A stretch of 64,000 bases of DNA, taken from positions 3,031-67,030 of the forward strand of contig CALXRL010000087.1 in NCBI GenBank assembly GCA_944390735.1, written 5' to 3'. The DNA comes from an uncultured Victivallales bacterium. GTDB lineage: Bacteria; Verrucomicrobiota; Lentisphaeria; Victivallales; UBA1829. Within the stretch, counting starts at the first letter, position 1. The number at the start of each line of letters is the position of its first letter. Shown here piece after piece: positions 1 through 64,000 of this stretch. A program made the position numbers and the translations under genes. The notes below the pieces were generated by a model. That model worked only from the letters and a program-made list of their open reading frames with translations. It made no database searches and was not told the origin of the DNA.

Positions 1-304
1 AACGACCGGCCAGATCCTTCTCCACGGACCGCAGCGCAGCGGGAAATCTGGATGCATCGGAGCAGAGAACATGATTCGGCGCCCAGGAAAAGAGTTTGAA
101 CCAGAACAGCGACATCGCGGTCAGCACGCGCCCCTTGTCGGGGATGCCGTTCGGCATTACGCAATCGAATGCACTGATGCGGTCGGTCGCCACAAAAAGC
201 AGACTGTCGCCCATGTCATAAATATCGCGAACCTTTCCGCGGTGGACCGGCTTCATTCCCGGGATTTCCGTTTCGAGCAGAGCTCCGTTTGCATCATAGC
301 GCAT
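1..304 (-). CDS. purC: SAICAR synthetase (phosphoribosylaminoimidazole-succinocarboxamide synthase), N-terminal part, runs off the window
   Basis: Not in the ORF track because it is open at the window edge. My own minus-strand translation from ATG 304-302 gives [69 protein letters not shown]. It carries the PurC motifs [16 protein letters not shown] and IPxKG. Confidence 0.85.
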
Positions 305-310
305 GGCAGA

Positions 311-619
311 TTACCCCACGGAAAGAATTTTGACTTTGGTGAGTTCCTGTCTGTGTCCTTTGCGCAGACGATAGCCTTTCCGGCGTTTGATCTTGAATGC
401 AATGAGTTTCGGTCCGCGGAAGTGTTCCACAATTTCCGCTTCCACCTTGGCGCCCGCCACGGTCGGCGTGCCGACATTCAAAGAAGCGCCTTCTCCGACT
501 GCGAGAACCTGGTCAAACACCACTTTGTCGCCGGCATTGCCCGCGATCCGTTCGATTGCGACAACCTCGTCATTCGTGACTTTGAGCTGCTTGCCGCCTG
601 TGCTTATGATTGCGTACAT
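311..619 (-). CDS. rplU: 50S ribosomal protein L21
   Basis: ORF 311..619. It has the typical L21 N-terminus MYAIISTGGKQLKV and the basic tail KRRKGYRLRKGHRQ. Confidence 0.95.
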   Translation of the reverse strand: MYAIISTGGKQLKVTNDEVVAIERIAGNAGDKVVFDQVLAVGEGASLNVGTPTVAGAKVEAEIVEHFRGPKLIAFKIKRRKGYRLRKGHRQELTKVKILSVG

Positions 620-656
620 GATAAAACTCCTCTTGTTTTACGTTACAGAGCTTATT

Positions 657-684
657 AATATAGCCGCTTATTTGCATTTCGCAA
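657..684 (-). promoter_or_regulatory. sigma70-type promoter candidate for rplU (TTGCGA-N16-TATATT on the minus strand)
   Basis: The plus strand reads aatata at 657-662 and tcgcaa at 679-684 with a 16-nt spacer. The site lies about 40 nt upstream of the rplU ATG. Confidence 0.45.
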
Positions 685-754
685 GTTCTTTTTTGATTAT
701 TTCTCCAGTCGGAGCAAAAAAGATTTCTTAATATGTATCCGGATCGGGGTTTTG

Positions 755-2170
755 TCAAGAAGGTCCGGAAGTTTTTCCGGATTTTCCCGCGCGGCCGGCG
801 GTTCCGCTTCTCCGTTCGGGTTTTGTCCGCTGTTCCCGGGCGTATTCCAGAAGCGCTTCGCGATTTGTGAGCGTCCCGTCCAGAAAGAGGTCGCGAAGTT
901 CCCCCAGCAGCAGTCCCAGTTCGACGCCCGGACGGAATCCCAGACGGATCAGATCGTTCCCGTTCACCGGAAGCGGAGGAACCGCCGGTCTGTTTTCCAG
1001 GGCTGTCCATCGGTCCAGCATTTGCAGATATCCGTCCATTTTGCCGTGACAGGAGGCGCAGTCGATGCGGTTCAGTTCCATTTCCGTCGGAAAGGTCGGA
1101 GCGGCGATCATTTTCAGCCAGGTGGAGCGCTTCATCCTGTCCACGAACGCAAAACGCATGTGTCCGGCAACGCACCGTTCCACTGCCGAAATCAGCGCGG
1201 CGGGACACTTCAGGCGCTTCAGAATCGCCACGGACATTTCCGCTCCGGTTTTTTCGTGTCCGTAAAAATGAATTTTTCCGTCCCGGCCGACCGCGAACGT
1301 CGCCTTTTTCCCGACGTCGTGCAGCAGAACGCTCCACGCAAGCTCCTTTGTCGGATGGCACATCCGCTCCAGCATCCGCATGGTGTGGATGAACACATCG
1401 CCCTCGGGATGGTGTTCCGGCTGCTGTTCCACTCCTTCGAGTGCGGCGACTTCCGGAAGCACGATCCGCAGGATTCCGGTCCTCTGCATCAGACGGAACG
1501 CCTCCGCCGGACGGGGGCCGAGAAGCATTTTCTCCAGTTCATCGCGAATCCGTTCCGCGGAGAGGCGGATCAGATTCGGCGCGAACTGCGTCATCGCCCG
1601 CTGTGTCTGTTCCTCCAGTTCGAAGCCGAAACGCGCGGAGAAACGGGCTGCGCGCAGAATGCGGAGATAGTCCTCCGAAAAACGGCGTCCGGGATCGCCG
1701 ATGGTCCGGAGAATGCCGCGGTGAAGATCCTCCACTCCTCCGACGAAATCCAGCATCTCCTCCTCCAGCGGATCGTAGAGAAGACCGTTGATCGTGAAGT
1801 CGCGCCTCGCCACATCCTTCTGTTCGTCGTCGGTGTAGAAGACCTGTTCGGGGCGGCGCCCGTCGAGATAGTCCCGCTCCTCACGGAGAGTCGCCGTTTC
1901 AAACGAAAATCCGTCCTGGAGAATGGTCACGACGCCGAAGGAGGCGCCGATCGCGCAGGTGTGGTCGAACCAGGAGGCGATTTCCCCGGGCAGGGCGGAG
2001 GTGGCAATGTCGATGTCGTGCGGCGTTTTGCCCAGAAGCATGTCGCGCGCGGCTCCGCCGGCAAAGAACGCCTTTTCCCCGTGCTGCCGGAGGCGTTCCG
2101 TCACTTTGAGTGCGGCGGAAAACATCGGGGAAGGGGGCTCCGGACGGGCAAATTTCAATTTTAACGCCAT
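755..2170 (-). CDS. cca: CCA-adding tRNA nucleotidyltransferase / poly(A) polymerase family protein with HD domain
   Basis: ORF 755..2239 trimmed to MALKLKF (ATG 2170). It has the nucleotidyltransferase motif FFAGGAARDMLLGKTPHDIDIAT and the HD motif LLHDVGK. Confidence 0.85.
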   Translation of the reverse strand: MALKLKFARPEPPSPMFSAALKVTERLRQHGEKAFFAGGAARDMLLGKTPHDIDIATSALPGEIASWFDHTCAIGASFGVVTILQDGFSFETATLREERDYLDGRRPEQVFYTDDEQKDVARRDFTINGLLYDPLEEEMLDFVGGVEDLHRGILRTIGDPGRRFSEDYLRILRAARFSARFGFELEEQTQRAMTQFAPNLIRLSAERIRDELEKMLLGPRPAEAFRLMQRTGILRIVLPEVAALEGVEQQPEHHPEGDVFIHTMRMLERMCHPTKELAWSVLLHDVGKKATFAVGRDGKIHFYGHEKTGAEMSVAILKRLKCPAALISAVERCVAGHMRFAFVDRMKRSTWLKMIAAPTFPTEMELNRIDCASCHGKMDGYLQMLDRWTALENRPAVPPLPVNGNDLIRLGFRPGVELGLLLGELRDLFLDGTLTNREALLEYAREQRTKPERRSGTAGRAGKSGKTSGPS

Positions 2171-2259
2171 ATTTTTTCTCTTTCCACTTGTTAAAAGCCA
2201 GAAGACAAGGTAAAATACCACCGGAAGAACTGTTTGCAAAAAAGGAAGCCGGATTTCAG

Positions 2260-2871
2260 ATGAAAAAAGCGTTTTACGGGGGGACTTTCGATCCGCCGCA
2301 TTCGGGACACATCCATCTGGGGCGCGCGGTTCTGGAAAACGGATATGCGCAGGAGGTGATGTTCGTTCCGGCGTGGCTTCCTCCGCACAAGCAGAAGCTG
2401 GAAATCGCGCCGTATGAAGACCGGCTGGCCATGCTGAGAATCGCCGTGGGGGAGGAGCGGCGGTTCACGGTTTCGGAGATCGAACGGGAACGCGGCGGAA
2501 TTTCATATACGATTGACACGCTGCATCTGCTTGCGCGACGCTTCCCCGGGGATGAATTTCTGCTGCTGATCGGCGCGGACAGCCTTCTTCAGCTGCACCG
2601 GTGGCACCGGGGACGCGAACTGGCGGCGGATTTCCAGGTGCTCTGCTATCCGCGGCCCGGCGAGTCGGTGACGCTGGAACGGCTGCTCGCCCGCGGCTGG
2701 AACCGGGCCGAGGCGGAGAAACTCCGCAATTGCGTTATGGAAAATCTCCCCGAGTTCGAAGTTTCATCCTCCGCGATTCGCGAGATGCTGAAGCGCGGGG
2801 AGGAGCCTTCCGGCCTGCTGGACCGGAAGGTCTGGGAATATATTAAAACAAGGAGACTGTATGAGTCCTGA
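2260..2871 (+). CDS. nadD: nicotinate-nucleotide adenylyltransferase
   Basis: ORF 2110..2871 trimmed to ATG 2260. The N-terminus MKKAFYGGTFDPPHSGHIHL contains the HxGH motif. The ISSSAIR-like motif SSSAIREML is present near the C-terminus. Confidence 0.9.
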   Translation: MKKAFYGGTFDPPHSGHIHLGRAVLENGYAQEVMFVPAWLPPHKQKLEIAPYEDRLAMLRIAVGEERRFTVSEIERERGGISYTIDTLHLLARRFPGDEFLLLIGADSLLQLHRWHRGRELAADFQVLCYPRPGESVTLERLLARGWNRAEAEKLRNCVMENLPEFEVSSSAIREMLKRGEEPSGLLDRKVWEYIKTRRLYES

Positions 2872-3298
2872 AGAATCGGAAAAGATGGGAACGGAAAAGA
2901 TGACCGGCGTGAAGCCCTCGGCCGTGGAACTGGCGGAGGCCTGCGCGGCAATCGCATATGACCGGAAAGCGCAGGAGATTATCCGGATGGACATGTCGGA
3001 ACTTTCCGCCGTGGCGGAACAGTTCATCCTCTGCACGGGAACGTCGGATCCGCATCTGCGGGCGATTACGGAGCGGATCTGCCGGGACATCCGGGAGAAA
3101 TACGGCCTGCGCGGCCGCGTCGACGGTTCGCCGGAAAGCCATTGGATGATTGTCGATTTCGGCAATGTCATGGTGCATGTCTTCACGAAGGAGGCGCGTG
3201 AACTCTATCAGCTGGAAACCCTCTGGAAGGATGCGCCGAAGGTCGAGGCGATCCGGAAACTTGAGGCGAAGATCGTCGCTTCGCGTCTGCGCAGCTGA
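2861..3298 (+). CDS. rsfS: ribosome silencing factor RsfS (iojap family)
   Basis: The signature is FILCTGTSDPHLRAI...WMIVDFGNVMVHVFTKEARELYQLETLW. It overlaps nadD by 11 nt. Confidence 0.9.
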   Translation: MSPEESEKMGTEKMTGVKPSAVELAEACAAIAYDRKAQEIIRMDMSELSAVAEQFILCTGTSDPHLRAITERICRDIREKYGLRGRVDGSPESHWMIVDFGNVMVHVFTKEARELYQLETLWKDAPKVEAIRKLEAKIVASRLRS

Positions 3299-3311
3299 AA
3301 AGGCGGTCCGC

Positions 3312-3965
3312 ATGCCTCAGAATCCGGACAAGGAAAAATGGAACGAGTTCGACTGGGAACTGGAACTGCGCAAGGACGACGCACGCGTCAACACCTACGC
3401 CAACGATCTGCCGAAATTCATTGATCTGCCCGACGAGGACGGCGTCATCATGAAACGGATGCAGAAGCGTCCCGAACTGGCTCCCGCGGGCGGCGACTGG
3501 AGCAAACTGGGGCCCGTTCCCTACGACTCCGGCGAGGATGACGGCGAGGAGGATGAGGAGGCGCCTCCGGAAAATGAAGTCGACTGGAGAACCGCTCCCG
3601 GTGCCGTCGTCTACTGCGAAAGCGCCCGGATGGCCCGCGACTGGGCCGCCTTTTACGCGTGCTGCCGTACACCTGAACTGCTGATCCCCACCATGACGGT
3701 GCTTTGTCTTTACGGCAAGCTGATGGCGCGGTCGGGCGATATTATCGACATGTCGCTGGATGAGGAGTCGCCTCCGCAGTCGCGGCCGTTGAAAATCGCC
3801 CTCTGCAAGCGCCTCCTTTCGGACGTCAATGCGCTGATGGGACACTTCATGAAGATCCGTCGCGATTTCCCCCTGCACGCGGCCAAATGCCAGGAGCACG
3901 AAGCCGTGCTCGGACAGCTGCATGACAATCTGCTGGATGTAATGGGAGAGCTGCGGAAGGGGTGA
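3312..3965 (+). CDS. hypothetical protein with an acidic central stretch
   Basis: ORF 3150..3965 trimmed to ATG 3312, just after the rsfS stop. It contains DSGEDDGEEDEEAPPENE. I recognise no family. Confidence 0.6.
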   Translation: MPQNPDKEKWNEFDWELELRKDDARVNTYANDLPKFIDLPDEDGVIMKRMQKRPELAPAGGDWSKLGPVPYDSGEDDGEEDEEAPPENEVDWRTAPGAVVYCESARMARDWAAFYACCRTPELLIPTMTVLCLYGKLMARSGDIIDMSLDEESPPQSRPLKIALCKRLLSDVNALMGHFMKIRRDFPLHAAKCQEHEAVLGQLHDNLLDVMGELRKG

Positions 3966-4005
3966 GGCCGCTTTTCTCTCTCCCGGTTTTCCCGGAAAGG
4001 ATGAT

Positions 4006-4821
4006 ATGTTTCGAATCGTGCATTTTTCGGATCTTCACGCGGCCGCTCCCATGCGGACGCTCAGCGGCTTTTTCGACAAGCGGATCATCGGAGCGGCCAA
4101 TTCCCGTTTTGCCCGGCGGAAAGTGCATGATCCGCGCTTTATCACACTGGCCGTGCGGCGGATTTTAGAGGATCCGCCGGATGTGATCGTCTTTTCAGGC
4201 GACGCCGCCAGCTGCGGACAGCCTTCGGAATTCGACCTGGCGTACCAGGCGCTCAAACCGCTGGTGGATTCCGGCATTCCGCTGATCTACACGCCGGGGA
4301 ATCACGATCTGTATGTGAAAAACCGGCTCTGCCGCGCCGCCTGCGCGCAATTCACGGAGAGTGTGACAGGCGGACGGATGCGTCTCGACGCTTATCCCTG
4401 TGCGATGACTCTGGGTCCGCTCCGCTTTCTGGTGTTCAACGGGGCCCGGCCGACGAATCCGGTTCTCTCCTGCGGATTTCTGGGCGAACCCGCCCGCCGC
4501 ATGATTCAGACGGAGTGCGCGGAAAAGCGTCTGCCGATTGTCGCGGTCTGTCATTTCCCCTTCTGCCGCATTCGCCGGGGGTTGGTGAACGGCATGAGAC
4601 ACCGTCTCTTCGGCGCGAAGGAGGCCGCGCACGCGATCCGCGAAAAACAGATTGATCTTGCGTTGTGCGGTCATATTCATGTGCCGTTCTTCGATCTGGA
4701 CGGCAGCGGTCGCGGGGAGACCTCCTGCGGTTCCCTCACGCGGTATGGCGCATATTCGCTGATCGAATATTCCGGCGGCGCGTTCGTCCATCGTCGCGTG
4801 AAACTGGAACTTCCTTCGTGA
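4006..4821 (+). CDS. metallophosphoesterase (calcineurin-like)
   Basis: The motifs HFSDLH, GDAAS, GNHD and CGHIH appear in the canonical order. Confidence 0.8.
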   Translation: MFRIVHFSDLHAAAPMRTLSGFFDKRIIGAANSRFARRKVHDPRFITLAVRRILEDPPDVIVFSGDAASCGQPSEFDLAYQALKPLVDSGIPLIYTPGNHDLYVKNRLCRAACAQFTESVTGGRMRLDAYPCAMTLGPLRFLVFNGARPTNPVLSCGFLGEPARRMIQTECAEKRLPIVAVCHFPFCRIRRGLVNGMRHRLFGAKEAAHAIREKQIDLALCGHIHVPFFDLDGSGRGETSCGSLTRYGAYSLIEYSGGAFVHRRVKLELPS

Positions 4822-4860
4822 AATCCCCCTTTTGTCCCGTGATTCCTGCGGGATCCCGCT

Positions 4861-4896
4861 AAAAAAAACGGATCTCCGTTTCGAGACGGAGATCCG
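4861..4896 (-). terminator. rho-independent terminator of the Gfo/Idh/MocA gene
   Basis: There is a perfect 11-bp stem, cggatctccgt (4869-4879) pairing with acggagatccg (4886-4896), with a 6-nt loop. A8 at 4861-4868 reads as a U8 tail on the minus strand. Confidence 0.8.
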
Positions 4897-4927
4897 CTGA
4901 CGTTCTGTCGCTTCCGAAAGGAAGAAG

Positions 4928-6049
4928 TTACTTGATGATAACTTCCTTGCCCGCGGCGGCCGCGTCATAGACGCCGTTGAGAATCTTCTGAACCGCGAGA
5001 CCGGCTTCGCCGGAGGCGCGCAGAGGAGTTCCTTTGAGGCATCCGTCGACCCAGTTCTGCAGTTTGGTGATGAAGAGGTGGGTCCAGTCGCCCTGGGGGA
5101 GGAATCCCGGGACTTCGTTGATCATGGTTCCGGCGCAGTCGCGATAGATTTCCGCGGGGGACCAGGATCCGCCGCCCTTGTCGCCCATGAAGGTGAAGTT
5201 CCAGACATCTTCCTTGATGTGTGCGGCGAAGGAGGATTCAATCTGCATGATTGCGCCGTTGTCGAAGCGGATCTGGGCGATGGCGAGGTCTTCGACGGTG
5301 TAGGTTTTGTAATCCCAGTTCGGCCACATGGAAACGACTTCGGATTTTTTATCTCCGATGTAGGTCCAGATGTTGCCCGTTGCCGCGACAGGTTTCGGGG
5401 ATCCCATGAAGTAGTGTGCCGCCTCGATGATGTGCACGCCGATATCGATCATGGGGCCTCCGCCCTGAAGAGCCTTCTGACCGAAGACGCCCCAGTTGGG
5501 GATTCCGCGTCTGCGGAGGGCGCGGCATTTGACGAACATGATGTTTCCGAACTGTCCGTCATCGCGTGCGCGGGTGAGGAATTCCGTGTTGCTATGATAT
5601 CTCTGCTGGAATCCGACGGCAAGTTTGCGTTTGTTTTTCTTGGCGGCCTTGACCATTTCCTCGCACTCTTTGACGTTCATGCCCATCGGTTTTTCGGTGA
5701 TGGCATGGCAGCCTGCGTTAAGGGCGTCGATGACGGCGGGAGCGTGGACTCCGTTCGGGGTGCAGACGTCGACGGCGTCGGGTTTGATTTTTTTCAGCAT
5801 GACTTTCCAGTCTTTGAAGAGCGCCTTTTTGGGAAGTCCCCATTTGGTTTCCATCACATCAAGACGTTCCTGAAGGATATCGACACCTGCGACGATTTCC
5901 ACTTCCGGGATGCTTTTGTAGGCTTCCATGTGGGTCTGGCAGATTCCGCCGCAGCCGATGATCGCCACGCGGAGTTTTTTGCCTTTGTACTCACTTTTTT
6001 TGCTGTCCATCGCGAGGGACTGCGTGCCAACACTTTTATCAAGCGCCAT
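4928..6049 (-). CDS. Gfo/Idh/MocA family NAD(P)-dependent oxidoreductase
   Basis: ORF 4928..6388 trimmed to MALDKS (ATG 6049). It has the Rossmann motif KLRVAIIGCGGICQTH and the EKP motif HAITEKPM. Confidence 0.9.
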   Translation of the reverse strand: MALDKSVGTQSLAMDSKKSEYKGKKLRVAIIGCGGICQTHMEAYKSIPEVEIVAGVDILQERLDVMETKWGLPKKALFKDWKVMLKKIKPDAVDVCTPNGVHAPAVIDALNAGCHAITEKPMGMNVKECEEMVKAAKKNKRKLAVGFQQRYHSNTEFLTRARDDGQFGNIMFVKCRALRRRGIPNWGVFGQKALQGGGPMIDIGVHIIEAAHYFMGSPKPVAATGNIWTYIGDKKSEVVSMWPNWDYKTYTVEDLAIAQIRFDNGAIMQIESSFAAHIKEDVWNFTFMGDKGGGSWSPAEIYRDCAGTMINEVPGFLPQGDWTHLFITKLQNWVDGCLKGTPLRASGEAGLAVQKILNGVYDAAAAGKEVIIK

Positions 6050-6076
6050 CTGGAATTCTCCTTTTTTTATGATTTC

Positions 6077-6164
6077 TTTCCGGCGAGAATTTTTTGTGTA
6101 ATAAAAAAATAATGTCGAAGTGTGAAAATGCAATCGTTTCCGGCATTTTTTTTGTGTAAAAAGT
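6077..6164. repeat. two ~28-nt direct repeats upstream of the oxidoreductase gene
   Basis: The two copies are tttccggcgagaattttttgtgtaataaaa (6077-6106) and tttccggcattttttttgtgtaaaaa (6137-6162). Their starts are spaced 60 nt apart. Confidence 0.6.
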
Positions 6165-6860
6165 ATACAAAATGTGATTGTTTTCCGGGAAACGGGACGT
6201 TGGAGGAATTTCCGCTGGAAGTTTCGGGGGACGTTTCCGCTTTTCGGAGGGAAAGGTCCGTGGAATTTTTTTCTGTTTCCTTTCGGGAGGAATGAGCGGA
6301 GATGTTGTCTTCCGGAACTTCCGAATGAACCCGGACTCTGGAGTGCGGAGCCGCTTCTTCTGAGCGGCTGTGATCGAATTCTACTCATGGGAGTGACGCA
6401 GCCCTTTCAGACAGCCGTTTTCCGGAATTGAAAAGAGAAAGAGCCGGATGCGCTTCCTTCCCCCTGATTCGAACAGGCCGGAGAAAGATCCTCCGCAAAA
6501 AGTGAGGCCGGCCAGGATGCTGATAGGAATGCCTGTTGCAGATCCGGATCGGGGAGCGGAGAAAGGTGTCAGACTTCATGATAACGAAAATTCAGATGGA
6601 TAAAATTTTTCGTTGTGATGTCCTCCTGTAATTTTTGATTGATTTCTCTTTCATGCACTGCGGACGGAGATTCGGAGCATGGTGGAGGAAATCCTTCGGA
6701 ATCATCGTTCCGCGCCTCGTCCTTCGGAGAAATGAACAGGCAGTCTTCTGCCGTTGAATTCGGAAACACCTATGAATTTTTCTTTCACGGCGGAACGCTG
6801 ATGGTCGGGATTTGAATCTCCGTCCCCGGGGAATGCGCGGCTGTTCCTTCCCCTCCCGCG

Positions 6861-7607
6861 TCATTCCGGGGAATCGGAGATCAGCTTCGAGATCCGTTCC
6901 GCGGTCGACCGGCAGTTCCGGATCGGAAGCTCCGGATCCGCCTGACGCGTCAGATCCGAAATCGTTCCGAGGGCCGCAATCACATGACCGTTCTGGAAAA
7001 TCGGCGCCGCACACGTTACGCGCCGATGGACAGGATCGGGAAAGGCTCCCCAGCCCTGATCCCGATAGCGCTTCAGTTTCTTCAGAAAGGTGCGGAAATC
7101 CGGTTCGGAAAGAAAGTTGTTCTCTCCGTTGCGGATTTCCCACAGGCGCCGAATGCGACTCTCCTCCATCCGGGAGAGGAGGATGATCCCCGTCGAACAG
7201 CGGAAGAGATTCAGAACAAGCGCATTCGGATTCCGGTCCCTGACCTGGATGATCGTCGTGTCGCTGATGCAGAAGAGCTCCCGGCGGCAGCCGCCGTCTT
7301 CGCAGACCAGAATGACAAAATTCGTGTTCTGCTGAGCCAGAAGCTCCAGTTCCGGTCGGGCCGCGTCCATCAGATACCGGTACGGATTTGCCGCAAACAG
7401 GAAAAAGGCTGTCGGACCCGGCAGATATCCCCGGCGCTTGCCCAGACTCCGAAGATAGCCGAGCTCCGTCATCGTCCGGACAATATTGGCACAGGCCGGA
7501 CCCGAGATGCCCGCCTCCTCCGCCAGCTCCCCGAGGGACCGTGCCCGGTCCGGCTGTTCGGAGAAACTGCGGAGAATCCGGTCAAAGCGTTCAATCACCT
7601 GAATCAT
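6861..7607 (-). CDS. IclR family transcriptional regulator (KdgR-like by context)
   Basis: The N-terminal wHTH is SLGELAEEAGISGPACANIVRTMTELGYL. The length of 248 aa and the C-terminal effector-domain layout are typical of IclR. Confidence 0.88.
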   Translation of the reverse strand: MIQVIERFDRILRSFSEQPDRARSLGELAEEAGISGPACANIVRTMTELGYLRSLGKRRGYLPGPTAFFLFAANPYRYLMDAARPELELLAQQNTNFVILVCEDGGCRRELFCISDTTIIQVRDRNPNALVLNLFRCSTGIILLSRMEESRIRRLWEIRNGENNFLSEPDFRTFLKKLKRYRDQGWGAFPDPVHRRVTCAAPIFQNGHVIAALGTISDLTRQADPELPIRNCRSTAERISKLISDSPE

Positions 7608-10281
7608 GACCGCTCCTCCCGCTCTCTGCCTCCGACTTCTCCCAGCGCCGGAAATGCTGTTCCGCCATTTTCCGGAGATCCGCGTTGAGATCGTGATAGA
7701 TCTCCTCTCCCGAGCAGGAAGAGTTTTTCAACAGAAGACGATACGCAAAACGACGGTCGTCGAAGATCGCGTTCAGGCGTTTGCGCAGATCCGTTCGCAG
7801 TTCGGGAAGATCGTCTCCGAGCTTCAGAAGACTGCGCAGCGTGTGCGAGAAAATCTGGACGTCCTCCGGGAACGTGGCAAGAATTCCGTAGAGGAATTCC
7901 GCGTCGGAAGGATTCCGGAAAAGTCCGAGCAGATGGATCGCCGCAAGGTTCCGGGGCTGATTCTGACGCGGATTGCGGGTCATGTTCGGACGGAACGGGT
8001 CATGGGTTTCCACCATCTCGCGCAGAATCGGACGCACAGAGTCGTCTCCGGCAAGCCCGAGGGCAAGAGCGGCATTCCGTTTTGTGTGTTCATCGCCCCG
8101 TTCCACCAGTTCGCGGAGAAGGGGGGCGTACTGTTCGGGATCCTGTGCGGCAAACCAGACCGCTTCTCCCGAAGTCTCGCCGGAGAGCAGTTCGCGGATG
8201 ACGTCGGGACCGACAGGATCACTTTCGGGAATCCGCTGCGTTTCGTCGAGCGTGCCGCTCTTCCGGACCTCCGCTTCCAGAAGATCCGGATCAAGTTCCC
8301 GGAGCGGACGGCCTGTCCGGATGCTCTGCGCGGCGGCAAGAGCTGCAATCTCTCCCAGCTTCTGAATCGAACGCTGCATGCGCAGATGCGACGCCATTGT
8401 GTGATCGACCGAGACGGCGCGTCCCGCGGTAATGAAATTCGTAAATCCCTTCACCAGCAGAATCTCCAGGGGAAGGGGCACGGTGACCCGTTTGCCCCAC
8501 AGACTTGCCACGACCATCCATTTGCAGGTTTCCTCGTCGGCGAACGCCCAGTCCTGCGAATGGTCGTCGAAATTGGAGTAGGCCCAGGCGAGTGTCCGGA
8601 ATCCGGAAGCTCGGTGCGTGATGGCATCGTGAAACGTGATGGTGTGTTCGCAGACGGGAAGTCTTCCCTCGCGCGCCCCGGGAATCTGAGTCAGCCAGAG
8701 TATCGGATCCTGCCGCTCCTGCGGCGACAGCGTGTGCTGGGCGTTGGAGGAGAGAATCCCTTCCGTGATGCTTTCCGGATCGGACATCCGGATATAGCCC
8801 GCATCGAAGTTGGAGAACGCCGTGCCGTTTCCCCGCGCCGTCACGCGGACGCTGGAGAAGGGCTGGCAGCGTCCGTCGAATTCGCGTCCTTCCCGGAACT
8901 CCGCGCCGATCATGGCGGAAAGATCGCCGTTTCCGGTCGCGTCAATCAGGATCCGGCAGCCGATGTCGCGCACTCCCTCCGGAGTGGCGGCCCGGACGCC
9001 CAGCACCGTTTTCCCTTCGGCATCCAGCCAGACTCCGATCACCGAAGTTTCATAAAGAATTCGTCCGCCGTTTTTCAGAATCCGCGACTCAATGACCATT
9101 CCCTTGGCATCGGCATTGTACTTGTGGTTCGGTTCAAAATGTTCGGCGCGGATCGCATTGCTTTCCGCATCGATGGATTCGAATGCGCCGCCCGGATAGT
9201 CGTAATAATAGGCCGTGACCCCTCCCGCCGTTCCCGTGCCGCCGGCAAGCGGAAGTTTCTCAAGCGCCGCAACCGCGATTCCGTGTTCCGCCGCCGTCAC
9301 CGCCGCCAGCGATCCGCCCGTGCCGAGTCCGGCCACCAGCAGGTCCGTGGAAAACTCGAACGTGACCGCCCGACGGGTCCGGATACAGCGCTCCCCCTTT
9401 AATTCCGAATACAGCGGCAGCTCCGGAGAAGGGGAGGCGTTCCCGCTGAAATTGACCACGCATTTCGCCTCCGGCAGTTCCATCGGATGCCGAGGCGCGT
9501 TTCCCAGAGGAAGTTCCGCATGGTCCAGCGCCGCCAGCGGATTGGCATCGCGCACCGGATTCATCCAGTAGAGATTTTCTCCCAGTTCTGCCGCGGAAAG
9601 AGCCATGTGGTATCCGGCCTGTTTGGCGATGGAACGGATTCTGCCCGCTTTCCGTTCGCCGCTCCGCTCCGCCCAGCGCTGAAGAAGAACTCTCCGCATT
9701 TCAGGATACGATACCCCGGCGGGAAATTCGCAGGTGAAAAAGAGTTCGTCGGCCGTTCTGCCGCGATGGAACGTGAGGCCGCTTTCCTTCCAGGAAAGGA
9801 AGGCCTCCGGCGTTTCCGTATGGATCTCCGCCGCAAGAAACTGACCCGTGCAGAAGGTCCGTGCAAAAGCGGGAAACAGACGGCAGTTCGGAGTGGTGTC
9901 GATCAGAGTCGTGCAGCGGATCGTGTCAATGCCGCCGGCATCGCAGAAGACCACTTCCCACTCATTCCCGACTCGTTTCACCTCCAGAATCTCCAGCCAG
10001 AGTTTGAACTGACGGCTATGCGGAAGCAGCGCCCGGTAGAGAAGAGGGGCCAGCGCATAGGCGTCGTTCAGCGCCCCGCGTCGTTGCAGTTCCTCCTGAA
10101 GGGCGCGGACGGAAGCGGATTTCAGTGGCTGATCCATCGGCGTGACCATCCGGTAGGTGTCGAAATATTCTCCTCCGATCACCGCTCCGCGTTCCAGAAC
10201 CGTTGCGTTTCCCGCTCCGTTCAGCACCAGACCCGCTGCAAGACAGCTTCCTCCGAGAATGACTGTGTCCGAATGTTTCAT
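7591..10281 (-). CDS. large cytoplasmic FAD-dependent oxidoreductase with two dinucleotide-binding regions and C-terminal HEAT-like repeats
   Basis: ORF 7591..10614 trimmed to MKHSDTVILGGSCLAAG (ATG 10281). A second motif reads LLVAGLGTGGSLAAVTAAEHG...AGGTGTAGG. HEAT-like repeats include AALALGLAGDDSVRPILREMV. There is no signal peptide. It overlaps the IclR start by 17 nt. Confidence 0.8.
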   Translation of the reverse strand: MKHSDTVILGGSCLAAGLVLNGAGNATVLERGAVIGGEYFDTYRMVTPMDQPLKSASVRALQEELQRRGALNDAYALAPLLYRALLPHSRQFKLWLEILEVKRVGNEWEVVFCDAGGIDTIRCTTLIDTTPNCRLFPAFARTFCTGQFLAAEIHTETPEAFLSWKESGLTFHRGRTADELFFTCEFPAGVSYPEMRRVLLQRWAERSGERKAGRIRSIAKQAGYHMALSAAELGENLYWMNPVRDANPLAALDHAELPLGNAPRHPMELPEAKCVVNFSGNASPSPELPLYSELKGERCIRTRRAVTFEFSTDLLVAGLGTGGSLAAVTAAEHGIAVAALEKLPLAGGTGTAGGVTAYYYDYPGGAFESIDAESNAIRAEHFEPNHKYNADAKGMVIESRILKNGGRILYETSVIGVWLDAEGKTVLGVRAATPEGVRDIGCRILIDATGNGDLSAMIGAEFREGREFDGRCQPFSSVRVTARGNGTAFSNFDAGYIRMSDPESITEGILSSNAQHTLSPQERQDPILWLTQIPGAREGRLPVCEHTITFHDAITHRASGFRTLAWAYSNFDDHSQDWAFADEETCKWMVVASLWGKRVTVPLPLEILLVKGFTNFITAGRAVSVDHTMASHLRMQRSIQKLGEIAALAAAQSIRTGRPLRELDPDLLEAEVRKSGTLDETQRIPESDPVGPDVIRELLSGETSGEAVWFAAQDPEQYAPLLRELVERGDEHTKRNAALALGLAGDDSVRPILREMVETHDPFRPNMTRNPRQNQPRNLAAIHLLGLFRNPSDAEFLYGILATFPEDVQIFSHTLRSLLKLGDDLPELRTDLRKRLNAIFDDRRFAYRLLLKNSSCSGEEIYHDLNADLRKMAEQHFRRWEKSEAESGRSGHDSGD

Positions 10282-10540
10282 GGCGTTTTCTCCTTTTGTA
10301 TTAAATAATATTGAATTTAATTTACTGATATTTAATATAGCAGAGAACAGGAACGATTGCAAGTGCCGGGGGAAGGGGACGGAACGGAAAAGGGAGGCGG
10401 CGGAGCGGGGAACGGAGAGCAGTTTGTCCAGAAAATTGTTGGATTCCTGCAGGGAAAACGATTTGAAAATTTCTGTTTTTCCTGTATCGTTATCCTGTCG
10501 TTTCACACGGTTCAAGAGACAACAAGGAAAGGATGCGATC

Positions 10541-11152
10541 ATGTTGGCCGAACAACTGGAAAAAGTGAAAATTGTTCCTGTTCTGGTGCTGAATTCACTG
10601 GACGAGGGACTCAAGGTGTGCGAACAGCTTTATGCGAACGGACTGCCCGCGGCGGAAATCACATTCCGCACGGAAGCGGCGGAAGCGGTGATCCGCGAGG
10701 CGTCGAAACGCTTTCCGGAGATGTTCCTGGGAGCGGGCACGGTTCTGAATGTGAAAGATCTTCACCGTGCGTTCGATGCAGGCGCAAAATTCGCGGTGGC
10801 GCCGGGATTCAATCCGAAGGTGGTTGCGGAAGCGGTCTCCTGCAATCTGAATTTCTTTCCCGCGGTCTGCACCCCCAGCGAGGTGGAGCAGGCAATGGAG
10901 TTCGGCTGCCGGATGCTGAAATTCTTCCCGGCGGAGGCCTGCGGAGGAGTGCCGATGCTGAAATCCATCATCGCTCCCTACAAGCATCTCGGCGTGAAAT
11001 TCATGCCGACCGGCGGAGTGAAACCGGCGAATGTGGAATCGTATCTTCAGATTCCGGAAGTCGCGGCGGTTGGCGGAACCTGGCTGAACAAGTGCGACGA
11101 CGAAACGATCCGCCAGGCCGTGGAAATCGCAAAAAAATACATCAAACAGTAA
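10541..11152 (+). CDS. eda: 2-dehydro-3-deoxyphosphogluconate (KDPG) / 4-hydroxy-2-oxoglutarate aldolase
   Basis: ORF 10157..11152 trimmed to ATG 10541 (MLAEQLEKVKIVPVL). The motifs EITFRT, GAGTVLN, KFFPAEA and FMPTGGV are present. Confidence 0.9.
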   Translation: MLAEQLEKVKIVPVLVLNSLDEGLKVCEQLYANGLPAAEITFRTEAAEAVIREASKRFPEMFLGAGTVLNVKDLHRAFDAGAKFAVAPGFNPKVVAEAVSCNLNFFPAVCTPSEVEQAMEFGCRMLKFFPAEACGGVPMLKSIIAPYKHLGVKFMPTGGVKPANVESYLQIPEVAAVGGTWLNKCDDETIRQAVEIAKKYIKQ

Positions 11153-11164
11153 GGAGCCGCCGCT

Positions 11165-12259
11165 ATGTTGCAGACAAAATCACCTGATTCATGCCGATAC
11201 GATATCATTTCCCTGGGCGAAGTGATGCTCCGTCTGGATCCCGGCGAGGGAAGAATTCATACGACACGCTCGTTCCGGGTCTGGGAGGGGGGCGGCGAAT
11301 ACAACGTCGCACGGGGACTGCGCCGCTGCTTCGGCAAGCGTGCCGCTGTTGTAACGGCGTTCGCGGACAATCCGGTCGGCCGTCTCGTCGAGGATTTCAT
11401 TCTTCAGGGCGGAGTCGATACCTCCCTGATCCGCTGGGTGCCGTATGACGGAATCGGCAGAAATGTCCGAAACGGTCTGAACTTCACGGAGCGCGGATTC
11501 GGCGTTCGCGGAGCGGTCGGCTGCTCCGACCGCGGAAACACCGCCGTTTCCCAGCTCAAGGCCGGCGAGATCGACTGGGATTACATCTTCGGAAAACTCG
11601 GCTCCCGCTGGCTGCATACCGGCGGAATCTTCGCGGCGCTCTCCGATACCACGCCCGATGTCGTGATCGAGGCTCTCAAGGCGGCAAAAAAATATGGAAC
11701 CATGACCAGCTACGATCTGAACTACCGGCCTTCGCTCTGGAAGGGCATCGGCGGAAAGGCGCGCGCGCAGGAGGTCAATAAGGAGATCGCCAAATATGTC
11801 GATGTGATGATCGGCAACGAGGAGGATTTCACCGCCTGTCTCGGGTTCGAAGTCGCCGGAGCGGACGAAAAACTGACCACGCTTCCCGTGGAGGGCTTCA
11901 AGAAAATGATCGGACAGGTGGTTGCGGCTTACCCGAACTTCAAAGCGGTGGCCACGACGCTGCGCACCGTCAGGACGGCGACCGTCAACGACTGGAGCGC
12001 GATCCTCTGGCAGGACGGCAAATTCTATCAGGCGGTCCAGCGGGACGGTCTGGAGATTCTCGACCGCGTCGGCGGCGGCGACAGCTTCGCTTCCGGCCTG
12101 ATCTACGGACTCATGGAAAAAGAGGATCCCGAACTGGCGGTCAATTACGGCGCCGCGCATGGAGCGCTGGCCATGACAACCCCCGGCGACACCAGCATGG
12201 CGACGCTCAAAGAGGTGGAAAAACTGGTCGGAGGCGCCGGCGCCCGTGTGGACCGGTAA
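11165..12259 (+). CDS. kdgK: PfkB-family sugar kinase, 2-dehydro-3-deoxygluconokinase-like
   Basis: It has the motifs SLGEVMLRLDP and GGGEYNVARGL and the PfkB signature DRVGGGDSFASGLIYG. It lies directly after eda. Confidence 0.85.
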   Translation: MLQTKSPDSCRYDIISLGEVMLRLDPGEGRIHTTRSFRVWEGGGEYNVARGLRRCFGKRAAVVTAFADNPVGRLVEDFILQGGVDTSLIRWVPYDGIGRNVRNGLNFTERGFGVRGAVGCSDRGNTAVSQLKAGEIDWDYIFGKLGSRWLHTGGIFAALSDTTPDVVIEALKAAKKYGTMTSYDLNYRPSLWKGIGGKARAQEVNKEIAKYVDVMIGNEEDFTACLGFEVAGADEKLTTLPVEGFKKMIGQVVAAYPNFKAVATTLRTVRTATVNDWSAILWQDGKFYQAVQRDGLEILDRVGGGDSFASGLIYGLMEKEDPELAVNYGAAHGALAMTTPGDTSMATLKEVEKLVGGAGARVDR

Positions 12260-12291
12260 GCACATTCCTCCGAACGGAAGAAAACAGGAAA

Positions 12292-12320
12292 GGGGCTCCG
12301 ATCCGGAGCTCCTTTTTTTT
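12292..12320 (+). terminator. rho-independent terminator after kdgK (possibly shared with the convergent gene)
   Basis: A 9-bp stem pairs 12292-12300 with 12304-12312, including one G-U pair. The loop is atc, and T8 follows at 12313-12320. Confidence 0.75.
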
Positions 12321-12379
12321 GCATGCGTTCCGCTCCGGGCATTTCGCAGGGTTCCGGTTCCGCTGTGCGGAACAAAGAG

Positions 12380-14419
12380 TCAGCGGCTTTTTTTCCGGTC
12401 GGGGAACGCCTGCCGGATTCTGGAATAGGGGGCCTCTCCGGGGAGTCCGCGGGAACCGATGATCCAGGCGTTCTCCGGATAGTTGTGCATGGCCAGACTG
12501 TCGCCCCATGGAAAAAGCGGAACATCCGCGGGCACGGAGCCGGAGAGAAACGGAAGCGATGAAACGTCGAGCTGATTGGTTTCCAGAACCGGTTCCGGAG
12601 TGGTTCTGCCGTCGACGGCATGGGTCTGCACGCCGAAATTCGCGGGCGTGTAGCAGACTTCAAACTGCACGTCGTTTCGTTTGAAGCGCACAAACCGATG
12701 CCGGTGGATGGTGTAATCCACCAGCAGAAAGTCGGAATTCATCCGATGAAACTCCTCCAGCGATTTCCACTTGCGCCGACTGTCGATGGTGAAGACGAAT
12801 CCGTTCTGAATGAATTCCAGCTCATCGGTGTCGAACCGGCGGTTCTCCCCATCGTAGTTGATCAGTTCCAGCACCTGATAGCGGGTTTCGTTCCGGAATC
12901 GGATCGCGCACGTTCTCGGAAGGGCGGTCGGGATCAGCGGAACGATGTGGAGGAAGACCTCGCCCGTTTCGATGGAGACGGGCACGACTTCGGCACTCTC
13001 CCCTTCTCCTCCTTCGCGGACGGCTCCATTGCCGATCACGCTGCGGCGGATTGTTCCGTAATGCGCGGGAAAGACGATGTCCAGTTTCAGAATGTCCGTT
13101 CGGAGCGGAATGTGTTTCGTCAGATTGGGAATGGTCAGAAGCATTGCCGTATTGGTTTTCTGAATCGCATACGCCCAGGCTTCGGATTCCATGTATTTTT
13201 CATTTTGGAAGCAGCCGTCGGCGGAGCGCTCCTGGATTCCAATGGGAGTGCGGTCCGTCCGATAGCGGTAGAAGACAGCGGAGGAGTCGCGGAAGGTTTT
13301 CACCTCCGGTTGGCGCTTGTAGGTGGCGTAGAGCTGGAGGGTCTGCTCCCCGCCGCAGAGGGGGGTGTCCACCGTGCCGAGGGAGAACTCCTCTTCCATG
13401 TAGGAGACTGTATGATACTCTCCGGCGCAGCCGTTGTAGTGCATCATGCACTCGGCGCGCCCGCGGGTCAGCGCCGGATAGGTGCGCGTTTCGATCAGGG
13501 AGGCCAGCGTCTCCGGAAGATGGAAGTCGCTGTCGATCAGGTCGCAGTATTCCGCGACGGACTGCATGCAGTTGCCTGCAAAATGGATGACCTCCGTTCC
13601 GTCCGGATCAAAGTAGCTTTTCATCAGGTCGCGTCCGGTTGTTTCAGGTCCGAAGAGCAGCCAGAAGAGCATCTGAAGCGAATGATTGTGTCCGGCACAG
13701 TCGATTGCATATGCCCGGCACTGGGGGCCGCCGCTCATCCTGGTGCCGGGATGATAGTGCAGAAGCACTTCCGCCCAGAGGCGTTCTTCGCACTCCTCCG
13801 CGATCCGCCGAACCCGCGGATCGTGTGCCCGCGCCGCGATTTTCGCCAGATTCGAAAGCGTGATCGCCGAGTAGGTCGAAGAGTTGAACTCGCTTGCCCA
13901 TGCCGAACGCGAAAGAAGACGGCGGAATTCATTCAGATTCCAGACCCCCTGCTCATACGCCTGTTCGCACTTCAGCTTTTCTCCTCCGAGGATCAGTGCC
14001 TTGGTGGACATCATCGGCATGTTGTCGTTGCATCCGTGGAACTTGAGATCCGACTGGGCCGATCCTTCGTAGGTCCGGAAAGCCTGACGGGCATGATGCG
14101 TCATGACCGCTCTTGCCTTGTCCGTCAGAAGCGGATCGAATTCCGCGAGAAATCCTGCAAACAGATTGGATTGAAAGACGTTGTACCGTCTTCCCTCCGG
14201 AGTGTCGTTGTACCGTTCGATCATCCGGTTGGCCAGCGCCGCATCCTCCGCTTTTCCCCGGAGAAGCGCGGGGAGGATCCAGACCGGCTCGCGCCACGGA
14301 GGATTGAACTGCGGGATCCTGCCGGAGCCATCCGAATTCAGCACAGAGGAGAGGTGACGGCGCACGGCGGAAAAGAATTCGTTCCGCCGCGCATCAACAG
14401 CTTCCTTGTTCCACGGCAT
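12380..14419 (-). CDS. 679-aa cytoplasmic protein of unknown family; candidate oligosaccharide lyase/hydrolase by context
   Basis: A GGAGG RBS lies 11 nt upstream of ATG 14419. There is no signal peptide. It starts 6 nt after the stop of the beta-helix gene. Family not recognised. Confidence 0.7.
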   Translation of the reverse strand: MPWNKEAVDARRNEFFSAVRRHLSSVLNSDGSGRIPQFNPPWREPVWILPALLRGKAEDAALANRMIERYNDTPEGRRYNVFQSNLFAGFLAEFDPLLTDKARAVMTHHARQAFRTYEGSAQSDLKFHGCNDNMPMMSTKALILGGEKLKCEQAYEQGVWNLNEFRRLLSRSAWASEFNSSTYSAITLSNLAKIAARAHDPRVRRIAEECEERLWAEVLLHYHPGTRMSGGPQCRAYAIDCAGHNHSLQMLFWLLFGPETTGRDLMKSYFDPDGTEVIHFAGNCMQSVAEYCDLIDSDFHLPETLASLIETRTYPALTRGRAECMMHYNGCAGEYHTVSYMEEEFSLGTVDTPLCGGEQTLQLYATYKRQPEVKTFRDSSAVFYRYRTDRTPIGIQERSADGCFQNEKYMESEAWAYAIQKTNTAMLLTIPNLTKHIPLRTDILKLDIVFPAHYGTIRRSVIGNGAVREGGEGESAEVVPVSIETGEVFLHIVPLIPTALPRTCAIRFRNETRYQVLELINYDGENRRFDTDELEFIQNGFVFTIDSRRKWKSLEEFHRMNSDFLLVDYTIHRHRFVRFKRNDVQFEVCYTPANFGVQTHAVDGRTTPEPVLETNQLDVSSLPFLSGSVPADVPLFPWGDSLAMHNYPENAWIIGSRGLPGEAPYSRIRQAFPDRKKSR

Positions 14420-14425
14420 GGCGGA

Positions 14426-16681
14426 TTATTCCTCCTTGAGAAACGGATAGTTCAGGGTCTGATCGAGAGATCCGAGTTTCCGCAGCGCCAGCATGGAGCG
14501 GATGGTCAGCGCGGGGTCCTCCTTCGCTCCGGTCAGATTCAGCTGCGCACGATTGTATTCGGACGAGCCGTTTGAACCAAGGAAAAAGACCGGATGATTT
14601 TCGGGCAACACCTTCAGTCCTTTCAGATAGAAGTAGGTTCCGGAAAAACCCAGTTTGCTGGAGGTGTCCGTAACGGAGATCCCGATTTCGGACTTCGGCG
14701 CATAGAACTGCGAGGCGAAGAAGTCGATGCCTCCGCGGAAGCCGTCGATCCGGATGGGTTTGTCGATTTTGACGCATCCCATGGTGACGTGTCCTTCCGG
14801 ATCGCCGCTTTTTCCGAGAAACGTGAGCGTTTCCGGCATTGCCTGTTCGATATAGAAGTCGCTGGTGGTGAAGGGATGGCTGTCCTCCAGATAGACGCTG
14901 TACCGCGAAAGAGTGGCCAGGCGGGTGATGATTCCGAAGAATCCGCCTCTTGCCTTCCCCTTCGCCCAGACGGTCCCTTCGTAACCGACCCGCTGAAGAA
15001 TGGTTGCCGCCCCGCTGTTGAAAACATGAATGTTGCCCTCGGTATTGTTCAGAATGACGGTGTCCTTCGCCGTCAGGTTTTCAAAGCGGAAGCCCAGGTG
15101 GAAAGGAATGAAAACGTATTTTCCTGCGACATAGATAGAGTCATAGGTGACAAGGGAACCGTTCTTCGAGGGATACTGCCGGAGATCCGCTCCGCGTCCC
15201 TGAAAATCACAGACTTTTCCATGGGATGCGGCATCCTCCCGTTTCGGCGCGGGCCTGAAGACGAGACCGTCGCGTTTGATGCACATGCTGCTCAGATGAA
15301 GTCTTCCTTCGGGACGGACGTTGATTGCGTTTTCATCGGGAGCGCCCGCAAAGAGGATCTCCGCTTTCATTGTCGATCCGCCGAACCGGAACTCCTTTCC
15401 GCAGACTTCCAGCGGTCTGGTGGTGCGGTACGTCCCGGCGGGCAGATAGGCGATCGCGTTTCCGCCATGGGATTTTGCCGCGTCGATGGTTTTCTGAATG
15501 GCGGCCGTATCGTCGGTTTTTCCGTCGCCCCTGGCTCCGAAATCCGTTACCGCGTCAAAGAGTTTGCCCGGAAGGGGGACGGTTTTCGGAAGGAAACACA
15601 TGCGTTCCGAAAGTCTGACGGGAGAGCGTCCCGGGATCGAAATCCGTGTCCTTGCGCGGAGGGGGACTTTGGAAAACTGCCGGAAGCCGAGAAGCGTGTT
15701 GTTCGCGTCCAGAACCGGCTGCGCCGGATCCGCCTGAAGAAAACAGACGGAGGAGTTCCGATGTTTCAGCGTATTGTCAAACAGCGTGAGCGGCGCGCCG
15801 GAGGAGAGAATGGCCGAGTCGGTTTTCCAGTCGACGATCAGACAGTTTTCGACGGTCATCGGGGCAACCGGGTTGCGGAACTCCAGAAACCGACCCGATC
15901 CGACGGAAATCGAACGACGGATGCTTGACGCATGTTCCGGATTGGCGGAGACATCCGTCCCGTTGTTTTCAAATTTGCAGTTGCGGACGTAGAAATTGCC
16001 GTTGAGACATTCGACTCCATAGCGTTTGTTGTTCCGGAAATGACAGCCGTCAAAGGAAAAGTTGTAGTCGTTGAACCGGAGGAATCCGGCTCCGGTGTTG
16101 CAGTTGTCAAAGATCATGTTCACGAAAGCCGTTTCCGCTCCGCACGCCTCCTTTCCGAAGAGAATTCCGTATTCCCGGAAGTTCTTCAGCTCCATGTACT
16201 GGTGATAAAGATGGGTTTCAAACAGGTTTTTCCCGTTGATGAAATTCGAGTGGAGGATGCCGGTGGAGGCTTTGCCGCCGCCGTCGAGAACGAAACCCTT
16301 CATGCAGTAGTGAAGCATGCCGTAGATGCGGATCATGGTGCCGTTTTCCGGTCCGGCATAGCGGAGAATCGTGGAGCGTCCATGACCGTAGAATGCGTTC
16401 CCGAGCAGACGTCGCTCACTTGATTTCTGCTGTTTCCGGATGCGGAGTTCCTCTTTGATGAGATAGGTGCCGGGAGGAAAATAGAGGATGTCGCCATCTT
16501 TCAGTTCCAGAAAGAGTTTCTGGAGGGGTTTTGTGTCATCGGTTTTTCCATCCCCTTTGACGCCGTGATTCCTGACGTTGATCCAGTCGCTGCCCGGAAT
16601 CCAGTTCAGGTCCGGGAGGGTTGCTCCCCGGAGGAGCAGCGCGGAGAACAGTGCGGCGAAGAGAAATAAGAACTTTTTCAT
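14426..16681 (-). CDS. secreted two-lobed right-handed beta-helix protein (pectate-lyase superfamily, GH55- or GH28-like)
   Basis: The signal peptide is MKKFLFLFAALFSALLLRG. The N-cap motif occurs twice: VRNHGVKGDGKTDDTKPLQKLF and VTDFGARGDGKTDDTAAIQKTIDAA. Confidence 0.85.
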   Translation of the reverse strand: MKKFLFLFAALFSALLLRGATLPDLNWIPGSDWINVRNHGVKGDGKTDDTKPLQKLFLELKDGDILYFPPGTYLIKEELRIRKQQKSSERRLLGNAFYGHGRSTILRYAGPENGTMIRIYGMLHYCMKGFVLDGGGKASTGILHSNFINGKNLFETHLYHQYMELKNFREYGILFGKEACGAETAFVNMIFDNCNTGAGFLRFNDYNFSFDGCHFRNNKRYGVECLNGNFYVRNCKFENNGTDVSANPEHASSIRRSISVGSGRFLEFRNPVAPMTVENCLIVDWKTDSAILSSGAPLTLFDNTLKHRNSSVCFLQADPAQPVLDANNTLLGFRQFSKVPLRARTRISIPGRSPVRLSERMCFLPKTVPLPGKLFDAVTDFGARGDGKTDDTAAIQKTIDAAKSHGGNAIAYLPAGTYRTTRPLEVCGKEFRFGGSTMKAEILFAGAPDENAINVRPEGRLHLSSMCIKRDGLVFRPAPKREDAASHGKVCDFQGRGADLRQYPSKNGSLVTYDSIYVAGKYVFIPFHLGFRFENLTAKDTVILNNTEGNIHVFNSGAATILQRVGYEGTVWAKGKARGGFFGIITRLATLSRYSVYLEDSHPFTTSDFYIEQAMPETLTFLGKSGDPEGHVTMGCVKIDKPIRIDGFRGGIDFFASQFYAPKSEIGISVTDTSSKLGFSGTYFYLKGLKVLPENHPVFFLGSNGSSEYNRAQLNLTGAKEDPALTIRSMLALRKLGSLDQTLNYPFLKEE

Positions 16682-16720
16682 GCGGAATCCTTTCTGAAGA
16701 TTGCTGTTTTTCGGGGGATT

Positions 16721-17521
16721 TTATTGTATGGCGCGCCAGTTCCGGTTGCGGAACGGGTCGAATTTTGTGAGAACGTGTTTGAGGTTTCCGGTGTGTCCGT
16801 CGGCATAGAGAAGATTGACGCTCAGATTATGGCGGTAGTCCACGTGATTGACACTGTCCGCATACTGCGTGGTCCCCTCTTCGCCGAGTTTGCCCTGCGC
16901 GGCGGAGTAGTCAAGACGGTAATTGACGCTGTCGAGCAGCGCAAACAGATTCGAGGGCGATCTGATTTTGCTGGTTTTTGCTCCGAGATAGCATGGATAC
17001 AGATCCCAGTTCAGATTTCCGTCCGCGTCGACACCCGCCTGGCCGTTGGCTCCATAGCTGGTATGCTTGCGTGCGGGAGCCGCATGGGAGAGCGGATATC
17101 GCTGCTCCATGTTCTCCGGACAGCGCCAGAAACCGAGACTGGATGGAGTCTCCACCTCCGCAAGCAGACCGTCCGGAGGCGCCGGAAGCGTTTTGGAATC
17201 GGTCAGCATGGTCATCCAGAACGGCGCCGTGTTGTAGGGACTGGCGGAGTGCGGAAGCTGACCGTCGAAGGTGTCGGCATACGTGTTGAAGGCCGTCCCG
17301 AACTGCTTCATGTTTGCGGTACAGGAAATCTGCCTCGCTTTTCCCCGGGCTGAGTTCAGCGCGGGAAGAAGCATCCCCGCAAGGATTGCAATAATGGCAA
17401 TAACCACGAGGAGCTCTATCAATGTGAAATTTTCCGTCCGCGGTCCGATTCTCCGGAAGGGATGTGTTCCGGCTTGCACTTGATGCTGTTTCTGCTTCAT
17501 TGAGTTTCCTTTTCGATTCAT
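16721..17521 (-). CDS. prepilin-type N-terminal domain protein with C-terminal H-X9-DG motif (pseudopilin-like, DUF1559-like)
   Basis: It has [29 protein letters not shown] and the C-terminal [13 protein letters not shown]. Its ATG overlaps the upstream regulator stop as ATGA. Confidence 0.9.
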
Positions 17522-18714
17522 ATAAAAGATTTTATCTGTCGGAGGACCGGCCGGGAGAAAGTCATGGAGCAGCGACCTGTGACTCCTTCCAGAAAGTCCT
17601 GATACAGTTCATACAGAGCGATTGCGCGGGCGCGGGAATCAAAATCAATGGAGGAGAAGCCCTCCGCTTCCGAAAGACCGTTGTTGTCGCAGCCGAGAAA
17701 ACGGAACTTCTTCAAATCCGCATTCATCCGCCGGAGACGGCTGCGCAGGGAGACGGCGGTTTCATCATTGGCGCACACACACAGAATCCGGGAGCGGCGC
17801 GCGGTGCGCTTCAGCAGCGTGCGTGCGGTTTTCGAATTGATGAATCCGCTCAGATCCCCGCTGTTGTCCGGGCGGATGAAAAAATCGGATTTGAGATAAT
17901 CGAACGGCAGATTTCTGGTGCGTGCGAAATCCGCGCAGGTCTGGGCGCGGCTGTCCGCGAAAAAGGCGGCGGATTCGTTGGCCGTGTAGACCAGGTGTTC
18001 CGCACCGTCGGCAAGATGATGCAGCGCCTCCAGAAGCGCCGTGTGGTTGTTGACAACCGTGAATCCGGTGCCCGGACGGAAAAAATCAGCGAACTGCATC
18101 ACTTCCTCGGTATCCTGCATATAGAGTGTCAGCGCAATTTTCTCTTTCTGAAGCGTCTCCAGAAGCTCCTGCCAGGGGTAGAGTGTGTTGCGGTTCGGGC
18201 GCATGGCGGCCCACCGGATTCCGTTTCCCCGGAGGGAGCGGAGGAGCTGGGAAAGATCGTTCCAGGTCCGCCACTGGTTCTCGCGGAGATTGTAGACGAC
18301 CAGGCGGATTCCGTGGGCCTGGAAGGTTCGTTCGATTTCATCGACCAGCTGCCAGCGGATGTCCTCCCGGCAGAGATTGTCGTCGCAGTTGTTGGTGAGG
18401 AGCAGGGCGATGCAGCTGCCGGTCTGCGGTTTGCTGTCCACGGGACGGCGGGCCTCCACGGCGCGCTTCAGAATACGGCTTCCTGTTTTCGTGGAGGTCT
18501 GGATGTATCCGTCCCGTTGCAGTTTGGCCAGCGCGCGGCGGACCGTGTTGCGGGAGAGTTCATAGCGTTTGGCCAGCTCCTCCTGCGTCGGCAGGAACTC
18601 CTGTTCCGGAGGCATCGTGGAGAATTCATCCAGCAGAAGACGTTTCAGCAGTTCATACCGCGGAATAAAGCGTCCTTTTTCATAGTGATAATCCTGCAGT
18701 CGGCGTTCCGGCAT
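17518..18714 (-). CDS. AraR-type regulator: GntR-family wHTH fused to a LacI/PBP1-like sugar-binding domain
   Basis: The HTH region is [31 protein letters not shown]. The C-terminal region [15 protein letters not shown]...[11 protein letters not shown] resembles the LacI family. Confidence 0.85.
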
Positions 18715-18741
18715 CTTGCGATTCTCCCTTTTGCTGATTTC

Positions 18742-18770
18742 ATTTTAGCATGAGAGAGCGCCTTTGACAA
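18742..18770 (-). promoter_or_regulatory. sigma70-type promoter candidate for the cassette A operon (TTGTCA-N17-TAAAAT on the minus strand)
   Basis: The plus strand reads atttta at 18742-18747 and tgacaa at 18765-18770 with a 17-nt spacer. The site lies about 28 nt upstream of ATG 18714. Confidence 0.45.
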
Positions 18771-18798
18771 TCCCCTTTTTTGAAATAGAGACGTTTTT

Positions 18799-19323
18799 TC
18801 AGGACCAAATAAGGATCAAATGGCAGAATAGGGAATAATTTCCCTCCGGGGAATGCTCCGGGATCGGCACGGAACGGGAGAATGCCGTTCTGAAAATCCG
18901 GAGAGAGCTTTCCCCGGACATCGCCATCCGGTCCGAGAGCCCGGACGTGAAAGCGGGTTCCGGTTCTCCCGTGGAGCTGATGGCGTGGCGTTCCTGGAGC
19001 ATCCGGGTCAGACGTTCCTGCTCCCCGGCAGGAAGGGAGGTTTTGTCGTGACAGACGGTCCATTCCTCGGGAATGGGATCTCCCTGAACGGCGATGGCGA
19101 TTCCGGCAATCACTCCCAGCTGCTGAAACTCCGCATCCGTCTCCTGCGGAGCTTCCCGGGAGAAAAAGTCCTGCGGAACCAGACGGACATATTTCTGTTC
19201 CGCCGCGGCCGCATCTCCCCGGAGAAACCGCACCGTACCGATCCGGTCGGAAAGCGGCATCCGGAGAAAATTAGATTCTTCTAAAAAAAGAGAGGTTTCC
19301 GCTGGCGTTTCCCCGGGGATCAT
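18799..19323 (-). CDS. hypothetical protein (174 aa)
   Basis: By eye its codon usage resembles neighbouring genes. It is divergent from copA. I see no recognisable motif, and a competing plus-strand ORF exists at 18853..19284. Confidence 0.4.
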
Positions 19324-19388
19324 GGTATATTTCCGGAAAAGAGAAGCAGTCGGGGAAGAGGGGATTTCCCAGGCGGGAGGTGTTGAAA

Positions 19389-21578
19389 ATGGAAAAAATG
19401 ATTTTTCAGGTGACCGGGATGCACTGCGCGGGCTGTGCGGCGAATGTGGAGCGAAGTGTGAAAAAACTCTCCGGGGTGTCGGAGGTCTATGTCAGCATTG
19501 GTTCCAGAACGATGGAACTGCAGCGGGATCCTTCCGTGGTGACGACGGAGGAGATTCTGGAGGCGGTCCGGAAGGCGGGCTTCGAGGCGGAAGTTCTGAC
19601 GCAGGAGAACAAGGGCAGGGAGGTGGTCGACGAGGAGGAGACCGCCTCCTATTTCCGACGGTTTCTGACGGCGCTGGTGTTCGGTCTCCTTCTCTGCTAT
19701 GCGGCCATGCACCGGATGGCGGGTCTGCCCTGGTTTTCGACGACCGTGCGGGCCGATGCATGGATACAGATCCTTCTTCTGATTCCGGTCCTGATTGCGG
19801 GACGGCGGTTTTACAGCTCGGGATTGCGGACGCTTCTGCGTCTTGCGCCGAACATGGATTCGCTGATTGCGCTCTGCACGGGGGGTGCGGTGGTGTACAG
19901 TCTCTTCCGGATGGTCCGGGGGGAGTATGGACATCTGTACTTTGATACGGCCGGCATGATTGTGGCGCTGATTATGCTGGGAAAGTTTCTGGAGTCGCGT
20001 TCGCGCCGGAAGGCGTCGGGAGCGATCCGGGAACTGATGAAGCTGGCGCCGGAGACCGCGTGCGTGGTGCGGTCCGGTTCCGAGACCGTGATTCCCGTGG
20101 CGGAGGTGCGGAGAGGAGATCTTCTCCGGGTCCGTCCCGGCGACCGGATCCCGGTGGACGGAACGGTGACGGAAGGCGCCTCCTCCGTCGATGAGTCCAT
20201 GCTGACGGGAGAGCCGCTTCCGGTGGAGAAAACGGCCGGATCCCGTGTGACGGGCGGTTCCGTTAATTGCGACGGCACTCTTCTGATGCGCGCGGAACAG
20301 ATCGGCGGCGAAACCGCTCTGGCCCGGATGATCGGGATGATCCGCGAGGCGCAGGGATCGCGTCCTCCGGTGGCGGCGCTGGCGGATCTGGTCTCCGGAT
20401 ATTTTGTCTGGGGGGTGATTGCCATTTCGATTCTGACGTTTCTTCTCTGGTTTGGAATCGGGAAAGCGGCGTTTGCCGAAGCGCTGGAGTTTTCTTTGTC
20501 GGTTCTGGTGGTTGCCTGTCCCTGTGCGCTGGGACTTGCCACTCCGATCGCCCTGATCGCGGGAATCGGACGGGGTGCGCGGCTCGGAATCCTGATTCGA
20601 AACGGGAGCGCGCTGGAGACCGCCGCCCGGGTCGATACCGTGGTGTTCGACAAAACCGGAACGGTGACGGAAGGGCGCCCGGATGTGGCGGCCGTCCTGC
20701 CCGCGGCCGGATCGGAGGTGACGGAAGAGGAACTTCTGGCTCTTGCGGGCGGAGCGGAACGCCATTCGGAGCATCCGCTGGCCGCCGCGATTGTGCGGGA
20801 GGCGGAGGCGCGAGGGATTCCGCTGAAAACAGGTTCCGCGTTCCGGGCACTGGCGGGAGCGGGCGTCTCCTGTGATCTTGACGGACAGCGACTGCTGGTC
20901 GGCAGCGCGGCTCTCATGCGGGAGAACGGAATGGATCCCGGATCGGCCGGATGTTCGGAGAGTGCGAATGCGGAAGTGTATGTCGCTTCCGACGGGCGTC
21001 TTCTGGGGGTACTTCTTCTGGCGGACCGGATCCGGCCGGATGCCGCGGAAAGCGTGCGTCGTCTTCATGCGATGGGGCTGTCGTGTCAGCTGCTGAGCGG
21101 GGATACTCCGCGTTCGGCGGAGGCGGTCGCCCGGGCGCTCGGATTCGACGGCTGTCATGCGGGCATTCTGCCGGGCGGGAAGGCGGAGCTGATCCGGACT
21201 CTTCAGAAGAAGGGTGCGCTTCTCGCCATGGTCGGCGACGGGATCAACGACGGGCCGGCCCTGGCGCAGGCGGATGTCGGAATCGCCGTCGGCACGGGGA
21301 CGGATGTGGCAATGGAGTCCGCCGACATGGTCCTGATGCGCAGCGCTCTTCTGGACGTTCCCGCGGCGCTTGGCCTGAGCCGTGCCGTGATGCGCATCAT
21401 CCGGGAGAATCTTTTCTGGGCGTTTTTCTATAACGGGATCTGCATTCCGGTTGCGGCGGGGGTTCTGTATGCGTTCGGGGGACCGCGGCTCAGTCCGGTG
21501 CTCTGTGCGGCGGCGATGGCGTGCAGCTCCCTTTTCGTGGTGCTGAACGCACTCCGGCTGAAACGGTTCCGGGGATGA
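19389..21578 (+). CDS. copA: copper/heavy-metal translocating P1B-type ATPase
   Basis: It has the HMA motif GMHCAGC, the CPC motif [11 protein letters not shown], and the motifs DKTGTVT and [10 protein letters not shown]. The start is placed at ATG 19389, 8 nt after GGGAGG; the in-frame GTG at 19380 is an alternative. Confidence 0.93.
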
Positions 21579-21624
21579 TGCCTCCCCTTGCGCATTCCTC
21601 TTTTCCGGGGAGTGGAAACGAAGA

Positions 21625-21652
21625 TTGAAAAACAAAAAAAAAGAGGTATATT
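21625..21652 (+). promoter_or_regulatory. sigma70-type promoter candidate P1 upstream of rpsP (TTGAAA-N16-TATATT)
   Basis: TTGAAA lies at 21625-21630 and TATATT at 21647-21652. Confidence 0.45.
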
Positions 21653-21717
21653 ATCTCTTTCAGATGCAAAAAAGGCGGGAAAAAGTGCAATATTCGGAGA
21701 GAAATCGGCAAAAACGT

Positions 21718-21745
21718 TTGTAAAACAGAAAATCTCCGGTATATT
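21718..21745 (+). promoter_or_regulatory. sigma70-type promoter candidate P2 upstream of rpsP (TTGTAA-N16-TATATT)
   Basis: TTGTAA lies at 21718-21723 and TATATT at 21740-21745. It shares the 10-mer ggtatattat with P1. Confidence 0.45.
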
Positions 21746-21861
21746 ATAAGTCTTTTATTGCCGCCTGTGACGAAGACAGCAGCGAACGTCGGCGGGACGG
21801 CGCCATGTGGGCGCCGTTTCAAACAAGATGGACAAAAGCAGGAGAATGAAGGAAGTCCGCT

Positions 21862-22173
21862 ATGGTAAGAATCAGACTGAAAAAAACGGGTGCGAAGAAC
21901 TGGATCAGCTTCAGAATTGCGGTGTGCGATATCCGTTCTGCGCGCGACGGCTACATGGTAGAGGAACTCGGCTACTACGATCCGAAACACAGCGATGAGA
22001 AGATCGACGTGGAGCGCACGGAATACTGGATTTCCAAGGGCGCGCAGATGACGGAAACGGTCAAGCATATTCTCGATCGCGCGAAAGCCGGCAAGTCCAA
22101 AGTTCGCGGAGTGCCGGATGCAAAACCGAGAAAGAAGAACTTCAAGAAGACCGGCGAAGAGGCGGCTTCCTGA
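21862..22173 (+). CDS. rpsP: 30S ribosomal protein S16
   Basis: The sequence MVRIRLKKTGAKNWISFRIAVCDIRSARDGYMVEELGYYDP matches S16. Confidence 0.95.
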   Translation: MVRIRLKKTGAKNWISFRIAVCDIRSARDGYMVEELGYYDPKHSDEKIDVERTEYWISKGAQMTETVKHILDRAKAGKSKVRGVPDAKPRKKNFKKTGEEAAS

Positions 22174-22193
22174 GCAAGGGATGGAGAATTGAC

Positions 22194-22541
22194 GTGTTTT
22201 TTAAAACGTTGATGGGTTTGTTCGGCGCAGGCAAGGGCGGGGAGGAAAATCAGGAATCCTCCGTCCGGAAGTCCGGTGCGTCGGAACACGTTGCGACACT
22301 CAGCGATCTCGAGGGCTTTGTGGAATATGTTGTGAAGGCTCTCGTGGATGCTCCGGAGGAGGTCAAGGTCAGCACGGAAGAGGGCGAGAATTCCGTCCGT
22401 GTGATCAAGATCGTGTGCCGCAAGGAGGATACCGGCAAGATCATCGGCAGGAAGGGCAAGACGATCATCGCCTTGCGTTCCCTGGTCGGAGGAGCGGCCG
22501 GACGTCTGCAGGAACGTGTCACGGTTGAGGTGGTCGACTGA
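22194..22541 (+). CDS. KH-domain RNA-binding protein (YlqC/UPF0109-like)
   Basis: It uses a GTG start. The KH core is [29 protein letters not shown]. It sits between rpsP and trmD. Confidence 0.85.
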
Positions 22542-23239
22542 GTCTCCGGTTTGACATTATCACCCTTTTCCCGTCGATTTTTTTCGGGCCGCTGGGCGAA
22601 AGCATCGTCGGGCGGGCCATGGAGAAGGGGATCGTGCAGATAAACACCGTTGATCTGCGTGATTTCACGCACGATAATCACAAGACGGTGGATGATAAGC
22701 CTTACGGAGGCGGAGCCGGCATGCTGATGAAGCCGGAACCTCTGTTCGAGGCAGTGGAATCTTTGAAAAACAGTAAGACAAAAGTGTTGCTCACTTCTCC
22801 TTCCGGCGAGCCGTTTACCCAGCGGATCGCCCATGAACTGGCGAACGAGGAACATTTGATTGTCATTTGCGGACACTACGAGGGAGTTGACGAAAGGGTT
22901 CGTCAGGTTCTGGTTGACAGGGATATTTCGATTGGCGATTATGTCCTTACCAGCGGAAATCTTCCGGCGATGGTGATTGTCGATGCCGTGACCCGTCTGC
23001 TGCCGGGCGCGCTGGGTTCTCCTGAATCCGAAATCGACGAGTCCTTTGAAGACGGACTCCTTGAGTATCCGCAGTACACAAGACCGGCCGAATACAGAGG
23101 CTGGAAAGTTCCGGAAGTGCTTCTCTCCGGCAACCATCGGCAGATCGCCGAGTGGCGGAGAAGGGAGGCATGGAAGAGAACGGGACAGATCAGACCCGAT
23201 CTCTTGAACGTGAAACAAATTAACTCGTCGGAGGATTAG
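22538..23239 (+). CDS. trmD: tRNA (guanine37-N1)-methyltransferase; start codon uncertain (non-canonical)
   Basis: The ORF track begins at ATG 22619. However, the in-frame upstream codons encode [25 protein letters not shown], which is the conserved TrmD N-terminus. The downstream motifs [23 protein letters not shown] and [13 protein letters not shown] are present. The only start-like codon upstream is CTG at 22538. Confidence 0.85.
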
Positions 23240-23243
23240 GAAT

Positions 23244-23708
23244 ATGAACAAGGTCATCAAGGCTATCGAGCAGAAGCAGTTGAAAGACAAAGTCACTGAC
23301 TTCAAAATCGGCGATACCGTAAAAGTCTATACGAAAATCGTCGAAGGCAGCAACGAGCGCATCCAGATGTTCTCTGGTGTCGTGATTGCCCGCAACGGCG
23401 CGGACATCCGTGAAACCTTCACGGTCAGACGCGTTTCGTTCGGCTACGGCGTGGAACGCGTGTTCCCGCTTCATTCCCCCCGCGTCGACCGGATTGAGGT
23501 CGAGCGCAAGGGCCGCGTCCGCAGAGCCAAACTCTACTATCTCAGAGACAAGGTCGGCAAAGGCGCCAAGATCAAGGAACAGCTTCGTTTTGCGGCGAAT
23601 GCCGCCGCTCCCGCTGTGCAGGCTCCGGCCGCGGAGGCCGCTCCCGCTCCGGAAGCCGCTCCCGCTCCGGAAGCCGCTCCCGCCGCGGAAGCTCCCGCTG
23701 CAAAATAA
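23244..23708 (+). CDS. rplS: 50S ribosomal protein L19 with an Ala/Pro-rich C-terminal extension
   Basis: The L19 core includes [33 protein letters not shown] and [10 protein letters not shown]. The tail reads [34 protein letters not shown]. Confidence 0.95.
23637..23690 (+). repeat. three tandem 18-nt units (gccgctcccgctccggaa) inside the rplS tail
   Basis: The units lie at 23637-23654, 23655-23672 (identical to the first) and 23673-23690 (2 mismatches). They encode AAPAPE repeats. Confidence 0.9.
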
Positions 23709-23742
23709 CGGTTTGTTTTTTCGGCGGAGGGATCTGATTGCC

Positions 23743-24408
23743 ATGCAGGAATATCTCTCCGCTTCCGATCCGCTCCTCGTTCACGAAGTTCAATTCTGGA
23801 ACGAGGGGTTTTCTTTTCCGGCGGGAATTGATGAAGCCGGACGCGGCTGTCTGGCGGGGCCCGTCGTGGCGGCCGCCGTGGTCTTTACCGACCGCGCCCG
23901 CATCCCCGCCGGACTCAACGACTCCAAAAAACTGACGGAACTTCAGCGCGAGGAGCTCCGGGAACGAATTCTTGCGGAACCCTCCATTCTCTGGGGGATC
24001 GGCGAAGTTTCCGCCGCGCGGATTGATGAAATCGACATTCTCCGCGCGACCTGGGAGGCGATGGCGCAGGCGGTTTCCCGTGTGATCCCTCCGGCCGATT
24101 TCATTCTCGTGGACGGCAACCCGGTGCATGGACTGCCGCTGCCTTCCCGGAACATCGTGAAAGGGGATGCCTCCTCGGCTTCCATTGCCGCGGCAAGCAT
24201 CCTTGCCAAGACGCATCGCGACCGCTGGATGACGCAGGCCGCCTCCGACTATCCCGGATATGGATTCGAGATTCACAAAGGCTACGGCACGGCGCTCCAT
24301 CTGGAGGCCCTGAAGCAGCACGGCGTGACGCCGCTTCACCGCAGAACGTTCGCTCCGGTGCGGGAGATCCTCTTTCCGCCCGAATTCACCCAGCAGGAAC
24401 TGTTCTGA
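23743..24408 (+). CDS. rnhB: ribonuclease HII
   Basis: ORF 23386..24408 trimmed to ATG 23743. It has GIDEAGRGCLAGPVVAAAV, DSKKL and the later motif ASILAK. Confidence 0.9.
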   Translation: MQEYLSASDPLLVHEVQFWNEGFSFPAGIDEAGRGCLAGPVVAAAVVFTDRARIPAGLNDSKKLTELQREELRERILAEPSILWGIGEVSAARIDEIDILRATWEAMAQAVSRVIPPADFILVDGNPVHGLPLPSRNIVKGDASSASIAAASILAKTHRDRWMTQAASDYPGYGFEIHKGYGTALHLEALKQHGVTPLHRRTFAPVREILFPPEFTQQELF

Positions 24409-24498
24409 CGTCTCCTTCGCCCGGAGAGGGGGAGAGAGGGAAAAGGATTCTTTCGCCTGAAGCGGATGAAGATCGGCTTTTTCCCGACGGCGGGGGGA

Positions 24499-24526
24499 TT
24501 GCATTTTCCGCGGATCCGGCTATATT
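24499..24526 (+). promoter_or_regulatory. sigma70-type promoter candidate for the MATE gene (TTGCAT-N16-TATATT)
   Basis: TTGCAT lies at 24499-24504 and TATATT at 24521-24526. Confidence 0.4.
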
Positions 24527-24612
24527 ACAGCTCTTATGGCGTTTCGCGGATCGCCGCGGAACAGAAAGAACGGGTTCGCCTCCGTTTCCTTGAATTGGAT
24601 TTGAGATTCAGA

Positions 24613-26094
24613 ATGTTCCATTTTATCAATCGTTTGTCGGGAATCGTTGCCGGGTATTTCAGCAGAAGACAGTTTTATGAACCGGGCGGTTATATCGAAA
24701 TCTGGAAAATCGCATGGCCTCTGATTATTCTGAGCGCCAGCAATACGGTGATGATGATTGTCAACCGGATTTTTCTAGCACGGAATTCGCCGGAGGAGAT
24801 CGCCGCCGCGATGCCCGCGGGTCAGATGTTCTTCACTCTGATGGCGCTCTTCCTGATTACGACCAGTTTTACGGCGACGATCGTTTCGCAGTATTACGGG
24901 GCGGGCGATCGCAGCGGCTGCGTGAAGACGGCGTGGAACGGTTTTTATTTCGGAGCTGCGGTTGCGGCTCTTCTTGCGTTTCTTCTGCCGCTGGGAGGGC
25001 AGGCGATCATTGCGCACAACGGTCATGATGCGACGATTGCGCGATATGAGCTGGAGTACTTTGTCGGGATGGCTCCCTGCGCGGGACTGACCTGCATGGA
25101 AACCGCGTTTTTCTCCTTTTTCACGGGGAGGGGAAAGACGACCTTTGTCGCGAAAGTCAAGATTTTGGGCTGTCTGATCAACATTCCGCTGAACTATGTG
25201 CTGATTTTCGGGGAGCTGGGACTTCCTCCGCTCGGCATTCTGGGAGCCGGACTTGCGAACTCGCTGGCGAATCTCTGCACGATGCTGATTGCGCTGACCT
25301 GCTTCCTTCTGGTGGATCAGAGGGAGTATGAGACCCGTTCGCACCGGGAGTTCGACTGGTCGTGCATCCGGAAACTGCTTCTGTTCGGAACGCCGGCGGG
25401 ATTGCAGACCTTCATCCGGAACGCGGCGTTCGCCATTGTGGTGATGATGATCGGATACGCGGGGAACGAGGAGCTGGCGGCAACCAGCATTGCGCTCTCC
25501 ATCAACATGCTGGGCAATATGCCGATGATCGGACTGATGGACGCCACCAGCATCATTACGGGACAGTACATCGGCAAAAGACGGCTGCTGGTTGCGCAGC
25601 GGATCTGCTGGCGGTCGTGGAGAATTCTGTTTGTCTGGATGATGTTCGCCTCACTGTTTTATCTGTTCTGTCCGGAGCTTCTGGTCAGCGTGTTCGGATC
25701 CGGCAAGAGCGGTGTGACGAACATGGATTTTGAGAAGGTGGTCCGCTATGTGGTGATCATTCTGCATTTTGCGGTGGTTTTCAATCTGCTGGATGCGACG
25801 CGGTTCATCACGATGGGCAGTCTCCGCGGAGCGGGCGACACGAAAATACCGCTCTGCATCGGCGTTTCGACCTCGTGGCTGATTCAGATTCCGGGAACGG
25901 TGTATCTGGTCTACTGTGCGCACGCGGGGATCGCGGCGATCTGGACTCTTCTCACCTTCTACATTGCGATGGACGCCGCGCTGATGGTTTACCGGCGGCG
26001 GACCGGCGCATGGAAGAAGATCCGGGTGATCGACCTTCCGCCCGCGCCTGCCGAAGAGGAGGAGGCGAATCTGGAGCGGAACTACTGCGTCTGA
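24613..26094 (+). CDS. MATE family efflux transporter
   Basis: ORF 24466..26094 trimmed to ATG 24613. The multi-TM hydrophobic profile and size are typical of the NorM/MATE family. The start is uncertain. Confidence 0.75.
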   Translation: MFHFINRLSGIVAGYFSRRQFYEPGGYIEIWKIAWPLIILSASNTVMMIVNRIFLARNSPEEIAAAMPAGQMFFTLMALFLITTSFTATIVSQYYGAGDRSGCVKTAWNGFYFGAAVAALLAFLLPLGGQAIIAHNGHDATIARYELEYFVGMAPCAGLTCMETAFFSFFTGRGKTTFVAKVKILGCLINIPLNYVLIFGELGLPPLGILGAGLANSLANLCTMLIALTCFLLVDQREYETRSHREFDWSCIRKLLLFGTPAGLQTFIRNAAFAIVVMMIGYAGNEELAATSIALSINMLGNMPMIGLMDATSIITGQYIGKRRLLVAQRICWRSWRILFVWMMFASLFYLFCPELLVSVFGSGKSGVTNMDFEKVVRYVVIILHFAVVFNLLDATRFITMGSLRGAGDTKIPLCIGVSTSWLIQIPGTVYLVYCAHAGIAAIWTLLTFYIAMDAALMVYRRRTGAWKKIRVIDLPPAPAEEEEANLERNYCV

Positions 26095-26234
26095 TCCGGG
26101 GAGCCGGAACGGAGGCGGCCGGAGCGGATGCATCCGGAAAGATCGAGGTCGGACGGGACCGGCGGATCCCGTTCCCGCTTCCGCGGAAAAGCATGCGCAA
26201 AGCCAAAGATATCGGCCTTTCTTCTTTTTCATCA

Positions 26235-26262
26235 TTGCTTTTTCCCGATTTTGTGATATAGT
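26235..26262 (+). promoter_or_regulatory. sigma70-type promoter candidate for ptsH-ptsI (TTGCTT-N16-TATAGT with TG extension)
   Basis: TTGCTT lies at 26235-26240 and tgaTATAGT at 26254-26262. Confidence 0.5.
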
Positions 26263-26300
26263 ATCGACCGTTGAATTTCAAATTTTCAGGAGTGAACAAT

Positions 26301-26579
26301 ATGGGAACGGCCTCAACCACGGCTGAATGCGTCATCAAAAACAAACTGGGTCTGCATGCCAGGCCGGCTTCGCTTTTTGTCCAGACGGCCGCAAAATTTG
26401 ACAGTGACATCACCGTCAGGAAGGGGGACGAGGTCGCCAACGGGAAAAGTCTGATGAGTATGCTGGTCCTTTCCGCCGCATGCGGATCGAAACTGATCAT
26501 CACCGCCAGAGGACCGGATGCTGAACAGGCGGTCAAGGCACTGAACGAACTCATAGACAGACGATTTGATGAAGAGTGA
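26301..26579 (+). CDS. ptsH: phosphocarrier protein HPr
   Basis: ORF trimmed to ATG 26301, which follows an AGGAG RBS. It has the His-15 region NKLGLHARPAS and the Ser-46 region NGKSLMSML. Confidence 0.9.
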   Translation: MGTASTTAECVIKNKLGLHARPASLFVQTAAKFDSDITVRKGDEVANGKSLMSMLVLSAACGSKLIITARGPDAEQAVKALNELIDRRFDEE

Positions 26580-28398
26580 TGACGACAAAGATACCGCCGT
26601 TCCGCCTCAAGCTCCATCCGAAGCAAAACGCGAGATAATGCTGCATGGGATTCCCGCCTCTCCCGGAATCGCCATCGGTCTGGCTCTTGCCGTGGGGGAC
26701 AGCGAACGGGTTTCCCTGGAACCGGAAAGTCATCCGATTACCGAATCCGAGGTGCCCAACGAGATCAACCGCTTCACGGCGGCGCTGGAGAAGACGCGCC
26801 GGCAGATCATGGAACTTCAGAAACGGGTGCAGTCCTCCCTTCAGGCAAGCGAGGCAAGCATTTTCGACGCCCATCTGCTGATCGTCGATGACAAGGTGCT
26901 GACTCAGGAGGTGATTTCCGAGATCCGGAAGCGTCTTCAGTCCGCGAACGTGGTGTTCTGCGAGATCATCCGCCGCTACATCGCCGCGATTTCGGCGGTG
27001 GACGATCAATATCTGAAGGAGCGGGCGTCCGATGTGGCCGACGTCGCCTACCGGATTCTGGAGAATCTCAACGGGCAGGAACGGCAGCTGCTGGATCATC
27101 TGCCCGGTCAGAGGATTGTGATTTCCCGCGATCTGACTCCGTCCGACACGGCGCTGCTCGACCGGGAGAATGTTCAGGCGTTCGCCACGGAAACCGGAAG
27201 CCGCACTTCCCATACGGCCATTCTGGCGCGGTCCATGAAAATTCCGGCGGTTGTCGGACTCAACGTCATCTGCGGACAGGTGCACAATGGCGACATGCTC
27301 ATCATTGACGGCTTTCTCGGTGCGGTGATTCTGAATCCCAGACAGGAAACGCTGGAACTCTATGCCCAGAAGGAGGCGTTCAAGGAGCAGCTCTACAACG
27401 AGCTTCAGCGGGAGAGCGCTCTGCTGCCGGAAACGATCGACGGCTATCGTGTTCAGCTGGCCGCCAACATCGACAACGTCAACAATCTGGATGACATTCT
27501 CAATTCCGGCGCGGCCGGGATCGGGCTTTTCCGAACGGAATATCTGTTCATGGGCGGGAAGATTCCGACCGAGGAGGAACAGTTTGAGGTCTATCGGAAA
27601 ATCGCGGTCGCGATGAAGGATCAGACGACCATCATCCGGACGCTGGATCTCGGGGGGGACAAGCTTTCCTCGGTTTTGAATCTTTCGCATGATCCGAATC
27701 CGTTTCTCGGACTTCGGTCGATCCGGCTCTGTCTGGCGTATCCGGAGCTTCTGATTCCGCAGCTGCGGGCGGTTCTGCGCGCAAGCGCATTCGGAAACAT
27801 CAAGATGATGTTCCCCATGGTGACGTGCGAGGATGAACTCGATAAACTGCTGGAGATCCTCGAATCCGTGCGGAAGTCGCTTCGCTCGGAAAAGAAAAAA
27901 TTCGACGAGGAGATGGAAATCGGCATCATGATCGAAACGCCCGCCGCCGCCCTGTTCGCGGAGCATCTGGCAAGGAAGGTGGACTTCTTCAGCATCGGGA
28001 CCAACGATCTGGTACAGTACACCATGGCGGTGGACCGGGGCAATGAGAAGGTGGCGAATCTGTATCGGCCGTCGCATCCGGTCATCGTGATGCTGATTGA
28101 CCGGATCGTGAGAGCGGCGGAGAAGGCGGGCATCTGGGTGAGCGTCTGCGGCGAGATGGCGTCGGATCCGAGATTCATTCCGCTGCTGGTCGGACTCGGG
28201 GTTCAGGAGCTGAGCATGAGTACGGTCTCGCTGGGAATGGCGCGCCGAGTGATCCGGAGACTCAAAATGTACGAGGCGGAAGCCTTTGCGGAAAAAGCGT
28301 TGAAATGTACCGAACATGCACAGATTCTGGAAATGTCGGACGAGCTTCTTCATCGAATCGCTCCCGATGTGGTCAGTCTTGCAATGAAGGGCGGATAA
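26566..28398 (+). CDS. ptsI: phosphoenolpyruvate-protein phosphotransferase (PTS Enzyme I)
   Basis: It has [11 protein letters not shown], the active-site region [13 protein letters not shown], and [13 protein letters not shown]. Confidence 0.93.
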
Positions 28399-28426
28399 TC
28401 GAAGAAAATCAGAAAAAGGAAACATC

Positions 28427-28930
28427 ATGGCATCTCCAAAAGTGAAATTGACGACGACTCTCGGCGATATTGAACTGGAACTCTGCGAAAAAGATGCTCC
28501 GATCACGGTTCGGAACTTCCTCAGCTATGTGGACTCCGGACACTACAACGGAACCATCTTCCACCGCGTGATCGACGGCTTCATGATTCAGGGCGGCGGC
28601 ATGGACGCCGATATGAACGAGAAGGATACCGAACCACCCATTAAAAACGAGGCCCATCAGAGCGGCTCCAACAAACGCGGCACCATCGCGATGGCGCGGA
28701 CCAATGTGGTGGACAGCGCCACGTCCCAGTTCTTCATCAATCTCGTGGACAACGATTTTCTGGATCATAAGAACAAGTCCGCTGCGGGGTACGGCTACTG
28801 CGTCTTCGGCTTTGTGACCAAAGGCATGGATGTGGTGGACAAGATTGCGAAAGTCGAAACGGGTCCCTACGGCTATCATGACGACGTCCCGGTGGAACCG
28901 GTCATCATTGAGAAGGCGGAGCGGATCTGA
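28427..28930 (+). CDS. ppiB: cyclophilin-type peptidyl-prolyl cis-trans isomerase
   Basis: It has [29 protein letters not shown] and SQFFINL. Confidence 0.93.
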
Positions 28931-29003
28931 CGCATTCCGCCGGAAGACCCGGAAGGCACTCTCCGGAGAAGGAGAACGAATTCCGGCCGTTCGATTCGCA
29001 CAA

Positions 29004-29040
29004 GCCCGCTTCTCCCCGCAGGAGAGAGCGGGTTTTTCTG
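29004..29040 (+). terminator. rho-independent terminator candidate after ppiB
   Basis: An imperfect GC-rich stem, gcccgcttctcc...ggagagagcggg, is followed by tttttctg. Confidence 0.6.
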
Positions 29041-29086
29041 TTTCTCCGGGAAGTTCCGCCCCTCCCAACTTTTTCACAGGCAGTGT

Positions 29087-29114
29087 TTGTTTTTTGAAAA
29101 AACGGGGATATATT
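29087..29114 (+). promoter_or_regulatory. sigma70-type promoter candidate for the etf operon (TTGTTT-N16-TATATT)
   Basis: TTGTTT lies at 29087-29092 and TATATT at 29109-29114. Confidence 0.45.
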
Positions 29115-29185
29115 AACAGGTTAGAATTAAAGATGCTGAAATCAATAAGTTTGACAGGAAAACGTAACAAACAAAGGAGTATCCC

Positions 29186-30079
29186 GTGAGCTACACAATC
29201 ATCGTGTTTGTGAAGCAGGTGCCGGACACCCAGAACATCACCGGGCAGGCAATGAAACCGGATGGAACTGTCAACCGGCAGGCCCTTCCCGCGATCTTCA
29301 ACCCGGAAGATCTGAATGCTTTGGAACTGGCGCTTCAACTGAAAGACCGTTATCAAGCGAAAGTAACAGTGGCCACGATGGGTCCTCCGGCGGCGGCGGA
29401 AGTTCTCCGCAACGCCCTTTTCCGCGGAGCCGACGATGCCGTGCTTCTGACCGACAGGGCATTCGCCGGAGCCGATACTCTTGCAACCAGTTACGCTCTC
29501 AGCAAATGCGCATCCAAGATCGGGAAATTCGATCTGATTCTCTGCGGCCGCCAGGCGATTGACGGCGATACCGCTCAGGTCGGCCCCCAGATCGCGGAAA
29601 AGCTGAAACTGCCTCAGATCTCCTATGTGGAGGAGGTTCTTGAACTGACGGAAACAAGCGTCAAGGCGCGTCGCGCCATTGAAGGCGGTTATGAGATTCT
29701 CGAATCGCCCACGCCCGCGCTCTTCACGGTGGTGGATGCCAATGAGCCGCGTCCGGAAAACGCGATCCGGATCATGAAATACAAAAAGGCGAAAACGAAA
29801 TCGGAACTTGCCGCCTCGAAGACCAGCACTTATGTGGGCGGGGAATCCGTTGCGGAGGATCTGGAGACGAAGGCAGCGAAAGGTCTTCTCATCCGGGAGT
29901 GGAGCGCGGCCGACGTCGAGGCGGATCCGGGACGAATCGGATTTGCCGGCTCTCCGACAAAAGTCAAGCAGATTCAGAGCGTTGTGCTCACCGCGGGCGA
30001 CTACAAGGCGGTGGAGGCGACCGAAGCCGGGGTTTCCAACCTCATTCATGAACTCATTGAAGACCATACATTAGGGTGA
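29186..30079 (+). CDS. etfB: electron transfer flavoprotein beta subunit (bifurcating-type sequence features)
   Basis: It uses a GTG start. It has VFVKQVPDT, NPEDLNALELAL, ILCGRQAIDGDTAQVGPQIAE and GSPTKV. Confidence 0.9.
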   Translation: MSYTIIVFVKQVPDTQNITGQAMKPDGTVNRQALPAIFNPEDLNALELALQLKDRYQAKVTVATMGPPAAAEVLRNALFRGADDAVLLTDRAFAGADTLATSYALSKCASKIGKFDLILCGRQAIDGDTAQVGPQIAEKLKLPQISYVEEVLELTETSVKARRAIEGGYEILESPTPALFTVVDANEPRPENAIRIMKYKKAKTKSELAASKTSTYVGGESVAEDLETKAAKGLLIREWSAADVEADPGRIGFAGSPTKVKQIQSVVLTAGDYKAVEATEAGVSNLIHELIEDHTLG

Positions 30080-30085
30080 TAGATT

Positions 30086-31108
30086 ATGTCAGAACAAATT
30101 GGAAATGTCTGGGTGTTTATCGAGCAGGAAGGCGGAAAGATCGCGGATGTCAGTCTGGAGCTGGTCAGCAAGGGAACGGAACTTGCCGCGAAGCTCGGCG
30201 TCTCCGTGGAAGCGGTGCTGCTCGGATCCAACGTCGGGAATTGCTGCGATACTCTGTTCCAGTACGGCTGCAAAAAGGTCTATCTTGCCGATGATCCGCG
30301 TCTGGAGCCGTTCACGGTTCTGCCGTTTGCAAAGGTGATTATGGATCTCATCAAGGAGTACAAGCCGAATATTCTGCTGTTCGGCGCGACCATGAAGGGG
30401 CGCGAACTTGCTCCCCGCGTCGCTTCCGAGAAACTCGCCGGGCTGACCGCCGACTGCACCGATCTGCGGATCGACGATTTCGACGATAAAGTCAATAAGA
30501 AATTCTATAAGAACAAACTTATGCAGATCCGTCCGGCGTTCGGCGGAAACATCATCGCCACCATTGTCAACACCTGGGACGATCCCCAGATGGTGACGGT
30601 CCGCGAAGGCGTGATGAAGATGGTCGAGCCCGATCCCTCCGCGAAAGGGGAGGTCGTGAAGGTGGATGTGGCGCTGACCGCGGAGGAGACGGTGGTCAAG
30701 GTCATTGAGCGCATGCGTCAGGACAAGACGGTCAATCTCAAAGGCGCGCAGATCATTGTGGCCGGCGGCTACGGCGTGGGATCGGCGGAGAACTTCAAGC
30801 TGATCCGCGAACTGGCGCAGGTGCTCGGCGGCGAGGTCGGGGCTTCCAGAGCGGCGGTTGACGCCGGATGGATCGATCACGATCATCAGGTCGGACAGAC
30901 CGGTGTGACGGTCCGGCCGAAACTCTACATTGCCTGCGGCATCAGCGGCTCCGTCCAGCACTGCGCCGGAATGAGCGACAGCAAAAAGATCATCGCGATC
31001 AACACGGATCCCGCGGCTCCGATTTTCTCGGTTGCGCATTACGGGATCGTCGGCGACCTGAACCAGGTCATTCCCATGATGATTAAAGCCTACAAAGCCA
31101 AGGCCTGA
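30086..31108 (+). CDS. etfA: electron transfer flavoprotein alpha subunit
   Basis: It has LFGATMKGRELAPRVA, RPAFGGNIIATIV and VGQTGVTVRPKLYIACGISGSVQH. Confidence 0.9.
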   Translation: MSEQIGNVWVFIEQEGGKIADVSLELVSKGTELAAKLGVSVEAVLLGSNVGNCCDTLFQYGCKKVYLADDPRLEPFTVLPFAKVIMDLIKEYKPNILLFGATMKGRELAPRVASEKLAGLTADCTDLRIDDFDDKVNKKFYKNKLMQIRPAFGGNIIATIVNTWDDPQMVTVREGVMKMVEPDPSAKGEVVKVDVALTAEETVVKVIERMRQDKTVNLKGAQIIVAGGYGVGSAENFKLIRELAQVLGGEVGASRAAVDAGWIDHDHQVGQTGVTVRPKLYIACGISGSVQHCAGMSDSKKIIAINTDPAAPIFSVAHYGIVGDLNQVIPMMIKAYKAKA

Positions 31109-31121
31109 GGAGAGAATAGAG

Positions 31122-32813
31122 ATGTCAAACTTTTTCACGGATAATCCGGACCTGATGTTCACGCTGGAAAACCTTGAAATGGAGGAGCTCGTCGCTCTCC
31201 GCGAGGATCATTACAAACAGGCGGAGAAGTTCGATTACGCTCCGGAAAACTACGAGGACGCCAAGGATAATTACAAACGCGTCCTCACGGTGATCGGCGA
31301 AATCACAGGCGAACGCATCGCTCCCCGTTCCCGTCAGGTGGACGAGGAGGGTCCGACCCTCAAGGACGGCGTCGTCAAATACCATCCCCTGACCGACAGA
31401 AACCTCAAGGACCTCAAGGATGCCGGTGTCATGGGCGTGATGCTTCCCCGGCAGTACGGCGGACTCAACTTCCCCACCACCATCTACACCATGATGACGG
31501 AAATGGTCGCCCGTGCGGATGCTTCCCTTCAGAATCTGATCGGACTTCAGGACATTGCGGAAACCATCTGCGAATTCGGGTCGGAGGAGCAGCGTCAGAA
31601 ATATCTGCCGCGTTTTGCTTCCGGAGAGGCCGACGGCTCCATGGACCTCACGGAGCCGGACTCCGGTTCCGACCTTCAGTCCGTGCGTCTCAAAGCGACG
31701 CAGGGACCCGACGGAAAGTGGTATCTGAACGGCATGAAACGCTTCATTACCAACGGCTGCGCACAGATCCACCTGGTGCTTGCCCGTTCGCAGGAGGGAA
31801 CAACCGACGGACGCGGACTTTCCATGTTCATCTGTGAAGCCTGCCCGGAACTGAAAGTCCGCCGTATCGAGCACAAGCTTGGGATTCACGGCGTGCCGAC
31901 CGCCGAGCTTCAGTACAACAATGTCCCCGCGGAACTCTGCGGCAAGCAGCGCTTCGGACTGATTAAGTATGTGATGAGCCTGATGAACGGCGCACGCGTT
32001 GCCATCAGCGGACAGGCGCTCGGCATTGCGGAGGCTTCCTACCGCGAGGCCAGAAAATACGCCTCCGAGCGCGTGCAGTTCAAGCAGAGCATCGACAAAT
32101 TCCCGGCGATCTATGAGATGCTGGCGAAGATGAAGACCAAACTCACCGCCGCAAGAACGCTGCTTTACGAGACTACCAGAGCGGTCGATCTCCGCTACTC
32201 CTACAATCTGATCGACGAACGTTCCGAAAAGGCCAAATACTATGTGAAGGTCGCGGCGGTGCTGACGCCGATGTGCAAGGCGCTCTCCACCGAGATCGCC
32301 AACCAGATTGCCTATGACTGCATCCAGATCCACGGCGGAACCGGCTACATGCACGACTTCGACGCGGAACGCTACTACCGCGATGCCAGAATCACGAACA
32401 TCTACGAGGGAACCACGCAGCTTCAGGTGGTTGCCGCGATCGGCGGAATCATGCAGCGCGTGCTGGATCCGATGATCGGAGAGCTCCTCAAGATGTCCTG
32501 CGACGGCCTCGACTGCCGTCTGCTGAAAATGCTGGAGGAGATGCACGAAAAGCAGGTGGAAGCCGTCAAATATGTGGCGGAGAAAAAGGATTCCGCGTAT
32601 CACGATCTCAGAGCCAGAAATCTGGTGGAGAACGAGACGATCGTTCTGGTCGGACTGCTGATGCTCCGGGATGCGAAGAAGGATCCGAAACGCGTGCCGC
32701 TTGCCGAACGCTACATCCTCGATGCGGCGCACGACTTTGAAAGAAACTATCAGATCGTCATGAGCGGCGACCTGTCGACCATTGACAGACATCGCGACGT
32801 CATCGACTACTGA
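31122..32813 (+). CDS. long-form acyl-CoA dehydrogenase (563 aa)
   Basis: It has the ACAD motifs DLTEPDSGSDL and IQIHGGTGYMHDFDAERYYRDARITNIYEGT. It lies directly after etfBA. Confidence 0.9.
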   Translation: MSNFFTDNPDLMFTLENLEMEELVALREDHYKQAEKFDYAPENYEDAKDNYKRVLTVIGEITGERIAPRSRQVDEEGPTLKDGVVKYHPLTDRNLKDLKDAGVMGVMLPRQYGGLNFPTTIYTMMTEMVARADASLQNLIGLQDIAETICEFGSEEQRQKYLPRFASGEADGSMDLTEPDSGSDLQSVRLKATQGPDGKWYLNGMKRFITNGCAQIHLVLARSQEGTTDGRGLSMFICEACPELKVRRIEHKLGIHGVPTAELQYNNVPAELCGKQRFGLIKYVMSLMNGARVAISGQALGIAEASYREARKYASERVQFKQSIDKFPAIYEMLAKMKTKLTAARTLLYETTRAVDLRYSYNLIDERSEKAKYYVKVAAVLTPMCKALSTEIANQIAYDCIQIHGGTGYMHDFDAERYYRDARITNIYEGTTQLQVVAAIGGIMQRVLDPMIGELLKMSCDGLDCRLLKMLEEMHEKQVEAVKYVAEKKDSAYHDLRARNLVENETIVLVGLLMLRDAKKDPKRVPLAERYILDAAHDFERNYQIVMSGDLSTIDRHRDVIDY

Positions 32814-32830
32814 TCAACGGAGATCTTGGA

Positions 32831-33118
32831 ATGAATAACGATTATCTGGAAAGAGCCAAACAGGTCATCCCCGATGCAAAAACGCTGATTCTTCTCGCAT
32901 CGAGAAGAGCGCGGCAGCTTGCTTACGGCGCACGGCCGATGGTCCGCTGCAAAGACGAAAATCATCTGGATGTGGCGCTGCTTGAAATCGCCGAGGGCAA
33001 ACTCGTGGCGAACTTCAATGGCACGGAAAATGATTTCCTCAAGGAGATCAATGCCATCAAGGAGGCCGCCAAGCGCGAATCCGGTGAGATCAGCATGAAA
33101 AACGGAAACGCAGACTGA
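32831..33118 (+). CDS. rpoZ: DNA-directed RNA polymerase omega subunit
   Basis: LILLASRRARQLAYG...DVALLEIAEGKL matches the omega core (compare E. coli LVLVAARRARQM...IALREIEEG). Confidence 0.8.
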   Translation: MNNDYLERAKQVIPDAKTLILLASRRARQLAYGARPMVRCKDENHLDVALLEIAEGKLVANFNGTENDFLKEINAIKEAAKRESGEISMKNGNAD

Positions 33119-33144
33119 TTCTCCCCCCGGGAGAATCGGAAAAC

Positions 33145-33177
33145 AGCGCGTCGGAATGGTTCGGCGCGCTTTTTTTA
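33145..33177 (+). terminator. rho-independent terminator between rpoZ and purE
   Basis: A 9-bp stem pairs agcgcgtcg (33145-33153) with cggcgcgct (33162-33170), including one G-U pair. The loop is 8 nt and a T7 run follows. Confidence 0.65.
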
Positions 33178-33191
33178 TCAAGGAGTTTTCC

Positions 33192-33701
33192 ATGGCAGAA
33201 ATTGCAATTATCATGGGCAGCAAGAGCGATCTGATTTCGCTCAAGGGAGCGTTTGAAACGCTCAATTCGTTCGGAGTGGAGTATACGGCGCGGGTTCTCT
33301 CCGCCCATCGGACCCCGGATGCGGCCGCGGAGTTCGCGAAAAACGCCGAGCACAACGGGTATCGTGTCATTCTCTGCGCGGCCGGAATGGCGGCGCATCT
33401 GGGAGGAGTCATTGCGGCGCATACGATTCTCCCCGTCATCGGCATTCCGATGGCCTGCGAGCCGTTTCACGGACTCGATGCGCTGCTCTCCATGGTTCAG
33501 ATGCCGCCGGGAATTCCCGTGGCGACTGTGACGGCGGGAAAGGCCGGAGCGAAAAACGCTGCGCTTCTTGCGATTTCAATTCTGGCGCTCGGCAATCCGG
33601 AGCTCGGCGCAAAACTCAAAGAGTTCCGTGCCGCTCAGCAGCGGAAGGTCGAAGAGGCGGATGCCTCCCTTCAGAAGGAAATTGCCAAGCTCAGCGAATA
33701 A
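33192..33701 (+). CDS. purE: 5-(carboxyamino)imidazole ribonucleotide mutase
   Basis: ORF trimmed to ATG 33192. It has IIMGSKSD, SAHRTP and AAGMAAHLGGVIAAHT. Confidence 0.93.
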   Translation: MAEIAIIMGSKSDLISLKGAFETLNSFGVEYTARVLSAHRTPDAAAEFAKNAEHNGYRVILCAAGMAAHLGGVIAAHTILPVIGIPMACEPFHGLDALLSMVQMPPGIPVATVTAGKAGAKNAALLAISILALGNPELGAKLKEFRAAQQRKVEEADASLQKEIAKLSE

Positions 33702-33716
33702 TCCGGCGGAGGAGTC

Positions 33717-34628
33717 ATGCGGAAATACTCCGGCATCCTTCTTTTCCTGATCCTGCCTGCGGTTTTCGCGGCGGGGGAGGCGTCTGCTCCGACGCGGAAC
33801 CGTGCGACGGAACCGGTGACCTTCCAGGAGCGGTTTCTCTCTGATTTTCAGGCTCTTTTTGAGATGCTTGGCAGAGAGTATCCGCAGTTTCGGAACCGTC
33901 TTTCTTCCCAGGATGCGGACAAGGCGCTTGCCGCTCTTCTGGAGGGGCTCGGTTCCGGAGTGATTCCCGTTCCGGATGGAAAGAATACGGCGCTTCCCGG
34001 GAGCGCTTCCGCTCCAGCGGGAAAACGGGGGAATACGGGGAAAACGGAAACTTCCGGAAAGAATCCTCCGGAGGTTCGTCTGGCGAACGGTCTGATGTAT
34101 CTCCGGCTGAACGTCATAGACGCACACGGCATCGAACGGCTTATGGAGGTGCTCGGAACGGAGGGAAAAGGAGTGATTCTGGATCTGCGTTCCTGTTCCG
34201 GTGGAAACGGCGAGGAGCTTGCGTTCCGCCTTTCGCACTTTCTGGCGGGGAAACGGGGGATGGCAACCGCGCATATCGCGATTCTGACGGGTCCGGCGAC
34301 CCGGGGCGCCGCGGAAATCCTGGGCGCCATGCTGACGGCCTCCCGAAAGGGAATCCGGATCGGAGAACCGACCGCCGGAGAGCCCTATCTTAGAAAGATC
34401 GTGCGTGCGGGTTCCCGGAACTGGCTGGTTCCGGTGCCGCCGGAAGGCGCGGAACAGGTGCGGTATGCGAAACTGCGTCCGCAGATTGCGATTTCATCCG
34501 TTCCGCAGGTTCCGTATGACAAGGTTTGTGCGGGTCGGGGGGCTTTTTCGGGCGACCGCTGTCTCTCCAGAGCGGCGGATCTGCTGGTCAGTCTGGATTT
34601 ATTGGATCAAAAGGGGTTGAAAAAATAA
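33717..34628 (+). CDS. secreted S41 (C-terminal processing peptidase)-like protein with an apparently degenerate catalytic dyad
   Basis: The signal peptide is MRKYSGILLFLILPAVFAAG. It has the S41-like block GVILDLRSCSGGNGEE. TRGAAEI sits where SASASEI is expected, and TAGEP where TFGKG is expected. Confidence 0.6.
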   Translation: MRKYSGILLFLILPAVFAAGEASAPTRNRATEPVTFQERFLSDFQALFEMLGREYPQFRNRLSSQDADKALAALLEGLGSGVIPVPDGKNTALPGSASAPAGKRGNTGKTETSGKNPPEVRLANGLMYLRLNVIDAHGIERLMEVLGTEGKGVILDLRSCSGGNGEELAFRLSHFLAGKRGMATAHIAILTGPATRGAAEILGAMLTASRKGIRIGEPTAGEPYLRKIVRAGSRNWLVPVPPEGAEQVRYAKLRPQIAISSVPQVPYDKVCAGRGAFSGDRCLSRAADLLVSLDLLDQKGLKK

Positions 34629-34630
34629 TC

Positions 34631-34975
34631 ATGCCTGTTATAGTTAAGACAATACTTCTGCTCGTCGCCTCCAATCTGTTCATGACGTTTGCGTGGTACG
34701 GGCACCTGAAGAATATGTCGGGGAAGCCGTGGTATCTTGCCGCGCTGGTGAGCTGGGGAATCGCCCTCTTCGAATATCTGATTCAGGTTCCCGCAAACCG
34801 CATCGGATATGCCGGCGGATTGACCCTGGCGCAGCTGAAGATCATGCAGGAAGTGATTACGCTGTCGGTATTTGTGCCGTTTTCACTGATCTACATGAAG
34901 GAAGGATTCAAGCTGGACTACATCTGGGCGGCGTTCTGTCTGACGGGCGCGGTCTATTTCATGTTCCGGCACTGA
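34631..34975 (+). CDS. small DMT-superfamily membrane protein (DUF486-like)
   Basis: ORF trimmed to ATG 34631. It is a 114-aa protein with four hydrophobic segments. The N-terminus reads MPVIVKTILLLVASNLFMTFAWYGHLK. Confidence 0.75.
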   Translation: MPVIVKTILLLVASNLFMTFAWYGHLKNMSGKPWYLAALVSWGIALFEYLIQVPANRIGYAGGLTLAQLKIMQEVITLSVFVPFSLIYMKEGFKLDYIWAAFCLTGAVYFMFRH

Positions 34976-35006
34976 CGGTCAAACCACAGAAAAAGGAGGA
35001 AGGGCT

Positions 35007-35606
35007 ATGTTGGAACAACTGGTTACGGGAATCGGTAATTTTCTTGCCGGCGGAACGGCCATGACACTCTACTGGTGCGCCGCAATCGGAGGAACACTGT
35101 TCTTCGTCTTCACGCTCTGCTGTTCCTCGTTTGACCTCGGCGGAGTCGATGCCGCGGGAGACGCGGCAGCCGACGGATCGTTCGATGCAATGGGACATGT
35201 GGATACCGGACTTCTGGATTTCCAGCTCATCAGTTTCAAATCCATTCTCGCATTTGTGACCATGTTCGGCTGGACGGGGGTGGTCTGGGGAAAATCCGGA
35301 TGGCTGGGATTCCTGGCCGCTTTTCTGATCGGGCTCTTCGCCATGTTCCTCACGGCGCTGGCAATTTATCTGATGTTCAAACTGCAGCACAGCGGAAATG
35401 TGACGGCGAAAGAGATTGTCGGATCGGTTGGAACGGTCTATATCAGCATCCCGGCCGGACGCACAGAGCATGGAAAGGTGACGGTGAGTCTGGGCGGATC
35501 CACTCAGGAGATCGTCGCCGTGGCGGATGAGGAAATCCCGACGGGTTCGGCGGTGAAGGTGACGGAGGCGCTTTCCGACTCCCTTTTTCTGGTTCGGAAG
35601 GTGTGA
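35007..35606 (+). CDS. NfeD/YqiJ-like membrane protein
   Basis: N-terminal TM helices are followed by a C-terminal OB-like segment, GSVGTVYISIPAGRTEHGKVTVSLGGSTQEIVAVADEEIPTGSAVKV. Confidence 0.65.
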   Translation: MLEQLVTGIGNFLAGGTAMTLYWCAAIGGTLFFVFTLCCSSFDLGGVDAAGDAAADGSFDAMGHVDTGLLDFQLISFKSILAFVTMFGWTGVVWGKSGWLGFLAAFLIGLFAMFLTALAIYLMFKLQHSGNVTAKEIVGSVGTVYISIPAGRTEHGKVTVSLGGSTQEIVAVADEEIPTGSAVKVTEALSDSLFLVRKV

Positions 35607-36508
35607 CACGTATGAATGAGGAGGCGCTTGTCGCCAGATTGAAACAACTCTTCACTCCGGGCGCGGAGGTCGTCGAAGGTCCCGGGGACGACTGCGCCGC
35701 AATCCGGATGCCGGGAACGGATTCCTTGCTTCTGGCGGCCGTGGATCAGGTGGTGGAGGGAATTCATTATCTGCCCGGGGAAGCAAGTGCCGCCGTCGCG
35801 GGAAAACTCGTGAAACGCAATGTCAGCGATATCGCGGCCATGGGGGGAGAGCCCCTCTACGCCATGCTGACCGTTGCGGCCAATCCGCTGGAGGAACCGG
35901 AACTTCTCCGCTTTTTCGAGGCGGTGCAGGAGAGCTGCGGCCGCTACGGAATGTGCGTGGCGGGAGGCGATGTCGCCGCACTGCCGGAACGCGGAGCCGT
36001 CTTCACGCTCTCGATTCTGGGACGTGTGAAGGCGGAGTGCATGAAGCTGAGGCGGACCGCCCGGGCAGGAGATGTGCTCTGCGCAACCGGCTGGTTCGGC
36101 AGATCGTTCCCGACGGGACGGCATCTGACGTTTGAACCCCGGTTGAAGGAAGGACAGTATCTCGGAGCCTGTTCGTGCGTGCATGCCATGATGGATGTCA
36201 GCGACGGACTGCTGAAGGATTCTCTCCGGATGGCGTCGGATTCGGGACTGGCGCTTCAGCTCGAGCCCGATGCGGTGCCCCGCTTCGACGGAGCTTCGCT
36301 GGAAGAGGCGCTCTCCGATGGAGAGGATTATGAACTGATTTTTGCCGTCGCGCCTGAAGAGGCCGATCGGCTGATTGCGGAATTTCCATACACCCGGATT
36401 TCCAAAATCGGAGTTTTTCTGGAGGGAACTCCCGGAGAATTCCGGAATTGGCCGGACTGGAAGAAAAAAGGATTTGACCATTTTCATGAAAACAGCAGAG
36501 ACATTTGA
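35603..36508 (+). CDS. thiL: thiamine-monophosphate kinase
   Basis: It has the AIR-synthase-related motifs GPGDDCAAI, DQVVEGIHY, NVSDIAAMGGEP and DVSDGLLKD. The start is either GTG 35603 or ATG 35612. Confidence 0.85.
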   Translation: MTRMNEEALVARLKQLFTPGAEVVEGPGDDCAAIRMPGTDSLLLAAVDQVVEGIHYLPGEASAAVAGKLVKRNVSDIAAMGGEPLYAMLTVAANPLEEPELLRFFEAVQESCGRYGMCVAGGDVAALPERGAVFTLSILGRVKAECMKLRRTARAGDVLCATGWFGRSFPTGRHLTFEPRLKEGQYLGACSCVHAMMDVSDGLLKDSLRMASDSGLALQLEPDAVPRFDGASLEEALSDGEDYELIFAVAPEEADRLIAEFPYTRISKIGVFLEGTPGEFRNWPDWKKKGFDHFHENSRDI

Positions 36509-36920
36509 AACCCGTTCGCCCGAAGAGACGGAGGCGCTTGCCGCCCGGATCGCGCGGGAAACCGCTCCGGGAACCATTTTCCTCCTGCGCGGAGATCTGG
36601 GCGCGGGAAAAACCGCTTTCACCCGCGGATTCGCCAGGGGACTCGGGATTCAGGAGCCGGTTTCCAGCCCGACATTCACCATCGTGCAGGAGTATGCGTT
36701 CGGAGACTCCAGGATGCTTTATCATATGGACCTCTACCGCATCGCCGATTCGGATGCGGCGCTTGCTTTCGGTATCGACGATTTCCTGTTCGACCGGAAT
36801 GCCATCTGTCTGATCGAGTGGCCGGAGCGGGCCGAGGATCTTTATCCGGCCGATGCGGTCAATGTCGAGATCGAGCATACCGCGGAGGAGAACCGCAGAA
36901 TCATCCGGATCCGGCGCTGA
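36486..36920 (+). CDS. tsaE: tRNA threonylcarbamoyladenosine biosynthesis ATPase TsaE
   Basis: ORF trimmed to ATG 36486. It has the P-loop LRGDLGAGKTAFTRG and the motifs SPTFTIVQEY and HMDLYR. Confidence 0.85.
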   Translation: MKTAETFETRSPEETEALAARIARETAPGTIFLLRGDLGAGKTAFTRGFARGLGIQEPVSSPTFTIVQEYAFGDSRMLYHMDLYRIADSDAALAFGIDDFLFDRNAICLIEWPERAEDLYPADAVNVEIEHTAEENRRIIRIRR

Positions 36921-36921
36921 G

Positions 36922-37803
36922 ATGGACATCATGGAATCGCAGGAGCTTCTCCCGGCGCGCATCATCCGCATGGTGGTGGCATTCGACGGAACCGCGTATC
37001 ACGGATGGCAGAGACAGCCCAATGGTCTCACGGTTCAGCAGGTCGTCGAAGAGCGTCTGTTCCAACTCTTCGGTGAAATTCCGATCCGGATTCAGGGAAG
37101 CAGCCGGACCGATTCCGGCGTGCATTCGCTTGGTCTGACGGTCTCTTTCCCCGTTCCGCCGAACCGGAACATTCCGGAGTGGAAGATTCTCAAGGCGCTG
37201 AACCGTCTTCTTCCGGAGGATATCCGCATCCGGTCGGTCGAAACGGCTCCGGACGGATTCAATGCCCGTTTTTCCGCAAAGGCGAAATCCTATGTCTATG
37301 TGATCAACAGCGGCGAGATCAATCCGTTTACCGGCCGCTGGAGCTGGCATCTGCATGACTTCCGGGAGCTTGACGCGGTTTCACGCGCGCTCGCCTTCCT
37401 GAAGGGAACGCATGATTTCTCCACCTTTTCAGTCGAGTCGAAGAAGTATGACGATCCGGTGCGTTCGATTCTGCGTGCGGAGCTTTATGAATGCGGTCCT
37501 CTGAAATGCATTCATTTTATCGGAGACGGTTTCCTGTATAAAATGGTTCGGAGCATGGTGGGGGTGCTGGCGGAGATCGGACGCGGACGCATCGCTCCCG
37601 AGATCATTCCGGAGATGCTCGACGCCCGGAGCCGCTGCGCCGCCCGCGACACGGCGCCTGCGAGGGGACTCTTCCTGATGAAAGTGTTTTATGAAAACAG
37701 GGAATGGGAGGACTATGTCATCCACACCATTCCCTGGATGGAACTCTTTCCCGCGGCGTCGTTGCCGGATTCCGCGGAGAGGCGCGTCACGGATCTGCCG
37801 TGA
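36922..37803 (+). CDS. truA: tRNA pseudouridine38-40 synthase
   Basis: ORF trimmed to ATG 36922. It has VAFDGTAYHGWQRQPN, GSSRTDSGVHS and FLYKMVRSMVG. Confidence 0.9.
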   Translation: MDIMESQELLPARIIRMVVAFDGTAYHGWQRQPNGLTVQQVVEERLFQLFGEIPIRIQGSSRTDSGVHSLGLTVSFPVPPNRNIPEWKILKALNRLLPEDIRIRSVETAPDGFNARFSAKAKSYVYVINSGEINPFTGRWSWHLHDFRELDAVSRALAFLKGTHDFSTFSVESKKYDDPVRSILRAELYECGPLKCIHFIGDGFLYKMVRSMVGVLAEIGRGRIAPEIIPEMLDARSRCAARDTAPARGLFLMKVFYENREWEDYVIHTIPWMELFPAASLPDSAERRVTDLP

Positions 37804-40800
37804 TCCGGTAGATCATCGTGACTCCGGCGGGACCGAACACTTCGGCTCGGAAGCGGAGGCCGCCGTCTCTCTTTTCCGAGGGGATGGTTCCCAGCACGGA
37901 ACCGTCAAGTCCGATCGCCTGAACGGTCCAGGAGGGGACGGTGGACGAAACGTTCATCGTCAGATCGGCGCGTCCGCGACAGGCCAGAATCGGAAGGGTT
38001 CCGTTGTTCAGGGTCAGGCGCGCCTCTTCATTCTGGAAAACCGTTCCGCTGTTGATGGCATCGGTCAAATGGAATAGAAGAAGGTCGCGGCTTTCCGCCA
38101 GCGGTTTGTCGTCAAGCGAATGTACCGAGAGGGTGGAAAAATCCAGCGAATTGCGGATGGACAGGAATTTTCCCGTCATCCGGCCGCCGGAAAATGTGAA
38201 AAGTTCCGATTTCGGCGTGACCACGGAAACTTTCATGGCGTTCCGGTCCAGCGTGATCTCCCCGGTGGAACTGACGGCCACCCCCTCTTTCCGATAGCGG
38301 TCCAGCGCCTTTCGATAGCGAGGCGGCAGTTGCTCTTTCCACTGTTTCCCGGGAAGGATCCTGCTGTTCCGCAGAACCGCATTTGCCGGGGCCGATCCGA
38401 TTCCGGTGAAGAATCCAAGCTCGCAGAAGGCCGGATCGAAACGGTCGTGGAATCCCGGATTCTCCCAGCCGTAGCAGAAAACGGGACCGCTTGCGGGGGC
38501 GACATCGCCGCGGACAAAGAGAAAATAGAAGATCCGTCCCGTCAGAATCCCGATCGGATCGTAGTAGTGGTCGAACGATCCGGCTCCCGCCAGACGGTTG
38601 ATGTTTTTCGCATCGTGCCCGTAGGCGAAGCGGTAGAGGCCATCCCAGTCCTGAAGCGCGGCATAAGCGCCCGCCATCGCGGCAATCTCGCTGCGGAACC
38701 GGTTCGGATAGCAGAACTGCAGCTCCGTGATTATCATCGGCTTCCCCGGCAGTCGGATTCTCATGTTGTTCATAATGGACCCGTTCCCGCCGGCGATGGC
38801 ACTGCTCTGCGTGTTGGAGATCGGCACATTCCAGTTGTTGAGCGGGTAGCCCGGGTGATCGTGATAGACGTGACCGTCGATCAGATCCAGCTCCCAGCGG
38901 AACGGCTGAAGATTGAGCTTGGCATCGTTGTTCAGATTCGTAAGAAACATCTTTGCTCCGAGCTCTTCCCGCAGAAAGCGCATCTGCTCCCGCTGGACCT
39001 TGAACTGGCGCTCCTTCAGGAACTCATAAAATTCCGGTCCCCGTTTCCTGGCCAGTTCCGGTGTGTAGATCTTCTTCTCCCGCAGATACTCGCAGTAGAC
39101 TTTTTCGACGAGGGGAAGAAGCTGCTCATGAGCGTTCCAGGTGTTGTAGATCGGAGCTTCGTTGTCCAGATTGATGGCAAACAGGGCGGGATCCTCCAGC
39201 ATGCTCATGCCCGTGTAGGGATTTTTCATGGTCAGGAGTTTTCTGGCATAGTCCTTCCAGTTCTGAAGGGCGCTTTCGGAGAACATGGTCAGCGTTTTCC
39301 GGATGCTCTGGTCGCTGGAGGAACGGCACTCCGCGATATGGTCGCCGGGACGGACAATCCGGGTGCAGTGAAGATCCGTCGTAAGATACATCCCTTTTTC
39401 CCGGAGTTTGGCCCAGAGATAGTGGAAGTTGTCAAGCCGGTCCTTTTTGAAATCGAGAGTGCTCGGTTTGGACCAGTCGTAGAGCCAGTTCTCAAACTGA
39501 TGCAGCCGGACGGAGTTGAAGCCCTCCATGGCGATGCGCTCCACCAGAAGATCCGTCTCCTCATGCGTCGGAACATTCAGAAACTGTCCGAAATTTGTCC
39601 CGTTGAAGCGGATGCGTTTCGCGGGATCCTTCTTCAGGACAAAGTGTCCCTTGTCATTGATTTTCAGGGCGCCGTCCCTGAGGGAATGGAAGCGGTTCAA
39701 TCCGGAGAAATCCATGACGGAACCCTTCCGGAACCGGAACGGCAGGGGAATCGGCTTCCATTTCTGATCTTCCCGGATCGTGACGTGCCGTTCGGCCGTG
39801 CGCTGCGGCCGCAAGTTCCCCAGCGAAACCCCCGCAATCATCCAGACACTTTTCCCCGGAAGAAAACGGATGCTTTTCAGCCCTTTTTCCGGGATCCGGA
39901 ATGCCGAGACAAAAAGACCGACCTTGCTGCTCCGGTTGTCTCCTGTCCAGCCGATGACCCCGTTCTCAAAGGAAAAGACCGGCGACCACCAGTTCCCGCA
40001 GTCCTTCCCCGCGATCACCGGAATTGCTGTTTTCGATCCGTCGGAGAAAGCCAGCTCCGCTTTTCCGATCGTTTCGCCGTTTTTCGGAACCCATGCCGCG
40101 GCATGAAGCAGATAGAGATACCGGGCGCTTTCCGTTTTGGCAAACGTCAGCTTCCCGATCGGCGGAAATCTGCGGAAACGGGAAAGAACCACGCAGCTCC
40201 TGCCTCCGTTTTTCGCCGGATCAAGAATTTCAAACGGAATGCCGGCGAATTCCCCGGTTCCGAACTTTGTCATGCAGGAAAGATCGTTGGAGGGACCCTG
40301 ATCGGTCCATCCGCCTTTTCCGTCATCCGCCTGTTTGTCGGTGAAGCCCATGTTCGCTGCGGAGGCGATGGAGACGGGCCGCATGGAGGCTTTCTCCCGC
40401 CGGATGGAAATGGTCATGTCAAAGCGCTTTTCCCGATTGGATTCCGGCACATGGAGGTGGATGCAGTAGTACGGTTCTTTCGTTGAAAAGCGGAGATCGC
40501 CGATCGAAACGGAAAACGTGCCGCGCAGCGTGTAGACCTCCATTCCGGAGACGATGCGGAAGGAGCTGTTCTTTTTTACGGGAGTCCATTTCAGAATGGT
40601 TGGCCGCTCTTTTTTCCCGGAAAGGCGGAAGAGGGTGCCGTTCACCTCCAGATCGGCGGGGCGGTCGGCGGGAATCTTGATCTCCGCGCTGATGTGACGG
40701 GTGTCGCCGACGCCGCGCAGAACGGCGGTATAGAGCCAGTTGTCGGCATCCTGTTCCGTCAGCGTGCAGACCGCTTTGGCACCGCGCCCTTCCGGATAGG

Positions 40801-41017
40801 AACATTCGCCTGCAATGGAGGTGCGGGCGCCGTCACGGACGACTTTGCCTTTCGGAAAGACGATCGGTTTCCATGCCGGGTTGTGACGCCACTCCACTCG
40901 GATGCTCTTCCCGAGGGAAAGACGCCCCTGCGGTGTGATGGAAACCGCCGACTCCGCCGCCGAAACCATCGAAGCGGCAAAAAAAAGGACAATGACTCTG
41001 CTGAAACGAAATTTCAT
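37787..41017 (-). CDS. secreted 1076-aa glycoside hydrolase, clan GH-A-like (beta/alpha)8 core with N-terminal beta-sandwich modules
   Basis: ORF 37787..41602 trimmed to MKFRFSRVIVLFFAASMVSAAESA (ATG 41017, AAGGAG RBS). The candidate acid/base motif is INLDNEAP and the candidate nucleophile motif is MIITELQF. The exact GH family is not assigned. Confidence 0.8.
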   Translation of the reverse strand: MKFRFSRVIVLFFAASMVSAAESAVSITPQGRLSLGKSIRVEWRHNPAWKPIVFPKGKVVRDGARTSIAGECSYPEGRGAKAVCTLTEQDADNWLYTAVLRGVGDTRHISAEIKIPADRPADLEVNGTLFRLSGKKERPTILKWTPVKKNSSFRIVSGMEVYTLRGTFSVSIGDLRFSTKEPYYCIHLHVPESNREKRFDMTISIRREKASMRPVSIASAANMGFTDKQADDGKGGWTDQGPSNDLSCMTKFGTGEFAGIPFEILDPAKNGGRSCVVLSRFRRFPPIGKLTFAKTESARYLYLLHAAAWVPKNGETIGKAELAFSDGSKTAIPVIAGKDCGNWWSPVFSFENGVIGWTGDNRSSKVGLFVSAFRIPEKGLKSIRFLPGKSVWMIAGVSLGNLRPQRTAERHVTIREDQKWKPIPLPFRFRKGSVMDFSGLNRFHSLRDGALKINDKGHFVLKKDPAKRIRFNGTNFGQFLNVPTHEETDLLVERIAMEGFNSVRLHQFENWLYDWSKPSTLDFKKDRLDNFHYLWAKLREKGMYLTTDLHCTRIVRPGDHIAECRSSSDQSIRKTLTMFSESALQNWKDYARKLLTMKNPYTGMSMLEDPALFAINLDNEAPIYNTWNAHEQLLPLVEKVYCEYLREKKIYTPELARKRGPEFYEFLKERQFKVQREQMRFLREELGAKMFLTNLNNDAKLNLQPFRWELDLIDGHVYHDHPGYPLNNWNVPISNTQSSAIAGGNGSIMNNMRIRLPGKPMIITELQFCYPNRFRSEIAAMAGAYAALQDWDGLYRFAYGHDAKNINRLAGAGSFDHYYDPIGILTGRIFYFLFVRGDVAPASGPVFCYGWENPGFHDRFDPAFCELGFFTGIGSAPANAVLRNSRILPGKQWKEQLPPRYRKALDRYRKEGVAVSSTGEITLDRNAMKVSVVTPKSELFTFSGGRMTGKFLSIRNSLDFSTLSVHSLDDKPLAESRDLLLFHLTDAINSGTVFQNEEARLTLNNGTLPILACRGRADLTMNVSSTVPSWTVQAIGLDGSVLGTIPSEKRDGGLRFRAEVFGPAGVTMIYRITADP

Positions 41018-41028
41018 TTTTGGACTCC

Positions 41029-41775
41029 TTAGAATGCAGTAACGGCGCCGGTCGCCTTGTTGTAATATTTCCGGAAGCCGGAACGGACTCGCAGACCGTA
41101 GTGGTCGCGTCCTTCCGCGTGACCGTCGAAAAAGAGAGCGTTTGCCCGGTTGTTGTGCAGTGGATAAACCGCCGTCTCCGAGGCAAAGCGATAGTAGGGT
41201 TTCCTGTCGTTTGCATGAAAGGAATCTGCAAGAATGATGATGTCGCTGAGCATTCCCTTCTGCGGCGGAATCATGTCTCCAGCTGTGGCCAGTTTGGGGA
41301 TCTGATTGATATTCGGATAGATGCTCTCGCTCCACCAGCCGTTTCCCAGGGCGGTGTTGTAGCCGTAAATATAGCTGAGATAGGACCATGTATTGTCCAG
41401 CTTGAAGCCCTGAAGGGCGGGACAGACCAGCGGACGCGTATTCTGCGGCGTCAGAGTATCCCAGGTATAGGGGAGTTTCGCCATCGAACGGATTCTTTCC
41501 GCCCAGCGGACGTTTTCTCCATTGACGGCCGGATAGTAGTCGTTGTACGAGTCCGCATATTGCATGAAATAAAGTCCCTGCTGTTTCAGATTGTTGAGGC
41601 ACGAGACCGACTGCGCTTTCTCCCGCGCCGAATTCAGGGCGGGAAGCAGGAGTGACGCCAGAATTGCAATAATTGCAATAACGATCAGAAGCTCTATCAA
41701 TGTAAAGAGATTCTTCTCCCGTTCCGGAGTCCGCATGGGGTATTTCAGCTCAGCTGATCGACTTTGCAGAATCAT
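41029..41775 (-). CDS. prepilin-type N-terminal domain protein with H-X9-DG motif (pseudopilin-like)
   Basis: It has [29 protein letters not shown] and the C-terminal [13 protein letters not shown]. Its stop lies 11 nt upstream of the hydrolase start. An alternative start exists at M14. Confidence 0.9.
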
Positions 41776-41833
41776 TTATGTTTTCTCCTGTTGATTTCTT
41801 GTCTGTTCTGTTTTATAGTAAACCCTGCATGAA

Positions 41834-41861
41834 ATTATACACAGAAAAGAAGGTTTGTCAA
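41834..41861 (-). promoter_or_regulatory. exact-consensus sigma70 promoter (TTGACA-N16-TATAAT, minus strand) for cassette B
   Basis: The plus strand reads attata at 41834-41839 and tgtcaa at 41856-41861. Confidence 0.6.
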
Positions 41862-42017
41862 GATCTTTTTTCAGAGTCTGCATGAGGAATCAGAGAGAAA
41901 TACATGAGGAATTTAGGACAACAGAAAAGACGCCGTCATTCGCTCCGGAAGCCGAAACATGAGGATTCCTGGTCCGATAGCCACCGCTATGATCTGCAGC
42001 GGCGGGAAATCTGGAGA

Positions 42018-42809
42018 ATGCCGACCGATGTTCAGCTTCCGCTCTTTCCCTTCTGCATGGAAGAGGAAATCCGGATCGGCGACTACTGGTACCGCGACAA
42101 TTTCACACGCTATCTTCTGATTGTGATCGGACTCAAAGGCAGCATCTCCTTTCAGTTTGAGGATCACGAGACGATTCTGACCGGCGGACACATCCTGGTG
42201 ATTCCGCCCGGGACCTCCTATCTGCTGAAGAACGCGGATACCTTCTCCTCCCACAAGGTGGTGATTGAATTCATTGGAAACAATCTGAATTCCGATATTG
42301 CCACATTGGGTCTGAACCGCCAGATCCTTCTGAAGACGGGGGAGTATCTGAAACTTGCGGGTCTGCTCCGCGAAATCGGGGATCGGATGCAGGAAAAGAA
42401 GATGGAGGATATTCCGCTTCTGGTCGGACTCTCCTACCGATTCTGTACAGCTCTTTCGATGCTGCTGCCGAGAAATGAGCCGGACAATCTTCTTCTGAGC
42501 CGGGCAAGGATGATTCTGGAAAGCAGTTTTGAAAAGAAGGTGACGATCGGCGCGCTTGCGTCGGAACTTCGGTGTTCGCCTTCCTTTCTGAACAAGCTTT
42601 TCCGGCGGGAGCTGGGAACGACTCCCATGCAGTATCGGCTGGAGAAGAAGATTGCCTGCGCTCGTTATCTTCTCTGTTCGACGACGCTGACGGTGAAGGA
42701 GATTGCATTTCAGCTGGGATATTGTGATCCGTTTTATTTTTCAGGCGAGTTTCGCCGCATCACGGGAGAGTCTCCCGGTGCGGCGAGAAAGAGAAAGGCT
42801 CTGATCTGA
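42018..42809 (+). CDS. AraC family transcriptional regulator
   Basis: The C-terminal double HTH is IGALASELRCSPSFLNKLFRRELGTTPMQY...VKEIAFQLGYCDPFYFSGEFRRITGESP. The start is placed at ATG 42018; the upstream ATG at 41904 would add a very basic 38-aa extension. Confidence 0.85.
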   Translation: MPTDVQLPLFPFCMEEEIRIGDYWYRDNFTRYLLIVIGLKGSISFQFEDHETILTGGHILVIPPGTSYLLKNADTFSSHKVVIEFIGNNLNSDIATLGLNRQILLKTGEYLKLAGLLREIGDRMQEKKMEDIPLLVGLSYRFCTALSMLLPRNEPDNLLLSRARMILESSFEKKVTIGALASELRCSPSFLNKLFRRELGTTPMQYRLEKKIACARYLLCSTTLTVKEIAFQLGYCDPFYFSGEFRRITGESPGAARKRKALI

Positions 42810-42818
42810 ATTTTCCGC

Positions 42819-43604
42819 TTACTCTGCGTGAGGCGTGAAACGGTACTCCACCGACCAGCTCCAGACACTCCCGGCCGGATACGTTTCCGCTTTGTTCTTC
42901 CAGTACGACACCGGAGTTCCGTCCAGACGGAAATTCTTCTCGCCCCAGTTGCGGCAATCCTTCAGACTCAAACTCGTCTTCTCGCCCGCAACCGCCTGAA
43001 AAATCCCTTCCGGATACGATATCTTCACGGAAAGAAAGCCCCCCTTGTGGATCCCTTTCCCTTTTTCACAGGTCGCAGGAATCGAAATCAGCTCATTCTT
43101 CGCCTTGGCCGTGGCGCAGGCCATCCCACGGTCGATCACGGCCGTCAGAGGCAGATTCATGAGGCTGCCGAAGATGTCCATGCGCGTCGCCATCGGAACT
43201 TTGGAGGTGAACTGATAGTCGATCTTCATTCCTTCCGGTTCAAAAAGCGTGGTCTGGCGATACGTCGCCGCTTCCGGATACTTTTTGTTTCCAATCGTTC
43301 CGGTTGAGACAATCCGGACCCGGTTGTTCCCCAGCTCTTCCACCGTCGCGGAAACCTCTTTCGCAGACTGCTGGAACAGACGCGTATCATATTTTTCCGA
43401 CGTGTCAATGTAATTGCCGACCACCGAAAGGGAACGGAATACCTCGGTCTTTCCGAACGTCCCCTTGTACAGAAGCCCCGAAGGGGCAATCGAAGTTTGA
43501 TAGGTCTTCCCCTGATAGGAAAAGATTTTGGTCAAGGGCGCGCTCTCCGCTGCAAAGGCGCCGACGCAGGCCAGCAGAAGGGAGGTAAGCAGAACTTTTT
43601 TCAT
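42819..43604 (-). CDS. secreted hypothetical protein (261 aa)
   Basis: The signal peptide is MKKVLLTSLLLACVGAFAAESA. It is the last gene of cassette C. I recognise no family. Confidence 0.75.
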   Translation of the reverse strand: MKKVLLTSLLLACVGAFAAESAPLTKIFSYQGKTYQTSIAPSGLLYKGTFGKTEVFRSLSVVGNYIDTSEKYDTRLFQQSAKEVSATVEELGNNRVRIVSTGTIGNKKYPEAATYRQTTLFEPEGMKIDYQFTSKVPMATRMDIFGSLMNLPLTAVIDRGMACATAKAKNELISIPATCEKGKGIHKGGFLSVKISYPEGIFQAVAGEKTSLSLKDCRNWGEKNFRLDGTPVSYWKNKAETYPAGSVWSWSVEYRFTPHAE

Positions 43605-43692
43605 TTGATTTTTTCTCCTGTTTTTTGTTTTGTTCTGTTCCGGCCGGGAACCGTCCGGAAGCTCTTTTCATGAAATCGTTTGCTGGGGATTC

Positions 43693-46600
43693 CTATTTTT
43701 CTCCCACTCCGGAGATGACCGAGGAGAGCCTCTGGCGTCCCGTAATGGCGATGACAACCGGAATCGCAACGCCTTCCGAAACCATGTCGATGCTGACAAT
43801 TTTCCGGTTCGGATGCGGATTGATGAACTCGCTGACAAAAAGACTCTTCTTTTCATCACGATACACCACTTTGGCATTCCGTTTGTCCTGCGCCTGCCAC
43901 CAGTCGGGCAGATCGTAGCGGGTGTCCGCGGCGAACTCCTGCGATGAACCATCCTCGTAACGCAGGATGTAACGGATCGCGATTCCCGGTTCCCGCGCAT
44001 ACATCGCCGTGTGGAGAACGTAGATGGCGTTCAGCAGCGTGTTGACCGGAATTCCTGTGACGCGTTTCGGGAATCCGGGCCGTTCTTTCCCTTTCAGGAC
44101 AAGACAGCTTCTGCCGCCGTTTTCGGCCGGATTGAGAATCCGGAACGGAATGCCGCCCTGAAGACGCGTAATCGTTCCACAGGGAAGATTGCGCATGTCA
44201 TTGCCGGCGCCGAAATCGGTCCAGCCGTCCTTGCCGTCGCCGGCCTTGTCATCGGTGAAGGAGCGGTTCACAACCTTGCTCAGATCCGCGAAAAACGCAT
44301 CTTTCTCCTCCAGATACAGCACGTTCCCCGCCTGCGCGTCGGGAATGGGCAGCGCATATCGCGAAACGCCGGGCGCGGAAAAATAGTCCAGAAGACTTGT
44401 CAAATACTCTCCGGAAGCCCCGCTTTCCCGAATCCGGTCGGAGGCGGCGATCTGGGAAAGAATCACTTCCCCTTTTCCGATCTTCACATCGCAGAGAACC
44501 GCTTTGTAACACTCCGGATCAAGGCTGGCGGCAAGCGGCATCACCGCGACCATTCCGGCATCCATCGGTCCGATCGCGCAGCGGCTCATCCGCCCCAGAT
44601 CGCCGAACCAGCTGTCCATCTCCTCCTGCCGCAGATTCCTGAAAACGGGATGCGACGGATCCACCAGCGTCACCAGCGTTCCCGGATTCCCGGATACAAT
44701 GCTGTAATTGGCAAGAAACGGAAGTTTTCCGCACAGCGTCTGCTCCAGAACCAGAAGTTTCCCGCCTTTTTCAACCCATTGGAAAATCCGGTCGCCGGAT
44801 TCCAGAACGGTTTTGTCGAAACTGTTCGTGCCCAGAATCAGATGGGTGAAGGAATCCAGATCGCTGAAGTCGCGAATCGCGGTGAACGTTCCGCCGAGTT
44901 TCTTCAGCGTGCTGAAGGTGGTCGGCGTTTCCAGAAGACCGCGGAATTTGATCCCGGCGCTGTCGTAAAGGGCGCATTTCGCGGGAAGGACCGTCCTGCG
45001 GGCAGGAAAAATGGAGACATCGTAATAGTTGTCGCCGGCCCGTCTGCCGTTTTTGAACAGGTAGAGTTCCAGATATCCCCGTTCAATTTTTCCGGTGTCC
45101 GGTGCCTGGAAGCGGAAGCGGAGGCTTTTCTGCTCCATCGCCGGGATTTTCCCGAATTTCTGCGCGGGGAAGGTCCGGACAGACCCGCTTTCCAGCCGAA
45201 GCTGCGGAATGACTTCGAAAACGGCCTCCTCGTTGAGGTCGTTGGTGACAAAGAGTTCCACATCGACATCTTTTCCCGCGTAGGGCTGCTGATTGAACAC
45301 TCCGGCGGAGACGAGCGTCGGATTGTAGCAGCGGGCGGTTTCGTAGAAGGCCGGCGTAACGCTCCAGGCGGAAAGAGGAGTCTGCGGAACATCCGGAATG
45401 CTGTACCCCTCGGGGAAATCCCGGAAGAGGTCGTACCACTGCGCATTGGTGTGTCCGCCGAGGCATTGAACTCTCGCCCGGCGATAGATTTCCATCGGCC
45501 GTTTCAGATAACGGAAGGCGAATTTCCGATAGAGCGGCTTTTTGGCAATGTAGTCATCCGGTGTGGCGAAGTTGCTTTTGAACCGGAGATAGCCTCCGAC
45601 CTCGGGACGCGGATCCCGCAGCATCCGGGCATAGGCCTCCTTGAACGCAGGCGTGGTGCGCGGCATTTTCAGGAGCTTGACAATGTTTTTCTCCGTGGTG
45701 GCTCCGCGATACCGGGCGCAGTCGCCGGGAACGCCGTATTCGGCATCAACTTTCGGGATCGGGTGCGGGAAATAACGGTTCGCCACCTGCGCATAGCGTT
45801 TGATGTGTTCGATGTTCTCCTGCCAGGAGCCGCAGTAGGAGCCGCGGTACTGGTGGTCGTCGGCGACGTCGGTGCGCTCTTTCAGCAGTCCGGCCTGCAT
45901 GGATTCGAGAGTCTGGCGCCCGGTGGAACTGCAGATCGGGCGGTTCTGGAGATCCAGCTTCTTCACCATGCCGTAGAGCTGGTCAAGATTCTTCGAGAAG
46001 TAGAGATTCTGATGCCCCTCGTAGATCTCGTTCCCGAACGACCACATGACAAGGGATGGTCGGCTGTAATTGTCCCGGATGAACTCCTCAAACGCCGGCG
46101 CGGATTCCAGAATGCAGTTGTTCCACTCCTTGTCATAGGCGGGGAAGGAGCCCGGTCCGCTCCAGTCGAAGTAGACCAGCATCCCGATCTCGTCGCAGAT
46201 GTTGTAGAGATTCTCCAGCGGCGTGCCCTCTCCGCTGTGCGGACGGATCATGTTGACATGAAGTCGCTCCTTCATCAGGCGCAGCGCCTTCTCCGTTCCG
46301 TGGTCCAGATTGTTGTGGAGCGCCGGACAGCTCTGAATGGAAAACGTGTGCATGCGCGGCTTGAATTTCTTTCCGTTCAGCAGGAACCATTCCCCCTCGG
46401 TTTTGAATTCCCGGAAGCCGAAACGCTCGAAGCCGGCAACCTTTCCCGCTCCGTCGCGGATGCGCAGAACGTAGAGATGCGGATCCTCCGGCGACCAGAG
46501 ACGGGGCTTGGACAGCGGAATCGTTCCGACTTCATTCCAAGAGCTCCCCGCCGGGACCGGGAAGTCTTTGAAGTTTCGCACCGCAACGGTTTTCCCGTCT

Positions 46601-47373
46601 TTCCATTGAATGATCTCCGCCGTGAATCCCTGCAGCTTCTTCGGAGCGAGGGTTTGAAGCTGAACATGGATGGAACGGTTCTTCAGGTCCGGCGTAATCA
46701 TCGCCCGGAGGACATGAAACTGCGCCGGAACCATCAGAAGACGGACGGAATCATAAATTCCGCCGATGTGCCGTCTCCAGTACGAGGTGTGACCGGGATA
46801 GTCGTAGACCCGGACCGCCAGCTCATTGCGTCCGGAACGGACAAGACCGGTGATGTCGTATTGAAACGACGCGGCTCGGCCGAGATGCGCTTCCCCGGCG
46901 GATTTTCCGTTGACCCAGACATCCGCCCGTTCCGCAACGCGCCGGAAATCCAGAATGATCCGTCCCTGCCGGAGCTCTTCCGGAGAGAGGTCGAAGGAGC
47001 GGCGGTAGTATCCGATCTTTCCTTTGGAGGTGTCGTAGCGCGGGGTCAGATACCAGCTGGAGGGAACGGAAATTTCCTCCCAGTTCGCGCAGGAGGTCTC
47101 CGGCAGGAAGAGTTTCCCGCGGATGCCCTCGTCATCGGCTTTCCCGGTGCGTCCTTTGACAAAGGGAACCGTCCGGAGTTTCCACGTTCCGTCGAGACTC
47201 CGGGTTTTCCATTCCGGCGCGACCGGTTTGTGAATCCGTCCGGTCGGAAGCGAGGCCTGTGGAAACGGAACAGGGCCGGTGAAGGAACGTTCCTCCGGAA
47301 GGGTGAGTTCGGCTCCGCCGGAAAAGAACGGCATCCAGAATGCGCAGCCCAGAAGCAGGTGAGTGAATTTCAT
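43693..47373 (-). CDS. secreted glycoside hydrolase family 2 enzyme with long C-terminal extension
   Basis: The signal peptide is MKFTHLLLGCAFWMPFFSGG. The GH2 blocks are WEEISVPSSW, ADVWVNGKSAGEAHLGRAASFQYDIT, LWSPEDPHLY, GFREFK...FLLNGK, NMIRPHS, YNICDEIGMLVY and RPSLVMWSFGNE. Confidence 0.9.
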   Translation of the reverse strand: MKFTHLLLGCAFWMPFFSGGAELTLPEERSFTGPVPFPQASLPTGRIHKPVAPEWKTRSLDGTWKLRTVPFVKGRTGKADDEGIRGKLFLPETSCANWEEISVPSSWYLTPRYDTSKGKIGYYRRSFDLSPEELRQGRIILDFRRVAERADVWVNGKSAGEAHLGRAASFQYDITGLVRSGRNELAVRVYDYPGHTSYWRRHIGGIYDSVRLLMVPAQFHVLRAMITPDLKNRSIHVQLQTLAPKKLQGFTAEIIQWKDGKTVAVRNFKDFPVPAGSSWNEVGTIPLSKPRLWSPEDPHLYVLRIRDGAGKVAGFERFGFREFKTEGEWFLLNGKKFKPRMHTFSIQSCPALHNNLDHGTEKALRLMKERLHVNMIRPHSGEGTPLENLYNICDEIGMLVYFDWSGPGSFPAYDKEWNNCILESAPAFEEFIRDNYSRPSLVMWSFGNEIYEGHQNLYFSKNLDQLYGMVKKLDLQNRPICSSTGRQTLESMQAGLLKERTDVADDHQYRGSYCGSWQENIEHIKRYAQVANRYFPHPIPKVDAEYGVPGDCARYRGATTEKNIVKLLKMPRTTPAFKEAYARMLRDPRPEVGGYLRFKSNFATPDDYIAKKPLYRKFAFRYLKRPMEIYRRARVQCLGGHTNAQWYDLFRDFPEGYSIPDVPQTPLSAWSVTPAFYETARCYNPTLVSAGVFNQQPYAGKDVDVELFVTNDLNEEAVFEVIPQLRLESGSVRTFPAQKFGKIPAMEQKSLRFRFQAPDTGKIERGYLELYLFKNGRRAGDNYYDVSIFPARRTVLPAKCALYDSAGIKFRGLLETPTTFSTLKKLGGTFTAIRDFSDLDSFTHLILGTNSFDKTVLESGDRIFQWVEKGGKLLVLEQTLCGKLPFLANYSIVSGNPGTLVTLVDPSHPVFRNLRQEEMDSWFGDLGRMSRCAIGPMDAGMVAVMPLAASLDPECYKAVLCDVKIGKGEVILSQIAASDRIRESGASGEYLTSLLDYFSAPGVSRYALPIPDAQAGNVLYLEEKDAFFADLSKVVNRSFTDDKAGDGKDGWTDFGAGNDMRNLPCGTITRLQGGIPFRILNPAENGGRSCLVLKGKERPGFPKRVTGIPVNTLLNAIYVLHTAMYAREPGIAIRYILRYEDGSSQEFAADTRYDLPDWWQAQDKRNAKVVYRDEKKSLFVSEFINPHPNRKIVSIDMVSEGVAIPVVIAITGRQRLSSVISGVGEK

Positions 47374-47390
47374 CGGGGGAAAACTCCTTT

Positions 47391-48224
47391 CTATTCTTGA
47401 TCCTCGGCTTTGTCCGCCCAGAACAGTTTTGCCCAGGGGGTCGTGGTTTCATTTGCCAGACGTTCATATTTTTCATAACCGACGTGTCCGTCGGCATAGA
47501 GCAGATTGGAACCGAAGTTGTGGACTCCGGCATTTTTTCCGAGGTAGGGAATGGTTCCTTCCGGTCCGTAGGCGGTTCCGAACACGGCCTCCCGGACATA
47601 CCAGCCTGCTCCGGCACCGATGGAGCCGCATTCCATGACCAGCATGGTCTGCGTCGGATGTTTGATGAAATTCAAGGGTTTGGATGCGGTGCTGTGGTCC
47701 ATGTAGCATCGGCTGTCGTCGCCGGCACCCGGATCGTTCATGCCGTAGGAGACCGGAAATGTCTTGTCGTTTTTCGTCCCGAACTGCTGAGTCGGACAGT
47801 TGAAAACAGTTCCTTTTTCCTTGCGGTTCCCTTTGCTGCTGTACCCAAGCGCATTGTTCCATGCTGGATGCCCCATGTAGCAGTTGCCGTAATTGCCGAG
47901 AAGCGGTTTCCCCGTCATTCTGGTATAAAGAACATTCGACCAGTATCGTCCGCACTCGCATTCATTCACCAGGGGAAGATATCCGTTGTAGTCATCCGTA
48001 TAACCGTGAAAGGCCATTCCGATCTGTTTCAGGTTGCCCTTGCAGAGAGCCTCCTCCGCCTTTTTCCGCGCCTTGTTCAGAGCCGGAAGAAGAATCCCGG
48101 CAAGGATCGCGATGATCGCAATGATGACAAGGAGTTCTATCAATGTGAAATTCTGAACGGGGATCTTCGGCAGGTGGAACGGGATATTCGGATGCGGCTG
48201 CTTCATGGAATTCTCCTTTCGCAT
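47391..48224 (-). CDS. prepilin-type N-terminal domain protein with H-X9-DG motif (pseudopilin-like)
   Basis: It has [29 protein letters not shown] and the C-terminal [13 protein letters not shown]. It lies 6 nt after the ROK gene and 17 nt before the GH2 gene. Confidence 0.9.
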
Positions 48225-48230
48225 GGTTTT

Positions 48231-49484
48231 TTATTCGTCCGTTTCTTCGAACGTTCCGTTTCCGGCCTCGTCGAAGATGGATTCCGTTGCCAGATAGGCG
48301 ACGGCGCGCGGGATCATCGCCCGGGAACATGTTCCGCTGATGACCCGGGTGCTTACCTGCCAGTCAGTCATGCCGTAACTGCTCATTTTCCGTTCCACGA
48401 CATCCACGGTGCACTGAGGACAGCGCGCGGTCCACTCCTCCAGGAGAACGGCTTCGGGATTGAGCATGTAGGCAGAGTTGAGGAGGGCCTCCGCGTGCCA
48501 TTCATAGCGTTCGGCCATCAGCTGTTCAAGGAATTTATCCCCGTTCTCGATGGAGCGGATGACCAGTTCCAGCGTGATGGGATCGCTCGGAGAATTCATC
48601 AGCTGAAGGATCCTGGGGCGTCCGCCGTTCCTGATGATTTCCGCAAGACGGTGTTCCAGCAGGAAAAAAGGCGTGTGGAACGTCAGAAGACCGTTCCGCC
48701 CGTCCGCGGCGGTATGACGATCCTCGGTGACTTTCATATAGGCGAGCTCCCCGGCGTGCTTCTGCCATCCCCGGTACAGTTTCCCGTTCAGGAAGAAGCC
48801 GGCGGCGCAGGAATCGGTCAAGGTGATGAAATGATCCATCTCCTTTGCCGCCCCCCACCGTTTCTCCATGACGGGAAACAGGTGCGCGACATTGATCAGA
48901 AAACAGGGAAGCCCAAAACGCTCGCGGATGAAATGTTTCAGATTGAATCTGCCGCATCCGTCGAGGAGCGCGGAATAGAAGACGTCGCCCCGGTCGAAGT
49001 CGATGATCCCGGCTACGGAAATGCCCGCAATGAGAACCCGGGAGCGCGGAACCAGGGAAAGCACCTCCTCCAGCGCCGATTCCAGAATGGCCAGATTGGT
49101 GGAGAAATTGTTCTCGACGGTTCGGATGATCGGCAGCGTGATTTCCCGGACGGCCTGTCCCCCTGCGTCGAACAGCGAGACTTTCGGCAGCTCCATGGAG
49201 AAGGAGACTCCCACCGAGTAGAAGAAATCCGGTACCAGATAAAGTCCGGTGGTCGCCCGTCCGGGGCGGGTGGCGTTTTCCGGCAGAGCCTCCCCTTCCG
49301 TCACATACCCCTCCTCGATCAGTTGCGCGATGTTGGTTGTGACGGTTCCCCTGCTGAGTTTTGCCAGAGTGCCGATGTCCCGCCGGGCGATTCCGGGATT
49401 CTGCCAGATCAGCTTCAGAAGTTTCAATGTTTTGTTGTCCTGACGCAGACCTTTGCTCTTTTCAATTACGTCCTGCAGCGGCAT
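48231..49484 (-). CDS. ROK family transcriptional regulator (NagC/XylR-like)
   Basis: The N-terminal wHTH is LKLIWQNPGIARRDIGTLAKLSRGTVTTNIAQLIEEGYV. A ROK sugar-kinase-like body follows. A GGGAGAG RBS is present. Confidence 0.85.
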   Translation of the reverse strand: MPLQDVIEKSKGLRQDNKTLKLLKLIWQNPGIARRDIGTLAKLSRGTVTTNIAQLIEEGYVTEGEALPENATRPGRATTGLYLVPDFFYSVGVSFSMELPKVSLFDAGGQAVREITLPIIRTVENNFSTNLAILESALEEVLSLVPRSRVLIAGISVAGIIDFDRGDVFYSALLDGCGRFNLKHFIRERFGLPCFLINVAHLFPVMEKRWGAAKEMDHFITLTDSCAAGFFLNGKLYRGWQKHAGELAYMKVTEDRHTAADGRNGLLTFHTPFFLLEHRLAEIIRNGGRPRILQLMNSPSDPITLELVIRSIENGDKFLEQLMAERYEWHAEALLNSAYMLNPEAVLLEEWTARCPQCTVDVVERKMSSYGMTDWQVSTRVISGTCSRAMIPRAVAYLATESIFDEAGNGTFEETDE

Positions 49485-49531
49485 TCGGATTGCTCTCCCC
49501 TTTCCGATTCGGATTCTCCGTTTCTCTTTTC

Positions 49532-49560
49532 ATTATACGATATTCCGGCTGCTTTGTCAA
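49532..49560 (-). promoter_or_regulatory. exact-consensus sigma70 promoter (TTGACA-N17-TATAAT, minus strand) for cassette C
   Basis: The plus strand reads attata at 49532-49537 and tgtcaa at 49555-49560. Confidence 0.65.
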
Positions 49561-49705
49561 TATCAAAACCAAAATTAATCAGATGTTTTTCTGCTTTTTT
49601 TTGATCTTTTATGATTAAAGGCAAATTAATAAATGTTTCCCGGGTTGCGATTTCCTCATGGAAGAGAAAAGCGGTGGGATGGAAACGCGGCGAAGGAAAA
49701 CGCAT

Positions 49706-49734
49706 TTGCAATCAGGGAATCGGGATGCTATACT
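49706..49734 (+). promoter_or_regulatory. sigma70-type promoter candidate for the GspG-like gene (TTGCAA-N17-TATACT)
   Basis: TTGCAA lies at 49706-49711 and TATACT at 49729-49734. The site lies about 30 nt upstream of the AGGAG RBS and ATG 49766. Confidence 0.55.
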
Positions 49735-49765
49735 ATCTCAGCATCAAACAGTCAGGAGAACGGTG

Positions 49766-50380
49766 ATGAAAAGAACATTTACGCTTGTGGAAATCCTTGT
49801 GGCGGTGGCGATTATCGGGATTCTTGCGGGGATGGCGCTCGGGCTGACGTCCTATGTCAGCGAGAAATCCGCCAGAACCTCCACGCAGACGACCATCAAA
49901 CTGCTGGAGCTTGCTCTGGAAAACTTCAAAAGCAAGCATGGCGCCTACCCTGTGCTGGACACCAGCGGAAAACCGACTATTTTGTACCTGGAAAAGATCT
50001 ATTTCGGCGATTCCTCCTACAAGAATACGATCTGGGGCTGTTTCAATGATGTGACAGCGGATACCGCCACCTCCGCGGCCGATACGACCGCCTCGAAACG
50101 GACGGCGAAAATCCGGGGGATCAGAATCGCGTGGAACTCCGACAAGAATCAGTATCAGGTTCAGGACGGCTGGCGCCAGCCGGTGATCTATATCTATCCG
50201 GGCGTTATCAACACGGGCTCCTACGACCTGATTTCTCTCGGCAAAGACAAGTGTTACGGAAGCGGAACCACGGAGATCAAACCCTCCTCCGGAGATCTGC
50301 CCGCGACGGTGACTCGGAATTTGATTTCCGAGGATTTCGACGAGGAGTCGGACGACGTCACCAACTTCAAGCGGAACTGA
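49766..50380 (+). CDS. type II secretion major-pseudopilin (GspG)-like protein
   Basis: ORF trimmed to ATG 49766. It has MKRTFTLVEILVAVAIIGILAGMAL and the GspG-like C-terminal block DGWRQPVIYIYPG...YDLISLGKD. It has no H-X9-DG motif. Confidence 0.85.
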   Translation: MKRTFTLVEILVAVAIIGILAGMALGLTSYVSEKSARTSTQTTIKLLELALENFKSKHGAYPVLDTSGKPTILYLEKIYFGDSSYKNTIWGCFNDVTADTATSAADTTASKRTAKIRGIRIAWNSDKNQYQVQDGWRQPVIYIYPGVINTGSYDLISLGKDKCYGSGTTEIKPSSGDLPATVTRNLISEDFDEESDDVTNFKRN

Positions 50381-50648
50381 GTTGTCTCGCGGATCTTCAC
50401 CCGTTTCCGTCGGATTCCCCATCTTCTCATCCGTTTCCGCTGGATTTTTCCCGGTGTCCGGATTCCGGAACCCCCTGCGGGGGGCTTCCGAAGCATCTTT
50501 TTTGCGGAGCCTTCCGGGAAGAACCCGGTCTCTTTTCCTTATCTATTGTCCCTTTTTTCCGCGTCTGTTTCCGATCCGGGCGCCTTGCGTGGAGGGGAGG
50601 GGGCCGGAAGAAAATCGGGAGGAAACGGGGTGCGGCGTGAAAACGGGT

Positions 50649-50677
50649 TTGAAATCAATGTCGATTGGTTGTAAATT
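50649..50677 (+). promoter_or_regulatory. sigma70-type promoter candidate for adk (TTGAAA-N17-TAAATT)
   Basis: TTGAAA lies at 50649-50654 and TAAATT at 50672-50677. Confidence 0.4.
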
Positions 50678-50716
50678 ATAGAATTATAGCAAATTTCAAA
50701 TGGAAGGAAGGCGGTC

Positions 50717-51370
50717 ATGATTACGAAAAAGAATGTCGTTCTTCTCGGTCCTCCGGGAGCGGGAAAAGGAACTCTTTCGGAAGTGCTTCTGAAAGAGGAG
50801 AAACTGGCGCATGTTTCAACGGGAGACATCTTCCGCTCCGAAATCGGGAAAGGCACGGAACTGGGCAAACTGGCAAAAAGCTACATGGATTCTGGCAAGC
50901 TCGTTCCGGACGAGGTGGTGGCCGATATGGTTGCCGCGAAACTTCTTTCCGCGGAGTGCGCGGATGGCTTCCTGCTCGACGGCTTTCCCCGTACGATCCG
51001 TCAGGCGGAACTGCTGGAGAAGGCGCTGGATCAGGCCGGAAAAAAACTGGATGCCGTTGTTCTTTTCGATGCGCCCGAGGAGTTGCTGATTCAACGTCTG
51101 ACCGCACGGCTGACCTGCCGCAAATGCGGAGCCAGCTTCAACAAGATTTTTGCGAAGCCCAAAGTGGAAGGCGTATGCGACCACTGCGGCGGAGAGCTCT
51201 ATCAGAGATCGGATGATTCACTGGAGACGGCGAAGAACCGTCTTGCGGTCTATCGGGAACAGACCTTCCCGCTGATTGAATATTATACCGGGAAATCGCT
51301 TCTGAAAAAAATAGATTCCTCGCTTCCCAAGGCGGAAGGGTACGCCGCTTTGCGCGCGATTCTGAGCTGA
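50717..51370 (+). CDS. adk: adenylate kinase (zinc-lid type)
   Basis: It has GPPGAGKGT, STGDIFR and DGFPRT. The lid cysteines are CRKCG...CDHCGG. Confidence 0.95.
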   Translation: MITKKNVVLLGPPGAGKGTLSEVLLKEEKLAHVSTGDIFRSEIGKGTELGKLAKSYMDSGKLVPDEVVADMVAAKLLSAECADGFLLDGFPRTIRQAELLEKALDQAGKKLDAVVLFDAPEELLIQRLTARLTCRKCGASFNKIFAKPKVEGVCDHCGGELYQRSDDSLETAKNRLAVYREQTFPLIEYYTGKSLLKKIDSSLPKAEGYAALRAILS

Positions 51371-51374
51371 TAAA

Positions 51375-52139
51375 ATGAGCAGGGAATACATCATTCATAC
51401 ACCGGATGAGATCGCGAAGATCCGGGTGGCCGCCGCGATGGCGGGTCGGGCCCGCGACCGCATTGCCGAATTCGTTCGTCCCGGCATGAGCACGAAGGAA
51501 CTGGATATGGTGGCGGGGGAAGTGATTCATTCGATGGGGGGAAAATGCGCGTTTCTCGGGTATCACGGCTATCCGGGCAACATCTGCATCTCGGTGAACG
51601 ACGAGGTGGTGCATGGAATCGGAGTGCCGGACCGCTTCATCCTGAAAGGGGATATCGTCAGTCTGGATGTCGGAGTGGAGTATGAGGGGGGAATCGGGGA
51701 TACCGCGCGGACGGTGTATGTCGGTGACGGTCCCGCGCCCGCGAACGTCCAGACTCTTCTGGATGTGACTCAGGAGGCGCTGGAAGCCGGAATTCAGGCG
51801 GCGCTTCCGGGAAATTACATTCGCGACATATCCGCGGCGGTGGAGAAGGTTGCCAAAAAACATCACATCGGAGTGGTGCGCGATTTTGTGGGGCACGGCT
51901 GCGGAACCAAGCTGCATGAACCTCCCGAGGTGCCGAACTATGTGACGCCCCATCGCGGACCGCGTCTGCAGCCCGGAATGGTGCTGGCCATTGAGCCGAT
52001 GTTCAATCTCGGCACCTACAAAGTGTTTGTCCGCCCGAACCGGTGGACGGTATGCACCTGCGACGGAGAATATTCGGCTCATTTCGAGCATATGGTTCTT
52101 ATAACAAATGAACAACCGGAGGTCTTAACCCGTGCCTAA
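51375..52139 (+). CDS. map: type I methionine aminopeptidase
   Basis: It has the metal-ligand blocks [28 protein letters not shown] and AHFEHMV. Confidence 0.95.
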
Positions 52140-52350
52140 AGATGACGTCATAAAAGTCGACGGGATTGTGAAGGAACTGCTTCCCAACACCATGTTCAAA
52201 GTGGAGCTGCCCAACAAGCATTGCGTGCTTGCGCACATCAGCGGAAAGATGCGTTTGAATTTCATCCGCATTCTTCCGGGCGATACCGTCACGATTGAGA
52301 TGTCGCCCTATGATCTGACCAAGGGCAGAATCGTTTTCCGCCAGAAGTAA
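52132..52350 (+). CDS. infA: translation initiation factor IF-1
   Basis: It uses a GTG start. The 72-aa S1-like sequence reads [36 protein letters not shown]...GRIVFR. Confidence 0.95.
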
Positions 52351-52416
52351 CGGCTTCGGAAGCGGAGGGCGGAAGCTTCTTTCGTGTTTCAGTCCTTCGG
52401 GAGTGAATGTTTGACA

Positions 52417-52453
52417 CTGCGGTTTCCTGTTTCAGGAGACCGCAGCGTTTTTC
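52417..52453 (+). terminator. rho-independent terminator after infA
   Basis: A 12-bp stem pairs 52417-52428 with 52434-52445, including one G-U pair. The loop is gtttc, and a T5 run follows at 52448-52452. Confidence 0.75.
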
Positions 52454-52456
52454 TGT

Positions 52457-52550
52457 TTGAACGGGGAACTTGAATGGTTTCCCTTGTTGAACGGACCGGA
52501 GGATGGTATGTTCCCCTGGTGGAACGGGGGAAGCTCGAACCATTTCTCCC
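52457..52550. repeat. three degenerate ~30-nt tandem units, each able to form a GGGGAA/TTCCCC hairpin (REP-like)
   Basis: The units start at TTGAACGGGG 52457, TTGAACGGA 52487 and TGGAACGGGG 52520. An inverted TTGAACGG copy lies at 52575-52582. Confidence 0.5.
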
Positions 52551-52578
52551 GGAATCCTCCCGGGAATGGCGCCTCCGT

Positions 52579-53274
52579 TCAATAGAAGCTCTGATAATTT
52601 TCCATTCGATGCTGACCGGCAAGCGTGGCGAGCCAGCTGTTCCGTTTCAGCCATTCGGCGCGGATTTTCCCGTGCGTTCCCGACTGGACATGCCCATCGG
52701 CGAAGAGTCCGTTGAGCGCTCCTTTATGACGGTAATGAAATCCGGCATTGGAGTAAACAGAGGGGTTATAGGCTTCACTTCCTTCCTGCGTCCCGGAAAA
52801 ATAAATGGAATCGCTCAGAAACCAGTAGGAAGAAGCATGCCGCAGAACTTTGGTGTCGAACCATCGTTGAGAAGCTCCTCCTTCGCCATCGTTTTTTTCC
52901 ATGCTGGGATTCCCATGAAAGGTGTTATAGGGGGTTCCGAGTCCCAGCATAACTGTTGAGCCGTAGGTATTGCCTTTGTTTTTCTTCTGGGAGGAGACGG
53001 CGGGACAGGAAATATATTTCGGCAGTTTGTCCGCAGGGAAAAATTGAACGCTCCATTGGATATCATTGACTGCACAGTAGGAAATGGGAATAATCCCATC
53101 GCTGTCGCCGGAATAGAGACTGAACAGCAGCCCGAGCTGTTTCTGATTGTTGCGGCAGGAGGCGGCCAGCGCCGCCGCCCTGGAGGAGTTCAGCGCCGGA
53201 AGAAGAATTGCCGCAAGAATGGCAATGATGGCGATCGTGATCAGAAGTTCAATGAGGGTGAATCGAAGTTTCAT
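52579..53274 (-). CDS. prepilin-type N-terminal domain protein with H-X9-DG motif (pseudopilin-like)
   Basis: ORF 52579..53454 trimmed to [32 protein letters not shown] (ATG 53274). The C-terminal motif is [13 protein letters not shown]. Its ATG overlaps the stop of the upstream hydrolase as ATGA. Confidence 0.9.
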
Positions 53275-56200
53275 TCTGCTTGAGCCTTTCCTGTTTGCTG
53301 AGCGGGATGCCAGAGTCCATACCCGTTGCGGAATCGGTGGTTGTTGCTGGTTCCGGACCAGATTTCCGAAGAGAGTCTGCCATCCGGTGTTGTATTGTTG
53401 ATTTTGATATCCAGTCCAAGCAGGCCGGAGGATTTCATTCCGAGCTCGGACCATGGAATTCGGGCGTTTGCCTGGTATCCGTCCCGAGTCATGGTAATTT
53501 CGGATCGGATGTTTTCCGCCTTCATGCCGAGAGTGCTTTTCAGTTCCGGCAGACCGTTCGAGGAGGGGGGCGCGAGGAAGAGGCGTCTGACACTTTTCCC
53601 CGCATGAGCATCCCCCGGATTGGTCAGCGGAGCGGAGTCGAAGAAGAGTTCAATGGAATCGCCGTTCCACGGGGCGTCGGCTTTTCGCGGGCCGCGTTCG
53701 ACATCGCGCACGGTGACGGTCAAATGCAGTCCCTCTTTTGTGCCGGAAGCCGTAAAGGAGAAGCCTTTTCCATGTCCCGTTTCCCCGTCGCGGAGGAGTT
53801 TCCTGCGGAACGGCGGAAGAGTCAGAGTGAAATTGCGTTCGCCGTCTGCAAGATAGACCTTTGTTTTTCCGGGAATCGCCTGTTCCGCTCCGGGGAAGAA
53901 AAAGAGGGCTTTTCCGTTGATTTCCATCTCCGCCGTTTGCGGTTTTTCGCTGAAATCCGGCCGGACGACCGCCGTGATCTTGTTCGGTGAAAGATTCTGA
54001 ATCTCCAGCAGGAGAGTCCGCCGCCGGTTTTGCAGAAACGGAAATGCCGCGAGGATCCGGAAGGAGAGGACTCCCCGAAGCTGAGCCTTTTTCAGATCGT
54101 TCCGGAGATTTTTCCCGCGGAGAAAAACGGGAAATTCTGAAAGAGGAATTGTTTTTCGGGAGGGGATCGCATTCAGGTACATGTCCAGGACTTCGAATTC
54201 TCCATCCGGGAGTTCGAGGATGAAGTTCTGGGCGTCGGGTGTTTTCCATACGGCGGCGAGCTGCTGACCGTTCCGCATCCGGTAGAGGTAACCGGTTGCG
54301 CCGGAGGGCCACTGGAAGCGTTCCATCGGCGCGGCTCCGTTGAGAAGATGCGATGCAACACTCTGTCCGGTGTAGAGATCGTGGGGAATATAACCCGAAT
54401 GAACCATTCCATCCCCGAGTTCCCAATGGGGTGCGAGTTCGTTCTGGAGGAACTGCTCGTCGGCAATCGGCATGGTCCGGGCGACTCCTTCTCCCAGGTC
54501 AATCAGCGTGCGGCGGAGCAGATGCTGCGCGTGAGAGGCGCGTCCGGCAACGGCATAATGCGCACTTGGTGCCGGCCCGATGTAGTAGAGTTCCGTGTTC
54601 CAGATCGGGAGATCGGGAGCATAGTTCTTAAGGAGGTCGCGTAGATTTCTGAGGGCGCTCTGGGCAGACAGAGGGGAGGAATCCAGAGGAGAGGCGTAGG
54701 GATGAAAGCTGAGAGCATCGCAGTATTTCAGAACTCCGCTTTTGCCCATGTCGGTGAGGAACTGATCGGTTTTTCCTCCGTAGTCGGTAGTGAGTCCGCC
54801 GCCGATGATGAGGGCATCGGGATCATTGCGTTTGATGATTTGCGCGGCACTTTTGAGATAGGGAATGTATTCTTTGGCTCCGGGCAGAGCAATGTTGGGT
54901 TCATTCGTGATTTCGTAAGCGGCGATTTGCCCCTTGTAGTGAGAGGAGATGGCTTCGGCAAGACGTGTCCATGCAGCGGGGTCGGGAGAGACGCCGTCCC
55001 AGAGGCCTTTCATTTTGTGTATGACTGTTGCGGGGGATTTCAGAAGCCAGTCGGGAAGAGGGGAGAAGACACGTTTTTCGTTTCCCCAGTCGCGCAGATA
55101 CAGCATGTTGCCGAATACCGGCATCAGGGCGAATCCGTTTCGGCGGGCAAACTGAAAGCGGTCGTCGGAGAGTGTCCAGTCGAAATTTCCCGGTTCCGGT
55201 TCCATGAGCTTCCATTGCAGTCCACTGTCGTGAAGACGGAGAAAGACGACTCCGGAGCGTTTGAGAAATTCCGCGAATTCCGGATCCCCTCCGCCGTTCA
55301 TGGTCCGGAAGGCGTTCGGAATTATCCCTTTGAACGGAATGCCGAGATTGCTGTTTATGCCGGTGGCAAACTCCTTTTTCGGATTGATAGGCCGGTTCTG
55401 CGGACGGGGAATTTCTGTGAAGAACCAGTCTCCGAGGCCCTGGCGGAAACCGTCGCCTTCCAGAAGCCCGGAAAGACGGAAATGACCGAAACGCCGGGTT
55501 TCGGTGTCGAGCGGAAGAGTGAGCGTTCCGTTCGGAGGAACTGTTTGGGAGATCGTCCGCCCGGGGAAGGGGATCTCCGGCATCAGCGTGTCCCGGATTT
55601 CCAGACGGGCGTGAATCGGACGGGGGCGATCCGTATAATTCACAAGCCGCAGTTCACAGGGAAGCGTTTCTCCAGGGAAACGGACCCGGCGGTCGCCGCA
55701 GACCGCTCCTTCTGCGGGAGCGGATGGCGCATAAGGGAGAAGATCCTTCCCCTCCCGGATTTGAAGTGCGTCGAACCAGACACTTGCCGAGGAGGGTTTC
55801 CCCTTCCGATCCCAGCGGAAGAACGTGAAATACCAGCTCCGTTTTCCTTTTGCCGTGAAGGTGATGGAGTGGCGTTTCCATTGGGTCGAGGTCCGGAAAT
55901 TCCGTGCAGTGAACATCGACCAGTCGCTGAAGGTGGGGGTGACCATCTCTCCGGCATACTGCCCGGCGCGGATGTCGACCGGTTCGCTGCTTTTCATATA
56001 CCAGGAGAAGGTATAGACCCTGCCGGGAATCAGTTTGTACTCCCGGCTGACCAGTTCGATCACGTCTCCTCCGGGATTGTCGAAGCGGATGCTCTGTTTC
56101 CCATGGATTTTTTCCATGGTGTCAAACACGGGTTCCTGAAAGTGTTTTGGATTTCTCTGCCGGACGTACCGCCGGATGCCGAATTCCGCTCGTCCGAGTT

Positions 56201-56288
56201 CAAAACTGGAGTTGCGGATCGGATTGGCATCCGCGAGGAGGGGTCCGGCTGTCCCAGTAAGGAGAATGAGGAGAAAAGAGAGCTTCAT
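53271..56288 (-). CDS. secreted 1005-aa glycoside hydrolase, clan GH-A-like core flanked by CBM-like modules
   Basis: The signal peptide is [19 protein letters not shown]. The candidate acid/base motif is YEITNEPN and the candidate nucleophile motif is IWNTELYY. The C-terminal CBM9-like block is [13 protein letters not shown]. Confidence 0.85.
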
Positions 56289-56857
56289 TTCCCTTTCTCC
56301 CAGATGAGATCCTTGGCATAGAGCTCGTTCAGGGAGTTCTGGAAAAGTCCAAACAGAAGATAGAGTTTGCCGAGTGACAGCGTGGAATCCGGCGTCGCTT
56401 CCGGAACCTTGAACTCAAATGAGTACCGTTTCCACTCTTTGTCCACCCGGAAGTTGATCGGGTTGAACCATTGCTTCCGTTTTTTCTCCCACGGACTGGT
56501 CAGCTGGATCTGGGCAAGACCCTCCCGATCGCCTTTGAACCAGCCGGAAACAAGGTAGGTCGTGCCGGCTTTGAATTCCAGATCTTTTGTTTGAACGCGC
56601 AGACGATCGAACGTCGCAAGTCCCGATTTTCTGGTGATTTTGAGCGCTTTTCCTCCATTGGCATGATCAAGGGCTTTGATGATTTGCACGGTCCCGGCCG
56701 TATCGTCCCCGCCGATGCTCCAGCGCCGTTCCTTTCTGAATTGTGATGGCTTTTCTCCTGTTTCTCCGTCAAAGGAAAAGAAGATTTTCTGTCCGTCGGC
56801 ACAGAACGGGAGGAGGAGGGAAAACGAGAAGATGAATGTCAAAGTTCGCTTTTGCAT
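56285..56857 (-). CDS. small secreted CBM-like beta-sandwich protein
   Basis: The signal peptide is MQKRTLTFIFSFSLLLPFCA. The pattern GGKALKI...GTTYLVSGWFKG...WKRYSFEFKVP resembles CBM4/9-type modules. It overlaps the hydrolase start as ATGA. Confidence 0.7.
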   Translation of the reverse strand: MQKRTLTFIFSFSLLLPFCADGQKIFFSFDGETGEKPSQFRKERRWSIGGDDTAGTVQIIKALDHANGGKALKITRKSGLATFDRLRVQTKDLEFKAGTTYLVSGWFKGDREGLAQIQLTSPWEKKRKQWFNPINFRVDKEWKRYSFEFKVPEATPDSTLSLGKLYLLFGLFQNSLNELYAKDLIWEKGK

Positions 56858-56983
56858 AAGAAATCCTTTCCTTGGTTGTTTTGATTGGCTTTTTCTGGAA
56901 ATTATAAAACATATTTCTTGAAAAATATTCGATAAAGTATATTTTTATATAGATAAAAGTAAAAATATATCAGGAAAAGTAAA

Positions 56984-57898
56984 ATGCGTCTATTGGATGA
57001 TCTTTCCATCTTCCTCCAGCAGAAAGCCCGGCTGCAATATCATGCAGGGGCTTTTTCTCTTTATCAGTCTGGAGAGAATCCCGACTCAGTACTTGTTGCT
57101 CAACGCAGTGAAGTGTTGGAACAGCTGGGAATTTTCTGTTGTTATCTGGGGCGGTCCGAAATCAGGGATTTTTATCTGCAGCGCCGCGTGAAACAGAATT
57201 TTCTCTCTCTGGAATACATCTATTCCGGAGAATTCTACATCCGCAACGGAGACCGGGGATATCTGGGGGAAGCCGGCGATCTCTTTCTCCTGCATCGCGG
57301 AATGGATCACGACCTGATGTTCCTGTCGGAAAAAAAATGCCGCAAAATGGGAATGATTCTTTACGGATGGATGCTGCCCGATCTTCTGAAACTCTTCCAG
57401 CTGGATCATGTCGATGTGATTCATCTCCCCGATTCAAAACGGCTGGATGATCTCTTCGACCGGATCCGAGATACGCTTCAGAACGCGGTGAGCCATGCCT
57501 CCTGCGAACAGAACGCCGCTTATACATTCGGTCTGCTTCAGATGCTTTCCAATGTCTCAAAAACAGAACCGCTTCCTCCCGAGATCGCCAGAATTCTCGA
57601 ATTTTTTGAAGCACACTGTTCCGAACCGCTGAATATCCGTCGGCTGGCATCCGAATGGGGGATGAGTCTGCCGACTTTGAATAAACGCTTCCGTGCCGCC
57701 GTGCATATGACGCCGTATCAGTATCTGCTTCGTCTCCGCCTTCAGCGCGCGGCATATCTCCTTCAGACGGACGACTGGACAATCAAGGAAGTCGCGGAAC
57801 TGGCGGGATATCGCAATCCCCTGCATTTTTCCTCGGAATTTCATCGGTTCCACGGCTGTTCGCCCCGGGAGTTCCGGAAGAAGCTGCATTCGTTTTGA
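56984..57898 (+). CDS. AraC family transcriptional regulator
   Basis: The C-terminal double HTH is IRRLASEWGMSLPTLNKRFRAAVHMTPYQY...IKEVAELAGYRNPLHFSSEFHRFHGCSP. Confidence 0.88.
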   Translation: MRLLDDLSIFLQQKARLQYHAGAFSLYQSGENPDSVLVAQRSEVLEQLGIFCCYLGRSEIRDFYLQRRVKQNFLSLEYIYSGEFYIRNGDRGYLGEAGDLFLLHRGMDHDLMFLSEKKCRKMGMILYGWMLPDLLKLFQLDHVDVIHLPDSKRLDDLFDRIRDTLQNAVSHASCEQNAAYTFGLLQMLSNVSKTEPLPPEIARILEFFEAHCSEPLNIRRLASEWGMSLPTLNKRFRAAVHMTPYQYLLRLRLQRAAYLLQTDDWTIKEVAELAGYRNPLHFSSEFHRFHGCSPREFRKKLHSF

Positions 57899-57962
57899 AG
57901 CGCTCCTCCGATTCGTTTTTCTGCCGGCGTCCCGGGGCCGGCCAGGAATGGTCCGAGAGTGG

Positions 57963-58718
57963 TCAGGGCTTGTATTTCAGTCCCTTGCTGCCGCCGGACC
58001 AGGCGTACTCCTGGAGCGGAAACCAGAACTTGCACTGCGGGGTGTCCGCTCCCCAGCTGGTGACGTACAGCGCACTTTTCCGATAGGAGGCAACATGTCC
58101 GTCAAACAGAGCGCAGTTGATGAGCCCGTCATGATTCTTGCTGGAAAGCGTCAGCGAGGAGAGGTTGCCGTCGACTTTTCCCCAGACGGAGAAGCAGTAG
58201 CCCGGATAAGCCGTGCTGATTTCCGTTCCCCGGTCGTTGTCGCCGAAGAGCAGCAGCTGGCTCGCCTGACGGATCATGCTGGTTTTGATCGGAACATAGT
58301 GCTCGTTATAAGCCGGCAGCAGCGAATCGTACAACGCAATCCCCAGCTTGCCTTCCCAGAAACTCCAGTTTTTTACCGAGGGACAATGCAGTTTCGTACT
58401 GTTTGTGTAGGGCTGGAGTTTGTAAAACCAGTAGGTCCCCGGTTTCGAGGAGTCGTCCATGACGGAACAGACGAAATCGTCGAAGTCCAGCGAATACTGC
58501 AGATAGGCAAGGGAAAACTGCTTCTGATTGGAGACACAGTTGATCTGTCTGCCACGCGCGCGCACCTTGTGCAGCGCCGGAAGAAGAAGCGCCGCCAGAA
58601 TGGCGATGATCGCAATCGTTACCAGAAGCTCAATAAGCGTAAAAGGAGGACGCTTCCGCAGAAAAACGGAACGTCGAAACAGATGAAAATTCATCGGGGT
58701 GTCGGTGGAATGTCGCAT
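57963..58718 (-). CDS. prepilin-type N-terminal domain protein with H-X9-DG motif (pseudopilin-like)
   Basis: It has [29 protein letters not shown] and the C-terminal [13 protein letters not shown]. It starts 12 nt after the GH5 stop. Confidence 0.9.
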
Positions 58719-58730
58719 GAGAAACCTCCT

Positions 58731-61700
58731 TTATGGAAGACGTTTCAGCAGGATTCCGCGGAATTCACACTCCGCGGAGGTGGCCGAAAGGGTGAGGTTG
58801 CGGAATGCTCCGATATCGCACGGAAAACTTCCCGCATTTTTTCCGTTGCAGCGGACGGTGAGACACTTGTTATTCCAGTCAAGTTCCGCGGTCTGCCATT
58901 GTCCGGCGGTCATCCGCATTGTGCCTTTCGGCAGAACCGTTTCCGGACGGGAGGCGGATGATTCCTTCATGAATGTCGCTCCCGCAATCCGGTTCGGTCG
59001 GAAAATGGTCATGAGATTGCCTTTTTCTCCGATCAGATTCACCTGGGCAAATCCGTTCTTTTCGGAAAGAATCCGATATTCAAAACGGAGACGGAAGCCG
59101 GAATTCAGTTCCCCTTTGAAAACAGGAAGGCTTTTCCAGGCGTTGAGATTGTTCAGCTTATGAACACTCTGTGGAGATGCGTGAAAAAGAGTGGAGCTCT
59201 CTTTTGCCGCGGTCTGGAAATCGCGCAAGACGTTTTCCGGATTGCTGTATCGCAGGCGGACATTGCGGAATTCGCAGTTCGCGTATGCCGCCGAAAGGGA
59301 GATCGCCGTGATTTTCCCGGACTTGAAATCCACCGTTCCGCAATCCTCTCCGTTTCTCAGAAGCGAAAGATCGTTTCCCGTCAGGGAAAATTCAAGCGTT
59401 TCCCATTCGCCCTTTTTCAGCTTGAAGTTCGCTTTGGGAAAGCCGCTTTCCGGACGGTTGAGTCCGGGCGATTTCTGCGTACAGGTGAAGTTCACACTGT
59501 TCGGACGGCGCACCAGCTTGAAACTTCCGTTCGTTCCGGCGATGTCCACCGTTGCGAATCCTTTTTCCCCGTTCAGGATCCGGCATTCGAGCGAAAGGGT
59601 GAGCGCCTCCCCGGTCTCTCCCCGGAAAACGGGAATGCTCTTCCAGGCGTTGAGATTGTTCAGGGGAAGAACCTGTTTTTTCGCGCTCTGATAGAGCAGA
59701 AGATCCCTTCCGGTCTGTTCCATGGGGCCGACCGGTGCAAAGGTTCCGGCTTCCTTGCCGAGATTGCGGATGAGCACATCCTTGATCTCCAGATCGGTCG
59801 ATGCGCCGGAGACGCTGATAGAAGCCGTTTCCTCCGGAACAAACGGGATCTCTCCGCAGGGAATGCCGTTTGCCGCGACTTTCAGCTTGCCGTTTGCGCA
59901 GATGATATCGTACTGTCCCCAGTTGCGTTCGGGCACCGTGACGCCTCCGTTTCGGAATCCGGCCTCCCGACCGCCGTTCAGAAGATAGGAGACCCCGCGC
60001 GGCCGGATGAGAATGGTGCAGGAATCTTGTTCCCCGGTCAGCCGGATGGAGCCGAATCCCTTGTTCGAGCGCAGAATCCGCATTTTAAGCGTGATCTGGA
60101 AGTTCTCCCGGAAGGGTTCGGAGAAGAGGGGGATGGAGTTCCAGGCCTTGTAGTTCTTCAGCGGCTGAAGAGCGGGTTTGTCACACAGAATTCTGCCGTA
60201 TTGTTTCAGCGGAGGACGGACCGCATCGAATTTTTCCGGGAATTTGTTCTTTGCAAAATAGTCGTTCAGAGCCTTGGAGCGGCCGGTTTCGGCGACCGTC
60301 TTCAGCGAGGCATCCCTGTGGGGATCCCATGCCTGAAATTCGGCGATGCAGTGCCACATCCAGTCCCATCCGTATTCCTCGAAGAGTTCGATGCAGTCGC
60401 GCGTCCATTTTCCCCCGTCCTCCGCCCAGCTGACGCAGCAGAATTCGGAGACGAAAATCGGCACATTGTATGCCTGCTGAAAGTGACGCGCCGGAGCCAG
60501 CTCTTTGCGGATCATCTCCTTGTCCCACTTCAGTCCTTCAATGACCGAGGGATAGGTGATCGTCTTTTTCTGCGAACCGAGCCGCTGATGGCTGAACGGA
60601 AACGGGGCGTAATGATGAATTCCGTAAATGATGTTCTTCGCACGGATCGGACGCAGACGATCCATCGCGCGCTGTCCCCACCATGCCTCCTCCTGAACGA
60701 TCATCCAGCGGTCCGGGTCGATCCGGTTGATCCTTTTCGCGATCGTTTCCATGAGGTTGTTGTAATCGAATTTCGGTTCGATCCGGATTTCCATTTCGTT
60801 GTAGAGTTCAAACGCCCAGATGGCCTTTTCGCCTTTGAAGTGCGCGGCGACTTTGTCCCAGAACTGGATGTTGCGGTCATGCGCTTTTTTCTCCAGCGCG
60901 GAGGCGTGGGTCTCGGTATTGCCGATTTTGTCGCGGAAGCCGCAGAACTGCAGAACGCCGAGGGCTCGGCTGTGTTTCTTCAGAAAATAGAGAAAACGGT
61001 CGAACTGGCGGATGGAATGGTCGCAGAACTCGTCGAATTCCTTGTCGCTGATGTTCCAGCGGGGAGCGTTGACCGTGAATTTGTAGAGATTGCAGTTTTT
61101 CCATTCGGAGAAATGTTTGCGTGCGACGCGTTCCTTTGAAATCAGTCCGGCTCCGGTGTTGAGCCCGCGCAGCCGTCCGAGAGCGTGTCCTTTCGCGGGC
61201 GGCGGAGCATTCAATTTCGGCGCGGGAAGCGGACCTTCGACTACGGCAATTTTCAGATTGCGGAAAAAGATTTCCCCCCGGTTGCCGATGATTCCGAGCG
61301 AAAGGGTTGCTTTTTTCAGATCAATGGGAACGCGGGTGCGGAATTTCAGGGGTTTCCAGTCGAAGGATCCGCTGTATCCGTTGCAGCATTCGCTGTACCA
61401 GAGGCATTCGGTGTCGTAGTTCATCACGAAGCGCACGCCCTCCCACGGCACTTTCGGGACCGAGACGGAAAAGGCCTTTGCTTCCACCGAGATTTCCAGC
61501 ATGTAATTTTTATATTTTTCCAGAAGCGGGAGTGTTCTGGAGGCGAGAACCGCGCGATCGCGCGTCTGAGCCATATCGCCCAGAAGATCGCGGTTTGCCA
61601 TGGCTCTGGAGGCCAGTTTGCTCTGTTCGCTTTCGGATGTTACAATGACATGCAGTCCGTTTGCCCCGAATGAAATTCCTTTTTCCGTCCGCCACTCTTT

Positions 61701-61805
61701 TCCCTGAGTCAGCGGATCGCGGAGAAGCACCTGTTCCGCGGCGGAAAGCGTTCCGCAGAGACAGAGACCAGCAAGCAGAATCCGTCGTCCGATGTTTGGT
61801 TTCAT
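58731..61805 (-). CDS. secreted glycoside hydrolase family 5-like enzyme with N-terminal CBM-like module and three C-terminal tandem beta-sandwich repeats
   Basis: The signal peptide is MKPNIGRRILLAGLCLCGTLSAA. The GH5-type motifs are WAFELYNEMEI (acid/base), GIHHYAP and PIFVSEFCC (nucleophile). Confidence 0.88.
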   Translation of the reverse strand: MKPNIGRRILLAGLCLCGTLSAAEQVLLRDPLTQGKEWRTEKGISFGANGLHVIVTSESEQSKLASRAMANRDLLGDMAQTRDRAVLASRTLPLLEKYKNYMLEISVEAKAFSVSVPKVPWEGVRFVMNYDTECLWYSECCNGYSGSFDWKPLKFRTRVPIDLKKATLSLGIIGNRGEIFFRNLKIAVVEGPLPAPKLNAPPPAKGHALGRLRGLNTGAGLISKERVARKHFSEWKNCNLYKFTVNAPRWNISDKEFDEFCDHSIRQFDRFLYFLKKHSRALGVLQFCGFRDKIGNTETHASALEKKAHDRNIQFWDKVAAHFKGEKAIWAFELYNEMEIRIEPKFDYNNLMETIAKRINRIDPDRWMIVQEEAWWGQRAMDRLRPIRAKNIIYGIHHYAPFPFSHQRLGSQKKTITYPSVIEGLKWDKEMIRKELAPARHFQQAYNVPIFVSEFCCVSWAEDGGKWTRDCIELFEEYGWDWMWHCIAEFQAWDPHRDASLKTVAETGRSKALNDYFAKNKFPEKFDAVRPPLKQYGRILCDKPALQPLKNYKAWNSIPLFSEPFRENFQITLKMRILRSNKGFGSIRLTGEQDSCTILIRPRGVSYLLNGGREAGFRNGGVTVPERNWGQYDIICANGKLKVAANGIPCGEIPFVPEETASISVSGASTDLEIKDVLIRNLGKEAGTFAPVGPMEQTGRDLLLYQSAKKQVLPLNNLNAWKSIPVFRGETGEALTLSLECRILNGEKGFATVDIAGTNGSFKLVRRPNSVNFTCTQKSPGLNRPESGFPKANFKLKKGEWETLEFSLTGNDLSLLRNGEDCGTVDFKSGKITAISLSAAYANCEFRNVRLRYSNPENVLRDFQTAAKESSTLFHASPQSVHKLNNLNAWKSLPVFKGELNSGFRLRFEYRILSEKNGFAQVNLIGEKGNLMTIFRPNRIAGATFMKESSASRPETVLPKGTMRMTAGQWQTAELDWNNKCLTVRCNGKNAGSFPCDIGAFRNLTLSATSAECEFRGILLKRLP
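58734..60230 (-). repeat. three tandem ~166-169-codon domain repeats inside the GH5 gene
   Basis: The protein motifs are LKNYKAWNSIPLF, LNNLNAWKSIPVF and LNNLNAWKSLPVF. The DNA 23-mer ttccaggcgttgagattgttcag is identical at 59134-59156 and 59641-59663. A diverged copy lies at 60139-60161. Confidence 0.8.
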
Positions 61806-61849
61806 AAATCCTCCTGTTCTGTGTTTTGCAGTACTGGTTTCTGTCTTTC

Positions 61850-61878
61850 ATTATAAGCGGAACTCCATGGCGTGTCAA
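61850..61878 (-). promoter_or_regulatory. exact-consensus sigma70 promoter (TTGACA-N17-TATAAT, minus strand) for cassette E
   Basis: The plus strand reads attata at 61850-61855 and tgtcaa at 61873-61878. Confidence 0.65.
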
Positions 61879-61973
61879 TCCTTTTTCCGGGGGGAAAAAA
61901 TCGCATTTTGGCGGGAAGAAACTCTTTTTTGAATACTGTTTGATACTGTTTGATTTTTCTCTGATTTTTTCGC

Positions 61974-62001
61974 TTGCATTTTCTCCCCTCTGTGATATGA
62001 T
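61974..62001 (+). promoter_or_regulatory. sigma70-type promoter candidate for the GntR-SBP regulator (TTGCAT-N16-TATGAT with TG extension)
   Basis: TTGCAT lies at 61974-61979 and tgaTATGAT at 61993-62001. Confidence 0.5.
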
Positions 62002-62040
62002 GATTCGTGGAGAGAAAACAGAAGAAAGGAGTCCGGAAAG

Positions 62041-63426
62041 ATGGCAGGAAAGCGGAGAAGGATTCCGGCGACGAAACGTCTGGCCGGGGAATGGGAGAAG
62101 AGGATCCGCTCCGGGGAACTGAGGCCCGGCGATCCCCTTCCGTCCATGCGTGTGCTGGCGGAGGAGCGGAACGTGGATCTCTCCTCCGTTCTGGGGGCCT
62201 ACCGTCTGCTGGAGAAGCAGGGATTGATTGTGCGGGAGCACGGACGCGGCTGCTATGTCGGTTCGGAACCGTATCCGCCCCATCCCGGGCGGCGGCTTTA
62301 CGGATTTCATGAGAACTACGGGACGGATCTGGGGTGTCCGCCGGAGGAGTTCATCTGCTTTGATTTCGGGCCGTACAATGATTATCCGCGCTACTTTGAT
62401 TTTCTGAAGGATCGGATCGAACGGGAACCGGGACTGGTCCTGATGGATGAAAACATGCTTCCCGCGATGGCGGAGGAGGGGCTTCTCCGGCCGCTGGATC
62501 CTCTGTTGCGGGAGGTGCTGCCGGAAACGCTGCTCAAGGAGATTGCTCCGATCTGCCGTCAGGTCTTCCAGTATCGATCCGCCACGTATGCGCTTCCTCT
62601 TTTCTGTCTGCCGGTGATGGCCTACTTCAACCGGCGTCTTTTCGACGAGGCGGGAATCTCCCTGCCTGGCGAGAACTGGAGCTGGGAGACCCTGTTTCAG
62701 CTTCTGAATCAGTTCACGCTGTTTTCCAACCAGGGACGCTTTGAACGCGGCGCAATGGGGCTTCTGCTGGATCCATGCGGATGCCTGCCGATCATCACTC
62801 AGTTCGGCGGAGAGGTGTTCGACCGCAATGCCAACTGCGTCTTTGACAGCGAGGCTTTTTTCCGGGGACTCTGTTTCTTTGAAAAAATCATCCGTCATCT
62901 CGGCTGCTGTGTTCACAAGTGGGGGGACAAGCGGGAATATCTTGGCGAACTGCTCGCCGATGGAAGGATCGCATTCATCCTCGGGTCCGAACAGGATGCC
63001 GCGTTTGCCCGGGAACGACTCGCTCCGGAGGCATTTTTCGAACTGCCTCTTCCCGGATATGCCACGGGGCAGAAAACCGCGTTTTCCGCTCTGGGAATCG
63101 GTCTTTCCGCCGGAGGGTACGATCCCGCGGAGCTTCTCCGCTTTCTGGCGGAACTCTATACGCGGGAAAACCTTCTCGCCTTTGCAAAGAAGCTGCGGTG
63201 TCTTCCGGTCCTTGACCGGGAGGGGCTGACCGAAACATGCCGGAAGGCTCGTGATCAGAGCCGTCCGGTGGTGCAGTGCGCCACCCGGAACAGCGCGGAG
63301 GTCTGCCGGATTCTCTTTCACCGGCTTTTCTGCTGGATTCCGGTCCAGCGGCAGGAGCTTCGGGAGCTGTCGGAGGAGCTGTCCGGCATTATGAGGCGTC
63401 CGGTCAAGGGGGGACCGCCCGCTTGA
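62041..63426 (+). CDS. GntR-family wHTH fused to an extracellular-solute-binding-protein-like (MalE-fold-like) domain
   Basis: An AAGGAG RBS is present. The HTH is LPSMRVLAEERNVDLSSVLGAYRLLEKQGLIVREHGRGCYV. The remaining ~380 aa resemble ABC sugar SBPs (YFNRRLFDEAGISLPGENWSWETL). There is no signal peptide. Confidence 0.8.
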   Translation: MAGKRRRIPATKRLAGEWEKRIRSGELRPGDPLPSMRVLAEERNVDLSSVLGAYRLLEKQGLIVREHGRGCYVGSEPYPPHPGRRLYGFHENYGTDLGCPPEEFICFDFGPYNDYPRYFDFLKDRIEREPGLVLMDENMLPAMAEEGLLRPLDPLLREVLPETLLKEIAPICRQVFQYRSATYALPLFCLPVMAYFNRRLFDEAGISLPGENWSWETLFQLLNQFTLFSNQGRFERGAMGLLLDPCGCLPIITQFGGEVFDRNANCVFDSEAFFRGLCFFEKIIRHLGCCVHKWGDKREYLGELLADGRIAFILGSEQDAAFARERLAPEAFFELPLPGYATGQKTAFSALGIGLSAGGYDPAELLRFLAELYTRENLLAFAKKLRCLPVLDREGLTETCRKARDQSRPVVQCATRNSAEVCRILFHRLFCWIPVQRQELRELSEELSGIMRRPVKGGPPA

Positions 63427-63528
63427 AGCGCGAAAGAGAAATCGGAACGGAACTTCCTCTTTTCTTTTGAGATTTTCTTTTCAGAATTCAACTCCGGGAG
63501 GAAGCACCCCTCTCTCTGAATGCAGAAA

Positions 63529-63562
63529 GAGAGTCCGCCCTTTCGGACGGACTCTCTTTTTT
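63529..63562 (+). terminator. rho-independent terminator after the GntR-SBP gene
   Basis: A perfect 9-bp stem pairs gagagtccg (63529-63537) with cggactctc (63548-63556). T6 follows at 63557-63562. Confidence 0.75.
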
Positions 63563-63586
63563 CCGGTTGTGTTTTCCGGAATTCTG

Positions 63587-64000
63587 TTATCCGGCTTTAT
63601 GGAAGAATCCGGAGACGGCCTCCGCCGCTCTCTGGAACACCGCATACAGTCCCGGAATGAACATCATTCCGAGGATGGTTGCCACAAGCATGCCCCAGAA
63701 GGTCGTGACGCCGATTGCCTGACGGCTTCCCGCTCCCGCTCCGCTTGCGACCACCATCGGGAAAACGCCGATGACAAACGAGAGCGCGGTCATCATCACG
63801 GACCGGAAACGGATTCGCATTCCGTTCAGGGCCGCATCTTTGATGGTGGCTCCGTTGTCGCGTTCCAGTTTGGAGAACTCCACCATCAGGATGGCGGTTT
63901 TTGCGGTCAGACCGATGAGCATGAGCAGTCCGAGCTGACAGTAGATGTTCAGCGCGATTCCCGAGAACTTCAGCGCCAGAATCGCTCCCAGTGTTGCGGT
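63587..64000 (-). CDS. RND (AcrB/HAE1-type) efflux pump permease, C-terminal part, runs off the window
   Basis: ORF 63587..63922 continues in frame to 64000 (TATLGAILALKFSGIALNIYCQLGLLMLIGLTAKTAILMVEF...). This matches the AcrB C-terminal TM10-12 region. Confidence 0.9.
   Translation of the reverse strand, partial: TATLGAILALKFSGIALNIYCQLGLLMLIGLTAKTAILMVEFSKLERDNGATIKDAALNGMRIRFRSVMMTALSFVIGVFPMVVASGAGAGSRQAIGVTTFWGMLVATILGMMFIPGLYAVFQRAAEAVSGFFHKAG

Follow-up and report, generated by a model that had tools for sequence, protein, structure and literature searches.

We identified five units, cassettes A–E, in a 64 kb stretch of a Victivallales-type (Lentisphaerota) genome (hereinafter the window), each of which brings together a dedicated regulator, one H-X9-DG type-IV-pilin-like protein (pseudopilin) and one or more glycoside hydrolases (GHs) or carbohydrate-binding proteins exported through Sec. 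Our analysis supports the pseudopilin–enzyme–regulator unit being a real, selected module rather than a recent duplication, and points to five independent, sugar-responsive operons, of a type common in Victivallales/Lentisphaerota, that are each inherited, retained and lost as a whole.

Organization of the five cassettes

In a motif scan, the window yielded five genes, and no more, for prepilin-type proteins of the H-X9-DG/DUF1559 family; all five are minus-strand genes, and a single prepilin ORF of another kind is encoded on the plus strand. Each of the five lies within 39 nt of a same-strand gene for a large Sec-exported glycosidase-type enzyme, and each such pair adjoins a regulator gene (Table 1). 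This recurrent three-part arrangement had been described in an initial annotation, all 18 of whose ORFs were found at the same coordinates and reproduced by a self-trained gene caller. The gaps within cassettes range from -4 to 39 nt, except for the 88 nt preceding the 261-aa gene of cassette C. Within the window, the adjacency exceeds chance: when its 57 genes were shuffled in 1e6 trials, the observed juxtaposition of 5/5 pseudopilins with the five large secreted enzymes was equaled in 5.9e-5 of them. Housekeeping genes lie between the cassettes, which are not one single island. The units had also been likened to polysaccharide utilization loci (PULs) devoid of SusC/D, ABC or other transporter genes, and Pfam profile matches indeed placed none of these within the five cassettes; nor do the cassettes encode an outer-membrane importer or binding protein. 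Genes for an assembly ATPase, platform protein or secretin were likewise not found within the window.

Table 1. Components of the five cassettes and their predicted promoters
Cassette	Feature	Coordinates	Strand	Remarks
A	Promoter-like site TTGTCA-17-TAAAAT, 10/12 + extended -10 TG	18742..18770	-	~28 nt upstream of regulator start
A	Regulator: GntR-family HTH + unassigned C-terminal domain of ~300 aa	17518..18714	-	
A	H-X9-DG prepilin-type protein, 266 aa	16721..17521	-	start overlaps regulator stop by 4 nt
A	Secreted enzyme, 751 aa, two Pect-lyase_RHGA_epim/beta-helix lobes	14426..16681	-	
A	679-aa protein	12380..14419	-	6 nt after enzyme gene; no signal peptide
B	Divergent AraC-family regulator	42018..42809	+	ORF start possibly 41904
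B	Perfect sigma-70 consensus promoter TTGACA-16-TATAAT	41834..41861	-	59 nt upstream of pseudopilin start
B	H-X9-DG prepilin-type protein, 248 aa	41029..41775	-	
B	Secreted GH5-like (clan GH-A) glycosidase, 1076 aa	37787..41017	-	11 nt after pseudopilin gene
C	Perfect sigma-70 consensus promoter TTGACA-17-TATAAT	49532..49560	-	48 nt upstream of ROK start
C	ROK-family regulator (HTH_24 + ROK)	48231..49484	-	
C	H-X9-DG prepilin-type protein, 277 aa	47391..48224	-	
C	Secreted GH2 enzyme, 1226 aa	43693..47373	-	
C	Secreted 261-aa protein, no assigned function	42819..43604	-	
D	Divergent AraC-family regulator	56984..57898	+	
D	Two weaker promoter-like sites, 9/12 each	56936..56992	-	upstream of CBM gene
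D	Secreted CBM_4_9 protein, 190 aa	56285..56857	-	
D	Secreted enzyme, 1005 aa, CBM9 + weak clan GH-A similarity	53271..56288	-	4-nt overlaps on both sides
D	H-X9-DG prepilin-type protein, 231 aa	52579..53274	-	above TIGR04294 cutoff
E	Divergent regulator: GntR HTH fused to SBP_bac_1 domain	62041..63426	+	
E	Perfect sigma-70 consensus promoter TTGACA-17-TATAAT	61850..61878	-	45 nt upstream of GH5 start
E	Secreted GH5 + 3keto-disac_hyd enzyme, 1024 aa	58731..61805	-	
E	H-X9-DG prepilin-type protein, 251 aa	57963..58718	-	12 nt after enzyme gene

A sigma-70 promoter-like site heads each cassette, imperfect in A and D; the window has three promoters with a perfect consensus, and all of them head cassette operons (B, C and E). 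Consensus promoters at the cassette heads, gene overlaps or gaps of at most 39 nt and the lack of convincing internal terminators in the cassettes together strongly imply, at the level of the DNA, co-transcription of the cassette genes. The regulators of A–E belong to the GntR, AraC, ROK, AraC and GntR+SBP_bac_1 families, respectively; of the AraR-type assignment made for that of cassette A, the GntR HTH match stood, and the C-terminal domain has no assignment. Sec export, attributed earlier to every enzyme, holds for the five large enzymes; the 679-aa protein of cassette A lacks a signal peptide and found no match in Pfam or the PDB, and therefore not all cassette proteins are exported. The cassette B enzyme, too, has no Pfam match; because of its invariant R-H-NE-H-Y-E residues and an AlphaFold model (pLDDT 93.4) matching GH5 mannanases (E ~1e-9), we identify it as a GH5-like glycosidase.

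Conservation and gene neighborhoods in other genomes

Cassette C (ROK, pseudopilin, GH2 and a ~260-aa protein) is intact at 87, 54, 47 and 43% pseudopilin identity, with the 261-aa protein retained in all orthologous cassettes seen, and cassette E (GntR-SBP, GH5 and pseudopilin) is intact in other species at 73 and 63%; the flanks differ in both cases. The cassette components diverge at similar rates, the pseudopilin head being 89% conserved in the sister species. Judged from these sequence comparisons, the heads are under purifying selection and diverging along with their partners. In the sister species (L081), cassette B has been cleanly deleted as a unit, leaving remnants of both ends. The five pseudopilins are only 31–34% identical to each other and, hence, old paralogs. 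Thus, the proposed modular selection is upheld, and a recent duplication countered, by the age of the paralogs, the persistence of whole cassettes in differing flanks and the wholesale loss of cassette B.

The usual order in independent Lentisphaerota loci is a GntR/LacI-type regulator, a pseudopilin and a glycoside hydrolase; around three paralogs that were picked at random and lie on contigs of Mb scale, a regulator is followed by the pseudopilin and by GH123, GH39 or LNB-phosphorylase-like enzymes. Of ten GTDB Lentisphaerota loci tested, seven have a GntR/LacI+PBP regulator as upstream neighbor and nine a GH or CBM protein as large downstream neighbor. With genes called by our own program, signal peptides assigned by a crude rule and samples that were small, the neighbor enrichment reached significance among Lentisphaerota (30% vs. 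10%, p = 0.006); with genes of the same loci as controls for regulator and GH neighbors, regulators lie beside 7/19 Lentisphaerota pseudopilins vs. 5/94 control genes (p = 6e-4). No enrichment of enzyme neighbors was seen in small samples of Verrucomicrobiota and Planctomycetota, where most family members are without them; in the Planctomycetota sample, the downstream neighbors are mostly small secreted proteins. Hence, the adjacency expected across the PVC group held in Lentisphaerota but not in these other two samples. The notion that each enzyme has its own pseudopilin did not survive: there is usually one per operon of 1–5 enzymes, with up to 4–5 unrelated enzymes in two loci (L086 and L088), and another locus (L091) has two tandem pseudopilin copies.

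One could contend that enzyme adjacency is meaningless in so abundant a family, or that its genes hitch-hike selfishly beside promoters. Their density in the window is very high (5 in 64 kb, about one copy per 10–13 kb), the huge family as a whole counts 66,028 clusters at E <= 1e-30, and in Victivallis the conserved 5′ end of such genes is the target of a mobile element. However, the permutation result, the retention of orthologous cassettes through 43–87% identity in differing flanks, the purifying selection on heads that diverge with their partners and the enrichment of regulator and GH neighbors over same-locus controls render such an explanation highly improbable, and we strongly disfavor it.

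A divergent pilin family with an unusual processing site

All five pseudopilins match PF07963 (N_methyl) and PF07596 (DUF1559), with A and C alone reaching the PF07596 gathering score and D alone the TIGR04294 cutoff. The C-terminal H-X9-DG-H reported for every pseudopilin proved to be an invariant H-X4-N-X4-D-G-H, i.e., H-X9-DG followed by H, in 5/5. By these profile and motif matches, they are divergent members of the DUF1559 family. This family outnumbers every other paralog family in Planctomycetota, where Planctopirus limnophila has 68 copies and Rhodopirellula baltica 74, with no function known for it (PMC10632474, PMC2754498). Its members there share the prepilin N-terminus, a C..N.KQ motif and the C-terminal H-X9-DG with those of the window; those of Planctomycetota and Verrucomicrobiota differ in having Gly or Ala at position -1 of the prepilin cleavage site and, in a small sample, in not being tightly paired with glycoside hydrolases.

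In the five pseudopilins, the -1 residue is N, L, N, R and P, and the canonical Gly is found in 0/5. PilD/GspO-type peptidases require Gly at this position, and its absence means that the pseudopilins might remain uncleaved membrane anchors. It is also absent in 29/30 Lentisphaerota H-X9-DG proteins, 21/22 other prepilins and the GspG-like pseudopilin of the window; the last of these points to an altered peptidase specificity rather than absent processing. Conservation across 98 members of the family is 90% or higher for F+1, E+5 and the hydrophobic alpha1; in type IV pilins, E5 is the partner of a neighboring subunit's free N-terminus. The AlphaFold model of the cassette C pseudopilin (pLDDT 83) has two parts: a 50-residue alpha1 (residues 28–78), with matches to PilA, geopilin and GspG, and a globular head. 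In the model, the DG sits at the turn of the C-terminal hairpin. Foldseek searches of the PDB with this head returned no lectin, CBM or solute-binding-protein match. W and Y make up 10.2% of the heads vs. a 4.2% background, and Asn is enriched 2-fold; the aromatic enrichment is weak evidence because the GspG-like ORF is also aromatic-rich (8.1%).

These features bear on the possibility that the pseudopilin is an uncleaved bitopic inner-membrane protein that never enters a filament, and whose periplasmic head binds oligosaccharide products on behalf of a sensor or transporter, or else scaffolds or chaperones the enzymes at the membrane, in the manner of a bindosome without a pilus. The missing Gly, the family's Pfam identifier (SBP_bac_10) and the lack of assembly genes within the window would agree with it, as would the bindosome of Sulfolobus solfataricus, in which sugar-binding proteins with class III signal peptides are assembled by BasEF (PMC3047682). 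The bindosome resembles our systems in placing pilin-type N-termini on sugar-acquisition proteins, many of which share one assembly machine, but it is archaeal and features solute-binding folds and adjacent ABC transporters, neither of which accompany the cassettes. We consider this membrane-bound role unlikely: without cleavage and packing into filaments, the strict F+1/E+5 conservation would be difficult to account for, the GspG-like pseudopilin points to a changed peptidase specificity, the head has no solute-binding-protein fold and the cassettes no transporter gene.

A proposed glycan-specific filament subunit

We tentatively favor the pseudopilin being a glycan-specific subunit of a shared pilus-like filament over its being a cargo-specific secretion adaptor. 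Its class III-type N-terminus would insert it into the inner membrane, where a prepilin peptidase, which in this phylum may no longer require Gly at -1, would cut before Phe+1. It would then join, as a substrate-specific subunit, a shared type II secretion (T2SS)/type IV pilus-like filament whose machinery presumably has its genes in another part of the genome. The conserved alpha1 helix would, together with a Cys pair and the C-terminal hairpin that carries H-X9-DG, serve as the scaffold for assembly, and the hypervariable Tyr/Trp/Asn-rich head would bind the glycan degraded by the enzymes of the same operon. The filament could thereby capture or retain the glycan, and possibly pull it inward, taking the part played by SusD/E/F-type binding proteins in Bacteroidota PULs; the set of subunits made would depend on the sugars sensed by the cassette regulators. 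Assembly into a filament is suggested by the conserved F+1, E+5 and alpha1, the modeled alpha1 and head, and the PilA/geopilin/GspG match; counting against the proposal as a whole are the absent Gly, the lack of a lectin, CBM or solute-binding-protein match and of assembly genes in the window.

The adaptor or tether alternative has the pseudopilin bind the operon's Sec-exported enzymes in the periplasm and join a T2SS pseudopilus, either pushing them through the secretin or keeping them displayed on the filament. The enzymes (750–1400 aa) have Sec signal peptides and no other recognizable sorting or anchoring signal, and in a diderm they would need an outer-membrane route to act outside the cell. 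The coupling is tight, down to the 4-nt enzyme–pseudopilin overlaps of cassette D; T2SS export of alginate lyases encoded beside a pseudopilin has been suggested (PMC13274419), and T2SS genes are up-regulated on fucoidan in a planctomycete (PMC11685898). This alternative is nevertheless somewhat doubtful, given that some cassette proteins lack a signal peptide, that one locus (L085) has kept its pseudopilin though the C-terminal module of the enzyme differs, and that the neighborhood of an enzyme homolog with 33% identity (L090) contains no pseudopilin. We also know of no cargo-specific pseudopilin in any studied T2SS. The sharing of one pseudopilin by several enzymes and the enzyme-less members in other phyla speak against an adaptor strictly specific for its cargo, and the same two facts fit a substrate-specific glycan-binding role somewhat better. 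By analogy, glycan rather than enzyme binding is further suggested by the aromatic/Asn-rich heads, the Sulfolobus and CbpC/GP25 precedents and the lack of an outer-membrane importer or binding protein. Pseudopilin similarity does not track the partner GH family beyond orthologous cassettes, which counts neither for nor against glycan binding.

The CbpC/GP25 protein of Ruminococcus albus is a cellulose-binding type IV pilin (PMC3672088), a pilin-family protein implicated in polysaccharide binding in a gut glycan degrader; it differs in being one of one or a few pilins in the pilus biogenesis cluster of a monoderm, not one of many separately regulated paralogs in enzyme operons. T2SS minor pseudopilins (the GspH/I/J/K tip complex) and DNA-binding minor pilins (ComP) are low-abundance subunits that contact cargo or ligand. 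They, too, are specialized subunits giving a shared filament its ligand contact, but are each single copy, encoded in or near machinery operons and not regulated per substrate. Like the SusC/SusD PULs of Bacteroidota, the cassettes are substrate-specific, separately regulated clusters that combine secreted CAZymes with an expanded, hypervariable, non-catalytic hallmark family; unlike them, they lack both SusC (a TonB-dependent transporter) and SusD, the hallmark being a type-IV-pilin-like protein. Moreover, the usual PUL regulators are of the HTCS or ECF/anti-sigma types, whereas those of the cassettes and other Lentisphaerota loci are of the GntR/LacI/AraC/ROK types.

A pseudopilin in a glycan operon has been partly seen before, in one 2026 case from Verrucomicrobiota: Verruconatronum alginivorum (Opitutales) has a PulG-like pseudopilin with 67 paralogs in an alginate-induced operon, reported by proteomics to be upregulated as a single unit on alginate (PMC13274419). 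Here, too, a pseudopilin of an expanded family sits in an operon for polysaccharide degradation that encodes Sec-exported polysaccharide lyases and departs from the canonical SusC/D PUL. The case stands alone, comes from another phylum and concerns a 15-gene cluster that includes a transporter; it is comparable to ours through its PulG-like description. That study offers no general rule or conserved regulator–pseudopilin–enzyme order, with H-X9-DG and the -1 residue outside its analysis. Although the mechanism offered above is only a proposal, the cassette layout ties a huge protein family without known function to glycan use.

Pilin-like proteins in glycan-degrading operons of a Victivallales bacterium

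All the ORFs named in the initial annotation are present in the window and were reproduced by a self-trained gene caller. A six-frame motif scan recovered exactly five ORFs, all on the minus strand, with a 15-letter protein pattern (letters not shown), one in each of the cassettes A to E. All five match PF07963 (N_methyl), PF07596 (DUF1559) and TIGR02532, and display the hallmark of type IV pilins and pseudopilins: a short basic leader, F+1, E+5 and a hydrophobic α1-N of about 20 residues. Their alignment bears out the earlier claim of an FTLIELL-type N-terminus and a C-terminal H-X9-DG-H motif in every copy; the invariant core comprises a 26-letter pattern (letters not shown) and H-X4-N-X4-D-G-H, with H231, D241, G242 and H243 (pseudopilin A numbering) identical in all five. 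Among 98 homologs, the F, T, L, I and E of the N-terminus and the H, N, D, G and H of the C-terminal motif are at least 90% conserved. The PF07596 gathering score of 23.3 is exceeded by pseudopilins A (30.8) and C (24.4), with B, D and E scoring below it, and the TIGR04294 cutoff of 19 by D alone (20.4); precomputed PF07596 matches are present on most homologs. Judged by these sequence features, the five proteins are divergent members of the H-X9-DG/DUF1559 family, for which 66,028 clusters (50% identity) match at E ≤ 1e-30. With the GspG equivalog TIGR01710 (cutoff 88.85) they reach 20–34 bits at best, through α1 alone. A sixth, GspG-like prepilin-type ORF lacks the H-X9-DG motif; it is solitary, lies between the cassette C promoter and adk-map-infA, is conserved in the sister species (locus L081) and may be the major pseudopilin of a shared machine. 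No genes for a prepilin peptidase, assembly ATPase, platform protein or secretin were found in the 64-kb window.

Features of the window and of comparison loci (window coordinates unless a locus is named)
Feature	Coordinates	Strand	Basis or remark
Pseudopilin A	16721-17521	-	motif scan
Pseudopilin B	41029-41775	-	motif scan
Pseudopilin C	47391-48224	-	motif scan
Pseudopilin D	52579-53274	-	motif scan
Pseudopilin E	57963-58718	-	motif scan
GspG-like sixth prepilin-type ORF	49658-50380	+	motif scan; TIGR01710 50.9 bits, cutoff 88.85
Perfect sigma-70 site, cassette B	41834-41861	-	
Perfect sigma-70 site, cassette C	49532-49560	-	
Perfect sigma-70 site, cassette E	61850-61878	-	
679-aa protein, cassette A	12380-14419	-	6 nt downstream of enzyme A
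Secreted accessory protein, cassette C	42819-43604	-	no Pfam match
Accessory homologs	L081:14621-15406, L082:13756-14535, L083:13013-13792, L091:12702-13493		40-70% identity
Regulator, cassette E	62041-63426	+	GntR HTH fused to extracellular-type solute-binding domain (SBP_bac_1/SBP_bac_8)
Cassette E regulator homologs	L084:5321-6685, L085:3038-4402		59-73% identity
Regulator + enzyme unit without pseudopilin	4928-10614	-	IclR 6861-7607, FAD_oxidored + HEAT 7591-10614, GFO_IDH_MocA 4928-6388
Segment absent from L081	37980-42697		cf. L081:15542-15564
Tandem pseudopilins	L091:7139-7909 and 8001-8771		73% identical
MITE-like element	L089:5868-6245, L083:8200-8532		86-91% identical

The enzymes partnered with these proteins are diverse. 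Pfam detects two Pect-lyase_RHGA_epim/beta-helix lobes in the cassette A enzyme, GH2 in that of C, CBM9 with weak clan GH-A similarity in that of D (which codes for a separate CBM_4_9 protein besides), and GH5 with 3keto-disac_hyd in that of E. The 1076-aa enzyme of cassette B has no Pfam match; its residues R504, H506, N619-E620, H716, Y718 and E765 are invariant among 77 homologs, in a pattern that we take to be the GH5/clan GH-A catalytic signature, and its AlphaFold model (pLDDT 93.4) matches GH5 mannanases and mannosidases at E ~1e-9. On the strength of this signature and model match, all five cassettes are predicted to encode a glycosidase-type enzyme. Inspection by eye found Sec-type N-termini in seven of the eight non-regulator partners, upholding the proposed Sec export for all but the 679-aa protein of cassette A, which has no signal peptide, Pfam match or PDB sequence match. 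The 259–263-aa secreted protein of cassette C is kept in every orthologous copy of that cassette.

The regulators, in order from A to E, belong to the GntR, AraC, ROK, AraC and GntR+SBP_bac_1 types according to Pfam; the HTH of regulator A does match the AraR-type regulator that had been proposed, and nothing beyond the HTH does. The GntR-SBP regulator, which is kept with cassette E in two other loci, is presumably a cytoplasmic oligosaccharide sensor. The window also holds a minus-strand regulator and enzyme unit of the IclR type with no pseudopilin, none of whose proteins has a clear Sec signal peptide; this agrees with the view that a pseudopilin accompanies only those enzymes that are exported.

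Gaps inside the cassettes range from -4 to 39 nt, with 88 nt ahead of the 261-aa gene of cassette C, and the cassettes are separated by housekeeping genes (rplU, rpsP-trmD-rplS, ptsHI, etfBA, adk-map-infA and truA). Perfect TTGACA-N16-18-TATAAT sites occur exactly three times in the window, as against none in 100 shuffles, and these precede cassettes B, C and E, whose first genes (pseudopilin, ROK and GH5, respectively) start 45–59 nt further downstream. A 10/12 site with an extended -10 TG precedes the regulator of cassette A, and cassette D has two 9/12 sites. Because the three consensus promoters are so strong, they suggest that the cassettes may be controlled mainly by repression; in the five promoter regions, a search for inverted repeats resembling operators turned up short 10-nt arms only, which are unconvincing. 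Terminator-like matches are no commoner than in shuffles and none lies convincingly between a pseudopilin and its enzyme, from which we strongly infer that the two are co-transcribed. No Rfam families or tRNAs were detected in the window.

Like the polysaccharide utilization loci (PULs) of the Bacteroidota type, the cassettes comprise co-located CAZymes and a dedicated regulator as a unit; however, those PULs feature an adjacent SusC-like TonB-dependent transporter and SusD-like lipoprotein, both of which are missing here. Indeed, SusC-like and SusD-like Pfam domains were found neither in the cassette genes nor in the other window genes scanned, and no ABC transporter genes occur in the cassettes, in agreement with the initial annotation. 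We classify the cassettes, which are probably regulated by substrate, as PUL-like CAZyme operons marked by a pilin-like protein.

Conservation and spread of the cassette layout

All five pseudopilins adjoin the five large secreted enzymes of the window, an adjacency reproduced in just 5.9e-5 of 1e6 shuffles of the order of the 57 window genes. Thus, at the scale of the window, the association exceeds chance in a gene-order permutation of the kind that had been proposed. The stronger argument is conservation. Pseudopilin C has an ortholog series that declines from 89 to 42% identity and then falls abruptly to the paralog background of ~34%. The cassette C order of ROK, pseudopilin, GH2 (~1225 aa) and ~260-aa protein is kept between differing flanks in L081, L082, L083 and L091, where the pseudopilin is 87%, 54%, 44–47% and 43% identical, respectively. 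In the first three of these loci the regulator (84, 52 and 55%) and GH2 (88, 64 and 68%) diverge from their window counterparts at rates similar to that of the pseudopilin. Two further loci, at 73% and 63% identity, preserve cassette E in the order divergent GntR-SBP gene, GH5, pseudopilin, even where the C-terminal module of the enzyme differs, and cassette D is kept in L081. The nearest relative found was GCA_902495425.1, at ~80% nucleotide identity. The sister species of L081 (~80% nucleotide identity) lacks a segment spanning most of cassette B, and of its B enzyme gene and its AraC gene the 3′ ends alone survive; these two outer remnants imply that the AraC, pseudopilin and GH5-like enzyme genes were deleted as a unit. 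The permutation and the orthologous cassettes across species together lead us to reject chance adjacency, to which we accord a very low likelihood. A single recent duplication as the source of the five cassettes is likewise ruled out, as had been argued initially, since the paralogs are just 31–34% identical to one another. Each cassette is a conserved unit, tightly packed and inherited as a whole, that has a regulator and a strong promoter of its own.

The wider distribution was surveyed in one genome per GTDB species, with genes called by our own procedure and signal peptides assigned conservatively by rule; at least 599 pattern matches resulted, of which 80 loci from Lentisphaerota, Verrucomicrobiota, Planctomycetota and Kiritimatiellia are listed (L001–L080). 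In the listed Lentisphaerota loci, signal-peptide proteins of at least 400 aa make up 30% of the tightly linked same-strand neighbours versus 10% of non-adjacent genes of the same loci (Fisher p = 0.006), a difference that is merely indicative because the signal-peptide rule is crude, missing the obvious signal peptide of enzyme A and wrongly flagging a Rossmann motif. The same enrichment was not seen in the small Verrucomicrobiota and Planctomycetota samples of listed loci. The Pfam-annotated contexts weigh more: among the listed loci, a GntR/LacI + Peripla_BP_3 regulator is the same-strand upstream neighbour in 7 of the 10 Lentisphaerota tested; overall, such regulators account for 7/19 cases versus 5/94 controls (p = 6e-4); and, among downstream neighbours that reach 500 aa or more, 9/10 are proteins of the GH/CBM type (GH78, CBM9, DUF6259, GHL6/10, two of GH123, GH71, GH39 and GH20).

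Three paralogs chosen solely for their location on Mb-scale contigs follow this design as well: GntR-PBP, pseudopilin, GH123, FAD oxidoreductase, BNR and GDSL in L086; pseudopilin, a 1431-aa LNB-phosphorylase-like protein, a 988-aa protein and melibiase in L087; and LacI, pseudopilin, a 660-aa protein, GH39, esterase and GH39 in L088. An HMM scan of L081–L089 recovered 16 H-X9-DG pseudopilins; 14 of these could be assessed, and each of the 14, as we read its annotated surroundings, adjoins glycosidase, esterase or large-enzyme genes on the same strand. The earlier statement that each enzyme carries its own pseudopilin needs amending, the usual ratio being one pseudopilin per operon of one to five enzymes. 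In L091, an expanded cassette C reads ROK, GH20, pseudopilin, pseudopilin, GH2, a 263-aa protein and GH2; the tandem pair, 73% identical, is a recent duplication inside the operon. A counter-example is provided by L090: the B enzyme has a homolog there (33% identity), but no prepilin gene lies within 17 kb, and the locus instead contains genes for an MFS transporter and an ECF sigma factor.

Outside Lentisphaerota, the pseudopilin neighbours in the listed loci are highly varied, being mostly small secreted proteins in Planctomycetota, where the partner of the H-X9-DG family may differ. In four planctomycete loci (L025, L069, L073 and L077), the H-X9-DG gene is followed 120–190 nt downstream by a gene for a 137–191-aa signal-peptide protein rather than a glycosidase; one of these small proteins has a weak CarboxypepD_reg match and another matches PepSY_TM. 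Separately, we observed a MITE-like element of ~390–420 bp in two distant Victivallis-type paralog loci (L089 and L083). It sits at the FTLIELL-coding site and has an internal 58-nt inverted repeat; around the L089 copy, ~24 nt of that site are duplicated almost perfectly. The element accounts for the excessive length (435 aa) of pseudopilin genes as called in V. vadensis.

Anatomy of the pilin-like protein and its cleavage site

Modelled with AlphaFold from 98 sequences (pLDDT 83.4, pTM 0.80), pseudopilin C has the long N-terminal α-helix packed against a globular α/β head that is typical of type IV pilins: a 50-residue α1 (28–78) precedes a head with five strands, and the conserved D-G forms the turn of a C-terminal β-hairpin (238–243 and 248–252). 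Family-wide conservation is concentrated in F+1, E+5, α1, C61, C143, W95, P144, Y160 and the H..N..DGH motif, with hypervariable stretches in between; C61 and C143 probably form a disulfide. Solved structures (PilA, geopilin and GspG) align through α1 alone, and neither sequence searches nor Foldseek with the model of C found a relative of the head in the PDB. In the heads, Tyr, Trp and Asn are over-represented 2.6-, 2.1- and 2.0-fold, respectively, a lectin-like composition that counts as weak evidence for glycan binding, because the GspG-like ORF is rich in aromatics too.

The canonical -1 residue of the type IV pilin superfamily (Gly, rarely Ala or Ser) is absent from all five window pseudopilins, which have N, L, N, R and P at this position; the GspG-like ORF has T. 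Among the matches listed for L001–L080, Gly-1 is found in 1/30 Lentisphaerota H-X9-DG proteins and 1/22 other prepilins of this phylum, and in the Verrucomicrobiota and Planctomycetota samples the residue is Gly or Ala in every case. This suggests that Lentisphaerota might possess a prepilin peptidase with altered specificity, or that cleavage might not occur at all. In the latter event, the protein would be an uncleaved membrane-anchored binding or scaffold protein, a role that we deem improbable. Changed peptidase specificity appears more likely than absent processing, since the GspG-like ORF also lacks Gly-1 and F+1 and E+5 are strictly kept.

A possible role in glycan capture

We tentatively propose, with a little less than even confidence, that the pilin-like protein joins a shared T2SS/T4P-like filament as a substrate-specific subunit, its variable head binding the target glycan of the operon. 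It would thereby stand in for the SusD/E/F-type binding proteins missing from these operons. A glycan-binding subunit is favored by the usual presence of several unrelated enzymes per single pseudopilin. There is precedence for sugar binding both by a pilin, namely Ruminococcus albus CbpC/GP25 (PMC3672088), and by proteins with class III signal peptides, namely the Sulfolobus bindosome (PMC3047682). However, the bindosome combines a solute-binding fold with an adjacent ABC transporter, whereas the cassettes have no ABC genes and the heads gave no Foldseek match to such a fold.

Alternatively, as initially suggested, the pseudopilin could be a cargo-specific secretion adaptor or tether for the neighboring enzyme. 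The authors describing Verruconatronum alginivorum lean to this side (PMC13274419), and we regard it as rather unlikely. The basic role is itself unlikely to be enzyme-specific, because the family occurs without enzyme partners in other phyla. Pseudopilin similarity does not track the GH family of the partner beyond orthologous cassettes (three GH123 and two GH5-like partners compared), and hence does not separate glycan binding from enzyme binding.

An extension of the glycan-binding proposal, which we consider a long shot, is that interchangeable, glycan-specific H-X9-DG subunits are mounted on one retractable T2SS/T4P-like machine, whose filament, akin to a harpoon, pulls polysaccharide through the secretin into the periplasm. 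Each sugar-responsive operon would add its own subunit, re-equipping the filament for the glycans present, and the Sec-exported enzymes would wait in the periplasm for the captured polysaccharide. If true, this would constitute a SusC/D-independent uptake route and give a function to a family of over 66,000 sequence clusters. It would then also identify the molecules at work in the uptake of polysaccharides by pili that has been suggested in planctomycetes, a proposal whose source still regards both the mechanisms and the molecules involved as unknown (PMC12673574).

In the literature searched, DUF1559 figures only as the largest paralog family of planctomycetes, with no known function (PMC10632474, PMC2754498). 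One earlier instance of a pseudopilin paralog within an operon for polysaccharide degradation is on record: the alginate operon of V. alginivorum, reported in 2026 to be upregulated as a single unit, includes a PulG-like pseudopilin with 67 paralogs, and a second pseudopilin elsewhere in that genome is also over-expressed on alginate (PMC13274419). Apart from this case, the literature searched, which was incomplete and may have missed an earlier description, contained no link between DUF1559/H-X9-DG proteins and CAZyme operons. Nor did it describe a regular order of regulator, pseudopilin and glycosidase in Lentisphaerota, the conservation of this layout as one unit, the usual ratio of one pseudopilin to an operon, the consensus promoters or the missing Gly at -1.

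Among the major degraders of glycans in gut and ocean habitats are PVC bacteria, Lentisphaerota included; to our knowledge, these bacteria do without the SusC/D system, by which glycan capture in Bacteroidota is explained. The finding bears on how large enzymes are exported, or polysaccharides enter the cell, in PVC bacteria: the Victivallales pilin-like gene emerges as a conserved, separately regulated and, by inference, co-transcribed part of glycan-degrading operons. With a matched regulator, promoter, pilin-like protein and enzyme(s) in each cassette, the hypothesis is concrete and testable gene by gene. The finding also suggests that the prepilin peptidase has an unusual substrate specificity and offers an annotation rule for Lentisphaerota, whereby an H-X9-DG gene marks a PUL-like operon; given the size of the family, a functional lead would matter.
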